DNA of 64,000 nt from the NCBI GenBank assembly GCA_963575745.1, contig CAUYUJ010000292.1:558001-622000 (forward strand). Reading direction: 5' to 3'. The notes beneath the pieces were generated by a model, which was given only the letters and a program-made list of their open reading frames with translations, was not told where the DNA came from and ran no database searches. Both the position numbers and the translations under genes were made by a program. Within the stretch, counting starts at the first letter, position 1; each line of letters starts with the position of its first letter. Below, piece by piece: positions 1-64,000 of this stretch. This stretch comes from Prorocentrum cordatum. Taxonomy: Eukaryota.

Positions 1-1604
1 GCGGGTCCGACAAGCTGCATTTCGACCGCAATCTCCTCCGCGCGTGCCACCTCTGAATTTTGAAGGGAAAGGGGTCTTCGGGAATTGTTTTCCCTCTACC
101 GTCTTGGCCATGTTGGAGGCCTACCCAGACCCCCGACGTCGTGACTTTTTGACCTTGCGAATTTATAGCCGGGATGCCGTATCCCCAGACAAGGTGTTTA
201 AACCCACTGCGGTTTCCAAGGTCGATCGCGTGCCCGTCCAGTGCGGGCTGGCATGGCATGCTAGGACATGCTAACATGATGTTTGCACATGAGATGTTTA
301 TACGAAAACTTGTGTGATGCATGCCTTTTCAGGAAGCTAACGCTAGAGGGTGTCGTACTCTCTCGCACCTGGTCGACGAGTAAGCTGTCGGGTCGGCACT
401 GTCAGAGGCTACACCACCATGCTTTGAACTCGGAAACAACTGTAAGAGGAAGCGGGGGAGGGCGCGGAAGCGGGGGGGCATGTCTCAAAAGAAAAATCGT
501 GGCGTCGGATGTTTGGGAAGGGCGGAAGGCAGGGCGCGCATGACGGATGCTGAGGCGGCAGAAACGACGACGGCGGGGACGGGGAGGCGGAGGCAGAGGC
601 GCAGCAGCGGGAGGCGGGAGGAGGGAGAAGGGAAGAGGAGCCAGGCGGGAAGCGGGAAGAGGGAGGCGGGAGAAGGAATGAGAGAGGTTGTGACTGGAGC
701 CCCTGTGCTACGAAACGTCTCAGGCAGAACGGGCCAGACCATCTCGCGCGCAACACCTTCGAGCATCGCATTGTGAGGATGGCTCAGGCGAAACGGGCTG
801 GACCACCTCGCGAGCGACACCGGACAACCTCTCGCACACGTTCTGTCAAGTCCACGTCACACTCGCTTCCCGTTAGGTCCTCTCCTGCAACTCCTTTCCT
901 TCTCCCTTCTCCTCCTCCTCCTCCTCCCTCTCCTCCTGCCTGCTTCCTCATCCACATCATCCTCCTCCTCCTTCTCCCTTCCATCTCCTCCTCCTTCTCC
1001 TCCTCCTCCTCCTCCTCCTCCTTCACCTCCTCTTCATCTCGAACGGCATCTCGGAACCCAGAGTTGCGAGGATGTCTCCAGCGTAGCGGGCTGGACCACC
1101 TCGCGCGCGGCATCTCGGACCCCAGAGTTGCGATGATATCTCAGGCGAAACGTGCTGCAAGGAAGTCTCAGGCGAAACGGGCCGGACCACCTCGATCGCG
1201 GCGTCTCAGAGCTCCGAGTTGCGGGGGCCTACTGGGGCCTCCTGGGGCCTCCTGAGGACCTCCTGGGGCTTCCTCCTGGGCCTCCTGTGGCCTCCTGGAC
1301 CCCACCTGGGGCTTCCTGAAGCCTCTTGGGGCTCCCAGGGGGGAATATCTAACATGTGGCCGTCTGGGACCCCCAAAACGGGGGGGGCCACAAGAGCAGG
1401 AAAAATCAACGAATCGACACCGGATGTGGATTGACACGTTCTGATAGGGGGCCTCCTGGGGCATCCTGGGAGCCTCCTGGGAATCTCCTGGGGACCCCTG
1501 GGGCCTGTCCTGGGCGTCCTGCGGCCTCCTGAAGCTCTCTGGGGCCTCCTGGGGCTCCAAGGGTCCCAGGGGGGATATGTAACATGTGGTCTTCTGGGCC
1601 CCCA

Positions 1605-2440
1605 GGCTGGACCACCTCTTGCGCGGCATCTGGGAGCTCAGAGTTGCGAGGATGTCTCAGGCGAAACGGGCTGGACCACGTCGCGCGTGGCATCTCCGAA
1701 TTCAGAGCTGCGAGGATGTCTCAGGCGAAATGGGCTGGACCACCTCTTGCGCGGCATCTCAGAATTCAGAGTTTCGAAGATGTCTGAGGCGAAACGGGCC
1801 AGACCACCTCGCGCGCGGCATCTCAGAGCTCAGAGTTTCGAGGACGTCTCAGACGGAACGGGCTGGACCACCTCTCGCGCGGCATCTCGGAATGCAAAAG
1901 TGCGAGGATGTCTCAAGTGGAACGGGCCGGACCACCTCTTGGGCCGCATGTCGGGGCTCAGAGTTTGGAGGACGTCTCAGGCGAAACGGGCCGGACCACC
2001 TCTTGCGCGGCAGCTCGGACAGCAGAGTTTCGAGGACGTCTCAGGCGAAATGGGCTGGACCACCTCTTGCGCGGCATCTCAGAATTCAGAGTTGCGAGGA
2101 TGTCCCAGGCGAAACGCGCCGGACCACCTCGCGCACGGCATCTCAGAGCTCAGAATTTGGAGGATGTCTCAGGCGATACGGGCCGGACCACCTCTCGCGC
2201 GGCATCTGGGAGCTCAGAATTTGGAGGCTGTCTCAGGCGATACGGGCCGGACCACCCTTCGCGCGGCATCTGGGAGCTCAGAGTTTTGAGGATGTCTCAG
2301 GCGAAACGGGCCGGACCACCTCTTGATCGGCATCTGGGAAATCAGAGTTTGGAAAATGTCTCACCCGAAACGCCCAATCCCAGACAATTCAGAAACGAGA
2401 GTTGCGAGGATGTCTCAGGCGAAACTGCCCAGACCACCAC
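1605..2440. repeat. ~62-bp tandem satellite (~13 copies); partial copies at ~716-830 and ~1040-1225
   Basis: Unit approx. TCTCAGGCGAAACGGGCYGGACCACCTCKYGCGCGGCATCTCRGAGCTCAGAGTTKCGAGGATG repeated head-to-tail; units vary like a satellite and have no unique spacers. Confidence 0.9.
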
Positions 2441-2529
2441 ATTTTTTTGAGGACGTCGTCTCTGCTTTGAATTCCCTCGGCCGGAGTTAGCTTCTATCAC
2501 AACAGCACCCCGTTCAGCAAGCTGTCTGG

Positions 2530-2672
2530 AAAATCACGTCGACCCCCAAACGTCTGGACCCCTTCCCCGGGACCGGTTTTTTCATCCTGAATCGTTTTCT
2601 GACGGCCCCGAAGCCTGGGAAGGGCCCCCGGAGGCCGACAAAAACGAAAAACCTCCCGTCGTGATTTTTGCT
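2530..2672. mobile_element. Short interspersed repeat (MITE-like family X); other copies ~38897-39070, ~54578-54745, ~60215-60325
   Basis: Shared sequence TCACGTCGACCCCC...CCCCTTCCCC..GACCGG..TTTCATCCTGA.TCGTTTT.TGACG...GGAGGCCGA...AAAAAC.TCCCGTC.TGATTTT seen at the dispersed loci (60215 copy is partial). Confidence 0.65.
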
Positions 2673-2760
2673 AGGGCGCGAAAGGAAGGTCTGGGTAGGC
2701 CCTGGGCAGGCAGGGCCGCCGGCCCGTGCTTGGATAGGGCGACGAAATCTGTACATGTCC

Positions 2761-3148
2761 ACTCCTCCTCCTCCTCCTCCTCCTCCTGCTTTCCCTCCTC
2801 CTCCTCCTCCTCCTCCTCCTCCTCTCCTCCTGCTTTCCCTCCTCCTCCTCTTCCTCATCCTCCTCCTCCTCCTCATCCTCCTCCTGCTTTCCTCCTCCTC
2901 CCCCCCCCTCCTCCTCCTCCTCCTCCTCCTCCTCCTTCCTCCCCTCCTCCTCCTCCTCCTCCTCCTCCTCCTCCTCCTGCTTTCCCTCCCTCCTCCTCCT
3001 CCAACTCCCCCTCCTCCTCCTCCTCTCCTCCTCCTCTCCTCCTCCTCCTCCTCCTCCTCTCCTCCTGCTTTCCCTCCTCCTCCTCCTCCTCCTCCTCCTG
3101 CTTTCCCGCCTCCTCCTTCTTCTCCTCCTCCTCCTCCTCCTCATCATC
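2761..3148. repeat. (CCT)n microsatellite
   Basis: Direct reading; many similar CCT/GGA tracts occur throughout the window. Confidence 0.95.
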
Positions 3149-4024
3149 ATCCTCATCATCCTCATCATGGGAATGGGAATGGGTCTCTGGGGGCGTCCAC
3201 ATACGAGCTGGAAAACAAAAAGACTGGGCCTGAACCCTTTGAGTTTCAGCTGTGTCACATCGCCCTGAGGGCCTACAGGAGGATCAGCTGGCCCCGAACG
3301 CTGGGGGTGGGGGCCCACAGGCGATTCGTGGCGACTCGTTGGTGGGGGACCCGAGAGCCACGACGCACCACCGATCTGAGAGGGCATTCAATTAGGGGCC
3401 AACGATCTATCGTGGAAGGGAGAACAGGCGCGGGGGGGAGGCAGGCGCGAGAAGGGGAGGTGCTCCACAACAACTGACAGGCCAAACGAATTACAAATTC
3501 CGACGAGGTGCCATCCTTTTATCTCTCTCGGGCGCTCCCGCCTAGGCGTACAGGCCGTCGGGGAGGAAGGACATGTCCTCATAACAGAATCTCACCACTG
3601 CCTCCAATGATGTAGATCTGCTCGGCTTCAATCACTGAAACATAAAGGAGCGGCCCCCTCTGAAGGCGCAGGACCAGCGGTCCAGACATTAAGGCGTTGC
3701 ACACCGACAGAGGGGGTCAAATATCACCAATACGAATCAAAGAAGGCACCGTACTTGGGGCGAGCTGGCGACGGAGCGCGAGCGGGGGCCGCGCGCCGCC
3801 GGAGGGACCCCCCTCGACGCGGCGCGCGGCGGGCTCGGTTCCGTGGGGGCGCCATTCGTAGAATATAAACCATTCCACATCAGTGCCGAATGCGATGAAG
3901 ATAAACTTCTCCACTGCAGTGTTAAATAGTGCGGCTCAGCAGTGTCCAAACTTCCGCTTACTGGAATATCATATGAGTGCCTTCCACGGCTTCAGTCTGG
4001 ACCAAAAAGGAGCTGCAACCAAAA

Positions 4025-7000
4025 TTATTTCATTCGAGAGCGGGTATGTCGGCGAACGGGAACTGTAACTTTAGATTGTGCCGCCGCTCTCGTTGCTGCT
4101 TCCAACGTCACAACGCCTTGCTCCACTAAGGTCAAGAGTCTCTCACTATGGGCGCGTAGCATCAGACGCTGGTGTGCACTCAACCGTGGTCGTGTCACTT
4201 CTTCTCGTACTCGTCCAGAAGTTTCTGCGCTGCTCGCTCCAGCGGACCCCGAGGAGCGGGGCCCATCTTCACGATGCCTTGATATCCCTTGAACACATTC
4301 ACCAGTAGCTTCTCCATGCCGTCGTGGTCTCGGCTGAGGGCGAAGACGATCTTGGTCATCTCGGGCTGTCCGTCCTTCTTCTTGGCGGGTTTCGCTCGGC
4401 AGTGAAGTACCACCTCCTGTAGCTGCTGCGCCGTCTTGCCCTCGACGGACTGGCTCCAAAACTTCTCCATCTCGTGCTGGATTCCCTCCCCTAGATCTCC
4501 TTTCGCCATGCCTTGTAGCATCGCTGTGAACACGTGCACATACGGCACTCCGAGAACTTCGAGCTCCTGAGTCTTGCCCTGCAGCCTGGTCACCTCTTTG
4601 TGGTAAGCGACTCCTGCGGCCTTCATCGCCAAGCAGATGGGGTGCGTGCTGAGAAGCAGGACGGTTCGCCACAAGATTCCCGTTACCTCTCTGAGCTCCG
4701 CTGCGTTGGACAAGGCGAGACGTGCGAGGATGAGCACCAGCTTTGCCACCGTCTTTTCTTCGCTGCTGTCGACGATTTCGTTGGCCTGCCTTTTGCGTCT
4801 TTGAGCGGGTGGTTCGCCAGTTCCTTCTTGCCGTAGTCCCCACGCTGGGGCCTTCAGCTCGAAAGGCATCGTCTTCAGCACTGCGTAGAGAGTCGAAAGG
4901 TGGAGCGTGTGACTGAAGGTGCTCTTGCAATCCCGAAAAGGTGTCAGCCTCGAACGAGCATAAATGGCACCGGCGACGATCGGGGTGTAGAGGGCCTCCT
5001 AGATATCTGGAGCGATTGACACATACACCTCCTCGTAGAACGCTTTTTACTACATGTTGCTGTGTTGCCACAACTGAGCCATATACACCTTCACAATACG
5101 GGCACACGTTTGTGACGACTAAGGAGACCCACGGGTCGCGTAGTCCATGATAAGCAAGTCTATGATGTGCAACCGATTTGAATGAGTTAAACTTCTTTGG
5201 GCAGGTCGCCCCCTCCTCCATCTCGAATCCACATACCCACTCCTCAGGCTCTTGCTGTCGACACGGGGCGCATGGAGGGATAATGCGAGGCACCGTCGAG
5301 GGGATCCATCCAGGTGGGGGTATCGCCGATGAGTGGGCTCCTTGACGAAGCCGTGTGAAATCCATCTGTGCAAACTCCTCCCCCAGCTCTGGATCACGGA
5401 AGATCTGGAGAAACCCCAGACGAGCCATACTCCCAACTGTACCTCCCTCATCATCCATCTCGCTCAGGCTATCAATAATGTCAGACTTCACTCGTTTGGC
5501 CCACGGGTTTGCACGATCTGTGATGTCGTCGCCGATAGTTGTTTCCTCCGAATCGAAAGCGTGCGTGCCGAACATTGCGGTGAGTACTTGATCATTTTGG
5601 TGCGGCGAGCGTGCGATAGCTTGATACCGTTTCATTCTGCGAACTCGAGCTTCTAACTTACAGGGAGCCATGCGCCAATACTCTAGCACCTCCGAGGTCG
5701 TCATCGACTTGTGTTTAGTACGTGTTTTGCCATCCACCACCTCCTCCTGCTGTGTATGAGCGGCGCCTCTCATAGCAATACGTGCATAGCGTGCAACTAA
5801 CTTATCTAAGGCCTGCCAGTTGTTTTCATTCAAAATAAAACACTCGTTGCCGTGCAACGCTGCGTTCTGAACGCAGCAAATCAACATGCCTCGCCTTGCT
5901 TTCCAGGGAGTGCGTTTCAGGGTCCAAAAACGCCCCAGGGAGTGAAACGCCACTTCCACAGCACGGCGTCTTTTCTGAAACTCTGGCGAGAAGCTACAAT
6001 TGGCGGCGACCTCAGCTCCAAGGTACCTGGCGTGTGGCTTATGGCGAGCGGGCAAAAGAATTCTACCTTGCCTCAGGTTCAGCGCGTCACGGTATGAGCC
6101 TGGCCCCGCGAGCACGGGAATGATCTCTTGCTTGGAGCGGTTCTGGCGGCAGCCGATGGTTTCCAGCGAAATGTCGAGCTCCTCGTTCGTCTCGATACTC
6201 CTGCTAGTTAGCTCTTCCAGTCCCTCTCCTTCTTTGCCCAGGATGGTCTTCGACAAGTCATCGGCGTACTGGCACAGCGATAAGTCCACGGTTCGTTTCG
6301 TAAATGGGCTTTCTATCCTCAACTCCTCATTCTCGATTCCTTTTTCAGTCAGCGCTCGAGTCCATTGATTGACCCCAGTCTGAAATCCAAGGACAAAAAG
6401 ACGCACCACATATGGATCACCCATCAATGCCCCGCAAGTTGGCTTGAGTAGTGTAGACGTGCCGTTCATGCTCGGGAGGGAGATGACCGCATCGTGGTAC
6501 CGTTGCTGTCCAAACTCTCCGCCCAGGTCTTCTCTCATAAACTCCATGCTCGCGTTGTCAAGCTCCGTCCACTCAGTACTTCCAAAAGCATTGCTTAGGT
6601 CGTGAAAGTGTTGTAGACAGCTTCGACCAGCTTGCTTGATCCGATAGAGGGTGGTATTTACTGTAATGATAGCGTTCTCCTTACAGCGTCCTTTTAGAAA
6701 TCCATGTACTGTATGGGGCATCAGCGGTAGCGACGAGTTGCCTGCGTACCAAGCTTTGCCTAGAGGAGCCAGCAGATGTACCGTGCGTAGCCCAAAAGCC
6801 GTGTCTCCGATGTCCGTGACGCCTGCCGTCTTCTTTGGCCAGGAAATGCCCTGACTCGTGTGCCAGTAGGTAGGGGTGCGTCCAGCTGTACGTATTCGAA
6901 CAAATCCGTCTTCGATCACTCGCTTGAAAAGTGGTGCTTCGCGAATCTGTAATCCTAGTCCAAGTCCCCGTCCTGCTGGTGCCACGTCCTCTGGTAACTG

Positions 7001-8743
7001 CGGACCACTGCCCATGAGAAGTGCGATAAGCTCGAGAGGTGCGGCCCAGGGAGGTACAGCTCGACGCTTTGCTGCTCTGCCAAGATGTTTGCGAACTCTG
7101 TGAAAATCTCCTTTCGCTGCTTTCCGATGTGACTCATCCAAGACTGCCATTGCTTCCAAATCCGTCCGTTGCTCCCGCCACTCATGCCAGTCATTCAAAA
7201 GTTGCGTACCCATGCCACCTTCATGTCCAGGTAAGCTCCATTGTTGCATCCACTGCGTGCTGCTCAAGCCGGCTGTGTGAACTGCAAGGTGGTACCTGCG
7301 CTTCGTGCCAAACTTTGTGCCTGCCGCTCTGCGAGAAAGTCGGTGTACCTCAGCGTGCTGTCGTTTATTCCATGCTTCCCATAGTGCGTCTAGCGTGCGT
7401 TCCTGAAACCGAAGCCATTCGCGATGTCGATATTCCTTCATCCGTTGGGAAAGTGCCTTCAGCTCTATCTCGAGCGCGTCCTTATCCTGCTCAATCATGT
7501 CCGTGTCGAACTTCGATCTTGTGTCCATTCGTTTTTTGAGTAAGAATTCCCTTCGTGTCCTGCGCAATTGATATTCTGGATCATCATATAAAGACTGTCG
7601 TGTGAATAATTCTTCACCCACCGCTATCATAAGAGATTCCAAATATTCGAACAGCGGGTCGGGGGAGGCGTGATTGATGAGAGCTATCACCTCCTCGGCG
7701 TTCTGCTCCAGGTGCTGCTCGATCTGCGTGATGAACTGTTCCCCCTCCTCGCTGCCTGCCAGAGAGTATGCCTGCATCAACTTATCACGGTCCCAGCGAA
7801 CTCCTTTGACCGCCTGGAAAGCTCGTGCGCCTGGGAGTCGAAACTCCACATGTAGTGGAACGTGATCTCGTCGGAACTTGCTGGGTATTCGCTGTGTTTG
7901 TCTGCCCAATCGAAGAAGTGGACCGCTGGTGCGCGTCATTTGTGAAAGTGTCTGAGGTATGGCCATATAGTCTACGATCGACGAAGCTCCCTCGGTGCCA
8001 TACCAAGTAGCGATGTCACTCCCCGTCGTCGGCGCGTATAAATAATGCTTCTCCAGTAGCTCACGAAAGGCACGGCCCGCGGCATGTTCTCGGCGTGCAC
8101 CCGCGGGGAGCACGGCGGAGGTCTCCACCAGATATTCGCCGCCCCGTGCCGTGTCATAATCTTTACCGAGCCCGTCGTTGAGATCCACTCCAAGGATGGG
8201 TACACTGCGGGTCGGCGTCGAGCTAATTATCAGATCCAACCAATCCGTGAGTGCCGTGACGGTCTTATCATATACCTGCAGCGCCTTCACCGTGGTGGGT
8301 CGTGGGGGATAGTATGCGCCGATCACCGTGAGATCCCACGAACTCGACGATACCCGCACCGCTAGCCCTCGGCCAGCGAGATGTGCGGGTGGAACTTGTA
8401 CTTTACGAAGATGCTTCTGTCGAATTTTTGCTCCAAAGGAAATGAGAACGCCCGTGGACTTGTTGGTCATGGAACCAGCGGACCATCCTGCATCAATGCG
8501 CCACCTGCTGCCACTGCGAGATTGCTCCATTCTTTCCTTAGTGCGGCGCTGGGTGCCCACGAGCGTAATTGCGTCGAAATTAGAACAAGCCAACTCAATC
8601 TCTTCGAGACGATCCCCCGCGGTGGCCGCGAGGGGATTGAAGTGAAGCATGCGCCAGACGTGCGACTGGTTCAGCGTCAGGTCGTGTGCCTGTTCTCCGC
8701 ATCTGGAAGATAACGCCGCCAGCAAGCCGCCTGCCGCCCTCAT
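4025..8743 (-). CDS. LINE polyprotein: AP-endonuclease (EEP) + reverse transcriptase + three C2H2-like zinc fingers (~1572 aa from ATG 8743; alternative ATG 8650)
   Basis: EEP motifs HFN, GAYYPP, GVDLN, VDY, RDH; RT motifs RTVHLL, HGFLKGR, HDLSNAFGS, GALMGD, YADD (6257-6268), RYLG; fingers CPKKF..HRLAYH, CPYC..QQHV, CHLC..EHLQSH. No internal stop. Confidence 0.92.
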   Translation of the reverse strand: MRAAGGLLAALSSRCGEQAHDLTLNQSHVWRMLHFNPLAATAGDRLEEIELACSNFDAITLVGTQRRTKERMEQSRSGSRWRIDAGWSAGSMTNKSTGVLISFGAKIRQKHLRKVQVPPAHLAGRGLAVRVSSSSWDLTVIGAYYPPRPTTVKALQVYDKTVTALTDWLDLIISSTPTRSVPILGVDLNDGLGKDYDTARGGEYLVETSAVLPAGARREHAAGRAFRELLEKHYLYAPTTGSDIATWYGTEGASSIVDYMAIPQTLSQMTRTSGPLLRLGRQTQRIPSKFRRDHVPLHVEFRLPGARAFQAVKGVRWDRDKLMQAYSLAGSEEGEQFITQIEQHLEQNAEEVIALINHASPDPLFEYLESLMIAVGEELFTRQSLYDDPEYQLRRTRREFLLKKRMDTRSKFDTDMIEQDKDALEIELKALSQRMKEYRHREWLRFQERTLDALWEAWNKRQHAEVHRLSRRAAGTKFGTKRRYHLAVHTAGLSSTQWMQQWSLPGHEGGMGTQLLNDWHEWREQRTDLEAMAVLDESHRKAAKGDFHRVRKHLGRAAKRRAVPPWAAPLELIALLMGSGPQLPEDVAPAGRGLGLGLQIREAPLFKRVIEDGFVRIRTAGRTPTYWHTSQGISWPKKTAGVTDIGDTAFGLRTVHLLAPLGKAWYAGNSSLPLMPHTVHGFLKGRCKENAIITVNTTLYRIKQAGRSCLQHFHDLSNAFGSTEWTELDNASMEFMREDLGGEFGQQRYHDAVISLPSMNGTSTLLKPTCGALMGDPYVVRLFVLGFQTGVNQWTRALTEKGIENEELRIESPFTKRTVDLSLCQYADDLSKTILGKEGEGLEELTSRSIETNEELDISLETIGCRQNRSKQEIIPVLAGPGSYRDALNLRQGRILLPARHKPHARYLGAEVAANCSFSPEFQKRRRAVEVAFHSLGRFWTLKRTPWKARRGMLICCVQNAALHGNECFILNENNWQALDKLVARYARIAMRGAAHTQQEEVVDGKTRTKHKSMTTSEVLEYWRMAPCKLEARVRRMKRYQAIARSPHQNDQVLTAMFGTHAFDSEETTIGDDITDRANPWAKRVKSDIIDSLSEMDDEGGTVGSMARLGFLQIFRDPELGEEFAQMDFTRLRQGAHSSAIPPPGWIPSTVPRIIPPCAPCRQQEPEEWVCGFEMEEGATCPKKFNSFKSVAHHRLAYHGLRDPWVSLVVTNVCPYCEGVYGSVVATQQHVVKSVLRGGVCVNRSRYLGGPLHPDRRRCHLCSFEADTFSGLQEHLQSHAPPFDSLRSAEDDAFRAEGPSVGTTARRNWRTTRSKTQKAGQRNRRQQRRKDGGKAGAHPRTSRLVQRSGAQRGNGNLVANRPASQHAPHLLGDEGRRSRLPQRGDQAAGQDSGARSSRSAVCARVHSDATRHGERRSRGGNPARDGEVLEPVRRGQDGAAATGGGTSLPSETRQEEGRTARDDQDRLRPQPRPRRHGEATGECVQGISRHREDGPRSSGSAGASSAETSGRVREEVTRPRLSAHQRLMLRAHSERLLTLVEQGVVTLEAATRAAAQSKVTVPVRRHTRSRMK
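4195..4869 (-). CDS. Second LINE ORF (224 aa, unknown function) overlapping the C-terminus of the RT ORF in the +1 frame
   Basis: ATG 4869 (MPFELKAPAW...) to TGA 4195; helical, globular-looking composition ending GPAPRGPLERAAQKLLDEYEKK, whereas the overlapping RT frame reads as R/G/S-rich shadow sequence; lies inside the TSD-bounded element. Confidence 0.75.
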   Translation of the reverse strand: MPFELKAPAWGLRQEGTGEPPAQRRKRQANEIVDSSEEKTVAKLVLILARLALSNAAELREVTGILWRTVLLLSTHPICLAMKAAGVAYHKEVTRLQGKTQELEVLGVPYVHVFTAMLQGMAKGDLGEGIQHEMEKFWSQSVEGKTAQQLQEVVLHCRAKPAKKKDGQPEMTKIVFALSRDHDGMEKLLVNVFKGYQGIVKMGPAPRGPLERAAQKLLDEYEKK

Positions 8744-8867
8744 CAGGCAGTGGCCGTTCAGGGCCTGATCAACTGCGGGTACCTGCAGGACGAGGGGGTG
8801 CTCCGATGGAACGGCGCCTGTCGCCAAACCTGCGCTCGTGCCATATGGGCGACTATCCTCATCATCC

Positions 8868-8945
<78 letters not shown>

Positions 8946-9445
8946 TCATCATCCTCCTCCTCCTCCTCCTCCTCCTCCTCCTTCCCTCCCTCTCCCTCCC
9001 CCTCTCCCACCTATGGTAGTGGTGGTGGGAAAATCCGCCGAACAAGGCCGCCCAGCAGCGCCGCTGGCGCGGCCTCCTCCGCCTCGGCGGCGGCCCTGGC
9101 CAGGCCCGTCCTGAACCCAGCAGCGGTGTGTACGCCACGCCCTCCTGGCTTGCCCAGCGGGGCGTGCACACAGTTCCTGGGTCCAAGATGGGCCTGGCCA
9201 GGGAGCGTTGGATATGTATAGACTTCGTCGCCCGATTCGAGTTGAGAAAATTCGACGCTAAGACAATTGCCTTCTCTCGACGCGCTCTCTTGAACCGTAA
9301 TCCAGATCCACAGAAACGTTCTACGAAAAAAGAAGCTCCAAGAAAACGCCCACGGCTCCGTCCAGACTCTGAATTTTCTTCAGCGAAATCAGGAGTCCAC
9401 GAAAATTGACGCTCTTCTTTCAGATGATTGATGGGTATCTACAGA

Positions 9446-9550
9446 TAGTGCCAGGCTCCAGCTTCGCCTCCCGCATCTCGCTCAGCAGCGCCAGCGCCCG
9501 CTGCCACTGCTCGCCCTTCCCGCACGCGCTAATCCCAGCGCTGTAGCTGA
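9446..9550 (-). CDS. PPR block, 1 motif (exactly 105 nt)
   Basis: SYSAGISACGKGEQWQRALALLSEMREAKLEPGT; bounded by a Helitron-like 3' end (9551) and a TCTGTAG 5' end (9445). Expression unproven. Confidence 0.75.
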
Positions 9551-11869
9551 CTGGTGTGAAAACCCGTGGACGATCCACGGCTGCCAGGTCGAGGTGTCTG
9601 ACCCGAACACGCGTGTGTCGCCGACAAGGGTTGCTGCAGGCTCCGGGCTCCGGGACTGATGGCTGTCTTCGAATGTCTTGGGAGGGTCTGGGGCTATCTC
9701 GGAATGGTCCCTGGAAGGTTCTTGTGGCATCGAAAGCTTGCCGCAATCCAGTCTCGCTGCAGCCTCTTGCAGGAGGAGGCGGTGGAGGAGGGTAGCGATA
9801 CTGGAGATGGGGGGAGTGCAGGCTCCCAGAGGACGCCGAGGCAGACGACATACGAGGTCCCCCTTTGTCACCCCTGGAAGGGGGTCTTAGGAGGAAGAGA
9901 GAGCAGTCCAGAGAGAGGGAAGTGCAGGCTCGCAGGCGAGGAAGCCAGGGCGGGAAAGAGAGAGGAGGGTCCCCCTTTGTCACCCCCGATGGCTGGGAGG
10001 GGGCCCACCGCGAGCTCGGGTTTGCCGTGGGCAGCGAGAAGGGGGTGAGGCGCACGAGAGCGAGCATGAGGCCGAGGAGGAAGAGTGTGGCTCTGGAGCG
10101 CGGGCGGTCTCCGGATTCTGTTGGAGGCCTTTGGAGACAGCAAAGGGTGCGGGCGCTGCTGCAGTGGCTCCGAGGTGTCGACATGCCCCCCTCACCGCCC
10201 CGAATCGGCTGTGGGGACCCCAGAGTTGCTGGAGCGTGGATCAAGGGGAGCCAAGGAGCAGGAGGGGGAGGAGGAGGAGGAGGAGGAGGAGGAGGAGGAG
10301 GAGGAGGAGGAGGAGGAGGACGGAGGAGGACGGAGTAGGAGTAGGAGTAGGAGTAGGAGTAGGAGGAGGAGGAGGAGGAGGAGGAGGAGGAGGAGGAGGA
10401 GGACGGATGAGGAGTGGGAGAAGAGAGCCAAACGGGGAGAGGATGCTCGTTGGGTCTTCATATGGGTAAGTAGGTTTGTTGAAGGCTGCTGGGGAGGCAC
10501 AGGGGCGGAGAGCTCTCTTGGGAGCTCCGGCGGAATCATCACAATATCTTGGGAGGGTATGGGGTGTATCGAAATGGCTCAGGTCTTCGTTCGGGGTCCG
10601 CAGCTTTCTTTGGGTGCCGTGGCTGATGGCGCTCTGCTGAAAGCTCCTTGGCAAGTGTCGGAGTCTCTTGGGGAGACTCTGGTGCGTCGGAATGGTCCTG
10701 GGAAGGAGTGGTCCTGGTAAGGTTCTTGGCCCATTGGAAGCTGCGGGCGGCCCATCGTCTGGGCTTTCTTCGGACCCTATTGGAGGCCTCTTGGAGGTCT
10801 TTCCAGAGCCTCGGGGGCGTTTCTGAAGCCACGTTAGAGCGCTCTTGGGCCGTCGTGGGGGCCTGTAGGGACGTCCTAGGGCCATCTGGAGGGGACTGTT
10901 GATGTTGGGAGTCTTGGGACGTCTGGGGGCTATGGTGGATGGTTCGAGCCGTTTTAGGGGCCCGCTTTGGGCCCTCTGGCAGCTCTTGAGGCCTTCTTGA
11001 GCCACTTGGGGGATCTCCTGAGCTGTCTCCGGGGCTTCTCGAGCTGTCCTGGGGCGATGTTGGCGGTCTCAGGCAGGAGCGCCCAGAATCGAATCGATAA
11101 GTCGAATCGGCGATCCAAATGAATCGGATCGGTGGGAATCGGCAGCCGAGTAGGGAAAAGTCGAATCGGCAGACATCGGCAGGCTAGTATGCCTGAAATA
11201 GGAAATTGGAACCCAAATCGGAATCCCATGTCGAATCGAATCGGAATCGGAGGCCATCGAAATCGAATCGAATCGAATCGAAGGAATCGAAACGAGCCCT
11301 GCCTCAGGCCGTCTTGGAGCCCGCGTTGGGACCTGTTGGGGAGCTCCTGGTGCCTTCTTCGGCCTTTTCTTCGGGGCCACCAAGGGCTCTAATTATGAGG
11401 CTGTCTTGAGCTTCTCTTGGGCAATATTCGGGCCCTCTGGGGGGCCGTCTTGGGGTACTTGGCGGGGCCTCCTAGACCGTCTTGGGGCGATCTGGGATGG
11501 CCTTGGAGCAGTCTGGGGCCGTTCTTGGCCCGAAACGGCGAGAACCTGGAAAACCGAATTAACAACCAAAAACATTAATGATTTTGGCCTTGGTGGAATA
11601 TCATCGGGGTCCGATTCGACTGTTTTGGGATGCACCTGGCCCGTCGTCGGGCCGTATTGGGCTGTCACGGGGCTCCGTTCGGGTTCTTTTGGGCCGACCT
11701 CGCGCGCTCCGGAGCGTCTCAGAGCCGTCTGGAACTGACAGAGGCCGTCTGGGACTGCCTATGGGCTTTCTGGAGCCGTCGGAAAGCGCCGTGGCGCTTC
11801 GGGTGCCCGGGGGCAGCTTTATATTTTTCGCCCCTGTTGCACGCGCAACGCCCAGAATTGTAGTACAGA
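9551..11869 (-). mobile_element. Non-autonomous Helitron-like element A
   Basis: Minus strand: A|TCTGTACTAC... to CCGTGGA-TCG-TCCACGG hairpin, spacer, CCAG|T; no TSD; no Rep/helicase ORF. Confidence 0.75.
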
Positions 11870-11974
11870 TAACGTTGGGCGCCAGCTTCACCTCCCACAT
11901 CTCGCTCAACAGTGCGATCGCCCGCTGCCACTGCTCGCCCTTCTCGCACGCGCCGATCCCAGCGTTGTAGCTGA
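11870..11974 (-). CDS. PPR block, 1 motif
   Basis: SYNAGIGACEKGEQWQRAIALLSEMWEVKLAPNV. Confidence 0.75.
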
Positions 11975-11996
11975 TGCCCCTGCAATGTAGTAGAGA

Positions 11997-13359
11997 CTAG
12001 AACTGACCCGTGGACTACCGTCCACGAATGCCAGTCGTCAGCCTGCCCGTGCTGCTGCTCATTGTTTGGTGTGTTGTTTGCTTGATGATTCAGACGGCGT
12101 CCAGAGCAGCGCTAGCAGCATAAGCGGCAGCAGATCCAGGGGCACGGGCCGTAGCAACAACAGCAGCTCTTCTTCCTTTTCCTCCTCCTTCGCCCTTTCT
12201 TCCTCCTCGTACTTGGCTCGTCCTCGTCTTCCGCCACCTCCTCCTCCTCCTGGTCCTCCTCCTGGTCCTCCTCCTCCCCCTCCTCCTCCTCCTCCTCTTC
12301 CTCCTCCTCCTCCTCCTCCTCCTCCTCCTCCTCCTCCTCCTCCTCCTCCCCTCCTCCTCCTCCTCCCCTCCTCCTCCTCCTCCTCCTCCGCCTCCTCCTC
12401 CTCTTCCCAATCGTGCGGTTCCGACTCTGCGGGCAGAAGCACTTCTTACGGAGGACAGCGACGACGGGGAGGAAAAGGTCGCAGAGACAGCGTTCCAAGG
12501 GGGCCGCAGCGGGATCTGACAGCTATTGTGTGCACCCCCCGCAGCGCGGGAGGTGTTAGAAGAAGTGTGGGGTATGGCTTTGTTCCCACGCACCAGCACT
12601 TTCTGGGAGCCAAATCGGAGCAGTTCGGTGGGAGCTGCTGGAGGCCTTCGCGGAGCCAGTGGGGTTTCACTTGTTCCAGTAAGCCGGGGGCTTCTGGGAG
12701 CACGTCAGAGCCGTGTCGAGGGAGCTGCTGGAGGCTTTCTGGGAGCCCCTGGGGATTGTCCCGGAGGCCGTCTTGGAGCCTCTGGGGGATTCTTTTGGGG
12801 GCTCGCTGGCTGTGGGAAGGGCGGGAGTGGGGGGGAGCGCTCCAGAGTTGGCCCTGTTGGGCCTCCCTTGTGGCCGTCTTGGGAGGCTGTTCGGCCGTTT
12901 TGGGAGTCCCCGGAGCCGTCTTGAGGTTCCTCTGGCGAATGCCCCCGAAACCCGTCTTGGAGCCTCCCGGGGGTTTCTTGGAGGCTTGCTGCCGTGGGAG
13001 GGGCGGAAGGGAAGGGAACGCTCCAGAGGTGGCCCTGTTGGGCCTCCCTTGAGGCCGTCTTGGGAAGCTGTTCGGCCGTCTTGGGAGACCCCAGAGCCGT
13101 CTTGAGGGCCTCTGGGACCGTCGAACGATTTGGGAGGCTTCTCGGGATGGGTTGCTTGTCTTTTAGCCGCAGAAGCGATCGTAAGAGGAAAAGCATCAAA
13201 AACCTGGGAAAAGGGCCTTCCGGGGCACTCGCGAGACTCTCCTGGGCCACGACGGCGTCGATCCACGAGCGGGGCCGCCGAGGCGCCGCCGCCGCGGGCC
13301 CGCCGAATGTAAGCAACGTGTCTTTCTGGCACGCGCTGAGCTCGGTAGTGTAGTCTAGA
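11997..13359 (-). mobile_element. Non-autonomous Helitron-like element B (family shared with C, G, L)
   Basis: G|TCTAGACTAC... to CGTGGAC-GGTA-GTCCACG hairpin, 8-nt spacer, CTAG|T. Confidence 0.8.
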
Positions 13360-13464
13360 CGATGTTGGGCTCCACATTCACCTCCTGCATCTCGCTCAGC
13401 AGCGCCAGCGCCCACTGCCACCGCTTGCCCTTCGCGCACGCGCCGATCCCAGCGTTGTAGCTGA
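13360..13464 (-). CDS. PPR block, 1 chimeric motif
   Basis: SYNAGIGAC (as in the 11870 unit) fused to AKGKRWQWALALLSEMQEVNVEPNI (as in the 14853 unit). Confidence 0.75.
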
Positions 13465-13486
13465 TGCCCCTGCAATGTAGTAGAGA

Positions 13487-14852
13487 CTAGAACTGACCCG
13501 TGGACTACCGTCCACGAATGCCAGTCGTCAGTCTGCCCGTGCTGCTGCTCATTGTTTGGTGTGTTGTTTGCTTGATGATTCAGACGGCGTCCAGAGCAGC
13601 GCTAGCAGCATAAGCGGCAGCAGATCCAGGGGCACGGGCCGTAGCAACAACAGCAGCTCTTCTTCCTTTTCCTCCTCCTTCGCCCTTTCTTCCTCCTCGT
13701 ACTTGGCTCGTCCTCGTCTTCCGCCACCTCCTCCTCCTCCTGGTCCTCCTCCTGGTCCTCCTCCTCCCCCTCCTCCTCCTCCTCCTCTTCCTCCTCCTCC
13801 TCCTCCTCCTCCTCCTCCTCCTCCTCCTCCTCCTCCTCCCCTCCTCCTCCTCCTCCCCTCCTCCTCCTCCTCCTCCTCCTCCGCCTCCTCCTCCTCTTCC
13901 CAATCGTGCGGTTCCGACTCTGCGGGCAGAAGCACTTCTTACGGAGGACAGCGACGACGGGGAGGAAAAGGTCGCAGAGACAGCGTTCCAAGGGGGCCGC
14001 AGCGGGATCTGACAGCTATTGTGTGCACCCCCCGCAGCGCGGGAGGTGTTAGAAGAAGTGTGGGGTATGGCTTTGTTCCCACGCACCAGCACTTTCTGGG
14101 AGCCAAATCGGAGCTGTTCGGTGGGAGCTGCTGGAGGCCTTCGCGGAGCCAGTGGGGTTTCACTTGTTCCAGTAAGCCGGGGGCTTCTGGGAGCACGTCA
14201 GAGCCGTGTCGAGGGAGCTGCTGGAGGCTTTCTGGGAGCCCCTGGGGATTGTCCCGGAGGCCGTCTTGGAGCCTCTGGGGGATTCTTTTGGGGGCTCGCT
14301 GGCTGTGGGAAGGGCGGGAGTGGGGGGGAGCGCTCCAGAGTTGGCCCTGTTGGGCCTCCCTTGTGGCCGTCTTGGGAGGCTGTTCGGCCGTTTTGGGAGT
14401 CCCCGGAGCCGTCTTGAGGTTCCTCTGGCGAATGCCCCCGAAACCCGTCTTGGAGCCTCCCGGGGGTTTCTTGGAGGCTTGCTGCCGTGGGAGGGGCGGA
14501 AGGGAAGGGAACGCTCCAGAGGTGGCCCTGTTGGGCCTCCCTTGAGGCCGTCTTGGGAAGCTGTTCGGCCGTCTTGGGAGACCCCAGAGCCGTCTTGAGG
14601 GCCTCTGGGACCGTCGAACGATTTGGGAGGCTTCTCGGGATGGGTTGCTTGTCTTTTAGCCGCAGAAGCGATCGTAAGAGGAAAAGCATCAAAAACATGG
14701 GAAAAGGGCCTTCCGGGGCACTCGCGAGACTCTCCTGGGCCACGACGGCGTCGATCCACGAGCGGGGCCGCCGAGGCGCCGCCGCCGCGGGCCCGCCGAA
14801 TGTAAGCAACGTGTCTTTCTGGCACGCGCTGAGCTCGGTAGTGTAGTCTAGA
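13487..14852 (-). mobile_element. Non-autonomous Helitron-like element C (duplicate of B)
   Basis: Same termini and body as B. Confidence 0.8.
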
Positions 14853-15272
14853 CGATGTTGGGCTCCACATTCACCTCCTGCATCTCGCTCAGCAGCGCCA
14901 GCGCCCACTGCCACCGCTTGCCCTTCGCGCACGCGCTTATCCAAGCGCTGTAGCTGATGACGTCGGGCTCCAGCTTCGCCTCCCGCATCTCGCTCAACTG
15001 CGCCAGCGACCGCTGCCACTGCTCGCCCTTCTTGCTCGCGCTGACCCCAGCATTGTAGCTGATGACGTCGGGCTCCAGCTTCGCCTCCCGCATCTCGCTC
15101 ACCAGCGCCAGCGCCCGCCGCCACTGCTCGCCCTTCTCGCACGCGCTGATCCCAGCGCTGTAGCTAGTGACGTCGGGCTCCAGCTTCGCCTCCCGCATCT
15201 CGCTGACCAGCGCCAGCGCCCGCTGCCACTGATCGCCCTTCTCGCACGCGCTGATCCCAGCATTGTAGCTGA
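14853..15272 (-). CDS. PPR block, 4 tandem motifs (exactly 420 nt)
   Basis: Four in-frame 35-aa repeats of consensus SY[NS]AGISACEKGEQWQRALALLSEMREAKLEPDVI. Confidence 0.85.
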
Positions 15273-17114
15273 CTAGTGTGAACCCGTGGAGAATCCACGG
15301 CCCGCAGGTCCAGGCAGTGGTCCCGAACGCGCACGTGTCGGAAGCACTGGAAGCGTCAAAAGTAATGTGTTTTTGCTGATCGCGCGAGGCCTGGGCGCGA
15401 TTAGCAGAAACACATAGGTTTTCAGACGCAATCAGAGTAAGGGGGCCCGACCGATCTTACAGAGTCCCTGTGCGCGAGAAGTTCGATGTGGGGGGTGGAC
15501 GCGTGGGGGCCAGAGTTGGGCGCTACGTTGGAGGGCCTCGTTTGAGGGCCACGTTGGGGGGTCTCGTCAGGGTGTCATGGCTGGGGCCAACGTTCGCGGC
15601 CCTGCCAGGGGCCATGTTTGGGGGCCGCGTGCGGGGTTCAGGGGCACATGTGACGGTCGCGTTTGAGGGTGTGGGGTTCGGGGGCAGATGTGACGGTCAC
15701 GTTTGAGGGCAATGGTTGGGGGCTGTGTGTGTGTGTGTTGGGGCCACGTTTGGGGGCGCCTGGAGGCTACGCGTGGGGTTGACGTTCGGGGGCCACGCTT
15801 ACTGGGGCGGTAGGGGCGAACTTCGGAGGCTTTGTGTGGGGGGGCCGCCTTTGGGGGTCCCGTTTGGAGGCCGCGCATGGGGCCGACGTGTAAGGGGCCA
15901 CGTCCAGGGGCGATCTCAGAAAGCAGTCGGGGAGCCCCGGGGGCACTGACCTGGAAGCGTGAAGAGGAATGGGTTTTTGCTAATCGCGCTGGGACTGGGC
16001 GCGATCAGCAAACTCAAGGGTTTTCAGGCACCGCCAGAGTGAAGGGGCCACGTTAGCGGGCCCGCGCAGCCTGGTCCTGGGGCCATCTCGGGGTTCTCGG
16101 GCCGTCGAGATGGCCGTCTCGAGAGATCGAAGCCAGCAGAACCGAGAGAGCAGCGGTGAGGCCCCCGATACAGCCAAGGGTGCGGGTGCTGGTATACGTA
16201 GGGCCCCCGAACTGGCTGTAGTGGCCTGCGGGCAAAGTCGCTGCGGGCCTGGGTAATGGGTAAGAGATCTCGCGAATGTTGGTTGGGATCTCATGGCTGG
16301 CCTCTCGGGAGCCTCTGGGAGACAGTTTGGGGGTTTCTTGGTAGCAGTTTGGGGGCGTCTTGGGGCCTCTTGGGCCCTCTTTTGGGGCCTCTTGGGGGTC
16401 TTTTGGGGCGCTTGGCGGCCTCTGGGGGGCCTCTTGGAGCCTCTTTGGGGCGTCCTGGGGCCTCCTGGGGATGTCTTGGGAGCGTCCCGGCGTTTCTTTG
16501 GGGCGTCTTGGGGCTTCCTGGGGGCCTCTTGGGGTGGAGGCCTAATTTTTTCGGTTCCGAGTCCCTGTCTGGGGCCTCTCTTGGTGCCTTCTTGGGGCCC
16601 TCTTGGGCTGTCTTGGGCGACTCCTGGGCCGTCTTGGGGCCCTCTTGGGCCGTCTTGGGGCCGTTCTGAGGCCTCTTGGGCCGTCTCGGAACGGTCTGGG
16701 GGGCCTCTTGGGCGGTCTTGGAGCGTCGGAAAGCAGAAAACGCGAGAAGGCCAGACACATCGAAAACGAAGAAAATCAACGATTTTGGCTTCTGCGGCCC
16801 CTCTTGGAGGTACACTTCGAGCGCTCTAGGGGCCTCGTGGACGCGTCCCGGGCCGTCTTGAAGGCGTCCTGAAGCCATTTTGAGCGTCTCGGATCCACTC
16901 TTGGACCGTCTTGGGCCGTCTTCGGGACCTCCTGAGGCCGTCTTGGGGCGATCTGGGAATCCTGGATCAGTCCGCCAGCGGACCAAGGGCCTCCCGGGCC
17001 CGTCGGGAAGCGGCCCGGATGCTCTCCGAGCGGCCCGCGAGCTCTCTGGGCGGCCCGGGGCGCTGCCACTGCCTGACCTTCTCGCGCGCGCTTCGCCCGG
17101 AATTGTAGTACAGA
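15273..17114 (-). mobile_element. Non-autonomous Helitron-like element D
   Basis: A|TCTGTACTAC... to CCGTGGA-TTC-TCCACGG hairpin, GTTCACA, CTAG|T; 3' end resembles element A. Confidence 0.8.
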
Positions 17115-17335
17115 TGGCGGTGGGCTCCAGCTTCGCCTGGGCCGTCTCCCGCATCTCGCTCAACAGCGCCAGCGCCCGCTGCCACTGCTCGCTCTTCTCG
17201 CACGCGCTTATCCCAGCATTGTAGCTGATGGCGGTGGGCTCCAGCTTCGCCTCCCGCATCTCGCTGAAAAGCGCCAACGCCCGCTGCCACTGCTCGCCCT
17301 TCTCGCACGCGCTGATCCCAGCATTGTAGGAGAGA
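17115..17335 (-). CDS. PPR block, 2 motifs (one with a 3-aa TAQ insertion; first bases altered to TCTCTCCTAC)
   Basis: YNAGISACEKGEQWQRALALFSEMREAKLEPTAISYNAGISACEKSEQWQRALALLSEMRETAQAKLEPTA. Confidence 0.75.
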
Positions 17336-20300
17336 CTAGGGCTCACCCGTGGACTACGTCCACTTGCGAGGGGAGGGGGAGGAGGAGGATGAGGATGAGG
17401 AGGAGCAGGAGGAGGAGGAAGACCAGTGTAAACTCAAGAGTCATCAACGATGTTGGAATTAACCCTCCCTCCAAGCTCCCTCTTTATAGGCCCCTACAAC
17501 GGTTCATTTCCATTGAAGGAACTGCCTCGTTGGAAGACAACCGCTTGAAGATCCTAAAGCATGCCAAAACATTGTTCTCGGGATTTCAACGCCACGTATC
17601 AACTTGACTGCTGCGTCTTGACGATCTAAAATCGTGCCAGATCGCCGTTTGTGGGACTTCAACACCGCGAATCAACATAACTGTTGTACCCGCATAATCC
17701 TAAATCCTGCCCAAACACTACTTCTGGTATGTTGATCATGGGTATCCGTGAACCTCTGTGTTTGTACAACGAAATTGCGCGGCGCTAAGGCGAGAGCCAC
17801 AGTTTGAAAAGGAGCCCTCTCAATCCGCGAAGCTCTTGCAAATTGTGATAGTGAATGTGCGCGGCGCTACGGCGAGAACACATTTTGAAAACGGCCCGCC
17901 CTCAATCCGTGAAACTCTTCCAAATGTCTGCAACGAGTGTGCGCGGCGCTACGGCGAGAGCCACACTTTGATAACCCCTCAATCCGTGAAGCTCTTGCAA
18001 TTTGTTACATCGAGTGTCAGCGGCGCTAAGGCGAGAACCACATTTTGAAAATTACCCGCCATCAATCCGTGACACTCTTTCACACGTTTAAAAAGAATAT
18101 GCGCGGCGCTAAGGAGAGAACCACATTTTGAAAACGACCCGCCATCAATCCGTGAAACTGTTGTCACTGTTTAAGATTCAGGGTCGAAAAAGATGGGGAA
18201 GTCTCAGGCGAAACGCCCGGCACGCCCAAAAAAACTGGCTTCGGGGTGCGATACGGAGAAGTATCTACAAGGAGAAGGAATGGAGGAGGAGGAGGAGGAG
18301 GAGGAGGAGGAGGAGGAGGAGGGGGCGAGGATGGGGGGGAGGAGGAGGAGGAGGAGGAGGAGCAGGAGGAGGAGGAGGAGGAGGAGGAGGAGAAGGAGGA
18401 GGAGGAGGAGGAAGAGGAGGACGAGGAGGAGGAGGACGAGGAGGAGGAGAAGGAGGAGGAAGAGGAGGAGGAGGAGAAGGAGGAGGAGGATGGATGGATG
18501 CGACTGCATCGAAGCAGCCCAGACAGGCATCCATCCGACCCTGGTCTACCCCGCGGGCAAGCCAGAGAGGCGGAAACCACCCCCGCGGGGACAAAAGCGG
18601 GACATCCCAGCCTCGTCGTCGTCCTCCTCCTCCTCCTCCTCGTCGTCGCCGTCGTCGTCCACATCCTGTCCCCTCAAAGAAATCGCGCGCCTGTGGCGGA
18701 GGAGAGTGGCGACGGGGAAGAGAAGGAGGCTCAAAATTGTTGACGCTTCGCGTATCCCCACCAGCCCATCCAGAAACGATGCCCAGCTTTTACTGGGGTG
18801 TAGCCCACAGGTGCAGAGAAACGATGCCCAGGGGAGTTGAGGTGATAAGGGAAGTCGGGGAGCATGCAGAATAACAAAGGGCGGGGGAAGCTGTCACGTA
18901 CCCCAAGAGGGGGAGGATGGAGAAGGAATCCTCGTCGGAGGGGGAGGGGGAGGAGGAGGAGGAGGAGGAGGAGGAGGAGGAGGAGGAGGAGGAGGAGAAT
19001 GAGGAGGAGGATGTGGAGTAGGGAGAGGACGAGGAGGACGAGAAGGTGGAGAAGGAGCAGAGGGAGGAGAAGGAGGAGAAGGAGGAGAAGGAGGAGGAAG
19101 AGGGGGATGAACAATTGAAGAGGACGGCGAACCGAAGAGCCAGAAGCGTCTTAAATGCATTTCGGAGATCTTCTTGAGGCTTCTTGGGGGTCTCTTGGGA
19201 GCCTCTTGGAGGCCTCTTGGGCGCCTCTTGGGGCCGTTGGGCGCCTCTTGGGGCGCTCTTGGGGCGCTCTTGGGGGCTGTAGGGGCGCTCTTGGGGCCAT
19301 CTTGGAGGAGATCGATCAACGAAGGGGGGGTCCCTAATTAGCCTCCCCCCTCAGGAGCTCCAAACATCGCCTCTTGGGGCGCTCTTGGGGCGCTCTTGGA
19401 GCGCTCTTGGGCGCTCTTGGGGCCGTCTTGGGGCTCTCTTGGGCCTCTTGTGGGGCCCTCTTGGGCCATCTTGGAGCCATCTTGAGGCCTTGGATGGCCA
19501 TCGGAAGCGAAACGGGGAGAAAGCAAACAACATTGATTTCCCTAAGGTTTTGGGACGATTTTGGCCTCTTCGGGGCCTCCTTGGGGAGCTCTTTGGCCAC
19601 TTGGAGCCGTCTTGGGGCCGTCTTTGGGCCTCTTGGAACCATCTTAGGAGCCATCTCGAGCGATCTTGCGCTATCTTGAGCCTTCTTGGAGCTCATCTTG
19701 GGCTCTCCCACGCGCTCTTGAAGCCATCTTGGGGCCAAAAGAGCCGTCCGACCGCTCGGGGAACCCTCCGTCCAGGTCCAGGGGAGGGGGTAGGGGGAGG
19801 GGTAAACCCTTCCCCAAGGGGGAAGAGGGAGGGGTGGAAGAGGATCTGTTCTAGACCACCTACGCCCAGAGGGCTGGTGGGATTATCGGAGAGAACCGCA
19901 CCCCACACCCCTTGGGACACGCTCGGCGCGGGAGGCGTCGCAGAAACAGCGTCCCCGAGACGCCGCGGCTGCATCGCACAGCTCTTTTCTGCAACCCCTC
20001 CAGTGCGAGAGGTGTCCCAAAAGGTGTGGGGTATGGCCTGTTCGCATCGCAGCAGTTCGGTGGGAGCGGAGCTGCGGAGCTGCTCGAGGCCTTCGAGGAG
20101 CTCGTGGGGCATCATTGGTTCTAATGAGCTGGGGCGTTCTGGAAGCATATTAGAGCCGTTTCGACGGAGCTGCAGGAGGCTCTCCGGAAGCCTCGGGGGA
20201 GCGTCCGGGAGGCCGTCTGGGGGCATCAAGGGGGGCCCCTTGGGCGGGAGGGAGGGGGGGGAGGGGGGCGCGCTCCCGAATGGGCCCTGGGGGCCGTCTT

Positions 20301-21404
20301 GAGAGGCTGTTCGGCCGTCTTGGAACCTCCCGCAACCAATTTGAGGGTCTTGGGCCGTCATAAGGACTCTTGGGGGCTCCCTGGAAGCCCTCCGGAGGAA
20401 TTGGGAAGGGTTGGGATTTTTGTTGGCCGGAGAAGCGATCGTAAAAGGGCGTGCGGAAAACCCAACAAAACGCCATAATTGTTCGTCCTCGTTGCCCTCT
20501 CGGAGGCAACAGGGGAGCCTTGCTGCTACTGGATCCCCCTCCTCCTCCTCCTCCTCCTCCTCCTCCTCCTCCTCATGCTCCTTCGCCTCCGCCTCCGCCT
20601 CCTCCTCCTCCTCTTCCTCATGCTCCTGCTCCTCCTCCTCCTCCTCCTCCTCCTCCTCCTCCTTCTCCCCCTCCTCCTTGTTTCCTCGATTCTTCATCCT
20701 CTCGGTCTTGGATCGTGAATCGTGGATCCTACGACGACGCTCCCCAGAAGACGAGCATGGAAGGTCTTCTGAGTGTCCAAAACGGCTGTTTGGGACCTGC
20801 GATCTGCCTCTCGCCTCTCGTCCGCCCCTCCTCTCTCGGAGGCAATATCGAAGCTACTGAGAGCCTCTTGGGGGCCGTTTGGGGGCCTCTTAGGGCTTCT
20901 TTTCGGCCTCGCATGGGCCTCTTGGGTGCCGTTTGGGCCGCCTTGGGGCCGTCTTGGGCAACCTTGGGCGCCTCTGGGGCTTTCTTGGGGCCGCCTTGGC
21001 CGGCTCTTGGGGCCGTGTTTGGTGCCTCTTAGGCTGTCTTGGGCGCTTCCGGGGCCGTCCTGGGGCTGCCTGGGGCCGTCTTGGGGCCCTCATAGGGGCA
21101 TCTTGGGGCTTGTATGGCCATCGTGGACGCGTCGGAGACGGAAAGCACAGTAACGCCAGACATACACGTTTTCCGAAAGAAATGGTATGAATTTTGCCTC
21201 GTGGAGCTCTCCTGGGTTCCTCCTGGGCCGTCTTCGGAGCCTCCTGGCCTGCCTTGGGTGCCTCTGGGGTTGTCTTGGGGCTCCCTGGGAATGCTCCAAG
21301 GCCGTCCTCGCGCCCCCTCGAGCCTCTCAGAACCGTCCTCAGGCCGTCTGAGGCCATGTAGGGACCCCTCCTCGCACGCACCCGTCCCAATATTGTAAGA
21401 GAGA
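17336..21404 (-). mobile_element. Composite non-autonomous Helitron-like element E
   Basis: A|TCTCTCTTAC... to GTGGAC-GTA-GTCCAC hairpin, GGGTGAGCC, CTAG|T; contains a B-family internal segment (~19890-20480) and nested repeats. Confidence 0.7.
17745..18170. repeat. ~82-bp tandem repeat, ~5 copies
   Basis: GCGCGGCGCTA[AC]GGCGAGARCCACA.TTTGA....CCC.TCAATCCGTGAA.CTCTT recurs. Confidence 0.85.
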
Positions 21405-21614
21405 TGGCGTTTGGCGACACCTTTGTCTCCCGCATCTCTCTCAGCAGCGCCAGCGCCCGCTGCCACTGTTCGCCCTTCTCGCACGCGCTGATCCCAACGC
21501 TGTAGCTGATGACGTTGGGCGCCACTTTTGTCTCCCGCATCTCGCTCAGCAGTGCCAGCGCCCGCTGCCACTGCCCGCCCTTCTCGCACGCGCTGATCCC
21601 AGAGTTATAACTGA
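21405..21614 (-). CDS. PPR block, 2 motifs (exactly 210 nt)
   Basis: SYNSGISACEKGGQWQRALALLSEMRETKVAPNVISYSVGISACEKGEQWQRALALLREMRETKVSPNA. Confidence 0.8.
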
Positions 21615-22279
21615 CTATGGCTAACCCGTGGTCTACGTCCACTTGCAGGGTGAAGCGTGTGGGGATGTCATTACAGCTTGGGGCTCGACCCTCGCATTCG
21701 GCGCATGCCTCTGCGTAGTGTTGCTTGCTGCGGTTGCATGCTGTTGGTAATGATTGCCGCTGCTGCGTGTCGTTGTTGCTTGTTGCTGAAAGGTGCTGAT
21801 GATGGCCACGTCTGCTTGGTGCTTGCTGCTGACCGCTACCTGCTGCTGCTGCTGATGCTGATGCTGTTTGCTGTTGTTGTGCGCTGACACTATTGTTGCC
21901 TGCTTCGTGTTTCGTGCTGGTGCCTTCGGCTACACAGGGGGTGTTTCGGGCCGCCACAGGATGATCTTGAGCCACCTTGAGGCTGTGTTGCGACCAAGGT
22001 TGGAGATTGAGAAGCAACAGTGAGCCTTCTGTTCCAACGAGGTTGCATGCGGGTGTGGCCGCCCGGGGAGGTCGGAGAATGCGAGCGGATTGCGTGGGCT
22101 GGGGAGAAGATCGAGGGCACTGTGGAACATGCCCCCAAATGGCCAGCCTGTCTGGAGCACTCTCAGGAAGAACTTCCCAGGAGTCGCCCATTCAGACCAG
22201 AGAGTTTGCAAAGGGGGGAGAGAATTATCATGTCGAAGGGCCCAACCATACGCTGTTGTGAGTACCGCGTTGTGGCAAT

Positions 22280-22870
22280 CGCTTTCGGTGGAACTCCCTT
22301 TATGGGGCTACGAAACGTATGGGGGGTCTGGCAACCTGGGTGGGGAATCGTATACGAACTGCGCCACGGAGGCACTCGGTGGAGCTCCGTATGGGACCAC
22401 GACACGTGTAAGGGGTGTGCCGAAACGAATGGGGAACCCGATGTGAATTGCGCCACGGAAGCACTCGGTGGAACTCCCGATGGGGCCACGACACGTGTAA
22501 CTGATGCGCCGAAACTAATGGAGAACCGCATGCGAACTGCGCCATGGAGGCACTCGGTGGAGCTCCCCATGGGGCCACGAAGCGTGTGAATAATGCGCCG
22601 AAGCGAATGGGGAACCGCATGCGACTTGTGCCACGGAAGCAGCCGGTGGAGCCCCCAATCCCAATGGGGCCACGAAGCGTGTGAGGGGTGTGCCGAAGAC
22701 AAGCGTAACGCCCACATGCGAACTGCGCCACGGGAGCCTTCGATGGAACTCCCTATGGGGCCACGGCACGTGCAAGGGGTGTGCCAAAACGGGCGTGGCG
22801 CCCACATGAGAACCTGCGCCACAGCGGCGCTCGGTAGGCTTCTTGTGGGGCCACGAAACGTGTACGGGCA
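22280..22870. repeat. ~89-bp tandem repeat, ~7 copies
   Basis: GAACTGCGCCACGGAGGCACTCGGTGGARCTCCC.ATGGGGCCACGA..CGTGT.AGGGGTGTGCCGAA recurs. Confidence 0.85.
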
Positions 22871-23801
22871 AGCTGGCGGTTTCGGGGATCATCCTGGAGC
22901 GGAAGGCGCGACATGTTACTTCGAGTTCCCCCTCGTGGGGCCCTCTTGGGTCGTCTTGGGCCGTCATGGGGCCCTCTTGGGGCCTATTGGGCTGTCTGGG
23001 AGCTCTCTGGGGGGTCTTTTGGGCCATCTTGGCGCGATCTTGGGAGCCCCGAGGCTGGCTTGGTGCGCGAAGACACAAAAGGCGAGACGGCTCAAACTCT
23101 GCAAGAACCAATGGGAAACCATCGATTTTGGCCTCTCGGGGCCCTCCTTGGGCCTTGGGGGCCTCTTGGGGTCCACTTGGGCGGTCATCTGGCACCGCGG
23201 GGCCTTCTGGGGCGTCGGGGGGGCCTCTTGGGGGCCAGCTGGCGGTTTATGGGGTCAACCTGGAGCGGAGGGCGCGAAATGTTACTTCGAGTTCCCCCTC
23301 GCGGGGCTTTTTGAGGGTCATCTTGGGGCCCTCTTGGGGCCCACTTGGGCTGTCCGTGAGCTCTCTGCGGGGCCTCTGGGGCCATCTTGGCGCGATCTTG
23401 GGTGCCCTGGGGCAGGCTCGGAGCGTCGTGACTCCGAAACGGCGAGAACTCCGAAATCCTTTTCAAACACCCATGGGAAACCAATGATCTTGGCCTCTCG
23501 GGGCCCTTTCCGTGGGAGTTGTCGGGCCCTCTTGGGCCGTCTCCCGGCATGGGCGTTGCTTTCGGGCTCTGAGGCGGGCAAAACGACAATTGTTGTATTC
23601 GGCGTTTCGCCATTGGGCGGGGAAGGGGGGGGGACTGGCCCTGGACGTCTGCTTGGCGCGACTGTTTGGAACCGTGCGTCCTATGAGGGAGACCCCACCT
23701 GCTCGAAACATGCGCCAAACACAAGCAAGATCTACTCAAGGTGCAGGGGGGGCTTGAGGGCCCGCGCCGATCGGCAAGACAATGACGCTACCGAGGGACC
23801 C

Positions 23802-24507
<706 letters not shown>

Positions 24508-24697
24508 TCACGTGTCTTGCGTCAGGGTAGCTGACGTGGAGCTTTCGCTCCTGCTGCTCGTGGTCGCTGCTTCGCCGACATCGACGGCGGCGCGGTTCAA
24601 GCCTTGGGGGGGCCTGGCGTGCCGTGCCGGCAGAAACGGTCACGACGCCGCAGGGAAACGGAGTTCTTCGAGCGTCGCTCAGAGCCCTGAATCATCA

Positions 24698-24889
24698 GGG
24701 GTAACTCGGGTCAGGGTTAACTCGGGTTCGTTTTTCGGGAATCCGAACCCGAGTTACCCCAGACCCGAGTTACCCCGGGTAGTTCGGGCGTCCAGAGCCC
24801 CACATCATCAGGGGTAACTCGGGTCAGGGCTAACTCGGGTTCCTTTTTCGGGAATCCGAACCCGAGTTACCCCGGACCCGAGTTACCCC
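24698..24889. repeat. Two tandem ~79-bp foldback palindromes (24698-24776, 24811-24889)
   Basis: GGGGTAACTCGGGTC-AGGG.TAACTCGGGTTC...GAACCCGAGTTACCCC-.GACCCGAGTTACCCC; period 113 bp. Confidence 0.9.
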
Positions 24890-25696
24890 GGATAACTCGG
24901 GCGCCCAAGTCGCACAGGAAACGGTTCGCACGCCGCCGCTGCGACGGAAGCCTCCCGGGGCAGGCGCTGCTGCGGCCGCCCCAACAATGCGGCTCGGGGA
25001 TCTGCGCGCGAGGCGGAGCTCGTCGACCGAAGGCCTCGGGCTGGCACGCCTCGCGAAGTGGCGGGGAGGAGCGGCGGGCGCGTTCGGCACAAGGCCCCCG
25101 CGAGCCCCCGCGGGGCGGCGGGTGCCGCGCCCCACTGCGCTCTCGTCGCAGCAGCTGCCAGCGAGGGCGCTCGCGTCGCAGCGCTGCTGTGGACTGAGCG
25201 AACGCGGGTGCAGCGGTTTCTTTGCGCCCGCGCTGGCTCGGGTCTTCGCTCTGGATTCCTTCTGATGATGCCTGGATCTCTTCGACCCATACTTGCATCA
25301 GTGTCTCCCGCGTGCGCCTGCTGTCCAGGGCCCGGACCAAGGTCTTCGGGTCGGGACTCGCAGGCCAATCCTGATCGGGTGACGCCGCTCTCTTCTTCGA
25401 CATCCGCTTGTAGGTACTCTTATTGACGGCATTCGCTCCATGTGTTCTTTTCCGCACAGAATGCTCGTCGCTTATGCGCTCAGCATGCTCGTGCACATGC
25501 GGCATCGGAGGGCGCGGTCGGCGTCTCTGAAGCTGGGTCGCGGGGCCCCCGGGGGAGACGGTGGCGGCAATGCCGCGATGGCGCAGGCGCCGTGGCCGAG
25601 GCAATTCACGCCCGACACGCCAGCGTGCAAAAAAAATAGCTTCCTCAAACTGCTTGAGCCGAGGCGTTCACCATTCAGCGTGCGGGACCACCTATC

Positions 25697-26095
25697 TGCG
25701 CACCCCCTGTGACATGGAGAAAGTGCCAAGCCTGCAACGCCACGCGACCCTGAGACGGATAGAGACCACGGTGAGGGACCACCACCTGCGCACCCTCTAG
25801 TGTGTCGAGAAGGTGCCACGCCTTCCACGCCTTGCAACCCGGAGACGGATAGAGACCACGGTGAGGGACCACCCCCTGCGCACCCCCTCTAGTGTCGAGA
25901 ACGTGCCACGCCTGCCACGCCCCGCGACCCTGGGACGGACAGAGACCGCGGTGAGGAACCCCCCCCCCCTGCGCACCCCCTCTGGTGTCGAGAAAGTGCC
26001 ACGCCTGCCACGCCTTCCGACCCTGGGACGGATAGAGACCGCGGTGAGGGACCACCCCTCTGCGCACCCCCTCTGGTGTCGAGACAGTGCCATGC
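25697..26095. repeat. ~90-bp tandem repeat, ~4 copies
   Basis: GCACCCCCTCTRGTGTCGAGAA.GTGCCACGCCTGCCACGCC...GACCCTGGGACGGATAGAGACCRCGGTGAGGGACCACC recurs. Confidence 0.88.
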
Positions 26096-26460
26096 CTGCC
26101 TGTGTGTGCATGCGTGCGGCTGTATGAGGACGCGTGCCTCATGTACGTGCCGTGCATGTGTTGCGCGTGGGTGGGGTGAGAGAGGCAGAAGGGGTGAGGA
26201 GGAGGAGGAGGGAAGAGGGAGGTGTGTGGGAGGAGACGCGGGCGCGACGCGGGTGGGAAGAAAACCAGAACCCCACGAAACATGTGGGGAAGTAATTTAA
26301 GGAAAAACGCCCAAAAACATCGATCTGGGGTCCGGGGTTCGATTCCTCAGGGATTCCGTCGATCTTGAGGGGGCGTTCGGTTAGAGGCTGCAGGAGTCGA
26401 TGTCTGCTCCTTGTTCATTTACATGTTCTGCTTGCGAACAGTTTGCCAGTTCGTGGTTTT

Positions 26461-26497
<37 letters not shown>

Positions 26498-27424
26498 GGC
26501 TGTATTGCTTGCTTGCTGGCTGCTTTTTACTGGCTGTCTGCTTGCTTGCTTGCTTACTTGCTTGCTTGTTGCTTGTTTGCTGCTGGTGATTGCTGCTGCT
26601 TATTTCGGAAGCTGTAATCGGGTCTCCTAGGCTGAATCTAAGCTTTCTCATGTCTTCTTCGACGCTTCTTGGGCTACCTTGAACCCGGCTGGGCCTGCGG
26701 GGGGTGAAGGCGCCACCCAGAAATTCGGCACCTAGGCACTTCTTTTTGGTCATCCCTCCGTTGGAGCGGCTCCGGTCTGACTGGGCGACTCGTCGGGGAA
26801 GCCCCCAACGCTCCAGAACCGCTGGCCACTGGGGGGCATGCTCCGCGAAGCCTGCGCAGCCCGCGCGCATCCTCCGACCTCCTCGGGCGGCCGCAGCCAC
26901 AATGGAAGAACATCGTTCAACATGAGGCGCGCGTGCGTTTCTTCACTTCCAGCCTTGGCCCTGATGCTGCCCCAAAAAGCAGCACAAGACCGCCCCAGGC
27001 CGGCCCAAGGCGCTCCCATCCCCGCGGCCTGCGCGGTCCCAGGGCCCTCGAAGGGATCCTCCCTCGGACGCCTGGGCTTCTCGGGGCCTGATATTTGGGT
27101 CTCTCAAGTCTCCTGGGGCTGCCGGGGGGTCTATTGGGGGCCTGCTGGCGGTCTCGGGGGTCATCTTGGGACGGAGGGCGCGGAATGCGAGGTCGCGTTT
27201 CCCCTTCCTGGGGCCCTCTACGGGGGCCGCTTGGGCGATCTTGGGGAACCCTGGGCCGTCTGGGGGCTCTGTTGGAAGCATCTTGGGTGTGTTGGGGCGC
27301 TCTTGGGGGCCTCTTGGGCCGTCTTGGGGCGTCGGAAGCCCAGAAACGCGAGAACTCCCAAACCCGTGAAAAAGGAGCACCGCGATGTTGGTTTAACTAT
27401 CTCCCTATATATGTGTATATGTAT

Positions 27425-27478
<54 letters not shown>

Positions 27479-27498
27479 AGATGTGTACACTTATTTGT

Positions 27499-27539
<41 letters not shown>

Positions 27540-28384
27540 TCCTAACGCGTGCACTTGCACCTGGTGGTTCTCTCGTAGGTGGTCCTGATCGTCACCATCG
27601 TTCGATGTAGGTGTGTGTTGTGCGTCACTGATGATGTTTGTTGGTTGGTGGTACGTCGTAGGTGATTATTGTTCGTACTAGGTTGTGTTAGGTGGTAGCT
27701 GTAGTTCGTTGTAGTGCGTGGTTCGTGTTCGTCCTATCACCAGTGGTACAAAGTGATCATCTCGTTTCCGAGGCGTTGTGGTTGGTTACTAAATTGTTGC
27801 GGCTGGGCAATTGGACAAGGTCGTAGGTGGTAGTGCGTCGTACATGCTGGATGGCCTACTGGAGGGAGGGAACCGTGACTGTAGCTCCTGGTGATATACA
27901 GATTAGCATGGGGACCACTACCAAAAAGCACTGTGCTTTTTGGTGCTGTTTTCTACATGGTTCTTGCAGTTTCTTCATACATGCGAACATCGCAATTCAG
28001 TGATTCCTGCACCTCTATGGGCCTCTCGTTCGAGACATCCTCACATGACATGGAGTAGGATAAGCAACGCGCGGCACACTTGCTGCAAGCACTGTTTGGG
28101 AACAACCTGGATTCAGAGGGGAACTTGCGGGACCCTTCCCACCCCCTCCCCTCTGTCCCTCTCCCTCTCCCTACTACTACCTACTACTACCTACTACTAC
28201 CTACTACTACCTACTACTACCTACTACTACCTACTACTACCTACTACTACAGAGGCAAAGCAGGCCTTGGCAGAAAAGCAGAGCATGGCCAAAGCGTGGA
28301 AGGCGCTCGTCAAGTGGCCTTCGTCGCCGCGGACGGACGAGGCTCGACCAACTAGACACAGGGGTATCTCCCATCGGGCAGCCC

Positions 28385-29115
28385 GTGGCCGAGCGGCCCC
28401 GCGGGTCAGCCGTGCCGCGAGCGGTGGTGTACTTCGTGCCCGTCAAAAAGGTTGCGCCCAATGCCGTGTGCCCGGTAGTGCGAGGAGTAAAACAGTTCAG
28501 GCCAGCTCTCTTGACCCTCCACCCCCCTGCCTTCGTCGGAAGGAGAGATGGGGGAGAGGGGAGGGAGGGGGTGGGACAGAGGAGGGAGGAGGAGGAGGAG
28601 GAGGACGACGACGAGGAGGACGAGGAGGAGGAGGAAAAGAAGGAGGAGGAGGAGGAGACGGGGCGATGAAGGCAGGGAGGGTGGAGGGCCAAGGGAGCTG
28701 ACCTGTAGTGATTTCCTCCTCCCAGGTAGAGTGCTGCGAGGACGTCTTGGCGTCGGGCGGCCTTGACCACGTCGCGAACAAGTCGGTGCTGGTCTCTGAC
28801 GGTGCTCGTTTGTACGCCCGCCTGGCTCGTGAGCATGGCCTACGCCATCGATTCTGTGTGCATTCAAAGGGGGTATGGAATGAGAGGGCGCGTGTGCGCG
28901 GGTATGGCACACTCGATGTGAACACAGGTCTGGTCGATGAGCGGTGGTCTCGCATCAAGGAGTGGATTCCGAAGGGAATCTGGGGGAGTGACGGCGAGGG
29001 CAACCTGAACGTGGAGCTCTGGAGCTACGTCTACCAGTGGTGGTTTCGATGCCATCATCCTTTGAAAACGGACAGGCAGGCGCGCTTGGCCGAGTACTGG
29101 GGGCGTGAGGCTTAG
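28385..29115 (+). pseudogene. C-terminal part of an IS1595/ISXO2 (Merlin)-like DDE transposase, with putative GT-AG intron 28475-28725
   Basis: Spliced ...VVYFVPVKKVAPNAVCP|VECCEDV...VLVSDGARLY..LA..HGLRH...VHSKG.W.....NTGLVDERWSRIK.....LWSYVYQWWFR resembles the family pattern SD-W/Y..H..VNHS..HTN.IE..WS..K..YL.EF.WR; N-terminal half not recognisable. Confidence 0.7.
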
Positions 29116-29229
29116 GGCACCTAGGCCTTGCGAGCAAAAAGAGCAAAGCGCTCTGGCGCCGACAGGGGAGGAGGAGGAGGAGGAAGAGGAGGAGGAGGAG
29201 GAGGAGAAGAAATACGAAGACGCACGTGT

Positions 29230-30232
<1,003 letters not shown>

Positions 30233-31126
30233 CGTAGGGAGGAGGAGGTGGAGGGAGGACGTACACTTCTGTCACATATATTTACATACACACATATATC
30301 ATACATACAGATGCGCACACACATACGTACACATATGTGCACATACATGCACACACGCTTACACAGATGTACACATACACAGGTCGTACATATCTCCACA
30401 TGACGCACTTACACATATGTACACATAGACACATACATACACATATACATATACACATATGTATACACATACACAGACTGACACGTACAAACAAACATAT
30501 ACGTACACATACTACACATATCATACATCTTGCACCAGGTGCAAGTGCACCCGCAGGGACATATATATACATATATATATATATGTATATTCTCACAATA
30601 AGATGACACGTTCTTATAATACAAGACCGGTCTTGGCCTCTCGGGGCCCTCGTGGTGGGGGGGGCCTCTTGGAGCTCTCTGCTGGGCCGTCTGGGGGCTC
30701 TGCCGGGCTGCCCGGAGATGCCATGCTGGCGATCTCTTGGGCCGGCAGCAACTCTTGACTCTCTTGCACAGCTGTGCTCTAGAGCTCGGGCCTCTTCATT
30801 TTCGTCGTCGCTCGTTCGTCGTTCGTTCGTTCGTCGCTCGTCCTCCCCTCCCGGGCCACCGGAAGGAACGCCTGGAGGAAGGAGGCGAAAGCCTCCTGTC
30901 CCTCGCAGCTCCTCGGTGCAAGAGCCAAGGCACGCGTGCTACCTTTCGTATTGAGCCGCGCGCAATTCTTGATCTGCCAGTGCGCCGTTTGGGCGCCAGG
31001 CTTGACTGACTCTGGCCGTCTGAGGGTGTCTCGTGGCCATCTGAAAATCGTCTGGGAGCCCGGCGGGGCCGATCTGGGCCACTTGGCGCAGCCACCCTTC
31101 TGGCACGAGCCGCTCCCGACCATATA

Positions 31127-31275
31127 CAGTCAACCCGTATCATAAGGATGCGCGGTAAGAATGCAAGGGCCTTGGAGGCCCACGTTAACGTTTTTCGAAC
31201 AAGGATGGGTCGAAGGGGCAAGGATGCACGGGTAGCCTTGGGAAGGTGACCCATCCTTACTATGCGGGTTGCCTG
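31127..31275. mobile_element. Tc1/mariner-type MITE with TA TSD
   Basis: TA|CAGTCAACCCGTATCATAAGGATG ... CATCCTTACTATGCGGGTTGCCTG|TA; related copies at 53972-54144 and ~58085-58250. Confidence 0.85.
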
Positions 31276-31284
31276 TAGTATAGA

Positions 31285-31389
31285 TGACGTCGGGCTCCAG
31301 CTTCGCTTCCCAAATCTCGCTCAGTAACCCCACAGCCCACTGCCACTGATCGCCTTTTTCGCACGCGCTGATCGCAACATTGTAGCTGA
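31285..31389 (-). CDS. PPR block, 1 motif (exactly 105 nt)
   Basis: SYNVAISACEKGDQWQWAVGLLSEIWEAKLEPDV. Confidence 0.75.
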
Positions 31390-32801
31390 CTGGGGCTGAC
31401 CCGTGGACAACCGGCCACGAATGCCAGTTGTCAGAGTGCCCTTGCTGCTGCTCACTGCGTCAGCAGGTTGCGCTGCTTGCTTGATGATTCTGAGGGCGTC
31501 CAGAGCAGCGCCAGCAGCGTCAGCGGAAGCAGATCCAGGCGCACGGGCAGTAGCAACGGCAGTAGCAACAGCAGCAGCTCCTCCTCCTCCTCCTCCTGCT
31601 CCTGCTCCTGTTCCTGCTCCTCCTCCTCCTCCTCCTCCTCCTCCTCCTCCTCCACCCTTTCTTCCTCCTCGTGCTTGGCTCGTCCTCTGCCTCCTCCTCT
31701 TCCTCCTCCTCCTCCCTCTCCTCATCCTCCTCACCGTCGTGCTTGGCCCGTCCTCGTCCTTCGGCTCCTGCTGCTCCTCCTTCTCCTCTTCCTTCTCCTC
31801 TTCCCTCTCGTCATCCTCTCCCCCCTCCAGGAAATCGTGCTGTTCCGACTCCGCGGGCAGGAACGGAGGAGAGCGACGACGGGGAGGAGAAGGAGGAGGC
31901 CAAAGATGATTGGAAGAAGCCGCACCCCACACCTCTTGTGACACGCTCGGTGGGGGAGGGGTCGCAGAAACAGCGTTCCTGGGTAGCCGCAGCTGGATAT
32001 GACAGCTATTTTCTGCAACCCTTCCAGCGCGAGAGTTGTCCCAAGAGGTGTGGGGCATGGCCTTTTCGCATGAGCTGGCAATTTCTGGGAGCCTATCAGA
32101 ACAGTTCGGTGGGAGCTGCTGGAGGCCTTCGAAGAGCCCGTGGGATATCATTTGTTCTAATGAGCTGGGGCCTTCTGGGAGCATGTCAGAGCCGTTTCGA
32201 CGGAGCTGCTGGCAGCTCTCCAGGGGCCTCGTGGAGCGTCCTGGAGGCCGTCTGGGAGCCTCTGGGGGGGCTCCTTGGGGGGCATGCTGGCAATGGGGTG
32301 GGCGGGAGGGGGGGGGGGCGGTGCGCTCCAGAATTGGCCCGGTTGGGCCTCCCTTGGGGCCGTCTTGGGAGACTGTTCAGCCGTATGGGGGAGTCTCCGG
32401 AGCCGTCTTGAGGATCTTTGGGGCGGTCGCAGGGGCTCTCCTGGGAGCTCCCTGGGTGCCCTCTGGACGATTTGGGGGACTTCTCGGGGTCGGTTGGGCG
32501 TCTTTTGGCCGCAAAAGCGATCGTAAGAGCAAGTATATCAACAACACCTAGAAAACATGTCAATCGTTTTACGTCCTCGTGGCCCTCGGAGGCCAGCTGG
32601 GAGCCTGCCAGAGCCTGGTGGGGGCTTTCTCGCGCCGCCTGGGAGCCCTCTTGCAGTGCAGAGGAGCGCTCTGGGGGCATTCCGGGGCACTCGCGGGGCT
32701 CTCCTGGGCCATGACGGCGTCGCAACGACCGAGGCCGCGGTGGCGCCGCCGCCGACGCGGGCCTGGCGGGCGCAATCAATGTGTCCTTCCGGTAGTATAG
32801 A
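31390..32801 (-). mobile_element. Non-autonomous Helitron-like element G (B family)
   Basis: T|TCTATACTAC... to CGTGGCC-GGTT-GTCCACG, GGTCAGCC, CCAG|T; body collinear with B/C but diverged. Confidence 0.8.
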
Positions 32802-33011
32802 AGACGTCGGGTTCCAACTGCGCGTTCCGCGTCTCGCTAAGCAGCGCCAACGCCCGCTGCCACTGTCCGCCTCTCTCGCACGCGCTGATCGCAGCGGTGT
32901 AGCTAACGACGTTGGGTCCCACCTTCGCCTCCCACATATCGCTCAGCAGCGCAAGAGTCCACTGCCACTGCTCGTCCTTCGAACACGCGCTGATCCCACC
33001 GCAGTAGCTGA
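32802..33011 (-). CDS. PPR block, 2 motifs (exactly 210 nt)
   Basis: SYCGGISACSKDEQWQWTLALLSDMWEAKVGPNVVSYTAAISACERGGQWQRALALLSETRNAQLEPDV. Confidence 0.8.
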
Positions 33012-35275
33012 CTAGGGCTGACCCGTGGACTACTCCGACGAAATCAGCACGAACTGTCATGTGGTGGTGGACATGTTGCCGAAAGCCAAGAAGATACCGC
33101 GTGTGGCTCGCATTTCGCTCTCCGCGAATGCCACTGCGTGCTGCTACTCGCTACCGCTGCTGCAGAGATTTGCTGATGGCGGTTCCGCTTAGTACGTGCT
33201 GCTGCCCGTTGCTTGCAGCTGCTGTGTGCTGTGGATGTGCGCTCCCGCCGCGGCTGCCCGCTTCGCGCTGCTGCCGCTCGCTGCTGCTGCCTGTATGCTG
33301 CAGGGCGATGCGTCTCGTTACTTCAGCGTCCTGACCCAACCTGCTGCCAAGAGGGGATCGAACAAGCGAGAAGCGATGGGCGATCAACGAAGGGTGAGAA
33401 GGGACGATAATTGTGGGAGAGGATTTGGGTGACCCAAAGAGGGGTCCAGCTGAAAAGGGGTGGTGCAATAGGTTTGGGGCAATTGTATTGCAAATGTATT
33501 GCGCCGGAAAATTGTATTGCATTGTATTGCAAGTCATGTGTTGCACGCGAATATGCAGCAATACATTCGCGCCACGGAATGTATTGCACGCACGGAATGT
33601 ATTGCAACCCCACAAACCTATTGCACCAAATCTATGGCACCACCCCCTTGTCGCTGGACCCCCTCTTGGGTCAACCCGATGAGGAGCGTCGACCTCGCAG
33701 AGGTTCGTCGTCCTCGCGAACCTCTGGGGGCTGTTTCCGGGCTCCGGGGCCACCGAGCATCGATTCGGGGGCAGAGACCTGCGCGGACAGACCCCCCCAG
33801 GGTCCAGGGGGCAACGATTCTGCCGATCTGGACGGGGCGTTGGTCCTGAGGCTCGAGGAGTCGGTGGCGAGCGTTTTTTTTTATTCGGCGTTTCGACATT
33901 GGGCGGAAGGGGGGGGAGGGGAGGGGGGTCTGGCTCCGGACCTCTGCTTCGTGCGGCTATTTGCAAGAGTGCGTCCATTATGGGGGAGGCTCCACCTGCT
34001 CGAAACAGGCACCCAAAACTGACAAGATCTACTCCATGGGGGGGGGAGGGGGGGGGGCGAGGGCCCGCGCCGATCGGCAGAATAATACATAAAAAACGCT
34101 CACATGTCTGCTGATTATTTGCTTAGACTGCTTGATGCTAGCGCCGTCGCAAACAAGTTATCTGTTTGCGTAGGGCGGTGCTGGCTTTGCTGCTTTCTTG
34201 CTTGCCTGCTTGCTGGCGTGCTGCTACTGATTGCTGCTGCGTGCTTCGCTGATTCGCCGTAGTGAGGCTCTCCTGGGCTGCATCTAGACCTTCTCATGTC
34301 CTCTTTGAGGCTACCTCGGCCACCTTGGAGCCCGGATGGGCCTTCGGGGGATGAAGGGGGGCTGCGGGAGGGAGCGTCTTGGGCCGCCGCGGGACGATCT
34401 CGAGCCGCCTTGCGGCCAAGGCTGAAAATTGAGAAGCGCCCGTGCGCCTTGCTTTCAACGATGGTCCATCGTGGCTGCGGCCGTCCGAGGAGGTCGGAGC
34501 ATGCGCGCGGGCTGCGGGGGCCCGCGGGAAGGCACAGGGCGCTGCGGAGCAGGCCCCCGGTGGCCTGCGCTGCGGGAACTCTCTCCGGGGAAACCTCCCC
34601 GACGAGGCGTCCAGTCAGACCGGAGCCGCTCCAACGATGGCAGGAACGAAGGAAACGCCTGGGTGCCGAGTTTCTGGGTGGCCGGTGCGGCCCCAGAGCG
34701 CTCTGCGGAAGCTGCTGTCGAACACCTGTTGGAGGCGGTTGTGGGCTTGGAGGCGGATTTGGGGGCCGGCTTTGAGGCTTCTCTCGGGGTCCTGATCTGG
34801 ACCTGCTGGGGGCATGCTGAGGTTGTCTGGGAGGCCTCTCGGGGGCCTGCTGGCGGTCTCGGTGGTCATCTTGGGACGGGGGGTGCGGCATGTCAGGTCG
34901 AGTGCCCCTCTCCCCTTGGGCCCTCTGCCGTCTTTGGGGCTGCCTGGGCGGTCTTGGGACCCTCTTGGGAATTCTCGGGGGCCCTGCTGGGGGTCCGTTG
35001 GGCCACGTTGGGCAATCCCGGGGGCCCCTTGCGCCGTGCTGGAGCGTCGGAAGCCTGCAAAAGCGGGAACACCAAAATCAGCGAAACAACAAAGCGGAGA
35101 TCACTGATTTTTGGCCCCTCGGGATCCTCTCGAGGGGCCTCTTGGAGCCCCCTTGGGCCGCGTTGAGGCCATGCTGGGCCGTCCGAAAGCCGTATTCGCG
35201 ACCCGCCTGGCGCGATTGTGGCCACTTGGCGCTGCCACCCTTCTGGCACGCGCCGCCCTGGCCAGATGGGGTAAA
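33012..35275 (-). mobile_element. Non-autonomous Helitron-like element H (degenerate ends)
   Basis: 3' ...GTAGTCCACGGGTCAGCCCTAG|T with one hairpin arm damaged; 5' A|TTTAC followed by PPR-like sequence shared with the 5' end of F. Confidence 0.6.
33427..33677. mobile_element. MITE with ~45-bp imperfect TIRs
   Basis: GGGTGACCCAAAGAGGGGTCCAGC..AAAGGGGTGGTGCAATAG versus reverse complement of CTATGGCACCACCCCCTTGTCGCTGGACCCCCTCTTGGGTCAACCC. Confidence 0.8.
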
Positions 35276-35380
35276 TGACATCGGGCTCCACCTTCGCCTC
35301 CTGCATTTCGCTCAGCAGTGCCAGCGCCGGCTGCCACTGCTCGCCCCTTTCGCACGCGCTGATCCCAGCATTGTAGATGA
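35276..35380 (-). CDS. PPR block, 1 motif (exactly 105 nt)
   Basis: IYNAGISACERGEQWQPALALLSEMQEAKVEPDV. Confidence 0.75.
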
Positions 35381-38300
35381 CTAGGGCTGACCCGTGGACT
35401 CTGTCCACGTCATCTGGCCGAAAATATTCTCGGGGCGGCGGCGGGGATGCTGCCGAAAGGATATCGACATGGCGGTCAGCCACTCGGCTGCGAGGGGGCC
35501 GCTGGGGGCCCTCTTGGGCTTTTGTCGATGCTCCGAGCCTGGTGTCTTGCTCTCCCCCCAGCGCTGCCGCCTCCGCTGCTGCCCTCATCGTCGCCGTCCT
35601 AGCCAGGTCGTCGTCGTCTTCATTCCCGCTCTGTCATCGTCCGCGCGATATTCGCTTGCGTCCTTAGTCCTCCTCCCCTCCTCTTCCCCCCTCGTCCTCC
35701 CCAGTATACCTGCTCATCCTGCTCCTACTATTCCTTCTCCCCTTCCTTCTCCTCTTCCCCACAGGCCTGCAGACAAGACGCCCTCTCGAAGTCCAGACGA
35801 CGATGACGACGACAACAACAACGACGACGACGACGATGCGACGGAGCCGACGAACACGATCACAACGACGACGACGCCAAGTCCGTGTGACAGCGCGGAT
35901 CCGGAGCAGCAACGTCATGCACCGTGAAGATGGAGCGGGGTGGCCCCGGACAATTGCTGAACATTTCTACCCAAGGGGGCGGTCTGTTCACAAGTTATCC
36001 AGGTCCTCCTCCTCCTCCTCTCCTCCTCCTCCTCCTCCTCCTCTCCTCCTCTCCTCCTCCTCCTCCTCCTCCTCCTCCTCCTCCTCCTCCTCCTCCTCTA
36101 CTCATTCTCCTCCTCCTCCTCCTCCTCCTCCTCCTGTTCCTGGGTCCTTCATCTGCTCGATCTCCGATCGCCAATCGTGGACGCCAAAACGACGCCCCCC
36201 AGAAGGCGAGCATCCAAGGCCCTCGGAGCGTCCAGATCGGGTCTTCTGGGCCTGCGATCGCGTCTCGCCTCTCGTCCGCCCCCCTCTCACGGAGGCAAAT
36301 TCGAAACCACTTAGGGCGTCATGGGGGCCGGCTGCGTGGGGCCTGCGATACGGCTCTCGCCTGTCGTCCGCCCCCCCCTCTTGGAAGCAACTTTGAAGCC
36401 ACTGAGGGCCTCTTGGGGGCCGCTTGGGGGACTGACTCTTCCTCTTGGGGGTTCTTTTCGGTTTCCTGGCAGCCTCTAGGGGCCCTCTTGGGCCGTCTTG
36501 TGTGCCTTCTGGGTCGTCTTGGGGCCGTCTGGGGCCGTCTTTGGCTGTCTCTGGCGCCTCTTGGGCCGTCTTGGGGCCGTTCTGGGCCGTCTTGGGCGGC
36601 TCTTGGGGCTGTCTTGGGTGCCTCTTGGGTCGGCTTGGGACCCTCTTGGACCGTCCTGACGCCGTCTTGGAACGTCTTGGGGCCCTCACGGGGGTATCTG
36701 GGCCCGCAATCCGCAACGGTGCCTGCGGCACGTTGAGACGTGGAAGACTGCCAAGGGCTGCCTGGCAGGGTTTCTGTAGTCTTATGAAGGACCACCCACC
36801 CGCTCTGGTGACACCCAGCCGACTGCACCACCCCTACTCCTGGGGGGTCCCCGGGCGGCCATGGCGCCTCCCTGGGGCTCCCCAATGCTTCCATTACGGC
36901 CCAGGAGGACCCCAAAACGGTCCAAGAGGGCCCCGAGTTGCCGAACGATCGGTCGAAGACGCCCAAGACGGCCTCAAGATGGCCAAGAGGCCTCCAAGAC
37001 GCCCCGAGAGGCCTCCAAGAGGCCTTCCGAGAGGGCCCAAACAGGCACAAATCGTTGATTGTCCTTAGGTCTTTGAAAGTTTTGGCGTTCTGGCCTTTTT
37101 GGCTTTCGGACTCTCCAAGGCGGACCAATAGGCCCCCAAGACCACCCCAAAACGGCCCAAGAGGCCTCCAAGACGGCCCAAGAGCGTCCCAAGGCGGCCT
37201 CAAAACGGCCCCCAAAGGGGCCCGAGAGAGGAACCGAGCACCTCCGAGCCTGCCTTCTGGCCCAAGAGGCCCCCAGGAGTCCTCAAGCTGCGCCCAAGAG
37301 GCCCCCAGAGGCCCCGAAACTGCCCCCAAGATGCCTCGAACCTGCCATCAAGAGGTCCCCGAGCGGCCTCCCACGAGATCCCAGCGGAGATCGAATATGC
37401 CTCACACCCACAGCCCAGACACGGCGGCAGGACTTGCCGCAGGGAGCTGATTACATACACTTGAAACATCTTCGAGTAGCACCCTGACATGCCTGAACTT
37501 GCAACGTTCTAGGGCCGCTCGCGGGAACCTCCTGGCCCGTCCTGGGTGTCCCCCTCGCCTATACACAAACAACCCCGTTGGCGGCCGCTTTCGGGGGTCC
37601 ATGTCGGCCCATCAGGCCACCGTGCCTGGATTGAGTGTCAGAGTCCTCAGGCATGCTTCTTGGGGCCACTTAGGAGCGCTCTCGACGCTCTCAAGGGCCT
37701 CATGGGGACAGTTTAGGGGCCTCGTGGGAGCCTCGCGGGGGCCTCGTGGATTATCGTTGGGGCCTCTCGGAGGCCTCTTGGTGCCTCCTGAATGCACCTT
37801 CGGGCCGAGGGCTCGAAATGCCCGTTCTGGTTCCCCGTCTGGGCCTCTTGGGCAGCCCGTCTGGGCTCTTGGAGCGGTCTTGCGGGCCTCTTGGGCAGCC
37901 TCAGAGGCGTGGTCGGCTGTCTACGGGCCCTCTGGGGCCGCTTCGGGGCGCTCTCGGACGCCTCTTGGGCCGTGCCGTGGCGATCCTGGGACCCTCTCGC
38001 GCCGTCCTGGAGCGTCGGGAAGCCGAAACAGGCAACATCCTTCGCGCACCCCAGGGACAGCAGTGCGTGCGTTGCCTCTGGGGGTGTCCTCCTGGGAAGG
38101 ACTCTTGGCTGACCATCGCTCGGACGTCCATTTCCTGTGCTTTTTTCGGATTCGTGCGTGTTTTTTTGGGGGGGGGCGAAATGATCAAGCATGCTCCTCG
38201 ATGGTCCTCGCCGATGGAAAATGCACACGTCCGAGCGATGCCAAGCCAAGGAACAGTAGTGCGTGCGCTGCCTCTGGGGGGGTCCTCCTGGGAAGGACTC

Positions 38301-38539
38301 TCGGAGGCCTCTTGGGGGGCGTCCTGGCTGGCAGTGAGCCGCCTCCACGCCCGCTCCCCGGGCACCACGCGAGCCCGCTCCGGGCATCGGCGGGTGCCGC
38401 CAAAGGGGACCCTGCGGGGCCGCCGCGGAGCGTCCCGCGGGGCTCCGCGGAGAGGGCGCGGGGCGCCCCGGGCGGGGGACCTCCGAGCCCCGGGGGCCCG
38501 CCTCGCGCGCAGAGGCTCTCCCGCACTGCCTGGAGGGCT
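35381..38539 (-). mobile_element. Helitron-like element I; 3' end clear, 5' end not recognisable
   Basis: CGTGGAC-AGA-GTCCACG, GGTCAGCC, CTAG|T at 35381-35409; the upstream PPR breaks at the same register (GACGCCA|) but is not followed by TC. Confidence 0.5.
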
Positions 38540-38644
38540 GGCGTCGGGCTCCAGCTGCGCCTGCCGCACCTCGCCCAGCAGCGCCAGGGCCCGCTGCCAC
38601 TGCCCGCCCTTCCCGCACGCACCGATCCCGGCGTTGTAGCTGAC
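38540..38644 (-). CDS. PPR block, 1 motif
   Basis: VSYNAGIGACGKGGQWQRALALLGEVRQAQLEPDA. Confidence 0.7.
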
Positions 38645-38659
38645 CTTCGCGTATAGACT

Positions 38660-40442
38660 CTAGGGCTGACTCGTGGACTCCGTCCGGGGCATCTTTCTGG
38701 CACGACTCTCGGAGGAACGGCGGAGACTTTGACGAACATCTTTGAGCACGGCTGCAGCCGGGGCGGCGGCAGCGAGACCGCGCCCTCGCGTCCGAGCTCT
38801 CGCAACGCTCCCGCAGCTGGGCCCCGGCGCGCGGCTCCTTCGCCTCCCTCCTGGTGAAGGCAGTGTTGAAGTCCCTCGGGGATGTGCGTCAAACCCAGAC
38901 CCCCGACGTAATGATTTTTTCATTACGTCGACCCCCAGAGGTCTGGTCCCTTTCCCCATGACCGGCTTTGCATCCTGAGTCGTTTTTTGACGCTTCCGAG
39001 GCCCGGTGAGAGCCCCTGGAGGCCGAAAAGTAGGAAAAACATCCCGTCATGATTTTTTCATTACTCGAGGGGGTCTGGGAAGTCGAAGCCCCTCTCAGGC
39101 GTCTCAGGAGCGCCCAGGGACGGGCTCGGGCGGCCCTCGGGGAAAGCCAGCGGGAGCGCCTAGCAGGCTCGCAGGGATCTCCAGGGAGGGTCCAAGAGAG
39201 CTTCGAGAGGCAGATTTAATGCGACCTTAACAAAGACCGCTGTTGGGTCGGACGTGCTCCGCTGCGTTGGGGAGACCGTTTCGTTGGAGTTCTGGTGATG
39301 GCGAGGCTCTCCTGGGCGTGTCAGGAGCGCATGGTCCCCTCTCTTGGAAGCAGTTTCGAAGCCTCTTTGGGCCTCTTTGGGGGGTTGAGGGTCTCTCAGG
39401 TCCTCTTGTGGGCCTCTTCGGGACCTTGTTGGGCCCTCTTGGGCCGTCTGGTCTCCTCTTGGGCCGTCTTGGGGACACGTTCAGCGCTCCGTACGTCATC
39501 CTCACTGTGTCCATCACCTGGGCGGCCTCTCGGAAACACGCCCACGGAATCCAGGGCCACCCAAATATCTCGCCGCGCCGCGCCGTGCGAGCCCGATTAG
39601 CTTCGCGCTCTCGGGCCCGCACCCACGGAGGAAAGCAAAGCTCCCTATGCGGCCACTGATGGCCGGCGCTTCCTTCTCCTTGGGAACCGTTTAGGGGCCT
39701 CTCGCGGTTTCGTTCCGCCCTCCTGGGGGACTTGGGGCCCCCTTGGACCGTCTTGCGGCATCCTTGGGGCCTCTTGGGGCCCTGTTGGGCCGTCTTGGGT
39801 GCCCCTTGGGCCGTCTTGGGGCATTCTTGGACGCCTCCGGGGCCGGCTTGGTGCCGTCTTGGGGCCGTCTTGGGCCGTCTTTGGCCGCTCTTGGGGCTGC
39901 CTTGGGTGACTCTTGGGCCGTCGTGGGCGCTCAGGAGCGGTTCTGGGGTCGTCTTGGGCCGTCCTGGGGCCGTCTTGGGCCGTCTCGGGGCCCGGGGCCC
40001 TCCTGGGGCGCTCCTGAGGCGTCATGGGACGATCTTTGGGGCGTGAATTTCCCTCTTGGATGCTTTGTAAACGAAAAAGACGGGAATTATGAACATGTAC
40101 GTTTTCCCTAGGAGTGGGGACGATTTTTGCTTGTGCGGGCTCTTTCGGGACTCTTCTTGGAGCCCACTTGGAGCGTTTTGGAAGCCTCTTGGGCCGTCTG
40201 GGGGCTATCTTGGGCGTCTGCGAACGCTCTTGGACCGTCTCAGAGGCCCTCTTGGACCGTCTTGTGCCGCTCTTGGGGGCCCTGGGGTCGTCTCGGAGCG
40301 CCCTTGGGCCTCCTGGAAGCACGCCGGGGCCTGCTGGGGTGCTAAGGCTCGCAGGAGCCCGCAGGGGCCGCCGGGGCGCCGGTACACCTAGCCCCGACTC
40401 CCGCCCCTATCGCACGCGCGTGCGCCTGCAATGTAGTAGAGA
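38660..40442 (-). mobile_element. Non-autonomous Helitron-like element J
   Basis: A|TCTCTACTACATTGCAGG... to GGAC-GGA-GTCC-ACGAGTCAGCC-CTAG. Confidence 0.7.
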
Positions 40443-40689
40443 TGACGTCGGGCTCCAGCTTCGCCTCCCACATCTCACTCAGCACTGACAGCGCGTGTTG
40501 CCACTGTCCAATTTTTCCGCATGCGCTGACAATCGCAACGTAGTGGCTTGGGACAAGTTGCACACCTAATCGAATTCCTTCCCGGAGCAACCGCAATGCT
40601 GCGCTCCATTGTTTTGTCCGACCGCACTTCTTGATCGACACTTCGAAGGAAACAGCGCCTTCTCGAGACCCTCGACCGATGTCCAGCAT
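40443..40689 (-). CDS. N-terminal head of the PPR gene (ATG + 2 divergent PPR motifs)
   Basis: MLDIGRGSREGAVSFEVSIKKCGRTKQWSAALRLLREGIRLGVQLVPSHYVAIVSACGKIGQWQHALSVLSEMWEAKLEPDV; ATG about 50 nt downstream of a spliced-leader relic. Confidence 0.8.
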
Positions 40690-40740
40690 CCGAAACAAAG
40701 CACCGCGGCATGAGCCCAAAAATGCCTTGGGTCATTTTGG

Positions 40741-40762
40741 CTTGAGCCAAAATGTCTACGGC
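40741..40762 (-). other. Genomic relic of the dinoflagellate spliced leader (DinoSL)
   Basis: GCCGTAGACATTTTGGCTCAAG versus DCCGTAGCCATTTTGGCTCAAG: 21/22; a second degenerate relic GCATTTTTGGGCTCATG at ~40710-40726. Confidence 0.9.
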
Positions 40763-40922
40763 TGGTTCGTTGATTCGTTGGTTTGTCGGCGGGTCCCCCA
40801 GCCGCCCGCCCGCGCGCCCGGCCAACCGCGCACCCGCGCGGGCACCCGCCGGCCCGCGCGCCCGCCTGCCCGCGCGCCCGCACGCCTGCAATGTGGGCGG
40901 TACAATCTAGATGGTGCAATCT

Positions 40923-42810
40923 ATGTGGTGCAGCCACTGTGGTGCACAGCAGTGCAAGGCAATGCAAGGCAATGCAGAGCATCGCAGTGCAAGGCAATGC
41001 AATGCACAGCGAAGTAGCGCAAAACAATGCAACGCAATGCAACACAACGCACAGCAACACAAAACAATGCAACGCAGTGCACAGCAATACAGAGCACTGC
41101 AAAGCGATGCGCAGCAAAGCAACGCAATGCAAAGCAATGCAAAGCAAGGCAACGCAAAGAAAACCAAAGCAAGGCAAAGCGACGCAATGCAGTTCAAAGC
41201 AATGCATAGCAATGTAAAGCAATGCACTGCAACGCAATACAAAGCAATGCACATGAAAGCAGCGTAAAGCAAAGCGACGCAAAGGCCTGCAAAGCAGGAC
41301 TAAGCAATGCGATGCAACGCAAAGCAGTGCAAACACACACGCAACGCAAAGCAGCGCAAAAACAATGCACAGTCATGCAACACAATGCCATGGAAGGCAA
41401 CGCAAAACAACGCAATGCAAGGAACAACACCGCAATGCAGAGCAATGCAGAGCATGCAAATAAAGGCAAAGCAATGCAAGACAAAGCAATGCACAGCAAC
41501 GAAAAGCAACGCAAATCAATGCAAAGTCACACAGCGCAAAGCAACACAAAGTTGTGCATAGGAATGCAAAGCCACGAAATGCAAAGCACAGCAACGCAAT
41601 GCCCATCAGCGCAAAGCACAGCGAATCATCGCAATGCAAAGCAATGCAACGCAAGGCAATGCAAAGCAACACAATGCACAACACAGCAGTCCAGTGCAAA
41701 GCAAGACAAAGTAATGCATAGCGATGTCAAGCAATGCAAAGCAAAGCACTGCGACGCTGAGAACAAATGAAACGCAATGCGAATCAGTGAAACACAAAAC
41801 AACGCAATGCAACGCAACGTAACGCAACACAATACAACACAATGCAGCGCAAGGCAAAGCAATGCAAAGCACTGCAACGCGGTGCAAACCAATGCAAAGC
41901 TATGCAAGGCAGTGGAACGCAAGGCAACGCAAAGCAGACCAAAGCACGGCAATGCAACGCAATACACATCAATGCAACGCATCGCAAACCAGTGCACTGC
42001 AACGCAATGCAAAACAATGCAAATCAAAGCAAAGCAACGCAATGAAGCGGACTGCAACGCACGTCAACGCAGTGCAAAACAATGCAAAGCAAGGCAACGC
42101 AGTGCAACACAACACAAAACAATGCGAAACAATGCAAAACAATGCCATGCAACGCAACGCAAAACCACACACAGCAAGGAACCGCAACGCAATGCACAGC
42201 AGTGCACAGCAGGGCAAAGCAGGGCACAACAAGGCAAAGCAATGCACAGCAATGCAACGCACAGCAAAGCAAAGCAGAACAAAAGAACGCAATGCAAGGC
42301 ATTGCACAGCAATGCAAAGCAACGCAAATCAATGCAAAGCTACAGAAAGGAACGCAACGCAATGCACAGCAAGGTCATTCAAAGCAACGCGACGCCATGA
42401 ACAACCAGGCGCAGCAACGAAATGCAAAGCAATGCAACGCAAGGGAAGGCAAAGCAATGCAAACCAACGCAATGCAAAGCAAGGCAACGCTCTGCTAAGC
42501 AATGCAAAGCAATGCACTGAAAAGCAAAGCAATGCAAAGTAGCACAAAGCAACGCAAAGCAATGCCAACCATTGCAAGCAACACAAAGCAGTGCACAGCA
42601 ACGCAATGCAACACAAAGCAACGCCATGCAAAGCAACGCGAAGCAACGCGAAGCAACACAAAGCAAGAAATAAGGCAAATCAACGCAATGAAAAGCAATG
42701 CAATGCGAATCAGCGTAAATCGAGGCAAAACAGCACAAAGCAATGCAGAGCAATGCAGTGCAAAGTAAAACAAAGCAGGGCAACGCAACGCAATGCACAG
42801 CAACAAAAAC
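40923..42810. repeat. ~1.9-kb degenerate pentanucleotide satellite (GCAAT/GCAAA/GCAAC)n
   Basis: Direct reading. Confidence 0.95.
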
Positions 42811-44699
42811 TACGTAGGTGGTGCAATCTCACGGCGGCGACGAGGCGGCGACAAAGCAGCGACTGCGGCTACATAGCCGCCAGACCGGCACGCAAGCCCA
42901 ATTCCTTAGAAAACAACTAAGAACCCCTGAGTTCAAGCAATGTTAAGCGAAATGGGAAATCCAGAAAGGACATCGTTACGAATTCTGTGGAGATCCTGAG
43001 GCAATCCTCGGAACATTCTTGATTGGTTCCTCAGGACATCCTTCGGAACTCCAGTGGATTCCTTGGCGTACTCGTCACATGGCAACCCAAGGGGAGCCAG
43101 AAAACTGACTCGTCATCTTCATATTCCGCTCCTTGGGCCTCATCATCACCATCCTCTTCATCCTGCCCTCCTCCTCCTCCTCCTCCTTCTGTTTAGACTC
43201 ATCTTTAGTATGTTCACCCTACCCCCGCATTCAGCTCATCATCAACCTCATCAACCTTATCATCCACCTCCTCCTTTTCATCTTCGTCACAATAGTCATC
43301 ATCAGATCCTCCCTGCTTTTCATGCTCATTCTGGTCATCCTCCTGCTCATCATCAATATCCTCATGATCTTGCCCCCTCCCTCTTGCGAACCCTCCCAGA
43401 AACATTCGGCCGAGACTCCGTTCGGCGCACCTCTCACGCACTTCGTGCTTCCTGGCCTCACATATGTTTTCGGCTCATTCCTAAGATGGCTGAGATGATC
43501 TCTCATTCGGCATATCTCTCGCACTTCGTGCCCGACATCTCTCCAGAGGCTTCTGGCTGAGGCTCGATTCGGCACATCACTCACGTGCATTGTGCTCGTT
43601 GCTTCCTGGAGGCCTTGAGTTGGCCTCGCAATTCAGGATACCAGGCAGAAAGAAACCGAGTATTCTGCCCTACTCGCCGTATGACACCACATGCAACAAC
43701 TTCTTCCACCTGGCCGCCCAAAGGTGCGACGCAAAACAGAAATGCAAGTCTTCTCGTGACGTGACAACCCCGGGGGGCGCGGGAGCAGCACCTCTTGTGC
43801 ACTACTTGCCGCAAATGGCAGCACAGGCGGGCGAACACATAATAGTCCATTCCTCTCGTCACGTTGGAACGCAAAGAGGGCGGACAACATACTGTTCGAT
43901 TATTCTCGTTACCTTGGAATTCGTCTGGTTAGCAACGACCGCGAAAGCGACGATTGCGACGGGCGGGCTGATCCTAACGGGCGAATCGGCTTGGCGGGTC
44001 ACGGGCGGGTCTGGCAGGCGGACCCTGACGGTCGGCCCGGGCGGGCGGAACCTAACGGGCGGGCAGGGCGATTCGGCCCGAAGATCGGAAGCAGTGTGCA
44101 ATCCATCCAGGGAGACATCCACGGCGACGGCGACAGGGGCGACGCCCACGACAACGAGGGCGAGGAAGACGGGGGCGACGAAGACGACGCGGACGACGAC
44201 GAGGACGGTGACGTCGATGAGGGCGACGACTGCGACGACAACCCTGATGGGCGGGTCGGTCGGGCGGACGCTGACAGACGGGGCGAGCGGGCGGGTCGGG
44301 TCGGGCGGACCCTATAGGAGGGTCGGGAAAGGTCCCAACTGGCGGGTCGGAACCGACGGGCGGGCTGACGGGCGGGCCATAACTGGCGGGCTGGGCGGGC
44401 CGACCCAAACCAGCGGGCGGGCCGGGTCGGGCGGGACATTAAAGTAGGTTGCAATTCATCCATCAGGACATCCACAAGGGCGTCGATGACAAAGACGACA
44501 ACGACAACGAGGGCAGCGACAACGACGACGACGACGCCGACGAATGCGACGTAGGGGATGAGGACGAGGCGGACCTTGGGCTAACGGGTGGGTCGGTCGG
44601 GCGGACCCTAACGGGCGGGCGGGTCGGGGCTGGCGGAAGAACATTGACGTATGTAGTGTGCAACACATACACCTGGACATTCACAAAGGCGACGACGAG

Positions 44700-46220
44700 G
44701 GCGCAAGATGCCTCCAAAACGGCTCAAGATGCACCCAAGACGGCCTAAGATGGCCTCAAGCTGGCCCAAGACTGCCCACGAACCACCCAATAGGCCTCTA
44801 AGACGGCACAAAACCTCCGAGAGGATCGCCAGGATGGCCCGAAGAGGCCAACATCATTTATGTCCGAAATGTTTTGACAGATTCTGGCATTTGCGTCTTT
44901 TCGGCCTTCCGACGGCCGAAGACGGCCCAAGAGGCCCCAAATATCGTCCCCAGAGAGCCCAATAGGCCTCCATGATGGCCCCATGACGGCCCCAAGAGGC
45001 CCCCAAGACGGTCCAAAGAGGGCCCCAAGATGGCCTCCAAGACGGCCAATATTGCCCAAACGTTGCCCCAAGAGAACCCAAGATGGCCTCAAGATGTCTC
45101 CAAGACGGCTCAAGATGTATCTAAGACGGCATAAGATGGCCTCGGCCCGAGACGGCCCACGAGCCAAGAGGCTTCCAAGACGGCCCAAGGGGCCTCCAAG
45201 AGGACCTCCAGGAAGGCCCGAGGGGGGCAACTCCATTTATTGGTTAGAAGGTTTGAGATATGTTTGGCATTTGCTTCTTTTCGGCCTTCCGACGGCCCAC
45301 GACGACCAAAGAGGCCCCCAAGACCGCCCCATGACGACCCAGGAGGCCCCCAAGAGGGCCCCAAGAGGGCCCCAAGAGGGCCTCCAAGGTGGCCACGATG
45401 GCCTCCAAGACGGCCAAGACTGCGCCAAGGGGGGCCCGAGACGGCCTCACGATGTCTCTAAGACGGCCGCAGGTGGCCCCGCAGGTGGCCCATGGAGGCA
45501 TCCAAGACTGCCGAGGCGGCCTCCAAGAGGACCGCCAGGACGGCCAAGCGAAGCCAATCCCACTGCTCCCCGAGCGGCTTCGACACACCGTGGCGCGCAC
45601 TCCCCTGTCCGGCCGCCCGCCGAAGGCCGGCGGCGGCCCCGAAGGAGGCCACCACAACGGCCCAAGGATTGCCCGAGAGGCCTCCACGAGGGCCCCATGG
45701 CGGCCCACGAGGCCCCCAAGACGGCCCTGAAGCGGCCCAAGGGGCCCCAAGAGGGCCTCCAAGGCGGCCCCGAAGCGCCCCACGAGGGTCCCAAGTCGGT
45801 CCAGGAGGCCCCCTAAGACGGCTTCTGACGGCGTCAGACCAGCCAAGATTGCCCTGGCCAAGGCCCGCAAGAGGCTCAAGGAGGCTTCCACGAGGCCCCC
45901 TGGGAGCTCCCAGGAGGCCCCGAGAGTGCCCTAAGAGGCAAGGGGCCTCTTCCTCCTCCTCCTCCTCCTTCGCCTCCCTCTTCTTATCCTTCCCCTCATC
46001 ATCCCCCAAGTGTGCTCCGTGAAATTTCCAGAGCGAATGGGGTTTACGATAATACATAGTCCGATACTTTGGCCAAGCTGGGGCCAAACGTTTGGCCACA
46101 GAGGCGCTTCCCCCAAAGGCCCCCAAGAGGCCCAAGGAGGCCCCCCAAGAGGCCTCCAAGAAACTTTTAGGAACCTCCCAGGCAGCCCCAGGTGCTGCAA
46201 GAAGCTTCGAAGAGGCCTCT
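44700..46220. repeat. Degenerate 10-20-bp (GGCCCCAAGA-type) repeat tract, reverse orientation to the TCTTGGGGCC tracts that fill the Helitron interiors
   Basis: CCAAGAGGCC/CCAAGACGGC motifs; the same family is in opposite orientation at e.g. 16330-16950, 19170-19740, 20860-21120, 39730-40290. Confidence 0.8.
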
Positions 46221-46361
46221 TCCAATTCCTCCTCTCCTTCCTTATCTTCCTCTTCCTCCTCTTCCTCCTCCTCTGTTGCGTTCCTTCTATTCTTCCTCCT
46301 CCCCCTCCCTCTCCTGATTCTCCTGCGGCATCCCCCAAGTGTTTCCCTACACGTCTCCAGG

Positions 46362-46534
46362 GTAGCTGATGACGTCGGGCTCCCATTGCTCGCCCTTCTC
46401 GCACGCGCTGATTCCAGTGCTGTAGCTGATGACGTCAGGCGCCAACTTTACCTCCCGCATCTCGCTCAACAGCGCCAGCGCCCGCTGCCACTGCTCGCCT
46501 GTATGGCGCGCGCTGATCCCAGCACTGTAGCTGA
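46362..46534 (-). pseudogene. PPR block of the second locus: 1 full motif + 1 internally deleted motif
   Basis: SYSAGISARHTGEQWQRALALLSEMREVKLAPDVISYSTGISACEKGEQW-EPDVISY. Confidence 0.75.
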
Positions 46535-47625
46535 CTAGGGCTGACCTGTGGACTGCCGTCCACGAGTGCCAGGTGTCAGAGCGCCCTTGCTGCTGCGCAT
46601 TCCTTTGCGCTGTTTGCTGGATGATTCTGAAGGCGTCCAGAGCAGCGCTAGCAGTATCAGCGGTAGCAAGTCCAGGGCCGTGGGCAGTAGCAACAGCAGC
46701 AGCTCCACCTCCTCCTCCTCCTCCTGCTCCTCCTCCTTCTCCTCCTCCGCCTCCTCCTCCTCCTCGTGGTCGTGCTTCGCCCGTCCTCGTCCTCGGGTTC
46801 GTACTGCTCCTCCTCGTCCTCCTCGTCCTCCTCCTCCGTCCTCTTCCCCTCTGGGAACTCGTGCGGCTCCAACTCCGCGGGCAGGAGCGCCTGTGGCGGA
46901 GGAGAGCGACGACGGGGAAGAGGAGGAGAAGGCCCAAGACGAAGGACAACACCGCATCCCCACACCTCTTGGGACACGCTCGGCGCGGGAGGGGTCGCAG
47001 AAACAGCGTTCCCGGGTGTCCGCGGCTGCATCGGACAGCTATTCTCTGCACCCCCTCCCGCGCGAGAGGCGTCCCACGAGATGTGGGGTGTGGCCTTCCT
47101 CCATTCATACAATGCTTCTGGGAGCCTTCTTGGAGCCGTTTCGAGGGAGCTGCTGGAGGCTTTCCAGGAGCCGCTGGGAGCGTCCTGGAGGCCGTCTTGT
47201 AGCCTCGGGGTCATGGTGGCTTCTTGGGGGCTTGCTGGCAGCGGGGGGGGGCGCAGGGGGCGCGGGGGGCGCTCCAGAGTTGGCCCTGTTGGGCCTCCCT
47301 TGGGGCCGTCGCGGGGGGCTGCGCGGCCACCTGAGAAGTTTGGGAGATCCCTGGGCGCCCTCCGGAAGAATGGGGCAGCTTGGGGATGCCTCTCGGGAAG
47401 GGTTGGGCGTCATGTGGCCAGAGATGCGATCGCAAGAGTAAGTATTTATGGCGCAGACCTCAATCAGATCAGTAATTTTACGTCCTTGCGGAGGGGCGCT
47501 CGGGGAGCCTTCCGGGGCACTCGCGGGGCTCTCCTGGGCCAAGGCGGCGTCGCCACACGAGCGGGGCCGCCGGGCGAAGCCAATGTGTCCTTCTGGCACG
47601 CGCTGAGCCCCTGCGGCAGTATAGA
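46535..47625 (-). mobile_element. Non-autonomous Helitron-like element L (B family)
   Basis: A|TCTATACTGC... to GTGGAC-GGCA-GTCCAC, AGGTCAGCC, CTAG|T. Confidence 0.8.
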
Positions 47626-47872
47626 TGGCATCGGGCTCCAGCTTCGCCTCCCACCTCGCCCGGAACACCGACAGTGCGTGTTGCCATTGCCCGCCTTTCC
47701 TGCATGCGCCGGCGGTCGCAACGCAGCGGCCTGGGAAGAGTTGTGCGCCGCATCGAGTCACTTCGCAGAGCAACTGCCGTGCTGCGCGCCATTGCTTTGT
47801 CCGACCACGCCTCTAGATTGACACTTCGAGAGAAGCATGGCCTTCTTGAGGCCCTCGTCCCATGTCTAGCAT
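47626..47872 (-). pseudogene. Degenerate paralogue of the PPR head with in-frame TAG
   Basis: MLDMGRGPQEGHASLEVSI*RRGRTKQWRAARQLL...ACRKGGQWQHALSVFRARWEAKLEPDA; same 247-nt length as 40443-40689. Confidence 0.85.
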
Positions 47873-48829
47873 CGAAACAGATCTGGCACCGCATCGTCTT
47901 CAACCCAACAAGGCAACGGGGGGCAGGGGGGGGAAGGGACAAGGGGCGGGAATGGGGGGGGAAAGGGGGAGGTTTGGGACGGTAAGGAGGAAGGAGGAAG
48001 AGCAGGAATGAGGAGGAGGAGGAGGAGGAGGAGGAGGAGGAAGAAGAGAGGCGATGGAGCGAGCAGGGGAGACTCACGCAGTCCTTGGGGTCAGCTTGCC
48101 GTCCATACCGTCCAGGCCGGGCGGGGTGCCGATCACCTCGGGCGCCTTGGCGGGCAGGGCCACCTTGAAGGGAGGCAGGCGTGGGGGCATGCAGGGAGGG
48201 AGAGGAGGAGAGGAGAGGGGAGGAGAGAAGAGGAGAGGAGAAGAGGACGACAGGAGAAGAGGAGGAAAAGGAGCAGGTGGAGGAGGACGCGATAGACAGC
48301 GAAGGTTCTGTGGGTGCCGTTGGGGGTTGTTGTGAGGAGATGCCCTCCAGGCGGCCAAGGAGGCCCCGAAGACGCCCCAATAGGGCGAACGGGGGCCTCC
48401 AGGAGGGAGAGAAGAGGCCCAAATCGCTGCGTTTCGTATGGTTTAAGGGAATCGCGTTCTCGCCTGCTCTAGCGGCCGACATCCAATAAATGCCCTCGGA
48501 GGCCCCCAAAAGGCCCCCCACATGCCCCAACGCCCCCAGGACGCCCCCAAGGCGGTCCCAACAGGCTTCCTCCTCCTTCTCGCTGGCGGTATGCTGAAGG
48601 CAACGCACATCACATGAAAAAACTAGGGTTACGTAGCACTCCGCAGTTGCGGATAAAAGTGAGGGGGCGGCGAGGACGTCGGCGGTCTGCGAGGCGCAGG
48701 CGCCTAACTTTTACAAGTCATGCAGTGAACCTGCCGCAAGCGCCGATTTTTTTTTATTGCAGGTGGGTCGGGGATGGGTCGCGGGCGGGTCACGGGTTGG
48801 TCGCGGGTTGGTCGCGGGCGGGTTGCGGG

Positions 48830-51049
48830 ACGGACGACGACAACAACGACCGCAACAGCAACAGCAACATCAACAACAACAACATCAACACCAACAATCA
48901 TTCTGAGACTGTTCGCTCTTACTTGCCCGCGTGTCATTCAAAACGAGTTCCCCACACCCTCGATACCTGCCCTTTTTGATTTCGATCACACCCCCTTTGG
49001 GGGGATTCCTTCTCTTTGCGGGGGGGCGGCGGGCTTAGAGAGAGAGAGGGGAGAGATAGAGAGAGAGAGAGAGAGAGAGACAGATAGAGAAATAAAGAAA
49101 TAAAGAACGAGGAAGGGAGGAGGCAGGAGAGGGGAGGGAGAAGGGAGGGGGGAGAGGAGGGAGAGGGGATAAGACAGAGAGGCAGAAGGATGAGGAAAGA
49201 GAGGAGGAAGAGAGAAGAGAGGAGAGGAGGGCGGAGGGAGGAGGGAGGAGGGAGGAGGAGCAGGAAGGTAAGAGCGTGAACGTTCGAGGAAGTCCTAGGC
49301 GAAAACACCGTTCCTGAAGGAAGTCTCGGGCAAGAGCCCACGACGGGCGGGCGATCCCCTGAAGGGCGGGTCGGGCGGGTGGGACATTCAAGCGGGATGC
49401 CTGAGTATGGCGAGAACGCGATTAGTAAGTAAATTGCACGGCGTCCTTGGCGCAGCGTTGTTCCTGAGCGTCGAAAGCGCGATTTCTGAATACACTGCAT
49501 GGCAGTCACAGGCGAGAGCGCAACTCCTGTATAAAATGTGAAAGGTTCTCTGGCGGGAGCGGGGGTCTTGATTAATTTGCGAGGAAGTCTTGATTCAAGC
49601 GCGAGGAAGTCTCAAGCGGGAGCGCCGTTCCTGAGCAAATTGTAAGGAAGTCTCAGATGAGATCGGGGGTCCTGACTAAATTGCAAGGAGGTCACAGGCG
49701 GGAACACCGATCCCGAGTAAATTGCGAGGAAGCCTCAGGAGCGGGGGTCCTGAGTAAAATTGGAGGAAGTCTCAGGCGGGAGCCGTTATTGTTGTAATCC
49801 GGGGGGGCCAGGGGCACAGTTTGAGCACCAAGACTTCCCCTGTCAAATAAACAGGGTACGAGCGTACTTTGATGGAGAAAAAACAGTATTCACCGGTGCG
49901 GTGGGATCAACAATAACTATTCGTCAGAAATGAGAGTTCAACAACAACATCAACAACGACAACGACAACACCAGCAACGATCATGTTAAGACTGTTCGCC
50001 CTTATCTGCTCGAGTGTCCAATAACGCGTATTTCCCAAACCCTCGATACCCGCCCTCTTCGTCTTAGATCGAACCCCTTTTGGGTGGTATACCTTTCTTC
50101 CCTGCAGGCCTGGCCCCGGCAAGCGGCGGGGCGACCGCGGACCGTCGGCCTGGCCAGCGGCAGCGATGATCGGTGGGGCGGCCGCGGACCATCGACCCGA
50201 CCCCAAGAGGGATGGACAGGGGACCGACCACGACGACGACGACGTCGACGACGACGGCGACGACGAGCGAAAGCGACAGCGAGAGAGAACGACAGCAGGG
50301 CCACGAAGGACACGAAGTAGGCCACGAAGGGCGACGGCGGGGACACGAAGGGAATGCGTATGGGGCCACGAAGAGCGCGAACGAGCAGGGGCCACGAAGG
50401 GCAGATAATGCGGGGCCACAGAATGCAACGATGGGGCCACTGAGGGTAGCAACTGGGCCACGTAGGACAGTGAGGGGGCCACACGGCGACAGCGGGGCCA
50501 CGAAGGGCATGCACATGAAGCCACAACGGGCGCAACTCCTGGGTGCCCGGGTGTCGGGAACGCGGCGCTTGAGCAAATTGCAAGAAATTCCAACGCAAGG
50601 GCGCTATTCTTTAGTAAATTCCAAGCAAGTCTCCAGCGAGAGCGCGACTCCAGAGCGCCGGGAGAGCGATTCCTGCATAAATTGTGAGGAAGTCCCAAGC
50701 GAGAGGGCGATTGCTGAATCAAATGCGAGAAAGTCTCGGGCGGGAGCGGGGGTCCTGGCTCAATTTTGAGGAAGTCTCAAGCGGGAGCCGTTGTTGTTGT
50801 AACTCGGGGGCCACGGGCTCAGTTTGAGCGTCAAGACCTTCTCTGTCAAAAAGCACGGTGCAAGCGTCGAGGGGCACACTGTGATGGAGAAAAAACAGTA
50901 TGCACCAGATGGGAGGATCAACAATAATTATTCATCAGAAATGAGAATTCAACACCATCATCAACAACAGTAGCAGCAGCAACAACAGCAGCAGCAGCGG
51001 CAACACCAGCAACAGCAACAGCATCATCATCATCATCATCAGCATCATT

Positions 51050-51092
<43 letters not shown>

Positions 51093-51100
51093 ACAGCAGC
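48830..51100. repeat. Old ~1-kb-period degenerate duplication containing ~46-bp minisatellite units and (CAA)/(CAT)n
   Basis: GACTGTTCGC..TTA...CCCTCGATACC at ~48907 and ~49990; GATGGAGAAAAAACAGTAT...GATCAACAATAA.TATTC.TCAGAAATGAGA at ~49871 and ~50883; AAATTGCGAGGAAGTCTC units. Confidence 0.75.
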
Positions 51101-51109
51101 AACAATCTG

Positions 51110-52110
51110 CACCGCATAATCAAACTTCAGCCACGCGCCCAAGGACAATGAATGACCGTTCGGCCCCCGCACTCTGACAAAAATCACCTGTGCCACTCTC
51201 CGGCCATCAAATGTGACAGCTGAAACTGCATTTTGGGTGTTACAGCCCAAACTATGTGGAGCCGCCTGTCGCGAGAGTCAAACTCGTCCAACGCAACAAT
51301 TTATTCCTCTGCGTCATGGCTGGCAATTGGCAAGACACCAATCTCTGCACCGGGTCGGTCCTGTGCCGGTTCTCGACACGTGAAAGATCAAACGAAATCA
51401 CACATGCTGCGCGACATCAAGGGCACGATGCGTCGGCACGTGCGAACAACCGCATCGGGTTCCGTGCGCCGTGCTTGGTCCTCATGTGGTTGAAGTGCGC
51501 CTAGTGCGCGCCAAAGGCGCGGCCATGGCACTCATGGCAAACAATGAAGGGGCCCTGGGACACACAAATAAGCACACACACAAATGAAAGGATCTCCAAT
51601 CTTTTTACATATTTTCTTGCTTTTTGTGTTCCCCCCCACTTCCGATATTTTCTAATATTTTCTGGGGAATCGACAATTAAGTGTGTCTGTGTGTTTCTTT
51701 CCCTCCTGAAGCAAAATTACCTACACTCCAATGCCCCACGTTCACGTGTCGTCACGTGCCACGCACCGATTCGACGAAACGCAGCTGGATGAATAGTTCC
51801 CTCCACTCGTCTGGGCGGCGCACCATCCGCTCATGCCACGCCTCAGTGCCCAATGGAGGGGATGGGATCACGTTGCTGACAACTGATAAATTCTGGTAGA
51901 CAAGAACCACGTCAGCAGCGATCAACTTCGCTCACGGCAGCAGGAGGCGCCCCTGCTCATCCTGGAAGACAGCATGGTTTTCAAGGGGCGCGCGTCGGAA
52001 CGCGCCAAGTGGGTACAATTTTCCAGCATGAGTTGGTTGATGTTGCAATCAACTGTCAGGTCATCGTTTTCAAACCGAAATCGCGAATCAAGGCGAGCAT
52101 CATTCACAAT
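51110..52110 (-). pseudogene. Degraded 3' fragment of another LINE (post-RT region + zinc fingers), interrupted by a ~170-bp MITE-like insert (~51545-51715; second copy ~60530-60645)
   Basis: Minus-strand pieces LARSDARPLKTMLS, KLIAADVVLVY, WRELFIQL, CHECHGRAF...HMRTKHGARNPMR...SCP*C with stops and frameshifts. Confidence 0.55.
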
Positions 52111-52207
52111 CCTCCTCCTCCTCCTCCTCCTCCTCCTCCTCCTCCTCCTCCTCCCCCTTCTCCTCCTAGTCCTCCTCCTCCTCCTCCTCCTTCTCCTCCT
52201 CCTTTTG

Positions 52208-52240
<33 letters not shown>

Positions 52241-53589
52241 CTCCGTATCCCCACTCTCCTCCTCCTTGCTTCCTCCACCAAGTGTCCCCTCGCCCCCCAG
52301 GGCCCCCGCCTCCGCAACGGCTGCAAGGACACACGCAATTCCATAGGTCGGCCGGGCCTGGCTTCAGCGTTCTGGCCACACTGGCGCTCCCGGGACGGCC
52401 CGGGGCGGCGGCGACTCGCCGCGGGCGTCTCCGACCGCGGTATGTGTAGGAACGAAGGGCGGCTCGTTCTCGGAACAGGCGCGTCCCTTGCATGGCAGGC
52501 CCGTGTGGTCGTCTTTTTTCAAGGAGGGGGGTCGTCCCGCGGTGGAAACAAAATGCGCGCGCGCACGGACTTGTGAGGAGGGCAAGTGGGGACGGCAGGA
52601 AGTCCTGCAGCATGGCTGGCGCACCCTGGGTCTACCCTGGCCAACTTGCTCCTTTTTCCTCCTCCTCCTCCTCCTCCTCCTCCTCCTCCTCCTGTTCCTC
52701 TCACGTTTGCTCGGAGGAGGAAGGGGAGGAGGAGGAGGAGGAGGAGGAGGAGAAATGGAGGAGGACAGGACAAGACATCCGCATAAGGTGGTCAACGTCA
52801 ACACACCTAGACTGGTGCCTTGCGCGCTTCTGCACAATCCCCTGCGGTTTCGTTGTGCGACAGCCCTGCCTTCTCACTAGGGCCGGCAGGGGGCATGCCC
52901 CGAAGCTTCAAGGGGTGAGCTCCAAGGTAAGCCCGTAAGAGAGGCTCGCTACCTTGTGAGTACGACTCCCTGCGGGTCAGTGCGGGTGGAGCAGCTGCTG
53001 GCCCTTTCCGCGTGCCCTGGGACTGGGGACGCGCTGGGCGATCAGGGCTCTCAAGCTAGGGGGGAAGAGACGACGACACGACCACTCAAAAGAAGAACGG
53101 GAGGAGAATCAGGACGCCAATGCTTTCCGAACTTTTGCTGGGGGGGGGGCTAATTATCCTACTGGTTTTATGCTATCCTGTTCTCCCTCTCTCTCTCTCT
53201 CTCTCGGCTCACTTCTCTTCCAGAACGATATGGGCGACAATTGTCCCATGCATTGTCGTAAGTGTACCCTCATACCCGGCTGAAGTATCTTCCTGTTTCC
53301 CCTCGAAGTGTCGGTGGGGAAGAGACATCGCTGCGCAGGAAAATTGTGTACTCATCGGTCGCGGTATACGCTGTCCAACCGATCGAGGGTGCTCCCGAGC
53401 CGCCCACCGACCAGCAGCTGGCAGCCATCCTGGACCACGCCTGCTTCACGCTGGCCGAGGGATTTAGCACACTTTCGTGTCCGCGGGCGCCGAAATGCGC
53501 GAGACGGTCAGGCGCCGGTCAAGCGAGCGGTGGGATGCACCAGAAGCTAATCCAAGCACGAGGCGGAAGAGCACGAGACAAGACAAGCA

Positions 53590-53773
53590 GCTGCTGTTGG
53601 GCAAATTCTCCACCACCACTGCCATACGTAGGACAGGGGAGAAGGGATGGGGAGGTCCTGCTCCTTCTCCTCGCCTCCTCCTCCTCCTCCTCCTCCTCCT
53701 CCTCCTCCTCCTCCTCCTCCCCATCCCTCTCATACCTATGGTAGCGGTGGTGGAAAATTGGCCCATCAGCTGC
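53590..53773. mobile_element. MITE-like element with ~44-bp imperfect TIRs around a (CCT)n core; a half copy at ~9009-9035
   Basis: TGGGCAAATTCTCCACCACCACTGCCATACGTA versus TACCTATGGTAGCGGTGGTGGAAAATTGGCCCA. Confidence 0.65.
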
Positions 53774-53971
53774 GTATGAGTAGCGGATACCATCGGGTGG
53801 TAGAAGGCCTTGGCCAAGGCTTGAAGCACACAGTCTGCAGGGACGCCGCTCCCCTCAAGCCCGGCAGGATCCCAGCCCGCCCCCCTCGGACCCCAACGGT
53901 TCCAGCTGAGGCCAAGACGGACAGGAGTAGATACAAGTGTGACGGCCCACACTGGGCCCTTGCGTTGGTTA

Positions 53972-54144
53972 CAGTCGTCTCGTATCATAAGGATGCGTGA
54001 CAAGGATGCAAGGGCCTTGGACGCCCATTTCGAAGGTTTTTGAGCGGGGCGCGGCCAACGAAAGTGGCCAAGGATGGACCGAGGAGGCAAGGATGCAAGG
54101 GTACCCTTGGGATGGTTGCTCATCCTTGCTGTGTGGGTTCACTG
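53972..54144. mobile_element. Tc1/mariner-type MITE (same family as 31127-31275)
   Basis: TA|CAGT...ACTG|TA termini and shared interior. Confidence 0.8.
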
Positions 54145-54996
54145 TACTTCACCGCATTCTGGATTTTTGGACACGCGCTCGGGGCTCTAAGCACGTTGGG
54201 GGGGGGCTCCGAACAGCAAGCCGCGGTAGGACTTGCCATCGGAAAGAGATGCCCCTGCGAAGACATGGAAGCACGGCCAGGCAACGCTGTGCCTTGGCCT
54301 GCCTGGAGCGCGTGGCTGGCCGACCACCACCACTGGTGCAGAGGCGTCGCTGACCCATTCCACCCACCTCCCTTCCCCGCAACCCCTCTGCCATGCGTTC
54401 CCTGAGATCCGACGTCGCAACAGAAACTGGAGACAACGTCCCTGAGGTGCGGAGCTCTGGACCACATCTTTCCGGGTCACTCTTCGAGCCGGATCGATCT
54501 GCGAGGGTGTCGGGGCCCGAAACCTTTCGAAAAAGCCCGTTGCGAACAACTTGCAACGCCAGGATCTCGGGGGCCCCAGACCCCCGACGTCGCGATTCTG
54601 TCGTGACGTGAACCCCAGGAACCTGACCCCTTCCCAGGAACCGATTTTCATCCTGAGCCGTGTCTTGAAAGTCCCGAGGCCTGGCGATGGCCCCTGGAGG
54701 CCGAGAGTAGCAAAAAACATCCCGTCACGATTTCTGTCACGACGCGAGGGGGGGGACTCGGAGAGGACGTGGAGAGGACGAGGAGGGCGCGGACGCGGAG
54801 GAGGTTCCAAGGTCCGCCAAGGGAGCACATTACCCAGGACTTGCCGCCCACGGAACACATTGCCCAGGAGGAGGAGGAGGAGGAGGAGGAGGAGGAGGAA
54901 GAGGAGGAGGAGGAGAGGAGGAGGAGCAGGAGGAGGAGCAGGAGGAGGAGAGGAGGAGGAGGAGGAGGAGGAGGAGGAGGAGGAGGAGGAGGGGGC

Positions 54997-55124
54997 CTTC
55001 TGCGGCTCGGCGCGGCCCAGCAGGTGCGGCACGAAGCCCACGGGGCCGCTCTGCATCGCGAGGGCGCTGGCGGTCGCGGGGCACAGCCACGGGGGCGGGG
55101 CGCCCATCAGCAGAGGCAGCGCGC
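54997..55124 (-). CDS. Putative downstream exon of the RRM gene
   Basis: cag|GCGCGCTG...CAGAAG|gc; (G)ALPLLMGAPPPWLCPATASALAMQSGPVGFVPHLLGRAEPQK; unique island between microsatellites. Confidence 0.55.
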
Positions 55125-55681
55125 CTGTCGCCTCCCTCCTGCTCCTCCTCCTGCTCCTCCGCCTGCTCCTCCTCCTGCTCCTCCTCCCCATCCTTCTCCT
55201 CCTCCTCCTCCTCCTTCTCTCCTCCTCCTCCTCCTCCTCCTCCTCCTCCCTTTCCTCCTCCTCCTCCTCCTCCTCCTCCTCCTCCTCTCCTCCTCCCCCT
55301 CCCCCTCATCCCCCTCCACCTCCTCCTCCTCCTCCTCCTCCTCCTCCTCCTCCTCCTCCTCCTCCTCCTCTCCTCTCCTCCTCCTCCTCCTCCTCCTTCT
55401 CCTCCTCTCCTCCTCCTCCCCTCCTCTCGCTTCCTCTCTCTTCTTCTTCCTCCTCCTCCTCTCCTCCTCCTGCTCCTCTCCTGCTCCTGCTCCTGCTCTC
55501 CTCCTCCTCCTAAGCCCCTCCTCCTCCTCCTCCTCCTCCTCCTCCGCCTCCTCTTCCTCCTCTTCCTCCTCGCTCCTCCCTTTCCTCGCTCTCCTCGCTC
55601 TTCCTCCTCCTCCTCCTCCTCCTCCTCCTCCTCGCTCTTCCTCCTCCTCCTCCTACTCCTCCTCCTCCTGCTCCTCCTCCT

Positions 55682-55738
<57 letters not shown>

Positions 55739-55912
55739 GCTGCTGCTGCTGCTGCTGCGCCTCCTCCTCCTCCTCCTCCTCCTCCTCCTCCTCCTCCGCC
55801 TTCTCCCGCCCTCTACCCGGCCTGCCGCGTCGGGCAGCGCCCACTCCTCCACGGGTGGCACCGCCGCCGACTGAGGCGCGGCGCAGCCCGCCGCCTCCTG
55901 CTGCGAAGGGGG

Positions 55913-56014
<102 letters not shown>

Positions 56015-56617
56015 TTGGTCGTGGTCGTGATCGTCGTCGTCGTCGTCGTCGTCTTTGCCGTGGTCGTGGTCGTGGTCGTGGTCATAATCGTCGTCGTCGT
56101 CGTTGTCGTCGTGTGCTCAGTTGTCGTCTCCGCCGTCGTCGTGCGGAGAGGGGGGAGTGAGGCGGCGGAAGGGGAGGGAGGCGGGCAGAGCAAAGAGAGC
56201 GAACAAGAATCGAGAAACACTTGAGCGACGGAAAGAAACGGGTCTTGCGCGCGGTGGCACAGCGACCCCCAGCGGTGGCGCACGCGAGCCGCCGGCGCCG
56301 CAAACCACTCTGGCCACGAGGACGCTCACGCGCGACCCTGCGCGGGCAACTTCCGCGCCAGTCGGTAAAGACGACCCGGCTTCATGTGGCGCGTGTGAGT
56401 GGCTCTGCCCTGTTGCTCGCTCCAGTGTATGCGTATCCGGACTCTGCCCCGGGGGCCTGCTCAGCTGCACGAGCAGACGGGGGGAAGCATGCTGTGGACT
56501 GCGGCAGCGGCAACAGTGGCGGCAACAGTGCCTGGGGCCTGGCCCGCCGCCCCTCCCCCCCGCGGGGGGGAAGGCCTCTGAGGACCCCGCCGCGGAGCAC
56601 CACGGCCAGGTGCTCAC

Positions 56618-56688
56618 CATGGGCCACCAGGGCAGGACCCGGCACGGCTTCCGCGCGGAGGTGCAGATCGGCGACTCGCAGGCGGGCC
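56618..56688 (-). CDS. Putative exon of the RRM gene (71 nt)
   Basis: ctccag|...CATG|gtgagc; phases fit the neighbouring candidate exons (ARLRVADLHLRAEAVPGPALVAH). Confidence 0.4.
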
Positions 56689-57809
56689 CTGGAGGACCAG
56701 GGGAGCACCATGGGCCACCAAGGAAGGGCCCGGCACAGCTTCGGCGCGGAGGTGCAGATCGGCGACTCAGAGTGGGGCCCTGGAGAACAGCGTCGACTGC
56801 CCGCCGAAGCCCGACGGTGGCCAGGCGAGCGGTAAGGGCCACCAGAGCAGGACCCCGGCCATCTTCGGCGCGGGGGTGCGCATCGGCAAATCGCAGGGGG
56901 TCCTTGCGCGGTGGGGCCCCGCGCAGGACCCCCACCCTCGTGCCTCTGGAGCGCGACGACGGCGGCGAGGGGATCATATGGGATCGGAGCGGCACCGCTA
57001 ATCGTCCGCGGTCGAGGGCATTCAGGTGCAGCTCTGGGGAGACCAAAAGGTCCCGATACTTCTGCCCCCCCCCCCGACCTCTCCCAGGGTGCGTTCTGAC
57101 CAAGGCGAATCCAGCGGTGGCGACGAGGCCTCCTGGGAGGCCCCAAAAGGGGAAACCGGCCGACGGGTCGAGGTGTGGGTGCCTTGTCCTCCTCGGAGGC
57201 TCATCGCGAAGCGGCGGCACACCAAGCGGAACCGACCGAGGACGAGCTCTGCGCGGACCCGGGCCAGCCAGCCCGCGGCGGGGAGCTCGGGCGTCGCAAC
57301 CTCGACGGCCAGCAGGAGGCCCAAGACGTCGAGGACGCCGACCAGTCGCCGTCGTCGTCGTCGTCGTCGTCGTCGGCGGCGGCACGGCGCCGAGCAGCAG
57401 CGTCGCCGTCGCAGAGAGCACCGCTGCTGCACGCGCAGCATGGCAACAAACAGCACGTGCCCGACCCCGTCGAGCACCTCGCTCGACGCAAGGCGTTGCT
57501 TAGAAGGAACAAGCATAAACATAAGCTCTTGGCGCGCTGAGCGGATCTCTTGGATGTGCGCTGAGACCCCCTTCCCTGGCTGCGCGGAGCGTGCCAAGGG
57601 CGGCGCCAGAGGCGCCGCCGGCGGGGGCCCAGCGCGGATCCGAGAAACCCGCGCGGAGCTCCAAAAGCTTGTGTTTGTGTCGTCTCGTCTTCTTCTTCTT
57701 CTTCTTCTTCTTCTTCTTCGGCTATCTCGGGAAAGCGCAAACGGCATGAGCGATGCAAGCGTTCATGCTCATGCCGTTCTTTGTTCTTCTTCGAGTGCTG
57801 GAGGCGCGC

Positions 57810-57874
57810 CTCGGCAAGCACTGGGCCGGGCTGGGGGGCGTCGCCTGCGCTCCGAAGCTCCTCGGCGTCAACGC
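57810..57874 (-). CDS. Putative exon of the RRM gene (65 nt)
   Basis: gag|GCGTTG...CCGAG|gc; ALTPRSFGAQATPPSPAQCLP; phase 0 to 2 fits the chain. Confidence 0.3.
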
Positions 57875-60396
57875 CTCGGCCCGAGGAAGGGCGCGCCCGA
57901 GGCCCTCGGGGCGGCGCCGTGCGGGCGCAGGGCGGCGGCGCCGTCCCCGGAGGGAGGCCTGGCCGCCGCCGGCCCGCCAGGGCCGCGAGGCCGAGCGGCG
58001 CGGCCCCAGCGCGGCGGGGCCGCGCAGCTCCTGAGGCCGCCTCGAGGCACGCCTCCGCCGCAGGTGCGCGGCCGCGGCCAGCTGCAGTCGGCCCGTGGCG
58101 CAAGGATGCGCGATGAGGATAGAAGGACCTCGGACGCCCAATTCGAAGCTGTTCGAGCCGGGCGCGGCCAAGGAAAGTGGGCAAGGATGAGCCGAGGAGG
58201 CAAGGGTGCAAGGGTACCCTTGGGAAGGATGACAATCCTACTTATCTCGGCGGCGAGAGAGGGGCGGCACTGAGAAGGAGAGGGCCTTCTCAGAAGGGTC
58301 GGAAGTCCCCTGGCCTTCTGAGAAGTTTCCTAAGCCTTTCCCGACGACTGACAACACTTTTCAGAAGGCGCAAGGGCTTCTGAGAAGTCCCGCCGCCTTC
58401 TGAGAAGGCCTTGTCCGTCTCACTTCCCCCCCGGGCGCGCCGCCGACTTTGGCTTTTGGGTCCGGCCGTTCGGGACGATCCGGGCACCCCTGGAACGCCC
58501 TCGGCGAGGCGCAGCTGCTGGCAAGCATCCCGAGGCTAGAAAACCGCCGAGAACCGCCGAAAGCGCCCGAGAATCTAGAACCTCGAACTTCAAACCCGAA
58601 GCTTCCCCCCCTCGCTCGCCGCCGATTGCTATGCGAGTAAGCCGTGTGCGTGGCGGGCGTGCGGTGATCATCGATCTGAGCGGCGCGGGCGCTGCAGCGG
58701 TCGTCGGCGCCACCCGGCGCCCGACGGCCCCCGGCGCCCCGCGTGGACTGGAGAGGAGGCGCGTGCAGCGCCTCTTCGGTACAGTCGGGGCGTTGACCTA
58801 AGGAACCCTAAATAAGGAACGAGGCCCATTTTTTCCATAAGTTGAACTTCGACTTCCTGTCGAAAACATAAGGAAAACCTGAGGCAATCTGTGAAACACT
58901 CAAGGAACGCGGAGCCCCTCCCCAACCAAAAGGGTTCCTTCTTCAGGGCCCCGACTGTACCCCCCGCCCGCCCTCCTGGGCAGCAGACGGCTGTGTGAGT
59001 CGGGGGCGCGCAAACACGGATCGGCAATCCATGGATTTGGCGCGCGGTCGCCGAAGAAGCCACGGATCGGGGGAGGTGCCCTCCCCAAGAATGCGGCCGG
59101 TGCCGCCTCGTTCGGCGGCGGAAATCCGCATCGTTCGGCGGCGGCGTGTGCAGCCCCTCTTCGGTGTCAGGTCGGGCGTGTCCTCCTATAGGCGGATTGT
59201 GGACGAACGACTAAAATGCAGTCAACGCATAATCAAAACATGCACCCAAAAGACTCAAAACATCGTCTACTGCTTTTGAATACTCCTCCTGTAGAGGGAC
59301 ATGCCTGACTTCACTTCAGTGCCCCCCGCCCGCCCTCCTGGGCGACAGACGGCTGTGTGAGGCTAGGTTCGCCAGCATGCCTCTAGCAGCAGAATCCTCG
59401 CTCGTCTTGCGACACTGCGACGCATGACTCCGAAGGTCAAGCACGCGGGCGGCTCGAACCAGGACAAAGAGGGCACGATAACGAAACGAGACAGGATGCG
59501 AGGAGGGGGGAGGGATGGAGGTGGAGTAGGCCGCTCAACACTCCTCGGTAGAGCTACCCAGGGCGGTCCTGGGCAGCAATACGCGTGAGGCCCGCGCCTC
59601 TTCGCTCGCCCTCCTCGTCCTCCCCTCCCTCGCGCCTCCCCCCCTTTGAGCAGGGACCGACCGTCCCGACATGCCTATAGGCCTACCACGACAAGTTCTT
59701 AGAACTCCCAAATGCCCTAATAACAGCAACAGCGTTCGTATAGCATAAACCGTATGTGCTGAAACAGGACAGTCTCAGCCAAACATCTTCTGATAACATC
59801 TCGTGCAGACCATGAAAAGGCTCTTAGAACATGGCCTGGTGGGCCTATAGGCACGCCAGGGCGCTTCGCCCCTGCTCGACCCCGTCCTTCCCGCCCGCCT
59901 CTCCTCGGAGGGCGGAGGGACGACCCAGACCTGCGACGCCCTGATGTTAGGACGGCGCCCCCAGGCCCTTTCCCCGGGCCGGTTATGTTGTTCCCATCCC
60001 ACTTAAGGACCGCATCCCAGAAAGAATTTCGAGCACCCAGAAAAGTGTCGAAAGAGTATCGAGCGAGTGTCGAAAGAGTGTCGAAACAGTGTCGGGCGAA
60101 TGTCTCCCAAGGCCCAACGACAGGTGAAAACCCTCGAGTTTCGGTATTTTTCTAATGCTCGAAATTATTTCTGGTGATCAAGGCTAAAGTAGGTTGGAAC
60201 ATCATAATCCCGGGGGCCGTTTTTTCATCTGGAATCGTTTTTTGACGGTCCCGGGGACTGGCGAGGGCCACCAGGGGCCGAAAATAGCGAAAAAACGCCC
60301 GTCTGGATTTCTTCACGACGCGATCATGTCTGGGAAGGGGGGGAGGAGGAGGTGGAGGAGGAGGAGGAGGAGGAGGAGGAGGAGGAGGAGGAGGGC

Positions 60397-60504
60397 CTGC
60401 CCCAGCTTGTGCGGCGGGGCCGCGCTCTTGACCTCGATCCACTTGCCGCGGATGCGGTGGCTCTGGTACTGCTCCAGCGCCATGGCGAGCGCCGACGCAC
60501 CCTC
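60397..60504 (-). CDS. RRM gene exon: helix 2 / beta 4 of the RRM
   Basis: cag|GAGGGT...GGGCAG|gc; EGASALAMALEQYQSHRIRGKWIEVKSAAPPHKLGQ matches the H.I.GK.VEVK.A end of Musashi/hnRNP-A1-type RRMs. Confidence 0.85.
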
Positions 60505-62831
60505 CTGCTCTCGGGGGGGGGAGCAGGAGTGAAGGGGCCCTGGGACACAGAAAGAAATACACACAAATAAAAGGGTTCCCCAAGTTTTCCCATATTTTCT
60601 GGGGAATCGACGATTCATTGTGTCTGTGTGTTTTTCTCCTACTGGAGGAGGACGGGCCCCGTCCTCTGCTTCTGCAAGGCTCGCCCCACCTCCTCCCCCT
60701 TCCGAGGAGGAAGGGTGGGGGGGGCCCAGACCCCCTCGGGGAAGGAAGATCCCATGACGGGAGGTTTTCTGCTATCTTCGGCCTGTCATAAGCGTCATAT
60801 CTAACGTCTTACCTCTCCCCCATCCGTTACCATTGCGTAGATCTCCTCTCTATTCGCACAATCGGATGCCGGACAAGGCAACGATCCCGAGAGAGTACGC
60901 GACGCATGGTATAGTACGGCATATAATGGCTTAGGAGAACACTGCCAAAACCGAGATCGTCACGTCGAGAACGCGACTCATTCCGACAACAAAGTCAGAG
61001 GGGACCAACAATGACACAAAACGGGGCGTGCAAATGGACGGAAAGCGGGAAGCGCAACATGAGATCAGCGCTGCAACGGGAACACGATTTCGAAGGACCG
61101 AAGCAGCGGACATGAAACCAGCGCTGCAGTGGGAGCACAATTTGGAAGGACTGGAAGCGCGGAACCTAAGCCAACGCTGCAGCAAGAGCACGATCTGGAA
61201 GAACCGAAACAATGAAATGAGGTCAACGCTGCAACGAGTACATGACGTGGAAGGACTGGGAATGGGAGGATTGAAGCCATCGCTGTAGCGGGAGCGGCAT
61301 TCTGAAAGGACGGAAGACGTTCGTATTCGACGCACACACATGATTAATTCGGCGGCACCCTGTGCGTAAAGTCAATACTCGGAGGAAACCAGGCCACCTC
61401 ACTGGCGTCCTCGGGGGAACGAGGATCATCATCTTCATATTGTGTAACTGTAGAGGGGGGAGGGCGATGAGAGGAGGGAGGGAGCATGAGTAAGTAGAAG
61501 GGGGAGTGTTGAGGAAGTTGGCGGGGGGGGGGGGGCGATGGGGAACGGACGGAGGATGGGAGGGAGGGCGGAGATGTCGGTGGGGCGGCGAGGGGAGGGG
61601 AGGGAGGGGAGGGAGGAGGAAGGGAGGGGGGCGAGCGAGGAGGACGTGGAGGGAGGGAGGGGGTGAGGGGGGCCGAGGCGAGAGGATCCCTAAAAGGCGT
61701 GCTCGCCCACGCCTGACTGCACACCGCACGCCCGCAGGCGGGCCTGCGTCCGTGCGCGCTCTCGGGGCGCGCACGCGCGCGCCGACGACGCCCTTCCTGC
61801 GCTGGGCCCCCTGCTCCTGGCCGGGGCAGAAGCATCCGCCGCCGTGCCCTTCGGCCTGGCAGTGGCGTGGCGCGGTGCATGCTGCCTGGCAGGGCCTCTG
61901 CGAGCTCCCCCGATTGATTCCCTGGAATCAAGGAGGAGGAGGAGGAGGAGGAGGAGGAGGAGGAGGAGGAGGAGGAGGAGGAGGAGGAGGAGGAGGAGGA
62001 GGAGGAGGAGGAGGAGGGGGAGGGGGAGGGGGAGGACCGCCCTCACCTCCCCCTTGTCGGAACCGCCTGCGTGCACCACGCCCGCTCCCCTTCCGAGGCT
62101 TCCCGGGCGCCCCGTCGCCACGCCCGCAGGCGGCCCCCCAGCGCCTGCGGGAGCCGAGCAGCCTGCGCTCCGGACCGCCCAAAGACAGGGCACGAGAGGG
62201 CCGTTCTGACTCGAAGAGGAGGCCCCCCAGAGGGAGGGCCCAGACAGCCCCAGTCCCTAACTGCTGTGCCTGTGTGGCGTGTCCGATGCGCGTTCCTCTC
62301 CCAAGCTTTCCGCAAAGGTGCCTCCAGGATGCGTAGGAAGGCATTAGAGGAGGCCCCAGGAAGGCCCAACAACTCCCCAAGACGGCGGACCCCAGAACGG
62401 CTCCAAGAGAGCCCAAGAGCGCCTCCCGGAGGGCCCGAGCAAAAGAGCGTGCAGCACCGTCGCCACCTTCTCTCCGGCCCTCCCTCTCGCACCTCCTCCG
62501 TTTCCGTTCGTCGTCGTCTTTCTCCTCCTCGTCCTCCTCGTCTTACGCATACTCCTCCTCCTCCCCCCCCTACGCTGTGACATGTTACGGTCTTCCCGTC
62601 GCTGGACTACCAGGCCGTTGCAAGTCACGACGATCTGGGCCCCAAGGACGGCAACAATCGCATGACGTGGCTTTCCCGAGCCAGGGGAAGGACGCGTCAC
62701 GTAATACGGGACTCGAACACCCGAGGAGGAAACCCATCACTTCTGATATCCATGTGGGCGGAATCGCAGGTGTGACCACACGGAGTGCCGCGCTGGCACG
62801 GTGGCGGAACTTGCCACAGGCAACTGGACAC

Positions 62832-62903
62832 GAAGCCGAACCCTCGCGAGCGGCTCGTGCTGGGGTCGATCATCACCACCGCGTCTGAGACGACGCCGTA
62901 GGC
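62832..62903 (-). CDS. RRM gene exon containing RNP1
   Basis: gag|GCCTAC...; AYGVVSDAVVMIDPSTSRSRGFGF(V); exact donor uncertain by a few nt. Confidence 0.88.
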
Positions 62904-63923
62904 CTCGGAATGCGGTTACATGTTCCTCCTGCTCCTGGTGCTCTTCCTCCGACTCCTCCGCATCCCCCCTCCTTCGCCTGCTCCTTTCCCCCCCACACAC
63001 ACACCTCTTCCCCCCCCCCATCCTCCTCCTGGAGCCCCTGTCCGTTCTTCTAGCTCCTCGCTCCGCGGGTCCTGCTGCGCGCTTCCAACTCATCCTCCCA
63101 TGCCCCGCGCTCCTCCTGCTCTCGTGCCCTCCGTCTCCTCCTCGTCCCGCTTGTCCTCCTATGGCAAGTGGGTTGTTCGTCCGCCTTCTCCTCCTCTTCT
63201 CGCTGCTGCGGCTACTGCTCGTCCACACACCTCAAGCACACTACCTCAGTGGAGACAAAGAACATACAAGCATAAAGAAGTGCACGTATATTAGAACCCA
63301 ATATGCAACATCCAAACGATCCTGATTCGACACGCCTGCTCCTCCTTCTCTTACTCCTCCTCGTCCTCCTCCTCCTCCTTCTCCTGCTTGCCTCCTCTAT
63401 TTGTTCTCCTCCCCGTCCATATCCTCCCTTCCACCTTGGTCTATTCCTGCTCCTCCCTCCTTCCTGCCTCAGTTTGCTCCTCTTCTCCCAGGCCGTCCTC
63501 GTCCCTCACTCGCTTCCTTTCTGCTCCTCCTCATCTCCTCCCTCTCTCTCAGGGGAAACAATGAGGAACCGATGATGCTACTTCGCTGACGTCTTCCAAG
63601 GTGCGTTCTGACTAGAATTTCGAGGAAAATCTAGCCGTGGGGACGAGGACCTCCCAGACAGGCAGAAATGAGGGGAGGGGAGAGGAGCGGTATCAGGACT
63701 ATTTCCTCCTCTGACTCTCCTCCTTTTCAACCTCCCTCCCTCCCTCGTTCCCCCCTGCCCCCACCCTCCTCCTCCTCCTCCTCCTCCTCCTCCTCCTCCT
63801 CCTCCTCGTCCTGCTCGTCCTGCTCGTCCTCCTCCTCCTCCTCCTCCTCCTCCTCCTCCTCCTCCTCCTCCCTCTCCCACCCCTCCTCCTCCCCCGAACG
63901 CCCAGGACGACGCGCAATGCTGC

Positions 63924-63994
63924 CTCGAAGTGCTCCCGGAGCTCCGCTGCGGTGGCGTTCTGCGGCAGCCCCCCCACGAAGAGCTTGTTCGTGC
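63924..63994 (-). CDS. RRM gene exon containing RNP2 (gene continues beyond the window)
   Basis: ccag|GCACG...TTCGAG|gc; TNKLFVGGLPQNATAAELREHFE joins in frame to AYGVVSD; Musashi/DAZAP1/hnRNP-A1-like RNA-binding protein. Confidence 0.9.
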
Positions 63995-64000
63995 CTGGGA

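What the first reader, a model, noticed from the sequence alone, without database searches (positions are those of the whole stretch)
4025..4869. LINE with a second ORF downstream of, and nested within, the EN-RT ORF
Seen: inside the TSD-bounded element there is no upstream ORF1 (about 110 nt precede ATG 8743). Instead a 224-aa protein-like ORF starts just after the last zinc finger in the +1 frame, while the RT frame stays open for about 280 more codons and ends in a protein-like 55-aa tail. Established: non-LTR elements normally have ORF1 before ORF2, or a single ORF. Inference: an inverted architecture with an uncharacterised accessory protein, expressed by frameshift, internal initiation or SL trans-splicing. 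A 5' truncation removing a conventional ORF1 cannot be excluded because the frame is open up to the TSD.
Basis: partly seen in the sequence, partly recalled or inferred. Interest (0 to 1): 0.75.

Follow-up and report, generated by a model that had tools for sequence, protein, structure and literature searches.

The report
LINE with accessory gene nested downstream
A jumping gene (LINE) of a dinoflagellate carries a conserved small gene of unknown fold inside the tail end of its copying-enzyme gene, read in a different frame, and both readings are kept open by selection, a layout not described for this class of element.

Summary
On the minus strand one ORF (ATG 8743 to stop 4025, 1572 codons) has APE-endonuclease motifs, a reverse-transcriptase YADD motif and three C2H2-type fingers. 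A 224-codon ORF (ORF-B, 4869-4195) starts 12 codons after the last finger, in the +1 frame. The RT frame runs through all of ORF-B and 56 codons beyond.

ORF-B is a real protein family. A profile search found 1435 clusters at E<=0.001. AlphaFold gives a confident model (pLDDT 88) with no Pfam, PDB or viral fold match.

Two distant relatives with DNA (metagenome contigs L014, L016; ORF-B 25-26% identical to the window) show the same layout. In all three the RT frame has no stop inside ORF-B, where synonymous-codon shuffling expects 4.5, 7.3 and 11.3 (P=0.0046, 5e-5, 0 of 20000).

The RT-frame peptide over the overlap is R/G/S-rich, poor in hydrophobic residues and not conserved in sequence.

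Best reading: a LINE lineage with a 3' nested accessory gene that has its own AUG, inside a C-terminal extension of the RT protein that selection keeps open. How ORF-B is expressed is inferred; I favour a spliced-leader subgenomic mRNA, and no RNA data were available. Absence of an upstream ORF1 and the claimed TSD are not established.

The parts
4025..8743 (-). Long ORF of the LINE (P0002, 1572 aa plus stop at 4025-4027): endonuclease, reverse transcriptase, three fingers, then a 293-codon extension.
   Evidence: ESM-Atlas nearest cluster for aa 1-1290 scores 0.96 (RVT_1 100%, zf-C2H2 52%, Exo_endo_phos 37% of members). Pfam RVT_1 is only E 0.028, below its cut-off.
7847..8569 (-). APE-type endonuclease motif region (ITLVGTQ, VIGAYYPP, ILGVDLND, SIVDYMAIP, RRDHVPLHV).
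   Evidence: Positions. Reading these as APE motifs is from recalled knowledge. Pfam Exo_endo_phos was not hit at E<=1. Atlas neighbours carry Exo_endo_phos.
6236..6727 (-). Reverse-transcriptase core, with CQYADDL at 6254-6274.
   Evidence: Pfam RVT_1 stretch aa 673-836, E 0.028. YADD position.
4907..5233 (-). Three C2H2-type zinc fingers. Finger 1 is at 5147-5233 and finger 3 at 4907-4969.
   Evidence: (weak zf-C2H2 and zf-C2HE hits). The same three fingers are upstream of ORF-B in L014 and L016.
4881..4903 (-). Candidate, untested 3' splice or spliced-leader acceptor: a pyrimidine-rich run ending in CAG, with AG at 4882-4881, 11 nt before ORF-B's ATG.
   Evidence: Sequence read. This is inference only. 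AG dinucleotides are also present upstream of the ATG in L014 and L016 but not at a fixed distance.
4195..4869 (-). ORF-B (P0001, 224 aa plus stop at 4195-4197), the nested accessory gene in the +1 frame.
   Evidence: 1435 clusters at E<=0.001; pLDDT 88.3.
4198..4869 (-). Dual-coding stretch. The RT frame here reads an R/G/S/A-rich peptide with 10% hydrophobic residues and net charge +21.
4025..4197 (-). RT-frame tail beyond ORF-B's stop (56 codons) and the RT-frame stop codon.
   Evidence: It has no similarity to the tails of L014 and L016 at protein or DNA level.

Best explanation
This is an intact, probably young copy of a dinoflagellate APE-type LINE (host most likely Prorocentrum cordatum). 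Its lineage carries an accessory gene, ORF-B, at the 3' end instead of, or in addition to, an upstream ORF1. ORF-B is a folded alpha/beta protein of about 190 residues behind a disordered basic N-terminus, and it starts at its own conserved AUG 12 codons after the last zinc finger, in the +1 frame. The EN-RT-finger ORF does not stop there. It reads through all of ORF-B in the other frame and ends 56 codons later. Selection removes every stop from that reading but does not conserve its sequence, so the RT protein ends in a long, basic, low-hydrophobicity (probably disordered) tail. Shown: the anatomy, the protein-level conservation of ORF-B, the recurrence of the layout and the selected openness of both frames. 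Inferred: ORF-B is made from its own AUG on a separate short mRNA, most plausibly created by spliced-leader trans-splicing just upstream of the AUG. That could also work on the many 5'-truncated copies. Also inferred: ORF-B acts as a non-enzymatic binding or packaging partner of the LINE RNA, analogous to ORF1p. Also inferred: the RT frame is kept open either because the basic tail binds nucleic acid or because the ribosome must carry the nascent RT close to the 3' end of its RNA.
For: Anatomy. ORF-B is a real family. There are 9 near-length homologues at 30-80% identity. The profile search finds 1435 clusters at E<=0.001, 475 at <=1e-10 and 61 at <=1e-30, mostly 180-290 aa. One cluster member comes from a cultured-protist transcriptome (P0163). 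ORF-B belongs to the LINE. In L014 and L016, which were found only through ORF-B's C-terminal motif, the upstream sequence encodes the homologous post-RT region and three fingers (BLASTP E 6e-25, 2e-20, 8e-42), and ORF-B sits in the +1 frame right behind finger 3. Protein models P0013, P0088 and P0124 join EN-, RT- or finger-like sequence to ORF-B. Both frames are selected open. RT-frame stops inside ORF-B are 0, 0, 0 against permutation means of 4.45, 7.26 and 11.31 (P=0.0046, 5e-5, 0 of 20000). T at codon position 3 before AA/AG/GA codons occurs in 0 of 60, 0 of 87 and 0 of 86 cases, against 18 of 163, 29 of 179 and 38 of 193 elsewhere. The third frame behaves as expected, with 8, 6 and 17 stops. 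In single-coding parts of the same elements the equivalent frame has 4.3-7.0 stops per 100 codons. Own AUG: it is present at the family's N-terminus in 3 of 3 DNA loci, and L014 has a stop 6 codons upstream in that frame. In 8 of 10 protein models with an N-terminal extension, a Met still lies within 12 residues of the start motif. The element is multi-copy and 3'-biased. Run X1 gave 576 contig pieces at 80-100% likeness, with depth 20-38 over 4100-5500 against 1-8 over 7700-8900. ORF-B is probably not an enzyme. The nearly invariant residues are G, P, E, R and L only, 51 members share no Pfam family, and the fold is confident (pLDDT 88.3, pTM 0.77). Trans-splicing of multi-gene transcripts by DinoSL is established in dinoflagellates (PMC11453091, passage read), and an SL relic lies in this window.
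Against: No RNA evidence of any kind was obtained. No RNA run was listed, so the separate mRNA, the SL acceptor and translation of either frame are untested. The DNA-level test rests on three elements, two of them short metagenome contigs of unknown organism. L016 has stops in the RT frame in its first 70 nt. The RT-frame peptide is not conserved (best BLASTP E 0.016 over 18 aa), so a function for the tail as a protein is not shown. Its R/G/S richness follows partly from ORF-B's own composition. No fold or family match supports an ORF1p-like role. The 5' end and TSD of this copy are undefined, so an upstream ORF1 in full-length masters is not excluded. Of 5 listed substitutions among copies inside ORF-B, 3 are synonymous in ORF-B and 1 in the RT frame. 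That agrees in direction but the sample is far too small.
Confidence: 0.6

Rival explanations
1. ORF-B is not made on its own. A programmed +1 ribosomal frameshift near the end of the finger region fuses it to EN-RT, giving two C-terminal variants of one protein.
For: ORF-B's frame is open for 43 (window) and 38 (L016) codons upstream of its AUG. P0124 reads fingers 1-2 and ORF-B in one frame. +1 fusion has been proposed for other overlapping retroelement ORFs, for example DIRS-1 (PMC5006619, figure legend read).
Against: L014 has a stop 6 codons before the AUG in ORF-B's frame, which leaves almost no room for a shift site. I saw no shared slippery sequence in the 60 nt before the AUG of the three elements (by eye). 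The AUG is kept in 3 of 3 loci. The zero frame does not end after the putative shift site but stays open for 280 to 378 codons, which frameshift systems do not need. P0124 may be a mutated copy or a spliced model.
Confidence: 0.1
2. The layout is as described, but the RT-frame tail has no function as a peptide. The frame is kept open only so that ribosomes run to the 3' end of the RNA, either for cis-preference of the nascent RT for its own 3' end or to avoid decay triggered by a stop far from the 3' end.
For: Openness is selected. Neither the overlap peptide nor the post-overlap tail is conserved in sequence or length (56, at least 37, and 98 codons). The composition of the tail is largely dictated by ORF-B's codons.
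Against: Nothing here tests it. Disordered basic tails also evolve without sequence conservation, and net charge is positive in all three (+21, +8, +6). This rival differs from the best explanation only in why the frame is open.
Confidence: 0.3
3. The family has a conventional upstream ORF1, and this copy is 5'-truncated just upstream of the EN-RT start. ORF-B would then be a third gene, not a replacement for ORF1.
For: The 5' boundary is undefined, and the frame is open through a microsatellite up to 9010. No TSD was found. Few copies reach the 5' end (depth 1-8 over 7700-8900). Other dinoflagellate LINEs have an ORF1 (SymbioLINE-Dnmt, PMC5890265, passages read).
Against: The ORF starts with a Met about 30 residues before the first endonuclease motif. 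A second, divergent P. cordatum model (P0013) also starts about 35 residues before the same motif. An earlier report of this scan on another copy in the same genome also found no gene in front (e1-7626129; an AI note, not checked here).
Confidence: 0.15
4. ORF-B is a host gene or fragment picked up by 3' transduction, or the ORF1 of a tandem neighbour, and the overlap is an accident of this copy.
For: ORF-B's codon usage differs from the RT part (T at position 3: 8% against 22%; G+C at position 3: 72% against 55%). Most family members are called as stand-alone proteins.
Against: The same position, frame and overlap occur in three elements whose ORF-B proteins are 25-34% identical. There is no second EN-RT downstream in the window. 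The low T3 is what keeping the RT frame open requires. Stand-alone calls are expected from 5'-truncated copies and from gene callers that take one frame.
Confidence: 0.03

Closest known systems
Two-ORF APE-type LINEs (L1, CR1/L2, Jockey, I): ORF1 upstream of ORF2 (layout recalled, from no call)
   Same: APE endonuclease plus RT in one long ORF. Multi-copy with 3'-biased copy number. A small, basic accessory protein is encoded by the element.
   Different: The accessory gene lies 3' of the RT and inside the RT ORF in another frame. It has no detectable RRM, CCHC or esterase-type ORF1 domain. Human L1 ORF1p appeared only once, at Foldseek rank 36, prob 0.38. No upstream ORF in this copy.
SymbioLINE-Dnmt of Symbiodiniaceae (de Mendoza et al. 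2018, PMC5890265; passages read)
   Same: Dinoflagellate LINE with an unusual accessory gene. Described as lacking poly-A tails, and this copy has no poly-A either.
   Different: There the extra gene (a DNMT) is a conventional upstream ORF1, and no 3' nested ORF is described in the passages I read. ORF-B is not a DNMT. TSDs are reported there and were not found here.
Hepadnavirus P/S gene overlap: surface-protein ORF nested in another frame inside the polymerase (RT) ORF, partly over its poorly conserved spacer, and expressed from subgenomic mRNAs (recalled, from no call)
   Same: A structured protein gene is nested, in a different frame, within a reverse-transcriptase ORF. The RT-frame reading of the overlap is a poorly conserved, low-complexity stretch. 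It is the model for expression from a separate shorter mRNA.
   Different: That is a virus, not a LINE. The overlap there is internal to the polymerase, here it is a C-terminal extension. There is no sequence or fold relationship. Expression here is untested.
ingi/L1Tc-type trypanosomatid LINEs with C2H2 fingers at the C-terminus of a single ORF (recalled, from no call)
   Same: APE, RT, then C-terminal C2H2 fingers in one ORF, in a host that uses spliced-leader trans-splicing.
   Different: No RNase H domain detected here. No nested 3' ORF is known to me there. Phylogenetic placement was not tested.
DIRS-1 of Dictyostelium: overlapping ORF2/ORF3 in separate frames (PMC5006619, figure legend read)
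   Same: A retroelement with a long overlap of two protein-coding frames.
   Different: It is a tyrosine-recombinase retrotransposon. Both of its overlapping frames encode enzymes, and a +1 fusion is proposed there.

Membership tests
APE-type non-LTR retrotransposon (LINE) | Reverse transcriptase domain with the YxDD catalytic motif | tested here: met
   CQYADDL at aa 824-830. Pfam RVT_1 is only E 0.028, below its cut-off. All listed ESM-Atlas neighbours carry RVT_1, best score 0.96.
APE-type non-LTR retrotransposon (LINE) | N-terminal apurinic/apyrimidinic-like endonuclease domain | tested here: inconclusive
   No Pfam Exo_endo_phos hit at E<=1, and no PDB sequence hit. Motifs GTQ, GVDLND and DHVP sit in the expected order (reading them as APE motifs is recalled). 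Atlas neighbours carry Exo_endo_phos in 37-86% of members.
APE-type non-LTR retrotransposon (LINE) | Multi-copy, with copies truncated from the 5' end | tested here: met
   576 contig pieces of run X1 at 80-100% likeness. Depth is 20-38 at the 3' part and 1-8 at the 5' part. Contig depth is only a rough measure.
APE-type non-LTR retrotransposon (LINE) | Target-site duplication and a defined 3' end (poly-A or short repeat) | tested here: not met
   No direct repeat of 9 nt or more between the flanks. No poly-A after the stop. The boundaries of this copy remain undefined, so this bears on the copy, not on the family.
Two-ORF LINE layout (ORF1 upstream) | A protein-coding ORF1 between the 5' end and the EN-RT ORF | tested here: not met
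   About 110 nt lie between ATG 8743 and an (ATC)n microsatellite, with PPR-gene sequence beyond it. Caveat: 5' truncation is not excluded.
Known LINE ORF1 protein types (RRM/CTD, CCHC gag-like, esterase, PHD) | Sequence or fold similarity of ORF-B to one of them | tested here: inconclusive
Pfam: no family for P0001 and none shared by more than 2 of 51 members. PDB profile search: nothing below E 0.5. Foldseek and VIA: no clear match.
Programmed +1 ribosomal frameshift cassette | Downstream frame lacks its own start, a conserved shift site is present, and the zero frame terminates soon after | tested here: not met
   The AUG is kept in 3 of 3 loci. L014 has a stop 6 codons before it. The zero frame runs on for 280, at least 304, and 378 codons. 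No shared slippery motif was seen by eye.
Overlapping (dual-coding) genes | Both frames open beyond chance over the overlap | tested here: met
   P=0.0046, 5e-5 and 0 of 20000 in three elements. The control frame and the single-coding controls behave as expected.
Overlapping (dual-coding) genes | Both products conserved at the amino-acid level | tested here: not met
   ORF-B is conserved (E 7e-11 to 3e-43). The RT-frame peptide is not (best E 0.016 over 18 aa).

The most novel reading that the evidence does not exclude
In a spliced-leader organism a LINE has moved its accessory gene to the 3' end, where every 5'-truncated 'dead' copy still carries it. Trans-splicing just upstream of the AUG turns any transcript that runs through such a copy into an ORF-B mRNA, so the thousands of truncated copies act as a distributed factory for the accessory protein. 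Meanwhile the RT ORF has overprinted ORF-B with a functional basic disordered tail. This would be a new LINE architecture and a eukaryotic-transposon example of a long selected gene overlap.
Probability: 0.25. Interest if true: 0.85.

Novelty: new variant of a known kind. Interest (0 to 1): 0.7.

Why it matters
LINE biology is built on the 5'-ORF1/3'-ORF2 or single-ORF layouts. A large, old lineage with a 3' accessory gene nested in the RT ORF raises three points. The accessory function can be supplied from a different position and by an unrelated fold. Long dual-coding overlaps of 224-280 codons, known mainly from viruses, are maintained by selection in a eukaryotic transposon. The gene-expression habits of the host (spliced-leader trans-splicing) may shape transposon architecture.

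It also has a practical side. ORF-B homologues are called as hundreds of stand-alone 'hypothetical proteins', and LINE pieces are fused into host gene models. One example is P0012, a public 'PPR protein' model that contains pieces of this element. Dinoflagellate gene counts and 'dark' gene families are therefore inflated by this element.

I found no description of this layout in six full-text searches. Another report of this scan describes a similar copy elsewhere in the same genome.

Tried and rejected
- **Whole genome:** none is held for this window, so copies could not be collected. The window holds one copy only.
- **RNA evidence:** no RNA holder was listed. The three runs laid were contigs of uncertain kind, and X2 and X3 gave nothing on the element.
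- **Long relatives of the RT ORF:** the search with residues 1000-1572 found none at E<=0.001, so the C-termini of other RT proteins could not be compared.
- **Metagenome scan with alignment A2:** With A1 it gave 267 pattern matches but no relative.
- **Viral contigs:** no relative.
- **Prokaryote genome contigs:** 8 loci, all motif-only chance matches in GC-rich bacteria.
- **Metagenome DNA-pattern loci:** 15 of the 17 were also chance matches.
- **ESM Atlas for ORF-B:** best score 0.89, to bacterial hypothetical clusters, treated as noise.
- **Fold searches on two models:** Foldseek PDB best E 0.18 and 0.068. VIA-align best Z 7.4 and 7.0 over about 50-55 residues of helical hairpin. BFVD best E 0.06. 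No fold is assigned. The ferredoxin-like/RRM-like reading of the beta-alpha-beta-beta-alpha-beta core is only a lead.
- **Sequence searches for known families:** PDB sequence searches found none. Rfam found no family over 3400-9500.
- **Spliced-leader-derived peptides in front of ORF-B in stored proteins:** none.
- **Conserved 3' tail or 3' UTR among the three elements:** none.
- **TSD:** none of 9 nt or more.
- **ORF-B self-association (complex prediction, two copies):** the queue was full and the tool then became unavailable. Nothing was folded.
- **High-depth repeat at 9128-9500:** I first suspected a satellite target site. It is the 105-bp PPR-motif repeat of the neighbouring gene family.
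Full report
**Context.** The window is dinoflagellate DNA. A spliced-leader relic with one mismatch lies at 40741-40761. A public Prorocentrum cordatum protein model (P0012, 1082 aa) is built from PPR repeats plus pieces identical to this element, with 97% identity to ORF-B over 61% of it. No whole genome is held for this window, and the window has a single copy of the element.

**Observation.** On the minus strand a frame is open from 9010 to 4025. From ATG 8743 it encodes 1572 residues (P0002).
- It has endonuclease-type motifs at aa 59-299, CQYADDL at aa 824-830, and three C2H2-type fingers, the last at 4907-4969.
- Pfam sees the RT only weakly (E 0.028, below its cut-off), and phmmer finds nothing in the PDB.
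- The nearest ESM-Atlas clusters are EN-RT(-C2H2) LINE proteins, with a best score of 0.96.
- A second frame (+1) is open over 4998-4195. From ATG 4869, 12 codons after the last finger His, it encodes the 224-aa ORF-B (P0001).
- The RT frame continues through all of ORF-B and for 56 more codons.
Its TSD could not be found, and the 5' boundary is not defined.

**ORF-B is a real, large protein family.**
- The near-length search gave 9 homologues at 30-80% identity. Two are stand-alone P. cordatum proteins.
- A profile search of 1.84 billion cluster representatives gave 1435 hits at E<=0.001, 475 at <=1e-10 and 61 at <=1e-30. The median length of the 159 stored hit proteins is 222 aa.
- One cluster member comes from a cultured-protist transcriptome (P0163), so at least one member is transcribed.
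- The family has no Pfam match. P0001 hits none, and no family is shared by more than 2 of 51 members. It also has no PDB sequence match.
- With 51 sequences AlphaFold2 gives a confident model (pLDDT 88.3, pTM 0.77). Residues 1-34 are disordered, then comes a long helix, then a beta-alpha-beta-beta-alpha-beta core with a helical insert.
- Nothing in the PDB or BFVD matches it clearly. The weak Foldseek rows are mostly ferredoxin-like sandwiches, which is only a lead.
- Nearly invariant residues are G107, P109, G203, P206, E211, R212, L217 and L218. This set looks like a binding or structural protein rather than an enzyme (inference).

**ORF-B belongs to the LINE, and the layout is conserved.** A degenerate DNA pattern for ORF-B's C-terminal motif found 17 metagenome loci. 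By hmmsearch, 2 of them are true relatives (L014, 1642 bp; L016, 2213 bp). They were found through ORF-B alone, so there is no bias towards any upstream content or frame state.
- In both, frame 1 upstream encodes the homologous post-RT region and three fingers (BLASTP to the window E 6e-25 and 2e-20, to each other 8e-42).
- In both, ORF-B lies in the +1 frame immediately after finger 3.
- In both, frame 1 stays open through all of ORF-B and beyond: at least 37 codons to the contig end in L014, and 98 codons in L016.
- ORF-B identity among the three is 25-34%, so these are old, separate lineages.
- Among 159 stored hits, P0013, P0088 and P0124 (besides the window's own P0012) also carry EN-, RT- or finger-like sequence in front of ORF-B.
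- Run X1 holds 576 contig pieces at 80-100% likeness across the element. Depth is highest at the 3' part, which includes ORF-B (20-38), and lowest at the 5' part (1-8). This is the pattern of 5'-truncated LINE copies.
- An earlier report of this scan describes another copy in the same genome with a 283-aa gene nested at the 3' end of the RT ORF (e1-7626129). I did not see its sequence.

**Both frames are kept open by selection.** I kept each ORF-B's amino-acid sequence and exact codon counts and shuffled synonymous codons 20000 times.

| Element | RT-frame stops observed | Expected (mean of shuffles) | P | T at position 3 before AA/AG/GA codons | T at position 3 elsewhere | Third-frame stops, observed / expected |
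|---|---|---|---|---|---|---|
| Window | 0 | 4.45 | 0.0046 | 0 of 60 | 18 of 163 | 8 / 9.9 |
| L014 | 0 | 7.26 | 5e-5 | 0 of 87 | 29 of 179 | 6 / 7.2 |
| L016 | 0 | 11.31 | 0 of 20000 | 0 of 86 | 38 of 193 | 17 / 15.2 |

- A T at codon position 3 before an AA-, AG- or GA-initial codon is the only way to make a stop in the RT frame, and it never occurs.
- In the single-coding parts of the same elements the equivalent frame carries 4.3, 7.0 and 5.8 stops per 100 codons, and its longest open runs are 150, 25 and 51 codons.
- The low T3 of ORF-B (8% against 22% in the RT part) is therefore explained by the overlap and need not mean a foreign origin.

**What the RT frame reads there.** The overlap peptides are R/G/S/A-rich (R+G is 33%, 35% and 27%). 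They have 10-15% hydrophobic residues, against 24-33% in ORF-B and about 32% in the finger region. Net charge is +21, +8 and +6. They are not conserved in sequence (best BLASTP E 0.016 over 18 aa). The tails beyond ORF-B's stop share nothing at protein or DNA level. So selection acts on openness, and perhaps on composition, but not on sequence. Of five well-supported substitutions among copies inside ORF-B, three are synonymous in ORF-B and one in the RT frame. In the RT part 14 of 23 are synonymous. The direction fits, but five is too few to count as evidence.

**How it most likely works.**
- *Shown:* a LINE lineage with a conserved accessory gene nested in +1 in a selected-open C-terminal extension of its EN-RT-finger ORF.
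- *Inferred, step 1:* ORF-B starts at its own AUG. The AUG is present in 3 of 3 DNA loci. L014 has a stop 6 codons before it. In 8 of 10 protein models with N-terminal extensions, a Met lies within 12 residues of the start motif.
- *Inferred, step 2:* the AUG lies about 3.9 kb into an RNA whose main frame is being translated across it, so ORF-B is probably made from a separate short mRNA. In dinoflagellates multi-gene transcripts are resolved by DinoSL trans-splicing (PMC11453091, passage read). The window has a pyrimidine-rich run ending in CAG 11 nt before the AUG (4881-4903). AGs upstream of the AUG in L014 and L016 are not at a fixed distance, so this is weak.
- *Inferred, step 3:* because LINE copies are truncated from the 5' end, most copies keep ORF-B and could supply it in trans.
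- *Inferred, step 4:* the RT frame is kept open either because a basic disordered tail is useful (nucleic-acid binding) or because translation must end near the RNA's 3' end. The data do not decide between these.
- *Inferred, step 5:* ORF-B acts as a non-enzymatic partner of the LINE RNP, analogous in role to ORF1p. No similarity supports membership in any ORF1 family.

**Rivals.**
- A +1 frameshift fusion fits poorly, because of the L014 stop, the conserved AUG and the long open zero frame.
- A transduced host gene or a neighbour's ORF1 is contradicted by the recurrent layout.
- A missing upstream ORF1 through 5' truncation remains possible (I put it at about 0.15).

**Known comparisons.**
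- The element works like an APE-type LINE and meets the RT and copy-number criteria. The endonuclease assignment is inconclusive by profile. TSD and 3' end are not met for this copy.
- It does not fit the two-ORF layout.
- SymbioLINE-Dnmt elements of Symbiodiniaceae have their extra gene as an upstream ORF1 (PMC5890265, passages read).
- The closest analogy for the overlap is the hepadnavirus P/S arrangement (recalled). DIRS-1 has overlapping ORFs with a proposed +1 fusion (PMC5006619, figure legend read).
- Six full-text searches, and passages of PMC5718144, PMC10666404 and PMC11453091, gave no description of a LINE with a nested 3' ORF. Subscription journals and Repbase reports were not searchable.

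**Verdict.** This is a new variant of a known kind (a LINE with a new gene layout and a selected long gene overlap).

Noticed in passing
window 40741-40761 (-): A dinoflagellate spliced-leader relic, CCGTAGACATTTTGGCTCAAG, with one mismatch to the recalled DinoSL core. None was expected by chance in 100 shuffles. It suggests a retroposed gene copy nearby.
   Followed up: no
window 9128-9500, 14817-15272, 17061-17329, 21403-21601: 105-bp tandem units are 35-residue PPR motifs of a very high-copy gene family. Contig depth in run X1 exceeds 1300 at 9128-9500. The LINE sits inside or beside a PPR-repeat gene.
   Followed up: partly
window about 4195-9500, public model P0012: The public P. cordatum protein model named 'PROP1-like PPR domain-containing protein' is a chimera. 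It joins PPR exons with pieces of the LINE's EN and RT and most of ORF-B, joined as if by introns.
   Followed up: partly
window 9094-9203: A 110-nt stretch matches its own reverse complement at 75%. Contigs of run X1 show an 'opposite strands' joint at 9137/9201 and many loose ends at 9094. This is an imperfect palindrome just beyond the element's 5' side.
   Followed up: no
window 2762-3163, 8855-8953, 10254-10414, 12217-12407, 13707-13900, 18282-18490: Many long trinucleotide microsatellites (CTC, ATC, AGG, GGA) of 100-400 nt. One abuts the 5' side of the LINE and keeps its frame open up to 9010.
   Followed up: no
L016 about 2077-2100: An (AGTCA)n run of about 4-5 units lies roughly 150 nt after the RT-frame stop of the related element. 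It may be its 3'-terminal repeat. No equivalent was seen in the window copy.
   Followed up: no
window 6254-6274 (-): This LINE has the canonical YADD motif. Earlier reports of this scan describe other LINE families in the same genome with WADN instead (e1-7693726, e1-7630062). Several distinct LINE lineages therefore coexist in this genome.
   Followed up: no
window (position not looked up): The window contains 100 N letters. None lies in 3400-9500 as read.
   Followed up: no

What the first reader, a model, noticed from the sequence alone, without database searches (positions are those of the whole stretch)
9446..47872. Helitron-like elements inserted site-specifically at one nucleotide of a PPR repeat array
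Seen: on the minus strand, 11 PPR-coding blocks are preceded by a 3' end of the form (C)GTGGA(C)-n3/4-(G)TCCAC(G) hairpin, 7-9-nt spacer, CTAG (11997, 13487, 15273, 17336, 33012, 35381, 38660, 46535; CCAG at 9551 and 31390; ATAG at 21615). Blocks are followed by TCT[AGC]TACTA-like starts (11869, 13359, 14852, 17114, 21404, 31284, 32801, 40442, 47625, 9445; degenerate at 35275). The break is always at the position GAC GTC A|TC AGC TAC (D-V-I-S-Y), with no TSD. Established: 5' TC, subterminal 3' hairpin, CTRR end, A|T target and no TSD define Helitrons, which normally need only an AT dinucleotide. Inference: several non-autonomous families target a long coding sequence, or co-amplify with it by rolling-circle read-through. 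I know of no description of this, and it could drive PPR expansion in this genome.
Basis: partly seen in the sequence, partly recalled or inferred. Interest (0 to 1): 0.92.

Follow-up and report, generated by a model that had tools for sequence, protein, structure and literature searches.

The report
Helitron-like introns at one PPR-repeat position
In a dinoflagellate gene family built of 35-residue PPR repeats, every interruption of the repeat array sits at the same nucleotide and has the end signature of a rolling-circle (Helitron-type) transposon, which suggests, but does not prove, a mobile element that makes introns at one fixed spot of a coding repeat.

Summary
On the minus strand, 22 PPR units or part-units lie in blocks. 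All 11 listed 3' ends (hairpin, about 9 nt, then CTAG, CCAG or ATAG) abut a PPR unit start, and the spacers begin TCTNTACTA-like right after a unit end.

- The loci are retrogene-type PPR genes. A relic spliced leader lies at 40761-40741, and a second, decayed gene copy starts near 47833.
- Public gene models treat the spacers as GT/GC-AG introns.
- Eight of 12 spacers start with an in-register, degenerate PPR stub, so the 5' boundary is not a clean break in homology.
- One pair (14852-13487 and 13359-11997, 99.6% identical) arose by unequal crossing-over, not transposition.
- The three variant 3' ends keep AG rather than the Helitron CT.

Best reading (about 0.45): a non-autonomous element family with Helitron-like ends that occupies one PPR position, serves as an intron, and spreads by both re-insertion and recombination.

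For mobility: intronless ancestry implied by the relic leaders, different subfamilies at the same site in two gene copies, head-to-tail remnants, and the same junction in two environmental contigs.

Not shown: a Rep-helicase partner, any copy outside PPR, or locus-specific RNA. Earlier notes of this scan report Helitron-type hairpins elsewhere in this genome.

The parts
40741..40761 (-). Relic spliced leader upstream of gene B. A second, worn relic lies about 30 nt downstream.
   Evidence: 1 mismatch in 21 to the dinoflagellate spliced-leader motif; 0 of 100 shuffles gave any match. Sequence context.
40444..40689 (-). Gene B first exon: N-terminal region plus first PPR unit. It ends GAC GTC A.
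   Evidence: 100% identical to residues 1-82 of gene model P0157. Translation.
38660..40442 (-). Spacer E2 (TCTCTACTAC...CTAG), followed by a 16-nt filler at 38644-38659. Its last ~60 nt carry a stub fragment of the E1/E9 type fused to the hairpin.
   Evidence: P0157 splices it GAC|GT...GAAG|GTC.
38540..38643 (-). PPR unit
   Evidence: nhmmer E=1e-24
35381..38539 (-). Spacer E3. It has no 5' motif; the 3' hairpin and CTAG are intact.
   Evidence: P0157 splices it A|GC...CTAG|TC without a seam.
35277..35380 (-). PPR unit
33012..35276 (-). Spacer E4. The 5' motif is degenerate and the 5' hairpin arm is decayed.
   Evidence: The P0157 model uses GAT|GT...CTAG|, which shifts the frame.
32803..33011 (-). 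Two PPR units
31390..32801 (-). Spacer E5 (TCTATACTAC...CCAG), same subfamily as E1, E9 and E10
   Evidence: 74-80% identity to E9/E10 over most of its length
31285..31389 (-). PPR unit
21615..31284 (-). Spacer E6 (TCTATACTAC...ATAG), 9.7 kb, with an assembly gap at 24048-24147 and several satellites
21406..21614 (-). Two PPR units
17336..21404 (-). Spacer E7 (TCTCTCTTAC...CTAG). It contains high-copy repeats.
   Evidence: DNA-run depth
17116..17329 (-). Two PPR units; the second has a 9-nt in-frame insertion
15273..17114 (-). Spacer E8 (TCTGTACTAC...CTAG)
   Evidence: Gene model P0017 splices it T|GT...CTAG|TC, giving 'AIFSYNAG'.
14854..15272 (-). Four PPR units
   Evidence: Pfam PPR_2 E=1e-23
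13487..14852 (-). Spacer E9 (TCTAGACTAC...CTAG)
   Evidence: 99.6% identical to E10
13465..13486 (-). 22-nt remnant after the CTAG. Its first 18 nt are identical to the 5' end of E2 (head-to-tail remnant). The same remnant lies at 11975-11996.
13361..13464 (-). Chimeric PPR unit. Its 5' part matches the unit at 11974 and its 3' part the unit at 14957. This marks the crossover that duplicated unit plus spacer.
11997..13359 (-). Spacer E10, tandem twin of E9
11871..11974 (-). PPR unit
9551..11869 (-). Spacer E11 (TCTGTACTAC...CCAG). Both of its ends resemble those of E8.
9449..9550 (-). PPR unit
9395..9445 (-). Start of spacer E12 (TCTGTAGATAC...) up to a CGTGGAC hairpin arm. The retrotransposon sequence follows.
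47627..47833 (-). Gene A first exon, a decayed copy with an in-frame stop. Homology to gene B starts at its worn relic leader.
46535..47625 (-). Spacer E1 (TCTATACTG...CTAG), same subfamily as E5, E9 and E10
46379..46534 (-). One and a half PPR units of gene A, then an internal deletion

Best explanation
The intervals are copies of one family of non-autonomous elements, basic size about 1.1-1.4 kb. Each has four parts: a TCTNTACTAC start with a PPR-like stub, an internal degenerate short-repeat region, a variable part, and a subterminal hairpin about 9 nt before a terminal (C)TAG. These ends are rolling-circle (Helitron-type) ends.

The elements sit only between the first and second base of the Ile/Val codon that joins two PPR units (GTC A|TC AGC), in a PPR gene family amplified by retroposition of spliced-leader-capped mRNA. 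Once in place they are read as introns. The terminal AG serves as acceptor. A GT, GC or GA at or near the 5' end serves as donor: T|GT inside TCTGTAC leaves one extra Phe codon; A|GC leaves no seam; ACAG|GC leaves four codons.

Copy number at this site grows in two ways. One is new insertion, including insertion in front of a resident copy's own 5' end, which looks like the target. The other is unequal crossing-over between flanking PPR units.

Shown: the anatomy, the fixed position, the subfamilies, one crossover duplication, the relic leaders, and the intron treatment in public models.

Inferred: transposition itself, its rolling-circle nature, target recognition, and actual splicing at this locus.
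For: 1. Ends and position: see the observation check. They match the Helitron features quoted in PMC4778049.
2. Exact restoration of the 105-nt period on removal in 7 of 11 spacers fits precise insertion without duplication.
3. Intronless ancestry. Gene B carries a relic spliced leader plus a worn inner one. Gene A has only the worn one, and A/B homology starts at that leader, not upstream. So the two are separate cDNA-derived copies. Yet both have a spacer at the same nucleotide after exon 1.
4. Those two spacers, E1 and E2, belong to different subfamilies. E1 is 76-80% identical to E5, E9 and E10, which lie deep inside gene B, but matches E2 only at the last 27 nt and in the shared short-repeat region.
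5. Pile-ups at one site. An 18/18-nt copy of the E2 5' end follows the CTAG of E9 and E10. 5'-motif fragments follow the CTAG of E2 and E7. E2 ends with a stub fragment of the E1/E9 type fused to the hairpin. Locus L004 has CTAG followed directly by a full 5' stub.
6. Outside the window. Of 4 metagenome matches to the 19-nt 3' end, 2 are chance hits with no hairpin. The 2 with the hairpin continue with PPR position 1 (L002) or a 5' stub (L004), at 69-83% identity to window copies.
7. Family-wide signal. Among 76 gene models whose source names the same species, 30 of 182 unit junctions have 5 residues, and about 22 of these read xxIFS, the footprint of T|GT...AG|TC. 44 of the 76 contain frame-shifted PPR text. 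Among 101 other proteins returned by the same searches there were no 5-residue junctions and 0 with frame-shifted text.
8. Models P0017 and P0157 make introns of E8, E2, E3 and E4, that is 4 of the 4 spacers they span.
9. PPR units keep open frames: 0 stops in 15 units, dN/dS 0.47 against 0.58 and 1.05 in the wrong frames.
10. Helitron-derived introners are on record in fungi (PMC12130899).
Against: - No Rep-helicase or PIF1 domain in 155 open frames of at least 170 aa (5, 150).
- The genome is not held, so no autonomous partner could be sought.
- All 13 true 3' ends seen (11 in the window, 2 in metagenome loci) are next to PPR sequence. Mobility into unrelated DNA is never seen, and no empty site was found.
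- The 5' end is PPR-like in register in 8 of 12 spacers, so the left boundary is defined only by a 2-nt insertion and not by loss of homology.
- The three variant 3' ends (CCAG twice, ATAG) keep AG and change the Helitron-invariant CT. This is what a splice acceptor predicts, not a CTRR terminus.
- E9/E10 shows that duplication alone can multiply spacers.
- Hairpin stems show conservation, not covariation.
- The P0157 model is thrown out of frame at E4, and many family models end the same way. Clean splicing is therefore not general, and the models may be ab initio.
- An in-frame donor within 26 nt exists for all 11 spacers, but that is about what chance gives.
- The intronless-ancestor argument fails if unspliced RNA was retroposed.
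Confidence: 0.45

Rival explanations
1. These are ordinary introns of one ancestral PPR gene, multiplied only by DNA-level duplication and unequal crossing-over of exon-plus-intron modules. Their conserved ends are splice-related (YAG acceptor, donor region) and the likeness to Helitrons is coincidental.
For: - The E9/E10 tandem pair arose by crossover.
- All spacers share one architecture, including an internal short-repeat region.
- The variant 3' ends keep AG.
- Gene models splice the spacers.
- The 5' stub is PPR-derived.
- Flanking units of same-subfamily spacers are 76-79% identical, similar to the spacers themselves at about 77%.
Against: - Relic leaders, and A/B homology that starts at the leader, argue for cDNA-derived, hence intronless, gene copies.
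- E1 (gene A, first intron) is closest to E5/E9 (gene B, fifth and ninth spacers), not to E2 at the homologous place.
- TCTNTACTAC is conserved although the usable donor differs between copies (offsets 0, +1, +4, +13), so donor function does not explain it.
- 5'-end remnants directly after acceptors have no role in an intron.
- A hairpin 9 nt before the end is not a known acceptor feature (own knowledge).
Confidence: 0.25
2. Rolling-circle read-through. A Helitron-type element once landed in a PPR array, and termination failures then copied element plus downstream PPR units as composite units. On this view the PPR blocks are passengers and the arrays are concatemers, not targeted insertions.
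For: - Head-to-tail junctions CTAG|TC....
- Read-through past the 3' hairpin and circle junctions are documented for Helraiser (PMC4778049 passages).
- Gene A and many family models look decayed or truncated.
Against: - Spacers follow genuine first exons with 5' UTR and relic leader, which are not preceded by an element end.
- Block sizes and flanking units do not co-vary with spacer subfamily.
- PPR units stay open.
Confidence: 0.15
3. The spacers are removed exactly at TC...AG by a non-canonical route, as with the odd-ended introns reported for Amoebophrya strains. The GT/GC-AG borders in the public models would then be artefacts of predictors that allow only G-N donors.
For: - Exact TC...AG removal restores the period in 7 of 11 spacers.
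- 44 of 76 family models contain frame-shifted PPR text, as if the predictors had missed the true borders.
- The annotation pipeline allowed only GT, GC and GA donors (PMC10666404 methods passages).
- Non-canonical introns exceed 60% in two Amoebophrya strains (PMC11453091 passage).
- RNA-type runs cover PPR bins 100-fold or more above spacer bins, though this signal is family-wide and not specific to this locus.
Against: - No read or contig joint at these borders could be seen.
- There are no terminal inverted repeats or 3-5-nt direct repeats of the Amoebophrya kind.
- Canonical options exist for every spacer.
Confidence: 0.1

Closest known systems
Canonical Helitrons (e.g. Helibat/Helraiser; non-autonomous HelibatN families)
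   Same: 5' TC, 3' CTAG, a short palindrome about 10 nt before the 3' end, mostly A|T flanks, no target duplication, no terminal inverted repeats, subfamilies sharing mainly their ends, head-to-tail junctions.
   Different: Helraiser needs only an AT dinucleotide in AT-rich DNA (PMC4778049 passage). Here the site is one nucleotide of a G+C-rich coding repeat, in 13 of 13 copies. The 5' end resembles the target. Variant ends break CT, not RR. No Rep-helicase partner is known.
Introners, in particular Helitron-derived introner families of fungi (Suillus subalutaceus family 5, Nemania serpens family 1)
   Same: A multi-copy non-autonomous element whose copies coincide with introns and carries or co-opts splice sites. 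There is no duplication, and insertions are enriched at AT (PMC12130899 passages and supplement file 7).
   Different: Those families are scattered over many genes. This one is confined to one phase of one repeat type. The donor differs between copies and leaves 0, 1 or 4 extra codons. The host is a dinoflagellate; 'Prorocentrum' was absent from the main text and from the 12 of 13 supplement files searched.
Dinoflagellate introner elements with inverted and direct repeats (Polarella, Symbiodiniaceae, Amoebophrya, and those counted in the P. cordatum genome paper)
   Same: Transposon-made introns in dinoflagellate genes. Introns of this species are reported as enriched in introner elements (PMC10666404 passages; PMC11453091 passage).
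   Different: Those are defined by 8-20-nt inverted repeats and 3-5-nt direct repeats at the intron ends. The present elements have neither.
IS200/IS605 and IS91-type HUH elements of bacteria (recalled, not tested)
   Same: No inverted repeats, no duplication, subterminal hairpins, and insertion next to a specific short sequence that the transposase reads together with the element end.
   Different: They are prokaryotic. No transposase is seen here. The resemblance is only in the logic of target choice.
Relic spliced leaders of recycled dinoflagellate mRNAs
   Same: Leader copies stacked upstream of the start codon, with different counts in different paralogues.
   Different: Here the retrogenes are full of spacers, which retroposition should have erased.

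Membership tests
Helitron (canonical) | 5' terminus TC | tested here: met
   10 of 12 spacers start TCT... E3 has no motif and E4 starts TTTACC. Caveat: TC is also the start of the PPR unit.
Helitron (canonical) | 3' terminus CTRR | tested here: inconclusive
   CTAG in 8 of 11. CCAG (2) and ATAG (1) break CT but keep AG.
Helitron (canonical) | Short palindrome about 10-12 nt upstream of the 3' end | tested here: met
   Stem of 5-7 bp, loop of 3-4 nt, 9-10 nt before the final four bases. It is the minimum-energy fold in 7 of 10 ends folded.
Helitron (canonical) | Insertion between A and T without target duplication | tested here: met
   5' flank is A in 8 of 11, G in 2, T in 1. 3' flank is T in 10 of 11 (A for E2). 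There is no duplication, and the exact period is restored in 7 of 11.
Helitron (canonical) | Autonomous partner encoding Rep-helicase with the same termini | not testable with these tools
   None among 155 window open frames. No genome is held.
Helitron (canonical) | Copies in unrelated flanking DNA, or empty sites (proof of mobility) | tested here: not met
   13 of 13 true 3' ends are followed by PPR position 1 or a PPR-like stub. No empty site was available.
Introner | Multi-copy element family whose copies coincide with introns | tested here: inconclusive
   The family is shown. 4 of the 4 spacers spanned by public models are introns. About 22 xxIFS junctions occur in 76 models. No transcript evidence exists for this locus.
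Introner | Insertion is younger than the gene | tested here: inconclusive
   Relic leaders imply cDNA-derived copies. This assumes that the copied RNA was spliced.
Dinoflagellate inverted-repeat introner elements | 8-20-nt inverted repeats and 3-5-nt direct repeats within 30 nt of both intron ends | tested here: not met
   The ends read TCTNTACTAC and hairpin...CTAG, with no terminal inverted repeat and only a 2-nt TC overlap. The definition is from PMC10666404.
PPR protein gene | Tandem 35-residue PPR motifs | tested here: met
   Pfam PPR_2, PPR_3, PPR and PPR_1 above cut-off. 105-nt period.

The most novel reading that the evidence does not exclude
A rolling-circle-type element family has specialised on a single nucleotide of a coding repeat, because the start of the PPR unit mimics the element's own left end. 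It re-invades PPR retrogenes after each round of mRNA-mediated copying and supplies ready-made splice sites. The family would thus keep making, and the host keep tolerating, phase-identical introns, and this would help PPR arrays to grow by recombination between the inserted copies.
Probability: 0.3. Interest if true: 0.88.

Novelty: new variant of a known kind. Interest (0 to 1): 0.72.

Why it matters
Helitrons are taken to need only an AT dinucleotide, and introners are taken to land almost anywhere in genes. An element with Helitron-type ends that occupies one nucleotide of a protein-coding repeat would be a new degree of target specificity for this class. It would also be a new way of making introns that all share one phase, and it would bear on why intron positions can coincide in repeated domains.

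The combination with retrogenes is also useful. A gene family that is copied through spliced mRNA, yet is full of these spacers, gives a natural clock for intron gain.

On the practical side, at least 44 of 76 public models of this family contain frame-shifted text. These elements therefore distort annotation of a large gene family in a bloom-forming alga.

Tried and rejected
1. Whole-genome census. No genome is held for the window. A viral-contig scan found nothing.

2. Read laying (4 runs, all Logan contigs, threshold 88%). Tens of thousands of family-wide PPR contigs swamped the stretch. The listed joints link non-homologous points of different units, are marked 'between: not known', and reflect paralogue alignment. 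No joint at a spacer border appeared among the 15 shown (1506 not shown). Lack of cover on the spacers in the RNA-type runs is not used as evidence for splicing of this locus.

3. Transcript-derived proteins 100% identical to the window. Three protein searches returned only genome-annotation models.

4. The idea that the 5' stub is the family's C-terminal tail (AYERSS...GIGLSRF). Local alignment scores of 11 spacer starts (22-40) lay within the control distribution (mean 26, 95th percentile 36). Rejected.

5. Do units flanking same-subfamily spacers cluster? The identity matrix is star-like, with every unit nearest the consensus-like units 15167 and 15272. No signal either way.

6. Enumeration of in-frame G[TCA]...AG options. 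Every spacer has one within 26 nt, but chance predicts about as much.

7. Remainder of a hairpin after the retrotransposon at 4025-9394. Not found in 1-4300.

8. PPR homology of the 3' end. nhmmer found none at E up to 10.

9. Literature. Searches for Helitron with dinoflagellate and intron, Helitron with pentatricopeptide, the species name with genome and introner, and Helitron with site-specific/target-site terms gave no description of this arrangement. Only listings were seen for most hits.

Full report
**What the window is.** The DNA is G+C-rich (about 60%) and repeat-laden. A 140-residue translation of the four-unit block at 14851-15270 (minus strand) is a PPR array by Pfam. It is 100% identical to part of a public gene model, P0017, whose sources name it as an unnamed protein of Prorocentrum cordatum. 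Earlier notes of this scan also call this genome a dinoflagellate. No whole genome is held for the window, so everything below rests on the 64 kb, two environmental contigs, public protein models and papers.

**Check of the observation.**
Each has an arm GTGGA(C), a 3-4-nt loop, the arm (G)TCCAC, nine to ten bases, and then CTAG (8 ends), CCAG (2) or ATAG (1).
- Seven of ten ends fold into that hairpin as their best single-strand DNA structure. Three are decayed.
- A scan for the hairpin found no further true copy anywhere else in the window.
- The strict 5' motif TCTNTACT[AG] occurs eight times, all on the minus strand. Six follow a PPR unit end and two follow a CTAG directly.
- A profile of the 105-nt unit maps 22 units or part-units, all on the minus strand.
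- Every spacer begins after model position 104-105. Ten of eleven end before position 1.
- In seven of eleven, deleting TC...AG restores the period exactly. The other four carry 6-22 extra bases behind the AG.

**The loci are genes of a retrogene family.**
- An N-terminal exon (MLDIGRGSREGAVSFEV...) lies at 40689-40444. It is 100% identical to the start of model P0157.
- A decayed copy with an in-frame stop lies at 47833-47627.
- Fifty-two bases upstream of the first start codon lies a copy of the dinoflagellate spliced leader with 1 mismatch in 21. No shuffle gave any match. A worn second copy follows it.
- The decayed gene has only the worn copy. The two genes align from that leader onward and not upstream of it.
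- At least 26 further models share this exon on at least 18 contigs. Several translate stacked leader relics in front of the same start.
- By the recalled 'mRNA recycling' model of Slamovits and Keeling, such genes descend from spliced, leader-capped mRNA. Their ancestors should therefore have been intronless.

**The spacers are treated as introns**.
- P0017 removes E8 (17114-15273) as T|GT...CTAG|TC, leaving TCT in the message and hence an extra Phe ('AIFSYNAG').
- P0157 removes E2 as GAC|GT...GAAG|GTC and E3 as A|GC...CTAG|TC, the latter without a seam.
- P0157 removes E4 as GAT|GT...CTAG|TC. This shifts the frame, and the model then ends.
- The annotation behind these models allowed only GT, GC and GA donors and combined transcript-based and ab initio predictions (methods passages of PMC10666404). 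I cannot tell which borders rest on RNA.
- In 76 models of the family, 30 of 182 unit junctions have five residues. About 22 of them read xxIFS. 44 of the 76 models contain PPR text read in a wrong frame.
- None of this occurs in the 101 other proteins (other dinoflagellates and transcript assemblies) returned by the same searches.
- The spacers are therefore family-wide, sit at the same nucleotide elsewhere too, and trouble the gene predictors.

**The 5' end is not a clean break.** In eight of twelve spacers the sequence after TCTNTACTAC continues as a degenerate PPR unit (model positions about 5 to 40-52). It is in register, and the only change at the 'junction' is two extra bases (TC-AG-C becomes TC-TNTA-C). 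The stub carries derived changes shared between copies in different places (E1, E9/E10, E4 and a fragment at the end of E2). It therefore belongs to the repeated element rather than to the local array. The 3' end shows no PPR likeness.

**Relations among the spacers.**
- E9 and E10 are 99.6% identical. The PPR unit between them is a chimera of its two neighbours. That pair arose by unequal crossing-over, not by transposition.
- E1, E5, E9 and E10 form one subfamily at about 77% identity.
- E8 and E11 share both ends. E6, E7 and the environmental locus L002 share 3' ends.
- All spacers share an internal region of degenerate short repeats at only about 60-65% identity. L002 and L004 have the same build.

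**Evidence bearing on mobility.**
1. Two cDNA-derived gene copies carry spacers of different subfamilies at the same nucleotide after exon 1. The spacer of the decayed gene is closest to spacers deep inside the other gene.
2. There are remnants of 5' ends directly behind 3' ends. An 18/18 match to the E2 start lies behind E9 and E10, with shorter fragments behind E2 and E7. L004 has a full stub behind its CTAG. Such head-to-tail arrangements fit insertion in front of a resident copy, whose start looks like the target. They have no obvious role in an intron.
3. The one unbiased look outside the window found four matches to the 19-base 3' end in metagenome contigs. Two were chance hits without hairpin. 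The two with the hairpin both continue with PPR position 1 or a stub.

**Evidence against a Helitron reading.**
- No Rep-helicase was found in the window.
- No copy lies outside PPR sequence, and no empty site was seen.
- The variant ends keep AG but lose CT, as a splice acceptor would and a CTRR terminus would not.
- The hairpin stems are conserved but do not covary.

**Function of the PPR blocks.** Fifteen full units have no stop or frameshift. Their dN/dS is 0.47, against 0.58 and 1.05 in the two wrong frames. That is mild support for coding constraint, though much of the divergence may predate these copies. Laying four runs showed RNA-type runs covering PPR bins at depths of 2,400-53,000 and spacer bins mostly below 300. 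DNA-type runs cover parts of the spacers at up to 57,000. This signal comes from the whole family at 88% likeness and says nothing certain about this locus. No border joint could be seen.

**Comparison with what is known.**
- The end anatomy is that of canonical Helitrons as described for Helibat/Helraiser: TC/CTAG ends, a palindrome 11 nt from the end, A|T, no duplication, circles with head-to-tail joints, and read-through (passages of PMC4778049).
- Helraiser prefers AT-rich surroundings and needs only AT. Here the site is one nucleotide of a G+C-rich coding repeat.
- Helitron-derived introners are reported for about 1% of classified introner families, with fungal examples (PMC12130899, passages and supplement file 7). 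The species name of this genome does not occur in that paper's main text or in the 12 of 13 supplement files searched.
- Dinoflagellate introner elements described so far are defined by inverted and direct repeats, which these spacers lack.
- A recent review of dinoflagellate genomics does not contain the word Helitron.
- Earlier notes of this scan (unchecked) report a 'rolling-circle-type' element with an end hairpin that LINEs target, and an odd-ended giant intron, in other pieces of this genome. I found no second hairpin half.

The most likely account (about 0.45) is a family of non-autonomous elements with Helitron-type ends, confined to one PPR position. They act as introns and multiply by both re-insertion and recombination.

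Rivals:
- Inherited introns spread only by duplication: 0.25.
- Read-through co-amplification: 0.15.
- Exact non-canonical removal, as the mode of splicing: 0.1.

It is a new variant of known kinds (Helitrons, introners). The decisive data are cDNA of this locus, a genome-wide census, a Rep-helicase partner, and strain polymorphism. All were out of reach here.

Noticed in passing
window 4025-9010 (-), up to about 9394: A 1661-residue open frame with a YADD motif has only a sub-threshold RVT_1 match (E=0.031) and zinc-finger hints. It is probably a divergent non-LTR retrotransposon. It begins right after a CGTGGAC hairpin arm of a very short spacer start (9445-9395). This recalls earlier notes on LINEs that target such hairpins. 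No second hairpin half was found downstream.
   Followed up: partly
window 4198-17329 (-): Public gene model P0017 (1082 aa) is a chimera. It joins PPR exons to pieces of the retrotransposon frame, then to further PPR text that lies beyond the window start, partly read in a wrong frame.
   Followed up: partly
window 40690-40761 (-) and 47834-47900 (-): Stacked relic spliced leaders occur in different numbers in two neighbouring gene copies. Translated relics (AILAQA, FWLK, SHFGS) appear in several paralogous models.
   Followed up: partly
window 40943-42803: A 1.9-kb satellite of about 10-nt units (TGCAAAGCAA-like) lies between the two gene copies.
   Followed up: no
window 23804-24504: (CACG)n and (CACGCACA)n arrays flank the 100-N assembly gap at 24048-24147 inside the 9.7-kb spacer.
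   Followed up: no
window 29295-30237: About 940 nt of (GTA)n-like microsatellite produces long spurious open frames (438-514 aa) with no Pfam match.
   Followed up: no
window 1605-2372: Twelve copies of a 64-nt tandem repeat. Other 82-113-nt tandem repeats lie at 17744-18174, 22285-22868 and 25680-26100.
   Followed up: no
window 16378-16811 and 17246-19849: Parts of spacers E7 and E8 are covered at depths of 12,000-57,000 in the two DNA-type runs. They are therefore very high-copy repeats, possibly nested elements.
   Followed up: no
window 11997-12036 (-) and its twin at 13487: In the E1/E9 subfamily the bases before and after the hairpin also pair (ACTGGC with GGTCAG). This extends the stem to about 14 bp and reaches to within 6 nt of the end.
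   Followed up: no

What the first reader, a model, noticed from the sequence alone, without database searches (positions are those of the whole stretch)
9446..40689. Inter-element coding blocks are whole PPR specificity modules (n x 105 nt): possible TALE-like shuffling
Seen: block lengths are 105 (9446-9550), 420 (14853-15272), 210 (21405-21614), 105 (31285-31389), 210 (32802-33011) and 105 (35276-35380), and none has a stop. Four junctions (11975, 13465, 17335, 38645) carry extra bases, some frame-breaking. Position 5/35 pairs in gene order after the head: ND, ND, CN, TD, ND, NN, SN, NT, NT, ND, SD, ND, SN, NN, NN, SG. Established: residues 5 and 35 set P-type PPR base specificity (ND=U, TD/SD=G, SN/TN=A, NN/NT=pyrimidine). 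Inference: the cut in codon 2 keeps each 5/35 pair together, so block duplication or movement would rewrite an RNA-binding code one base at a time.
Basis: partly seen in the sequence, partly recalled or inferred. Interest (0 to 1): 0.78.

Follow-up and report, generated by a model that had tools for sequence, protein, structure and literature searches.

The report
PPR repeats split by Helitron-like spacers
A repeat gene for an RNA-binding (PPR) protein of the dinoflagellate Prorocentrum cordatum is interrupted ten times, always at the same point of the repeat, by DNA whose ends look like rolling-circle (Helitron) transposons; that is why the coding pieces are whole repeats, and nothing shows that the pieces are shuffled as modules.

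Summary
On the minus strand a head exon (ATG at 40689) is followed by 16 PPR units of the SACEK type. They lie in blocks of 105, 210 or 420 nt with no stop.

The block lengths are not a separate signal. Every spacer sits at the same A|TC site in codon 2 of the 105-nt unit, so any distance between spacers must be n x 105.

The spacers have Helitron-type ends. They begin TCT(A/C/G)TACTAC, the same first 10 bases as maize Helitrons. They end with a short hairpin, 11-13 bases, then CTAG, flanked by A and T.

The only datable rearrangement is a 1.49-kb tandem duplication. Its crossover lies inside a PPR unit (nt 22-30), so position 5 and position 35 of the new unit come from different parents. This is the opposite of module-wise shuffling.

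The public annotation uses only 4 of the 10 spacers as introns, in two separate models. One model runs out of frame and the other is fused to a retrotransposon ORF. RNA contigs could not be assigned to this locus.

This scan had already noted the same Helitron-like/PPR system on other DNA of this genome.

The parts
40443..40689 (-). Head exon: ATG at 40689, two degenerate PPR-like units, ending on the host A before the first spacer
   Evidence: Open frame from 40689. 100% match to residues 1-82 of the annotated P. cordatum protein P0170. At least 25 annotated P. cordatum paralogues share this head at 49-85% identity.
38644..40442 (-). Spacer 1, Helitron-like. It starts TCTCTACTAC. It ends with hairpin and CTAG at 38660, followed by 16 extra bases (38644-38659) that contain a TCTATAC fragment of a 5' end
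   Evidence: Used as an intron in P0170, with a GT donor 4 nt before the border and an AAG|G acceptor inside the extra bases.
38539..38643 (-). PPR unit (5/35 = ND)
35381..38538 (-). Spacer 2. Its 5' end is missing (starts GCCC); its 3' end has the hairpin and CTAG
   Evidence: Annotated as an exact GC..AG intron in P0170.
35276..35380 (-). PPR unit (ND)
33012..35275 (-). Spacer 3. Decayed 5' end (TTTACCCC); 3' end GTCCACGGGTCAGCCCTAG
   Evidence: P0170 splices it 4 nt short, so the next unit is read out of frame up to a stop.
32802..33011 (-). Block of two PPR units (CN, TD)
   Evidence: No protein of 122 aa or more in the database exceeds 65% identity to it.
31390..32801 (-). Spacer 4, family A (1.4 kb)
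   Evidence: 72-86% identical, in alignable stretches, to the other family A copies. Ends.
31285..31389 (-). PPR unit (ND)
21615..31284 (-). Spacer 5 (9.7 kb), composite: satellites, long microsatellites and a 100-N gap at 24048-24147. It starts TCTATACTAC and ends ..GACCACGGGTTAGCCATAG
21405..21614 (-). Block of two PPR units (NN, SN)
17336..21404 (-). Spacer 6 (4.1 kb); a middle part is related to family A
17115..17335 (-). Block of two PPR units (NT, NT), 221 nt: 2 extra bases (TC) at its start and an in-frame 9-nt insertion in the second unit
   Evidence: The annotated protein P0015 starts at a Met inside the first unit.
15273..17114 (-). Spacer 7, end type B (TCTGTACTACAATTC.. / ..CCGTGGATTCTCCACGGGTTCACACTAG)
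   Evidence: It is the one intron of P0015 in the array, with a GT donor 3 nt inside the spacer, which gives the junction ..AIFSYN...
14853..15272 (-). Block of four PPR units (ND, SD, ND, SN)
11975..14852 (-). Tandem duplication. Two family A spacers (13465-14852 and 11975-13359, 99.6% identical), each ending with a 22-nt fragment of a 5' end, enclose the chimeric unit 13360-13464. The crossover lies in unit nt 22-30, at 13435-13443
11870..11974 (-). PPR unit (NN)
9551..11869 (-). Spacer 10, end type B
9446..9550 (-). Last PPR unit (SG). It is followed at 9445 by another TCTGTAG.. 5' end for which no 3' end was found in the window
46379..47872 (-). Neighbouring decayed paralogous array. It holds a head with an in-frame stop (47627-47872, 77% identical to the main head), a family A spacer (46535-47626), one full unit (46430-46534) and one internally deleted unit (46379-46429)

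Best explanation
What it is. The region is one member of a Prorocentrum cordatum-specific family of P-class PPR genes of the SACEK type. It has a conserved head exon and then tandem 35-residue units. The array is interrupted ten times by non-coding spacers of 1.4-9.7 kb that are non-autonomous, Helitron-like elements or their descendants.

Where the spacers sit. Every spacer lies at the same place: between the first base (usually A) and the TC of codon 2 of a unit. Because that site recurs every 105 nt, the coding pieces between spacers are necessarily 105, 210 or 420 nt, and each carries complete 5/35 residue pairs.

How the array changes (shown). It changes by ordinary unequal recombination and slippage between the 105-nt units themselves. 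One recent event carried a whole 1.4-kb spacer along and produced a chimeric unit.

How the spacers are tolerated (inferred). They may act as poor introns. Their terminal AG can serve as a splice acceptor, and chance GT or GC dinucleotides at or near their 5' end can serve as donors. That changes unit length by -1, 0 or +1 residue, or breaks the frame.

Present state of the locus (inferred). It is most likely partly broken. The units themselves are intact, but four junctions cannot be joined in frame at the element borders, the 3' end runs into a retrotransposon-like ORF, and the neighbouring paralogous array is clearly dead.
For: Same site. 12 of 12 spacer starts follow the first base of codon 2; that base is A in 9, G in 2 (one duplicated event) and T in 1. 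10 of 12 spacers begin with TC. 11 of 11 spacer ends finish in AG (CTAG 8, CCAG 2, ATAG 1), and T follows in 10 of 11.

Helitron-type ends. The first 10 bases TCTATACTAC and TCTCTACTAC equal those printed for the maize Helitrons Hel1-4 and HelA2, which also end in CTAG (PMC10095026, Table 3, passages seen). A 6-7 bp hairpin 11-13 nt from the end is the minimum-energy fold in 6 of 10 ends folded.

Ends conserved, interiors not. The last 32 nt average 77% pairwise identity, against 49-56% further in and 54% for shuffled sequence. The two end types A and B pair a particular 5' end with a particular 3' end.

Non-autonomous. Of 110 ORFs scanned, none matches a Rep, helicase or other transposase family; only PPR families reach significance.

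Array dynamics. The unit at 13464 is a chimera (4 of 4 and 16 of 16 informative sites), flanked by two spacers 99.6% identical to each other.

Identity of the locus. P0015 and P0170 are annotated P. cordatum proteins, 100% identical to parts of the window and lying on one 662,579-bp contig.

Use as introns. 4 of the 10 spacers are introns in those two models. The junction signature IF[S/I]Y, expected from a GT donor 3 nt inside the spacer, occurs in 8 of 31 annotated P. cordatum relatives and in 0 of 138 other proteins fetched.

Decay. Head 2 carries an in-frame stop. 26 of 53 annotated relatives contain at least one PPR unit translated out of frame.
Against: Mobility is not shown. All 9 motif hits in the window, and the one relevant metagenome contig (L002), lie in front of a PPR unit, so none was seen in a non-PPR context. 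No empty site was proven, and no autonomous partner was found.

The hairpin is decayed in 4 of 10 ends. The host base before the spacer is not A in 3 of 12 cases.

The first ~45 nt of the spacers resemble the start of a PPR unit (profile positions 5-41, E = 0.014 to 1.8e-5 for the better copies). The 5' border could therefore be read instead as a frame-shifted partial unit.

RNA gave no locus-specific answer. Three RNA-like runs cover only the blocks, but with thousands of 50-90-nt contigs from the whole family. The two contig joints that skip exactly one spacer have only 28 nt on one side and imply non-canonical TC..CA borders, so they may come from uninterrupted paralogues.

The gene models are predictions and may not reflect real splicing. 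If cells remove the spacers exactly, the locus could be an intact 16-unit gene.
Confidence: 0.68

Rival explanations
1. One ancestral intron, no targeting. A single Helitron-derived (or other) insertion became an intron in codon 2 of one PPR unit. It then multiplied passively when unit-plus-intron segments were duplicated in tandem and between loci. Blocks of 2-4 units arose by unit slippage or intron loss.
For: Every copy seen lies in a PPR context. All spacer starts share the same +2-nt difference from a true unit start, which points to one origin. The window holds a proven duplication of unit plus spacer. The units that follow the two type-B spacers are 89% identical, above the roughly 81% average.
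Against: The interiors of most spacers cannot be aligned, while the last 32 nt stay at 77% identity. The two paralogous heads (77% identical) are followed by different spacers, family A in one case and an unrelated 1.8-kb spacer in the other. Units next to the family A copies are no more alike than average, at 78-84%. Three independent 3' ends are followed by a 2-22-nt fragment of a 5' end, a head-to-tail junction typical of rolling-circle elements.
Confidence: 0.2
2. Blocks of n whole units, bounded by the elements, are moved or duplicated as cassettes (for example by Helitron read-through transduction), so that the RNA-binding code is rewritten module by module, as in TALE arrays.
For: The geometry allows it: the cut keeps positions 5 and 35 of each unit on one piece. 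Head-to-tail end fragments show that elements once sat in tandem. The (5,35) pair is in the top 5% of position pairs for non-synonymous variation (27th of 561).
Against: No block recurs elsewhere in the window. The one datable event has its crossover inside a unit and splits position 5 from position 35. Nearest relatives of units are their neighbours within a block. The n x 105 lengths need no such process. Comparison of unit order with paralogous loci was not carried out.
Confidence: 0.07
3. Dead target satellite. The whole array is a pseudogene and the PPR units merely survive as a recent relic.
For: Four junctions break the frame if joined at the element borders. The annotated model P0170 runs out of frame after two units, and P0015 is fused to a retrotransposon-like ORF. 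The neighbouring array has an in-frame stop and a truncated unit. No database protein matches the block 33011-32802.
Against: No unit carries a stop, where 5.3 of 15 would be expected under neutral change from the consensus (P about 0.001). There is no frame-breaking indel in about 1.8 kb of units. Pooled dN/dS is 0.55, not 1. This constraint may, however, predate the insertions.
Confidence: 0.4

Closest known systems
Non-autonomous canonical Helitrons (for example maize Hel1-4 and HelA2; PMC10095026, passages and Table 3 seen)
   Same: They share the 5' start TCTATACTAC or TCTCTACTAC, the 3' CTAG, a short hairpin about 11-13 nt before the end, flanking A and T, no target-site duplication, no coding capacity, and head-to-tail end junctions. 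The maize paper also reports the terminal CTAG used as a 3' splice site.
   Different: Here every copy seen sits at one codon of a coding repeat, whereas ordinary Helitrons use any A|T. The 5' region continues with a stretch resembling the PPR unit. No RepHel partner and no proof of movement were found.
Introners, including the roughly 1% classed as Helitron-derived (PMC12130899, abstract and passages seen); introner elements reported in P. cordatum introns (PMC10666404, passages seen)
   Same: Mobile DNA sits inside genes and is treated as introns. The P. cordatum paper reports long introns (mean 4,709 nt) enriched in repeat elements.
   Different: Introners bring or create good splice sites and spread through many genes. 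Here the donor is improvised (GT or GC at -4, 0 or +3), only 4 of 10 spacers are annotated as introns, and all copies lie in one gene family. The P. cordatum paper detects introners by inverted repeats, and the word Helitron does not occur in its main text.
SACEK-type P-class PPR proteins of core dinoflagellates (review PMC12787238, section 11 passages seen)
   Same: 35-residue units carry Ser-Ala-Cys-Glu-Lys at positions 9-13 and a conserved Trp downstream. They are abundant in P. cordatum, where 536 PPR proteins are reported, and occur in tandemly duplicated genes.
   Different: The passages I read in the review say nothing about gene structure or about elements between the repeats.
TALE repeat arrays of Xanthomonas (recalled, no call)
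   Same: Tandem repeats of about 102-105 nt, each reading one nucleotide through two residues. The arrays evolve by recombination between repeats.
   Different: TALE repeats are contiguous and recombine through their own homology, with no spacer elements needed. The one event seen here also went through repeat homology, not through the elements.
Site-specific elements in repeated genes, such as R1 and R2 in rDNA (recalled, no call)
   Same: A mobile element family occupies one fixed position of a tandemly repeated host sequence.
   Different: R1 and R2 are retrotransposons with their own sequence-specific endonuclease. Here the class is rolling-circle-like and the basis of site choice is unknown.

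Membership tests
Helitron (canonical, non-autonomous) | 5' end begins TC, with the conserved TCT.TACTA start | tested here: met
   10 of 12 spacers begin with TC. 9 matches to TCTATACTACAAT with at most 2 mismatches, against 0.11 expected. The first 10 nt equal the maize Helitron ends printed in PMC10095026.
Helitron (canonical, non-autonomous) | 3' end CTRR, preceded by a short GC-rich hairpin about 10-12 nt upstream | tested here: met
   CTAG in 8 of 11 ends (CCAG in 2, ATAG in 1). A 6-7 bp hairpin is the minimum-energy fold in 6 of 10 ends folded and is decayed in 4. The hairpin lies 11-13 nt from the end.
Helitron (canonical, non-autonomous) | Insertion between host A and T without target-site duplication | tested here: met
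   The 5' flank is A in 9 of 12 cases and the 3' flank is T in 10 of 11. Uninterrupted unit junctions inside blocks read ..GTC ATC AGC.., which is the same sequence without any duplication.
Helitron (canonical, non-autonomous) | A RepHel-encoding autonomous partner with the same ends | tested here: not met
   None in this window: 110 ORFs of 130 aa or more were scanned against Pfam with no Rep or helicase hit. The rest of the genome could not be searched because no genome is held.
Helitron (canonical, non-autonomous) | Evidence of transposition: copies in unrelated contexts, or matching empty sites | tested here: inconclusive
   All copies lie in a PPR context. Paralogous heads carry different spacers. 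RNA contigs that join units exactly may be empty-site paralogues but are too short to tell.
P-class PPR protein (SACEK type) | Tandem 35-residue PPR motifs recognised by family profiles, with SACEK at positions 9-13 | tested here: met
   PPR_2 E = 9e-24, PPR_3 E = 4.7e-18 and PPR E = 3.2e-14 on the four-unit ORF. At positions 9-13 the commonest residues are S (14 of 17 units), A (17), C (15), E (10) and K (14). The motif is described in PMC12787238.
Spliceosomal intron / introner | GT, GC or GA donor and AG acceptor at borders that keep the frame | tested here: inconclusive
   Exact removal at the element borders would need TC..AG. In-frame GT/GC/GA..AG solutions exist near all 10 junctions (4-40 each), but that is expected by chance with these loose rules. 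The splice statistics for P. cordatum come from PMC10666404.
Spliceosomal intron / introner | Transcripts that lack the element | tested here: inconclusive
   4 of 10 spacers are introns in the annotated models. RNA-run contigs cover blocks but not spacers, yet they come from the whole family. The exact joints have only 28-nt sides.
TALE-like modular shuffling | Rearrangement breakpoints at module borders, and the same module in new contexts | tested here: not met
   The breakpoint of the only recent event lies at unit nt 22-30. No block recurs within the window. Comparison with paralogous loci was not done.

The most novel reading that the evidence does not exclude
A Helitron family homes to one codon of the PPR repeat because its own 5' end (TCT.TACTACAAT..) imitates the start of the repeat (TCAGCTACAAT..). 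It is tolerated there because its terminal CTAG supplies a splice acceptor. By occasionally reading through its 3' end it could carry the next n x 105-nt block to another PPR gene. A transposon would then be both intron-maker and shuffler of an RNA-recognition code.
Probability: 0.1. Interest if true: 0.8.

Novelty: new variant of a known kind. Interest (0 to 1): 0.45.

Why it matters
PPR proteins read RNA one base per repeat, and dinoflagellates have hundreds of them. Knowing how their arrays grow and change bears on how organelle RNA processing evolves.

The window shows that in P. cordatum a Helitron-like element family occupies one fixed codon of the repeat, and that gene models treat some copies as introns.

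If the site choice is real targeting, it would be a rare case of a rolling-circle element with a coding-repeat target, and a concrete route from transposon to intron.

For the finding as written, the value is corrective: the n x 105 pattern is a by-product of the fixed site, and the array's visible evolution runs through the repeats, not the elements.

My searches found no paper that links Helitrons with PPR genes in dinoflagellates (the word Helitron is absent from the main text of PMC10666404). Supplements of these papers were not read.

Tried and rejected
Whole genome. None is held for this window, so no genome-wide census of the ends and no search for a RepHel partner was possible.

RNA evidence. 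One search for runs and one laying of four runs.
- X7, X10 and X17 cover only the PPR blocks, with 2,430-5,133 short contigs each, mostly at 95-99% likeness. These come from the whole family.
- Spacer bins mostly have depth 0 in these three runs, while X1 (DNA-like) covers them.
- Joints 11972>13358 (X10, X17) and 13462>14851 (X7) skip exactly one spacer. Each has only 28 nt on the shorter side and implies non-canonical borders.
- Many other joints, with 15-31 foreign letters between the two sides, are clearly paralogue contigs.
- 91 joints and 202 rows of letters between joints were not shown to me.
- Result: no verdict on whether this locus is transcribed or spliced.

Metagenome scan for the 19-nt 3' end. 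It returned 2 loci: one bacterial chance match (L001) and one Prorocentrum-like contig, again with CTAG|TCACCTAC.. followed by PPR units (L002). No non-PPR context was found.

Earlier-findings look-up by spacer sequence: nothing.

Splice-site enumeration. In-frame solutions are too numerous to be informative.

Self-splicing introns or other known RNAs. 0 Rfam matches at gathering score and 0 tRNAs.

TSD-like origin of the PPR-like 5' stretch. Rejected, because all copies share the same +2-nt difference from a true unit start.

Unit order in paralogues.

Weak 5' signal. The 5' stretch is only weakly above background in global alignment (61% against 55-57%).

Full report
**What the window is.**
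The DNA is GC-rich (51-70% in 2-kb bins) and full of satellites and microsatellites (192 tandem-repeat rows). No whole genome is held for it. Two annotated proteins named Prorocentrum cordatum, P0015 and P0170, match parts of the window at 100% identity and come from one 662,579-bp contig. I therefore take the window to be from that dinoflagellate. Earlier notes of this scan pointed the same way.

**Checking the observation.**
It found 28 matches, all on the minus strand: 18 full-length units and 10 partial ones.
- The six named blocks are 105, 420, 210, 105, 210 and 105 nt. Each has one frame that reads as typical PPR units without a stop.
- Pfam confirms PPR (PPR_2 E = 9e-24 on the four-unit ORF). 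The units carry the SACEK signature described for core dinoflagellates (PMC12787238, section 11 passages).
- The four junctions with extra bases are real: 16 nt at 38644-38659, 2 nt at 17334-17335, and 22 nt at both 13465-13486 and 11975-11996. Each would break the frame if it stayed in the message.

**What the spacers are.**
Read on the minus strand, 10 of 12 spacers begin with TC, usually as TCT(A/C/G)TACTAC. All 11 ends seen finish in AG: CTAG in 8, CCAG in 2 and ATAG in 1. Each end is preceded by GTGGAC-N3-4-GTCCAC and then 11-13 bases.
- The host base before a spacer is A in 9 of 12 cases. The base after it is T in 10 of 11.
- The 19-nt 3' motif occurs 9 times against 0.05 expected. The 13-nt 5' motif occurs 9 times against 0.11 expected. 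All copies lie on the minus strand at block borders.
- Folded as DNA, 6 of 10 ends give the hairpin as the best structure (z from -2.0 to -4.9). In the other 4 it has decayed.
- These are the marks of canonical Helitrons. The first ten bases are the same as those printed for maize Hel1-4 (TCTATACTAC) and HelA2 (TCTCTACTAC), which also end in CTAG (PMC10095026, Table 3).
- The last 32 nt of the spacers average 77% pairwise identity. The next 32-nt windows average 49-56%, and shuffled sequence gives 54%.
- Interiors are mostly unalignable apart from shared GGGCC(G/T)TCTT-type satellites.
- One 1.0-1.4-kb family (A) fills four spacers: 47626-46535, 32801-31390, 14852-13465 and 13359-11975. A second end type (B) pairs TCTGTACTACAATTC.. 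with ..TTCACAC(T/C)AG in two spacers.
- None of 110 ORFs matches a Rep, helicase or transposase family. There are no Rfam families and no tRNAs.
- The first ~45 nt of most spacers resemble PPR unit positions 5-41, with a shared 2-nt length difference at the start.
- Three independent 3' ends are followed by a 2-22-nt piece of a 5' end before the PPR unit. This is a head-to-tail junction.

**Why the blocks are n x 105.**
All spacers sit between base 1 and bases 2-3 of codon 2 of a unit. Inside multi-unit blocks the same junction reads through uninterrupted (..GTC ATC AGC TAC..). With one fixed site per 105-nt period, any two neighbouring spacers are n x 105 apart. The lengths therefore carry no information beyond "same site". 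What needs explaining is the same-site rule. It fits either site-specific insertion or passive duplication of unit plus spacer.

**Is there shuffling of blocks?**
The window offers one datable event. Spacers 14852-13465 and 13359-11975 are 99.6% identical over 1,389 nt. The unit between them is a clean chimera. At unit nt 10-21 it matches unit 11974 at 4 of 4 informative sites. At nt 31-105 it matches unit 14957 at 16 of 16 sites.
- The duplication therefore arose by unequal crossover between two PPR units, at nt 22-30 (13435-13443), and dragged a spacer along.
- Position 5 of the new unit comes from one parent and position 35 from the other.
- Elsewhere, the closest relatives of units are their neighbours within a block: 93, 92 and 90% within 15272-14958, and 88% within 21614-21405, against roughly 81% overall. 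That is plain unit slippage.
- I found no block repeated in another context in the window.
- I did not complete a comparison of unit order with paralogous genes, so exchange between loci is untested.

**Selection.**
Pooled over 17 units, pS = 0.25, pN = 0.149 and dN/dS = 0.55.
- No unit has a stop. Random mutation of the consensus by the observed number of differences (3-17 per unit) gives 5.3 of 15 units with a stop, and no stop at all in only 0.1% of trials.
- The only indel inside units is an in-frame 9-nt insertion.
- The units therefore diverged under constraint, but this may predate the spacers.
- Positions 5 and 35 have pN 0.26 and 0.33, against a mean of 0.139 for the rest. The pair ranks 27th of 561. 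Positions 1 and 12 (0.37), 30 (0.31) and 28 (0.30) are as variable.

**Are the blocks joined?**
The annotation gives two separate models.
- P0170 (172 aa) runs from the ATG at 40689 through three spacers. The junctions are head|unit as ..EPD|VSY.. (GT donor 4 nt before the border, AAG|G acceptor inside the 16 extra bases), unit|unit exactly (GC..AG), and then a junction 4 nt short. After that last junction, unit 33011 is read out of frame until a stop.
- P0015 (1,082 aa) starts at a Met inside unit 17331 and removes spacer 17111-15273 with a GT donor 3 nt inside the element (..AIFSYN..). It reads the four-unit block and then jumps into the long ORF at 4028-9010. That ORF has only a weak reverse-transcriptase match (E = 0.031, below Pfam's cut-off).
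- In total, 4 of 10 spacers are annotated introns. Units 32906, 31389, 21614, 21509, 13464, 11974 and 9550 are in neither model.
- No database protein of 122 aa or more exceeds 65% identity to block 33011-32802 (62 hits among 77 candidates).
- Across annotated relatives, spacing between units is 35 residues 65 times and 36 residues 12 times.
- The IF[S/I]Y junction occurs in 8 of 31 P. cordatum proteins and in 0 of 138 others.
- 26 of 53 relatives contain at least one unit translated out of frame.
- P. cordatum gene models allow GT, GC and GA donors (24.7, 51.4 and 23.8%). 79.7% of acceptors are AGG (PMC10666404, Table 2 passage). An exact TC..AG removal could therefore not have been annotated even if it occurs.
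- The RNA-run contigs did not settle the matter (details under Tried and rejected).

**Neighbourhood.**
A second, smaller array lies upstream at 47872-46379. It has a paralogous head with an in-frame stop (77% identical to the main head), a family A spacer, one full unit and one internally deleted unit. It shows that such arrays decay here. The two heads carry different spacers, which is easier to explain by separate insertions than by co-duplication.

**Verdict.**
The "whole modules" geometry is true but trivial given the fixed site. The proposed TALE-like shuffling has no support in this window, and the one event that can be read contradicts it. The interesting core is the Helitron-like family confined to one codon of a PPR repeat and half-used as introns. 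This scan had already noted it on other pieces of this genome (e1-7625268, e1-7625270). I could not find it in the papers searched.

Noticed in passing
window 4028-9010 (-): A 1,661-aa open frame lies directly downstream of the array. Pfam gives only a weak reverse-transcriptase match (RVT_1 E = 0.031, below cut-off) and zinc-finger hints. The public model P0015 fuses it to PPR exons, so that model is probably a chimera of a gene and a retrotransposon.
   Followed up: partly
window 9380-9445 (-): After the last PPR unit, another Helitron-like 5' end (TCTGTAGATAC..) starts at 9445. It is followed about 45 nt later by CGTGGAC, one half of the usual hairpin, and then by the retrotransposon-like region. 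No matching 3' end was found in the window.
   Followed up: partly
window 46379-47872 (-): A decayed paralogous mini-array: a head with an in-frame TAG, a family A spacer, one full unit, and one unit with an internal deletion followed by a stop.
   Followed up: yes
window 16350-16720, 19180-19700, 20915-21100, 36480-36690, 39730-40030 (+) and 36956-37360, 44700-46160 (opposite orientation): Satellites with periods of 10-11, 21 and 32 nt, based on GGGGCC(T/G)TCTT, recur in most spacers in both orientations. They also occur in the metagenome contig L002. In the DNA-like run X1 they give very high contig depth.
   Followed up: no
window 40943-42803: A 1.9-kb array of a 10-nt unit (TGCAAAGCAA, about 187 copies at 65% match) lies between the two PPR arrays.
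   Followed up: no
window 29295-30237 and 23804-24504: Inside the 9.7-kb spacer there is a very long (GTA)n microsatellite (about 304 copies) and CACG/CACGCACA arrays that flank the 100-N assembly gap at 24048-24147.
   Followed up: no
annotated P. cordatum proteins P0027, P0173, P0181 and others: Many public gene models of this PPR family contain stretches such as ..QRWDQRVREGRAVAAG.., which are PPR units read in the wrong frame (26 of 53 models checked). The family's annotation is unreliable at the unit junctions.
   Followed up: partly
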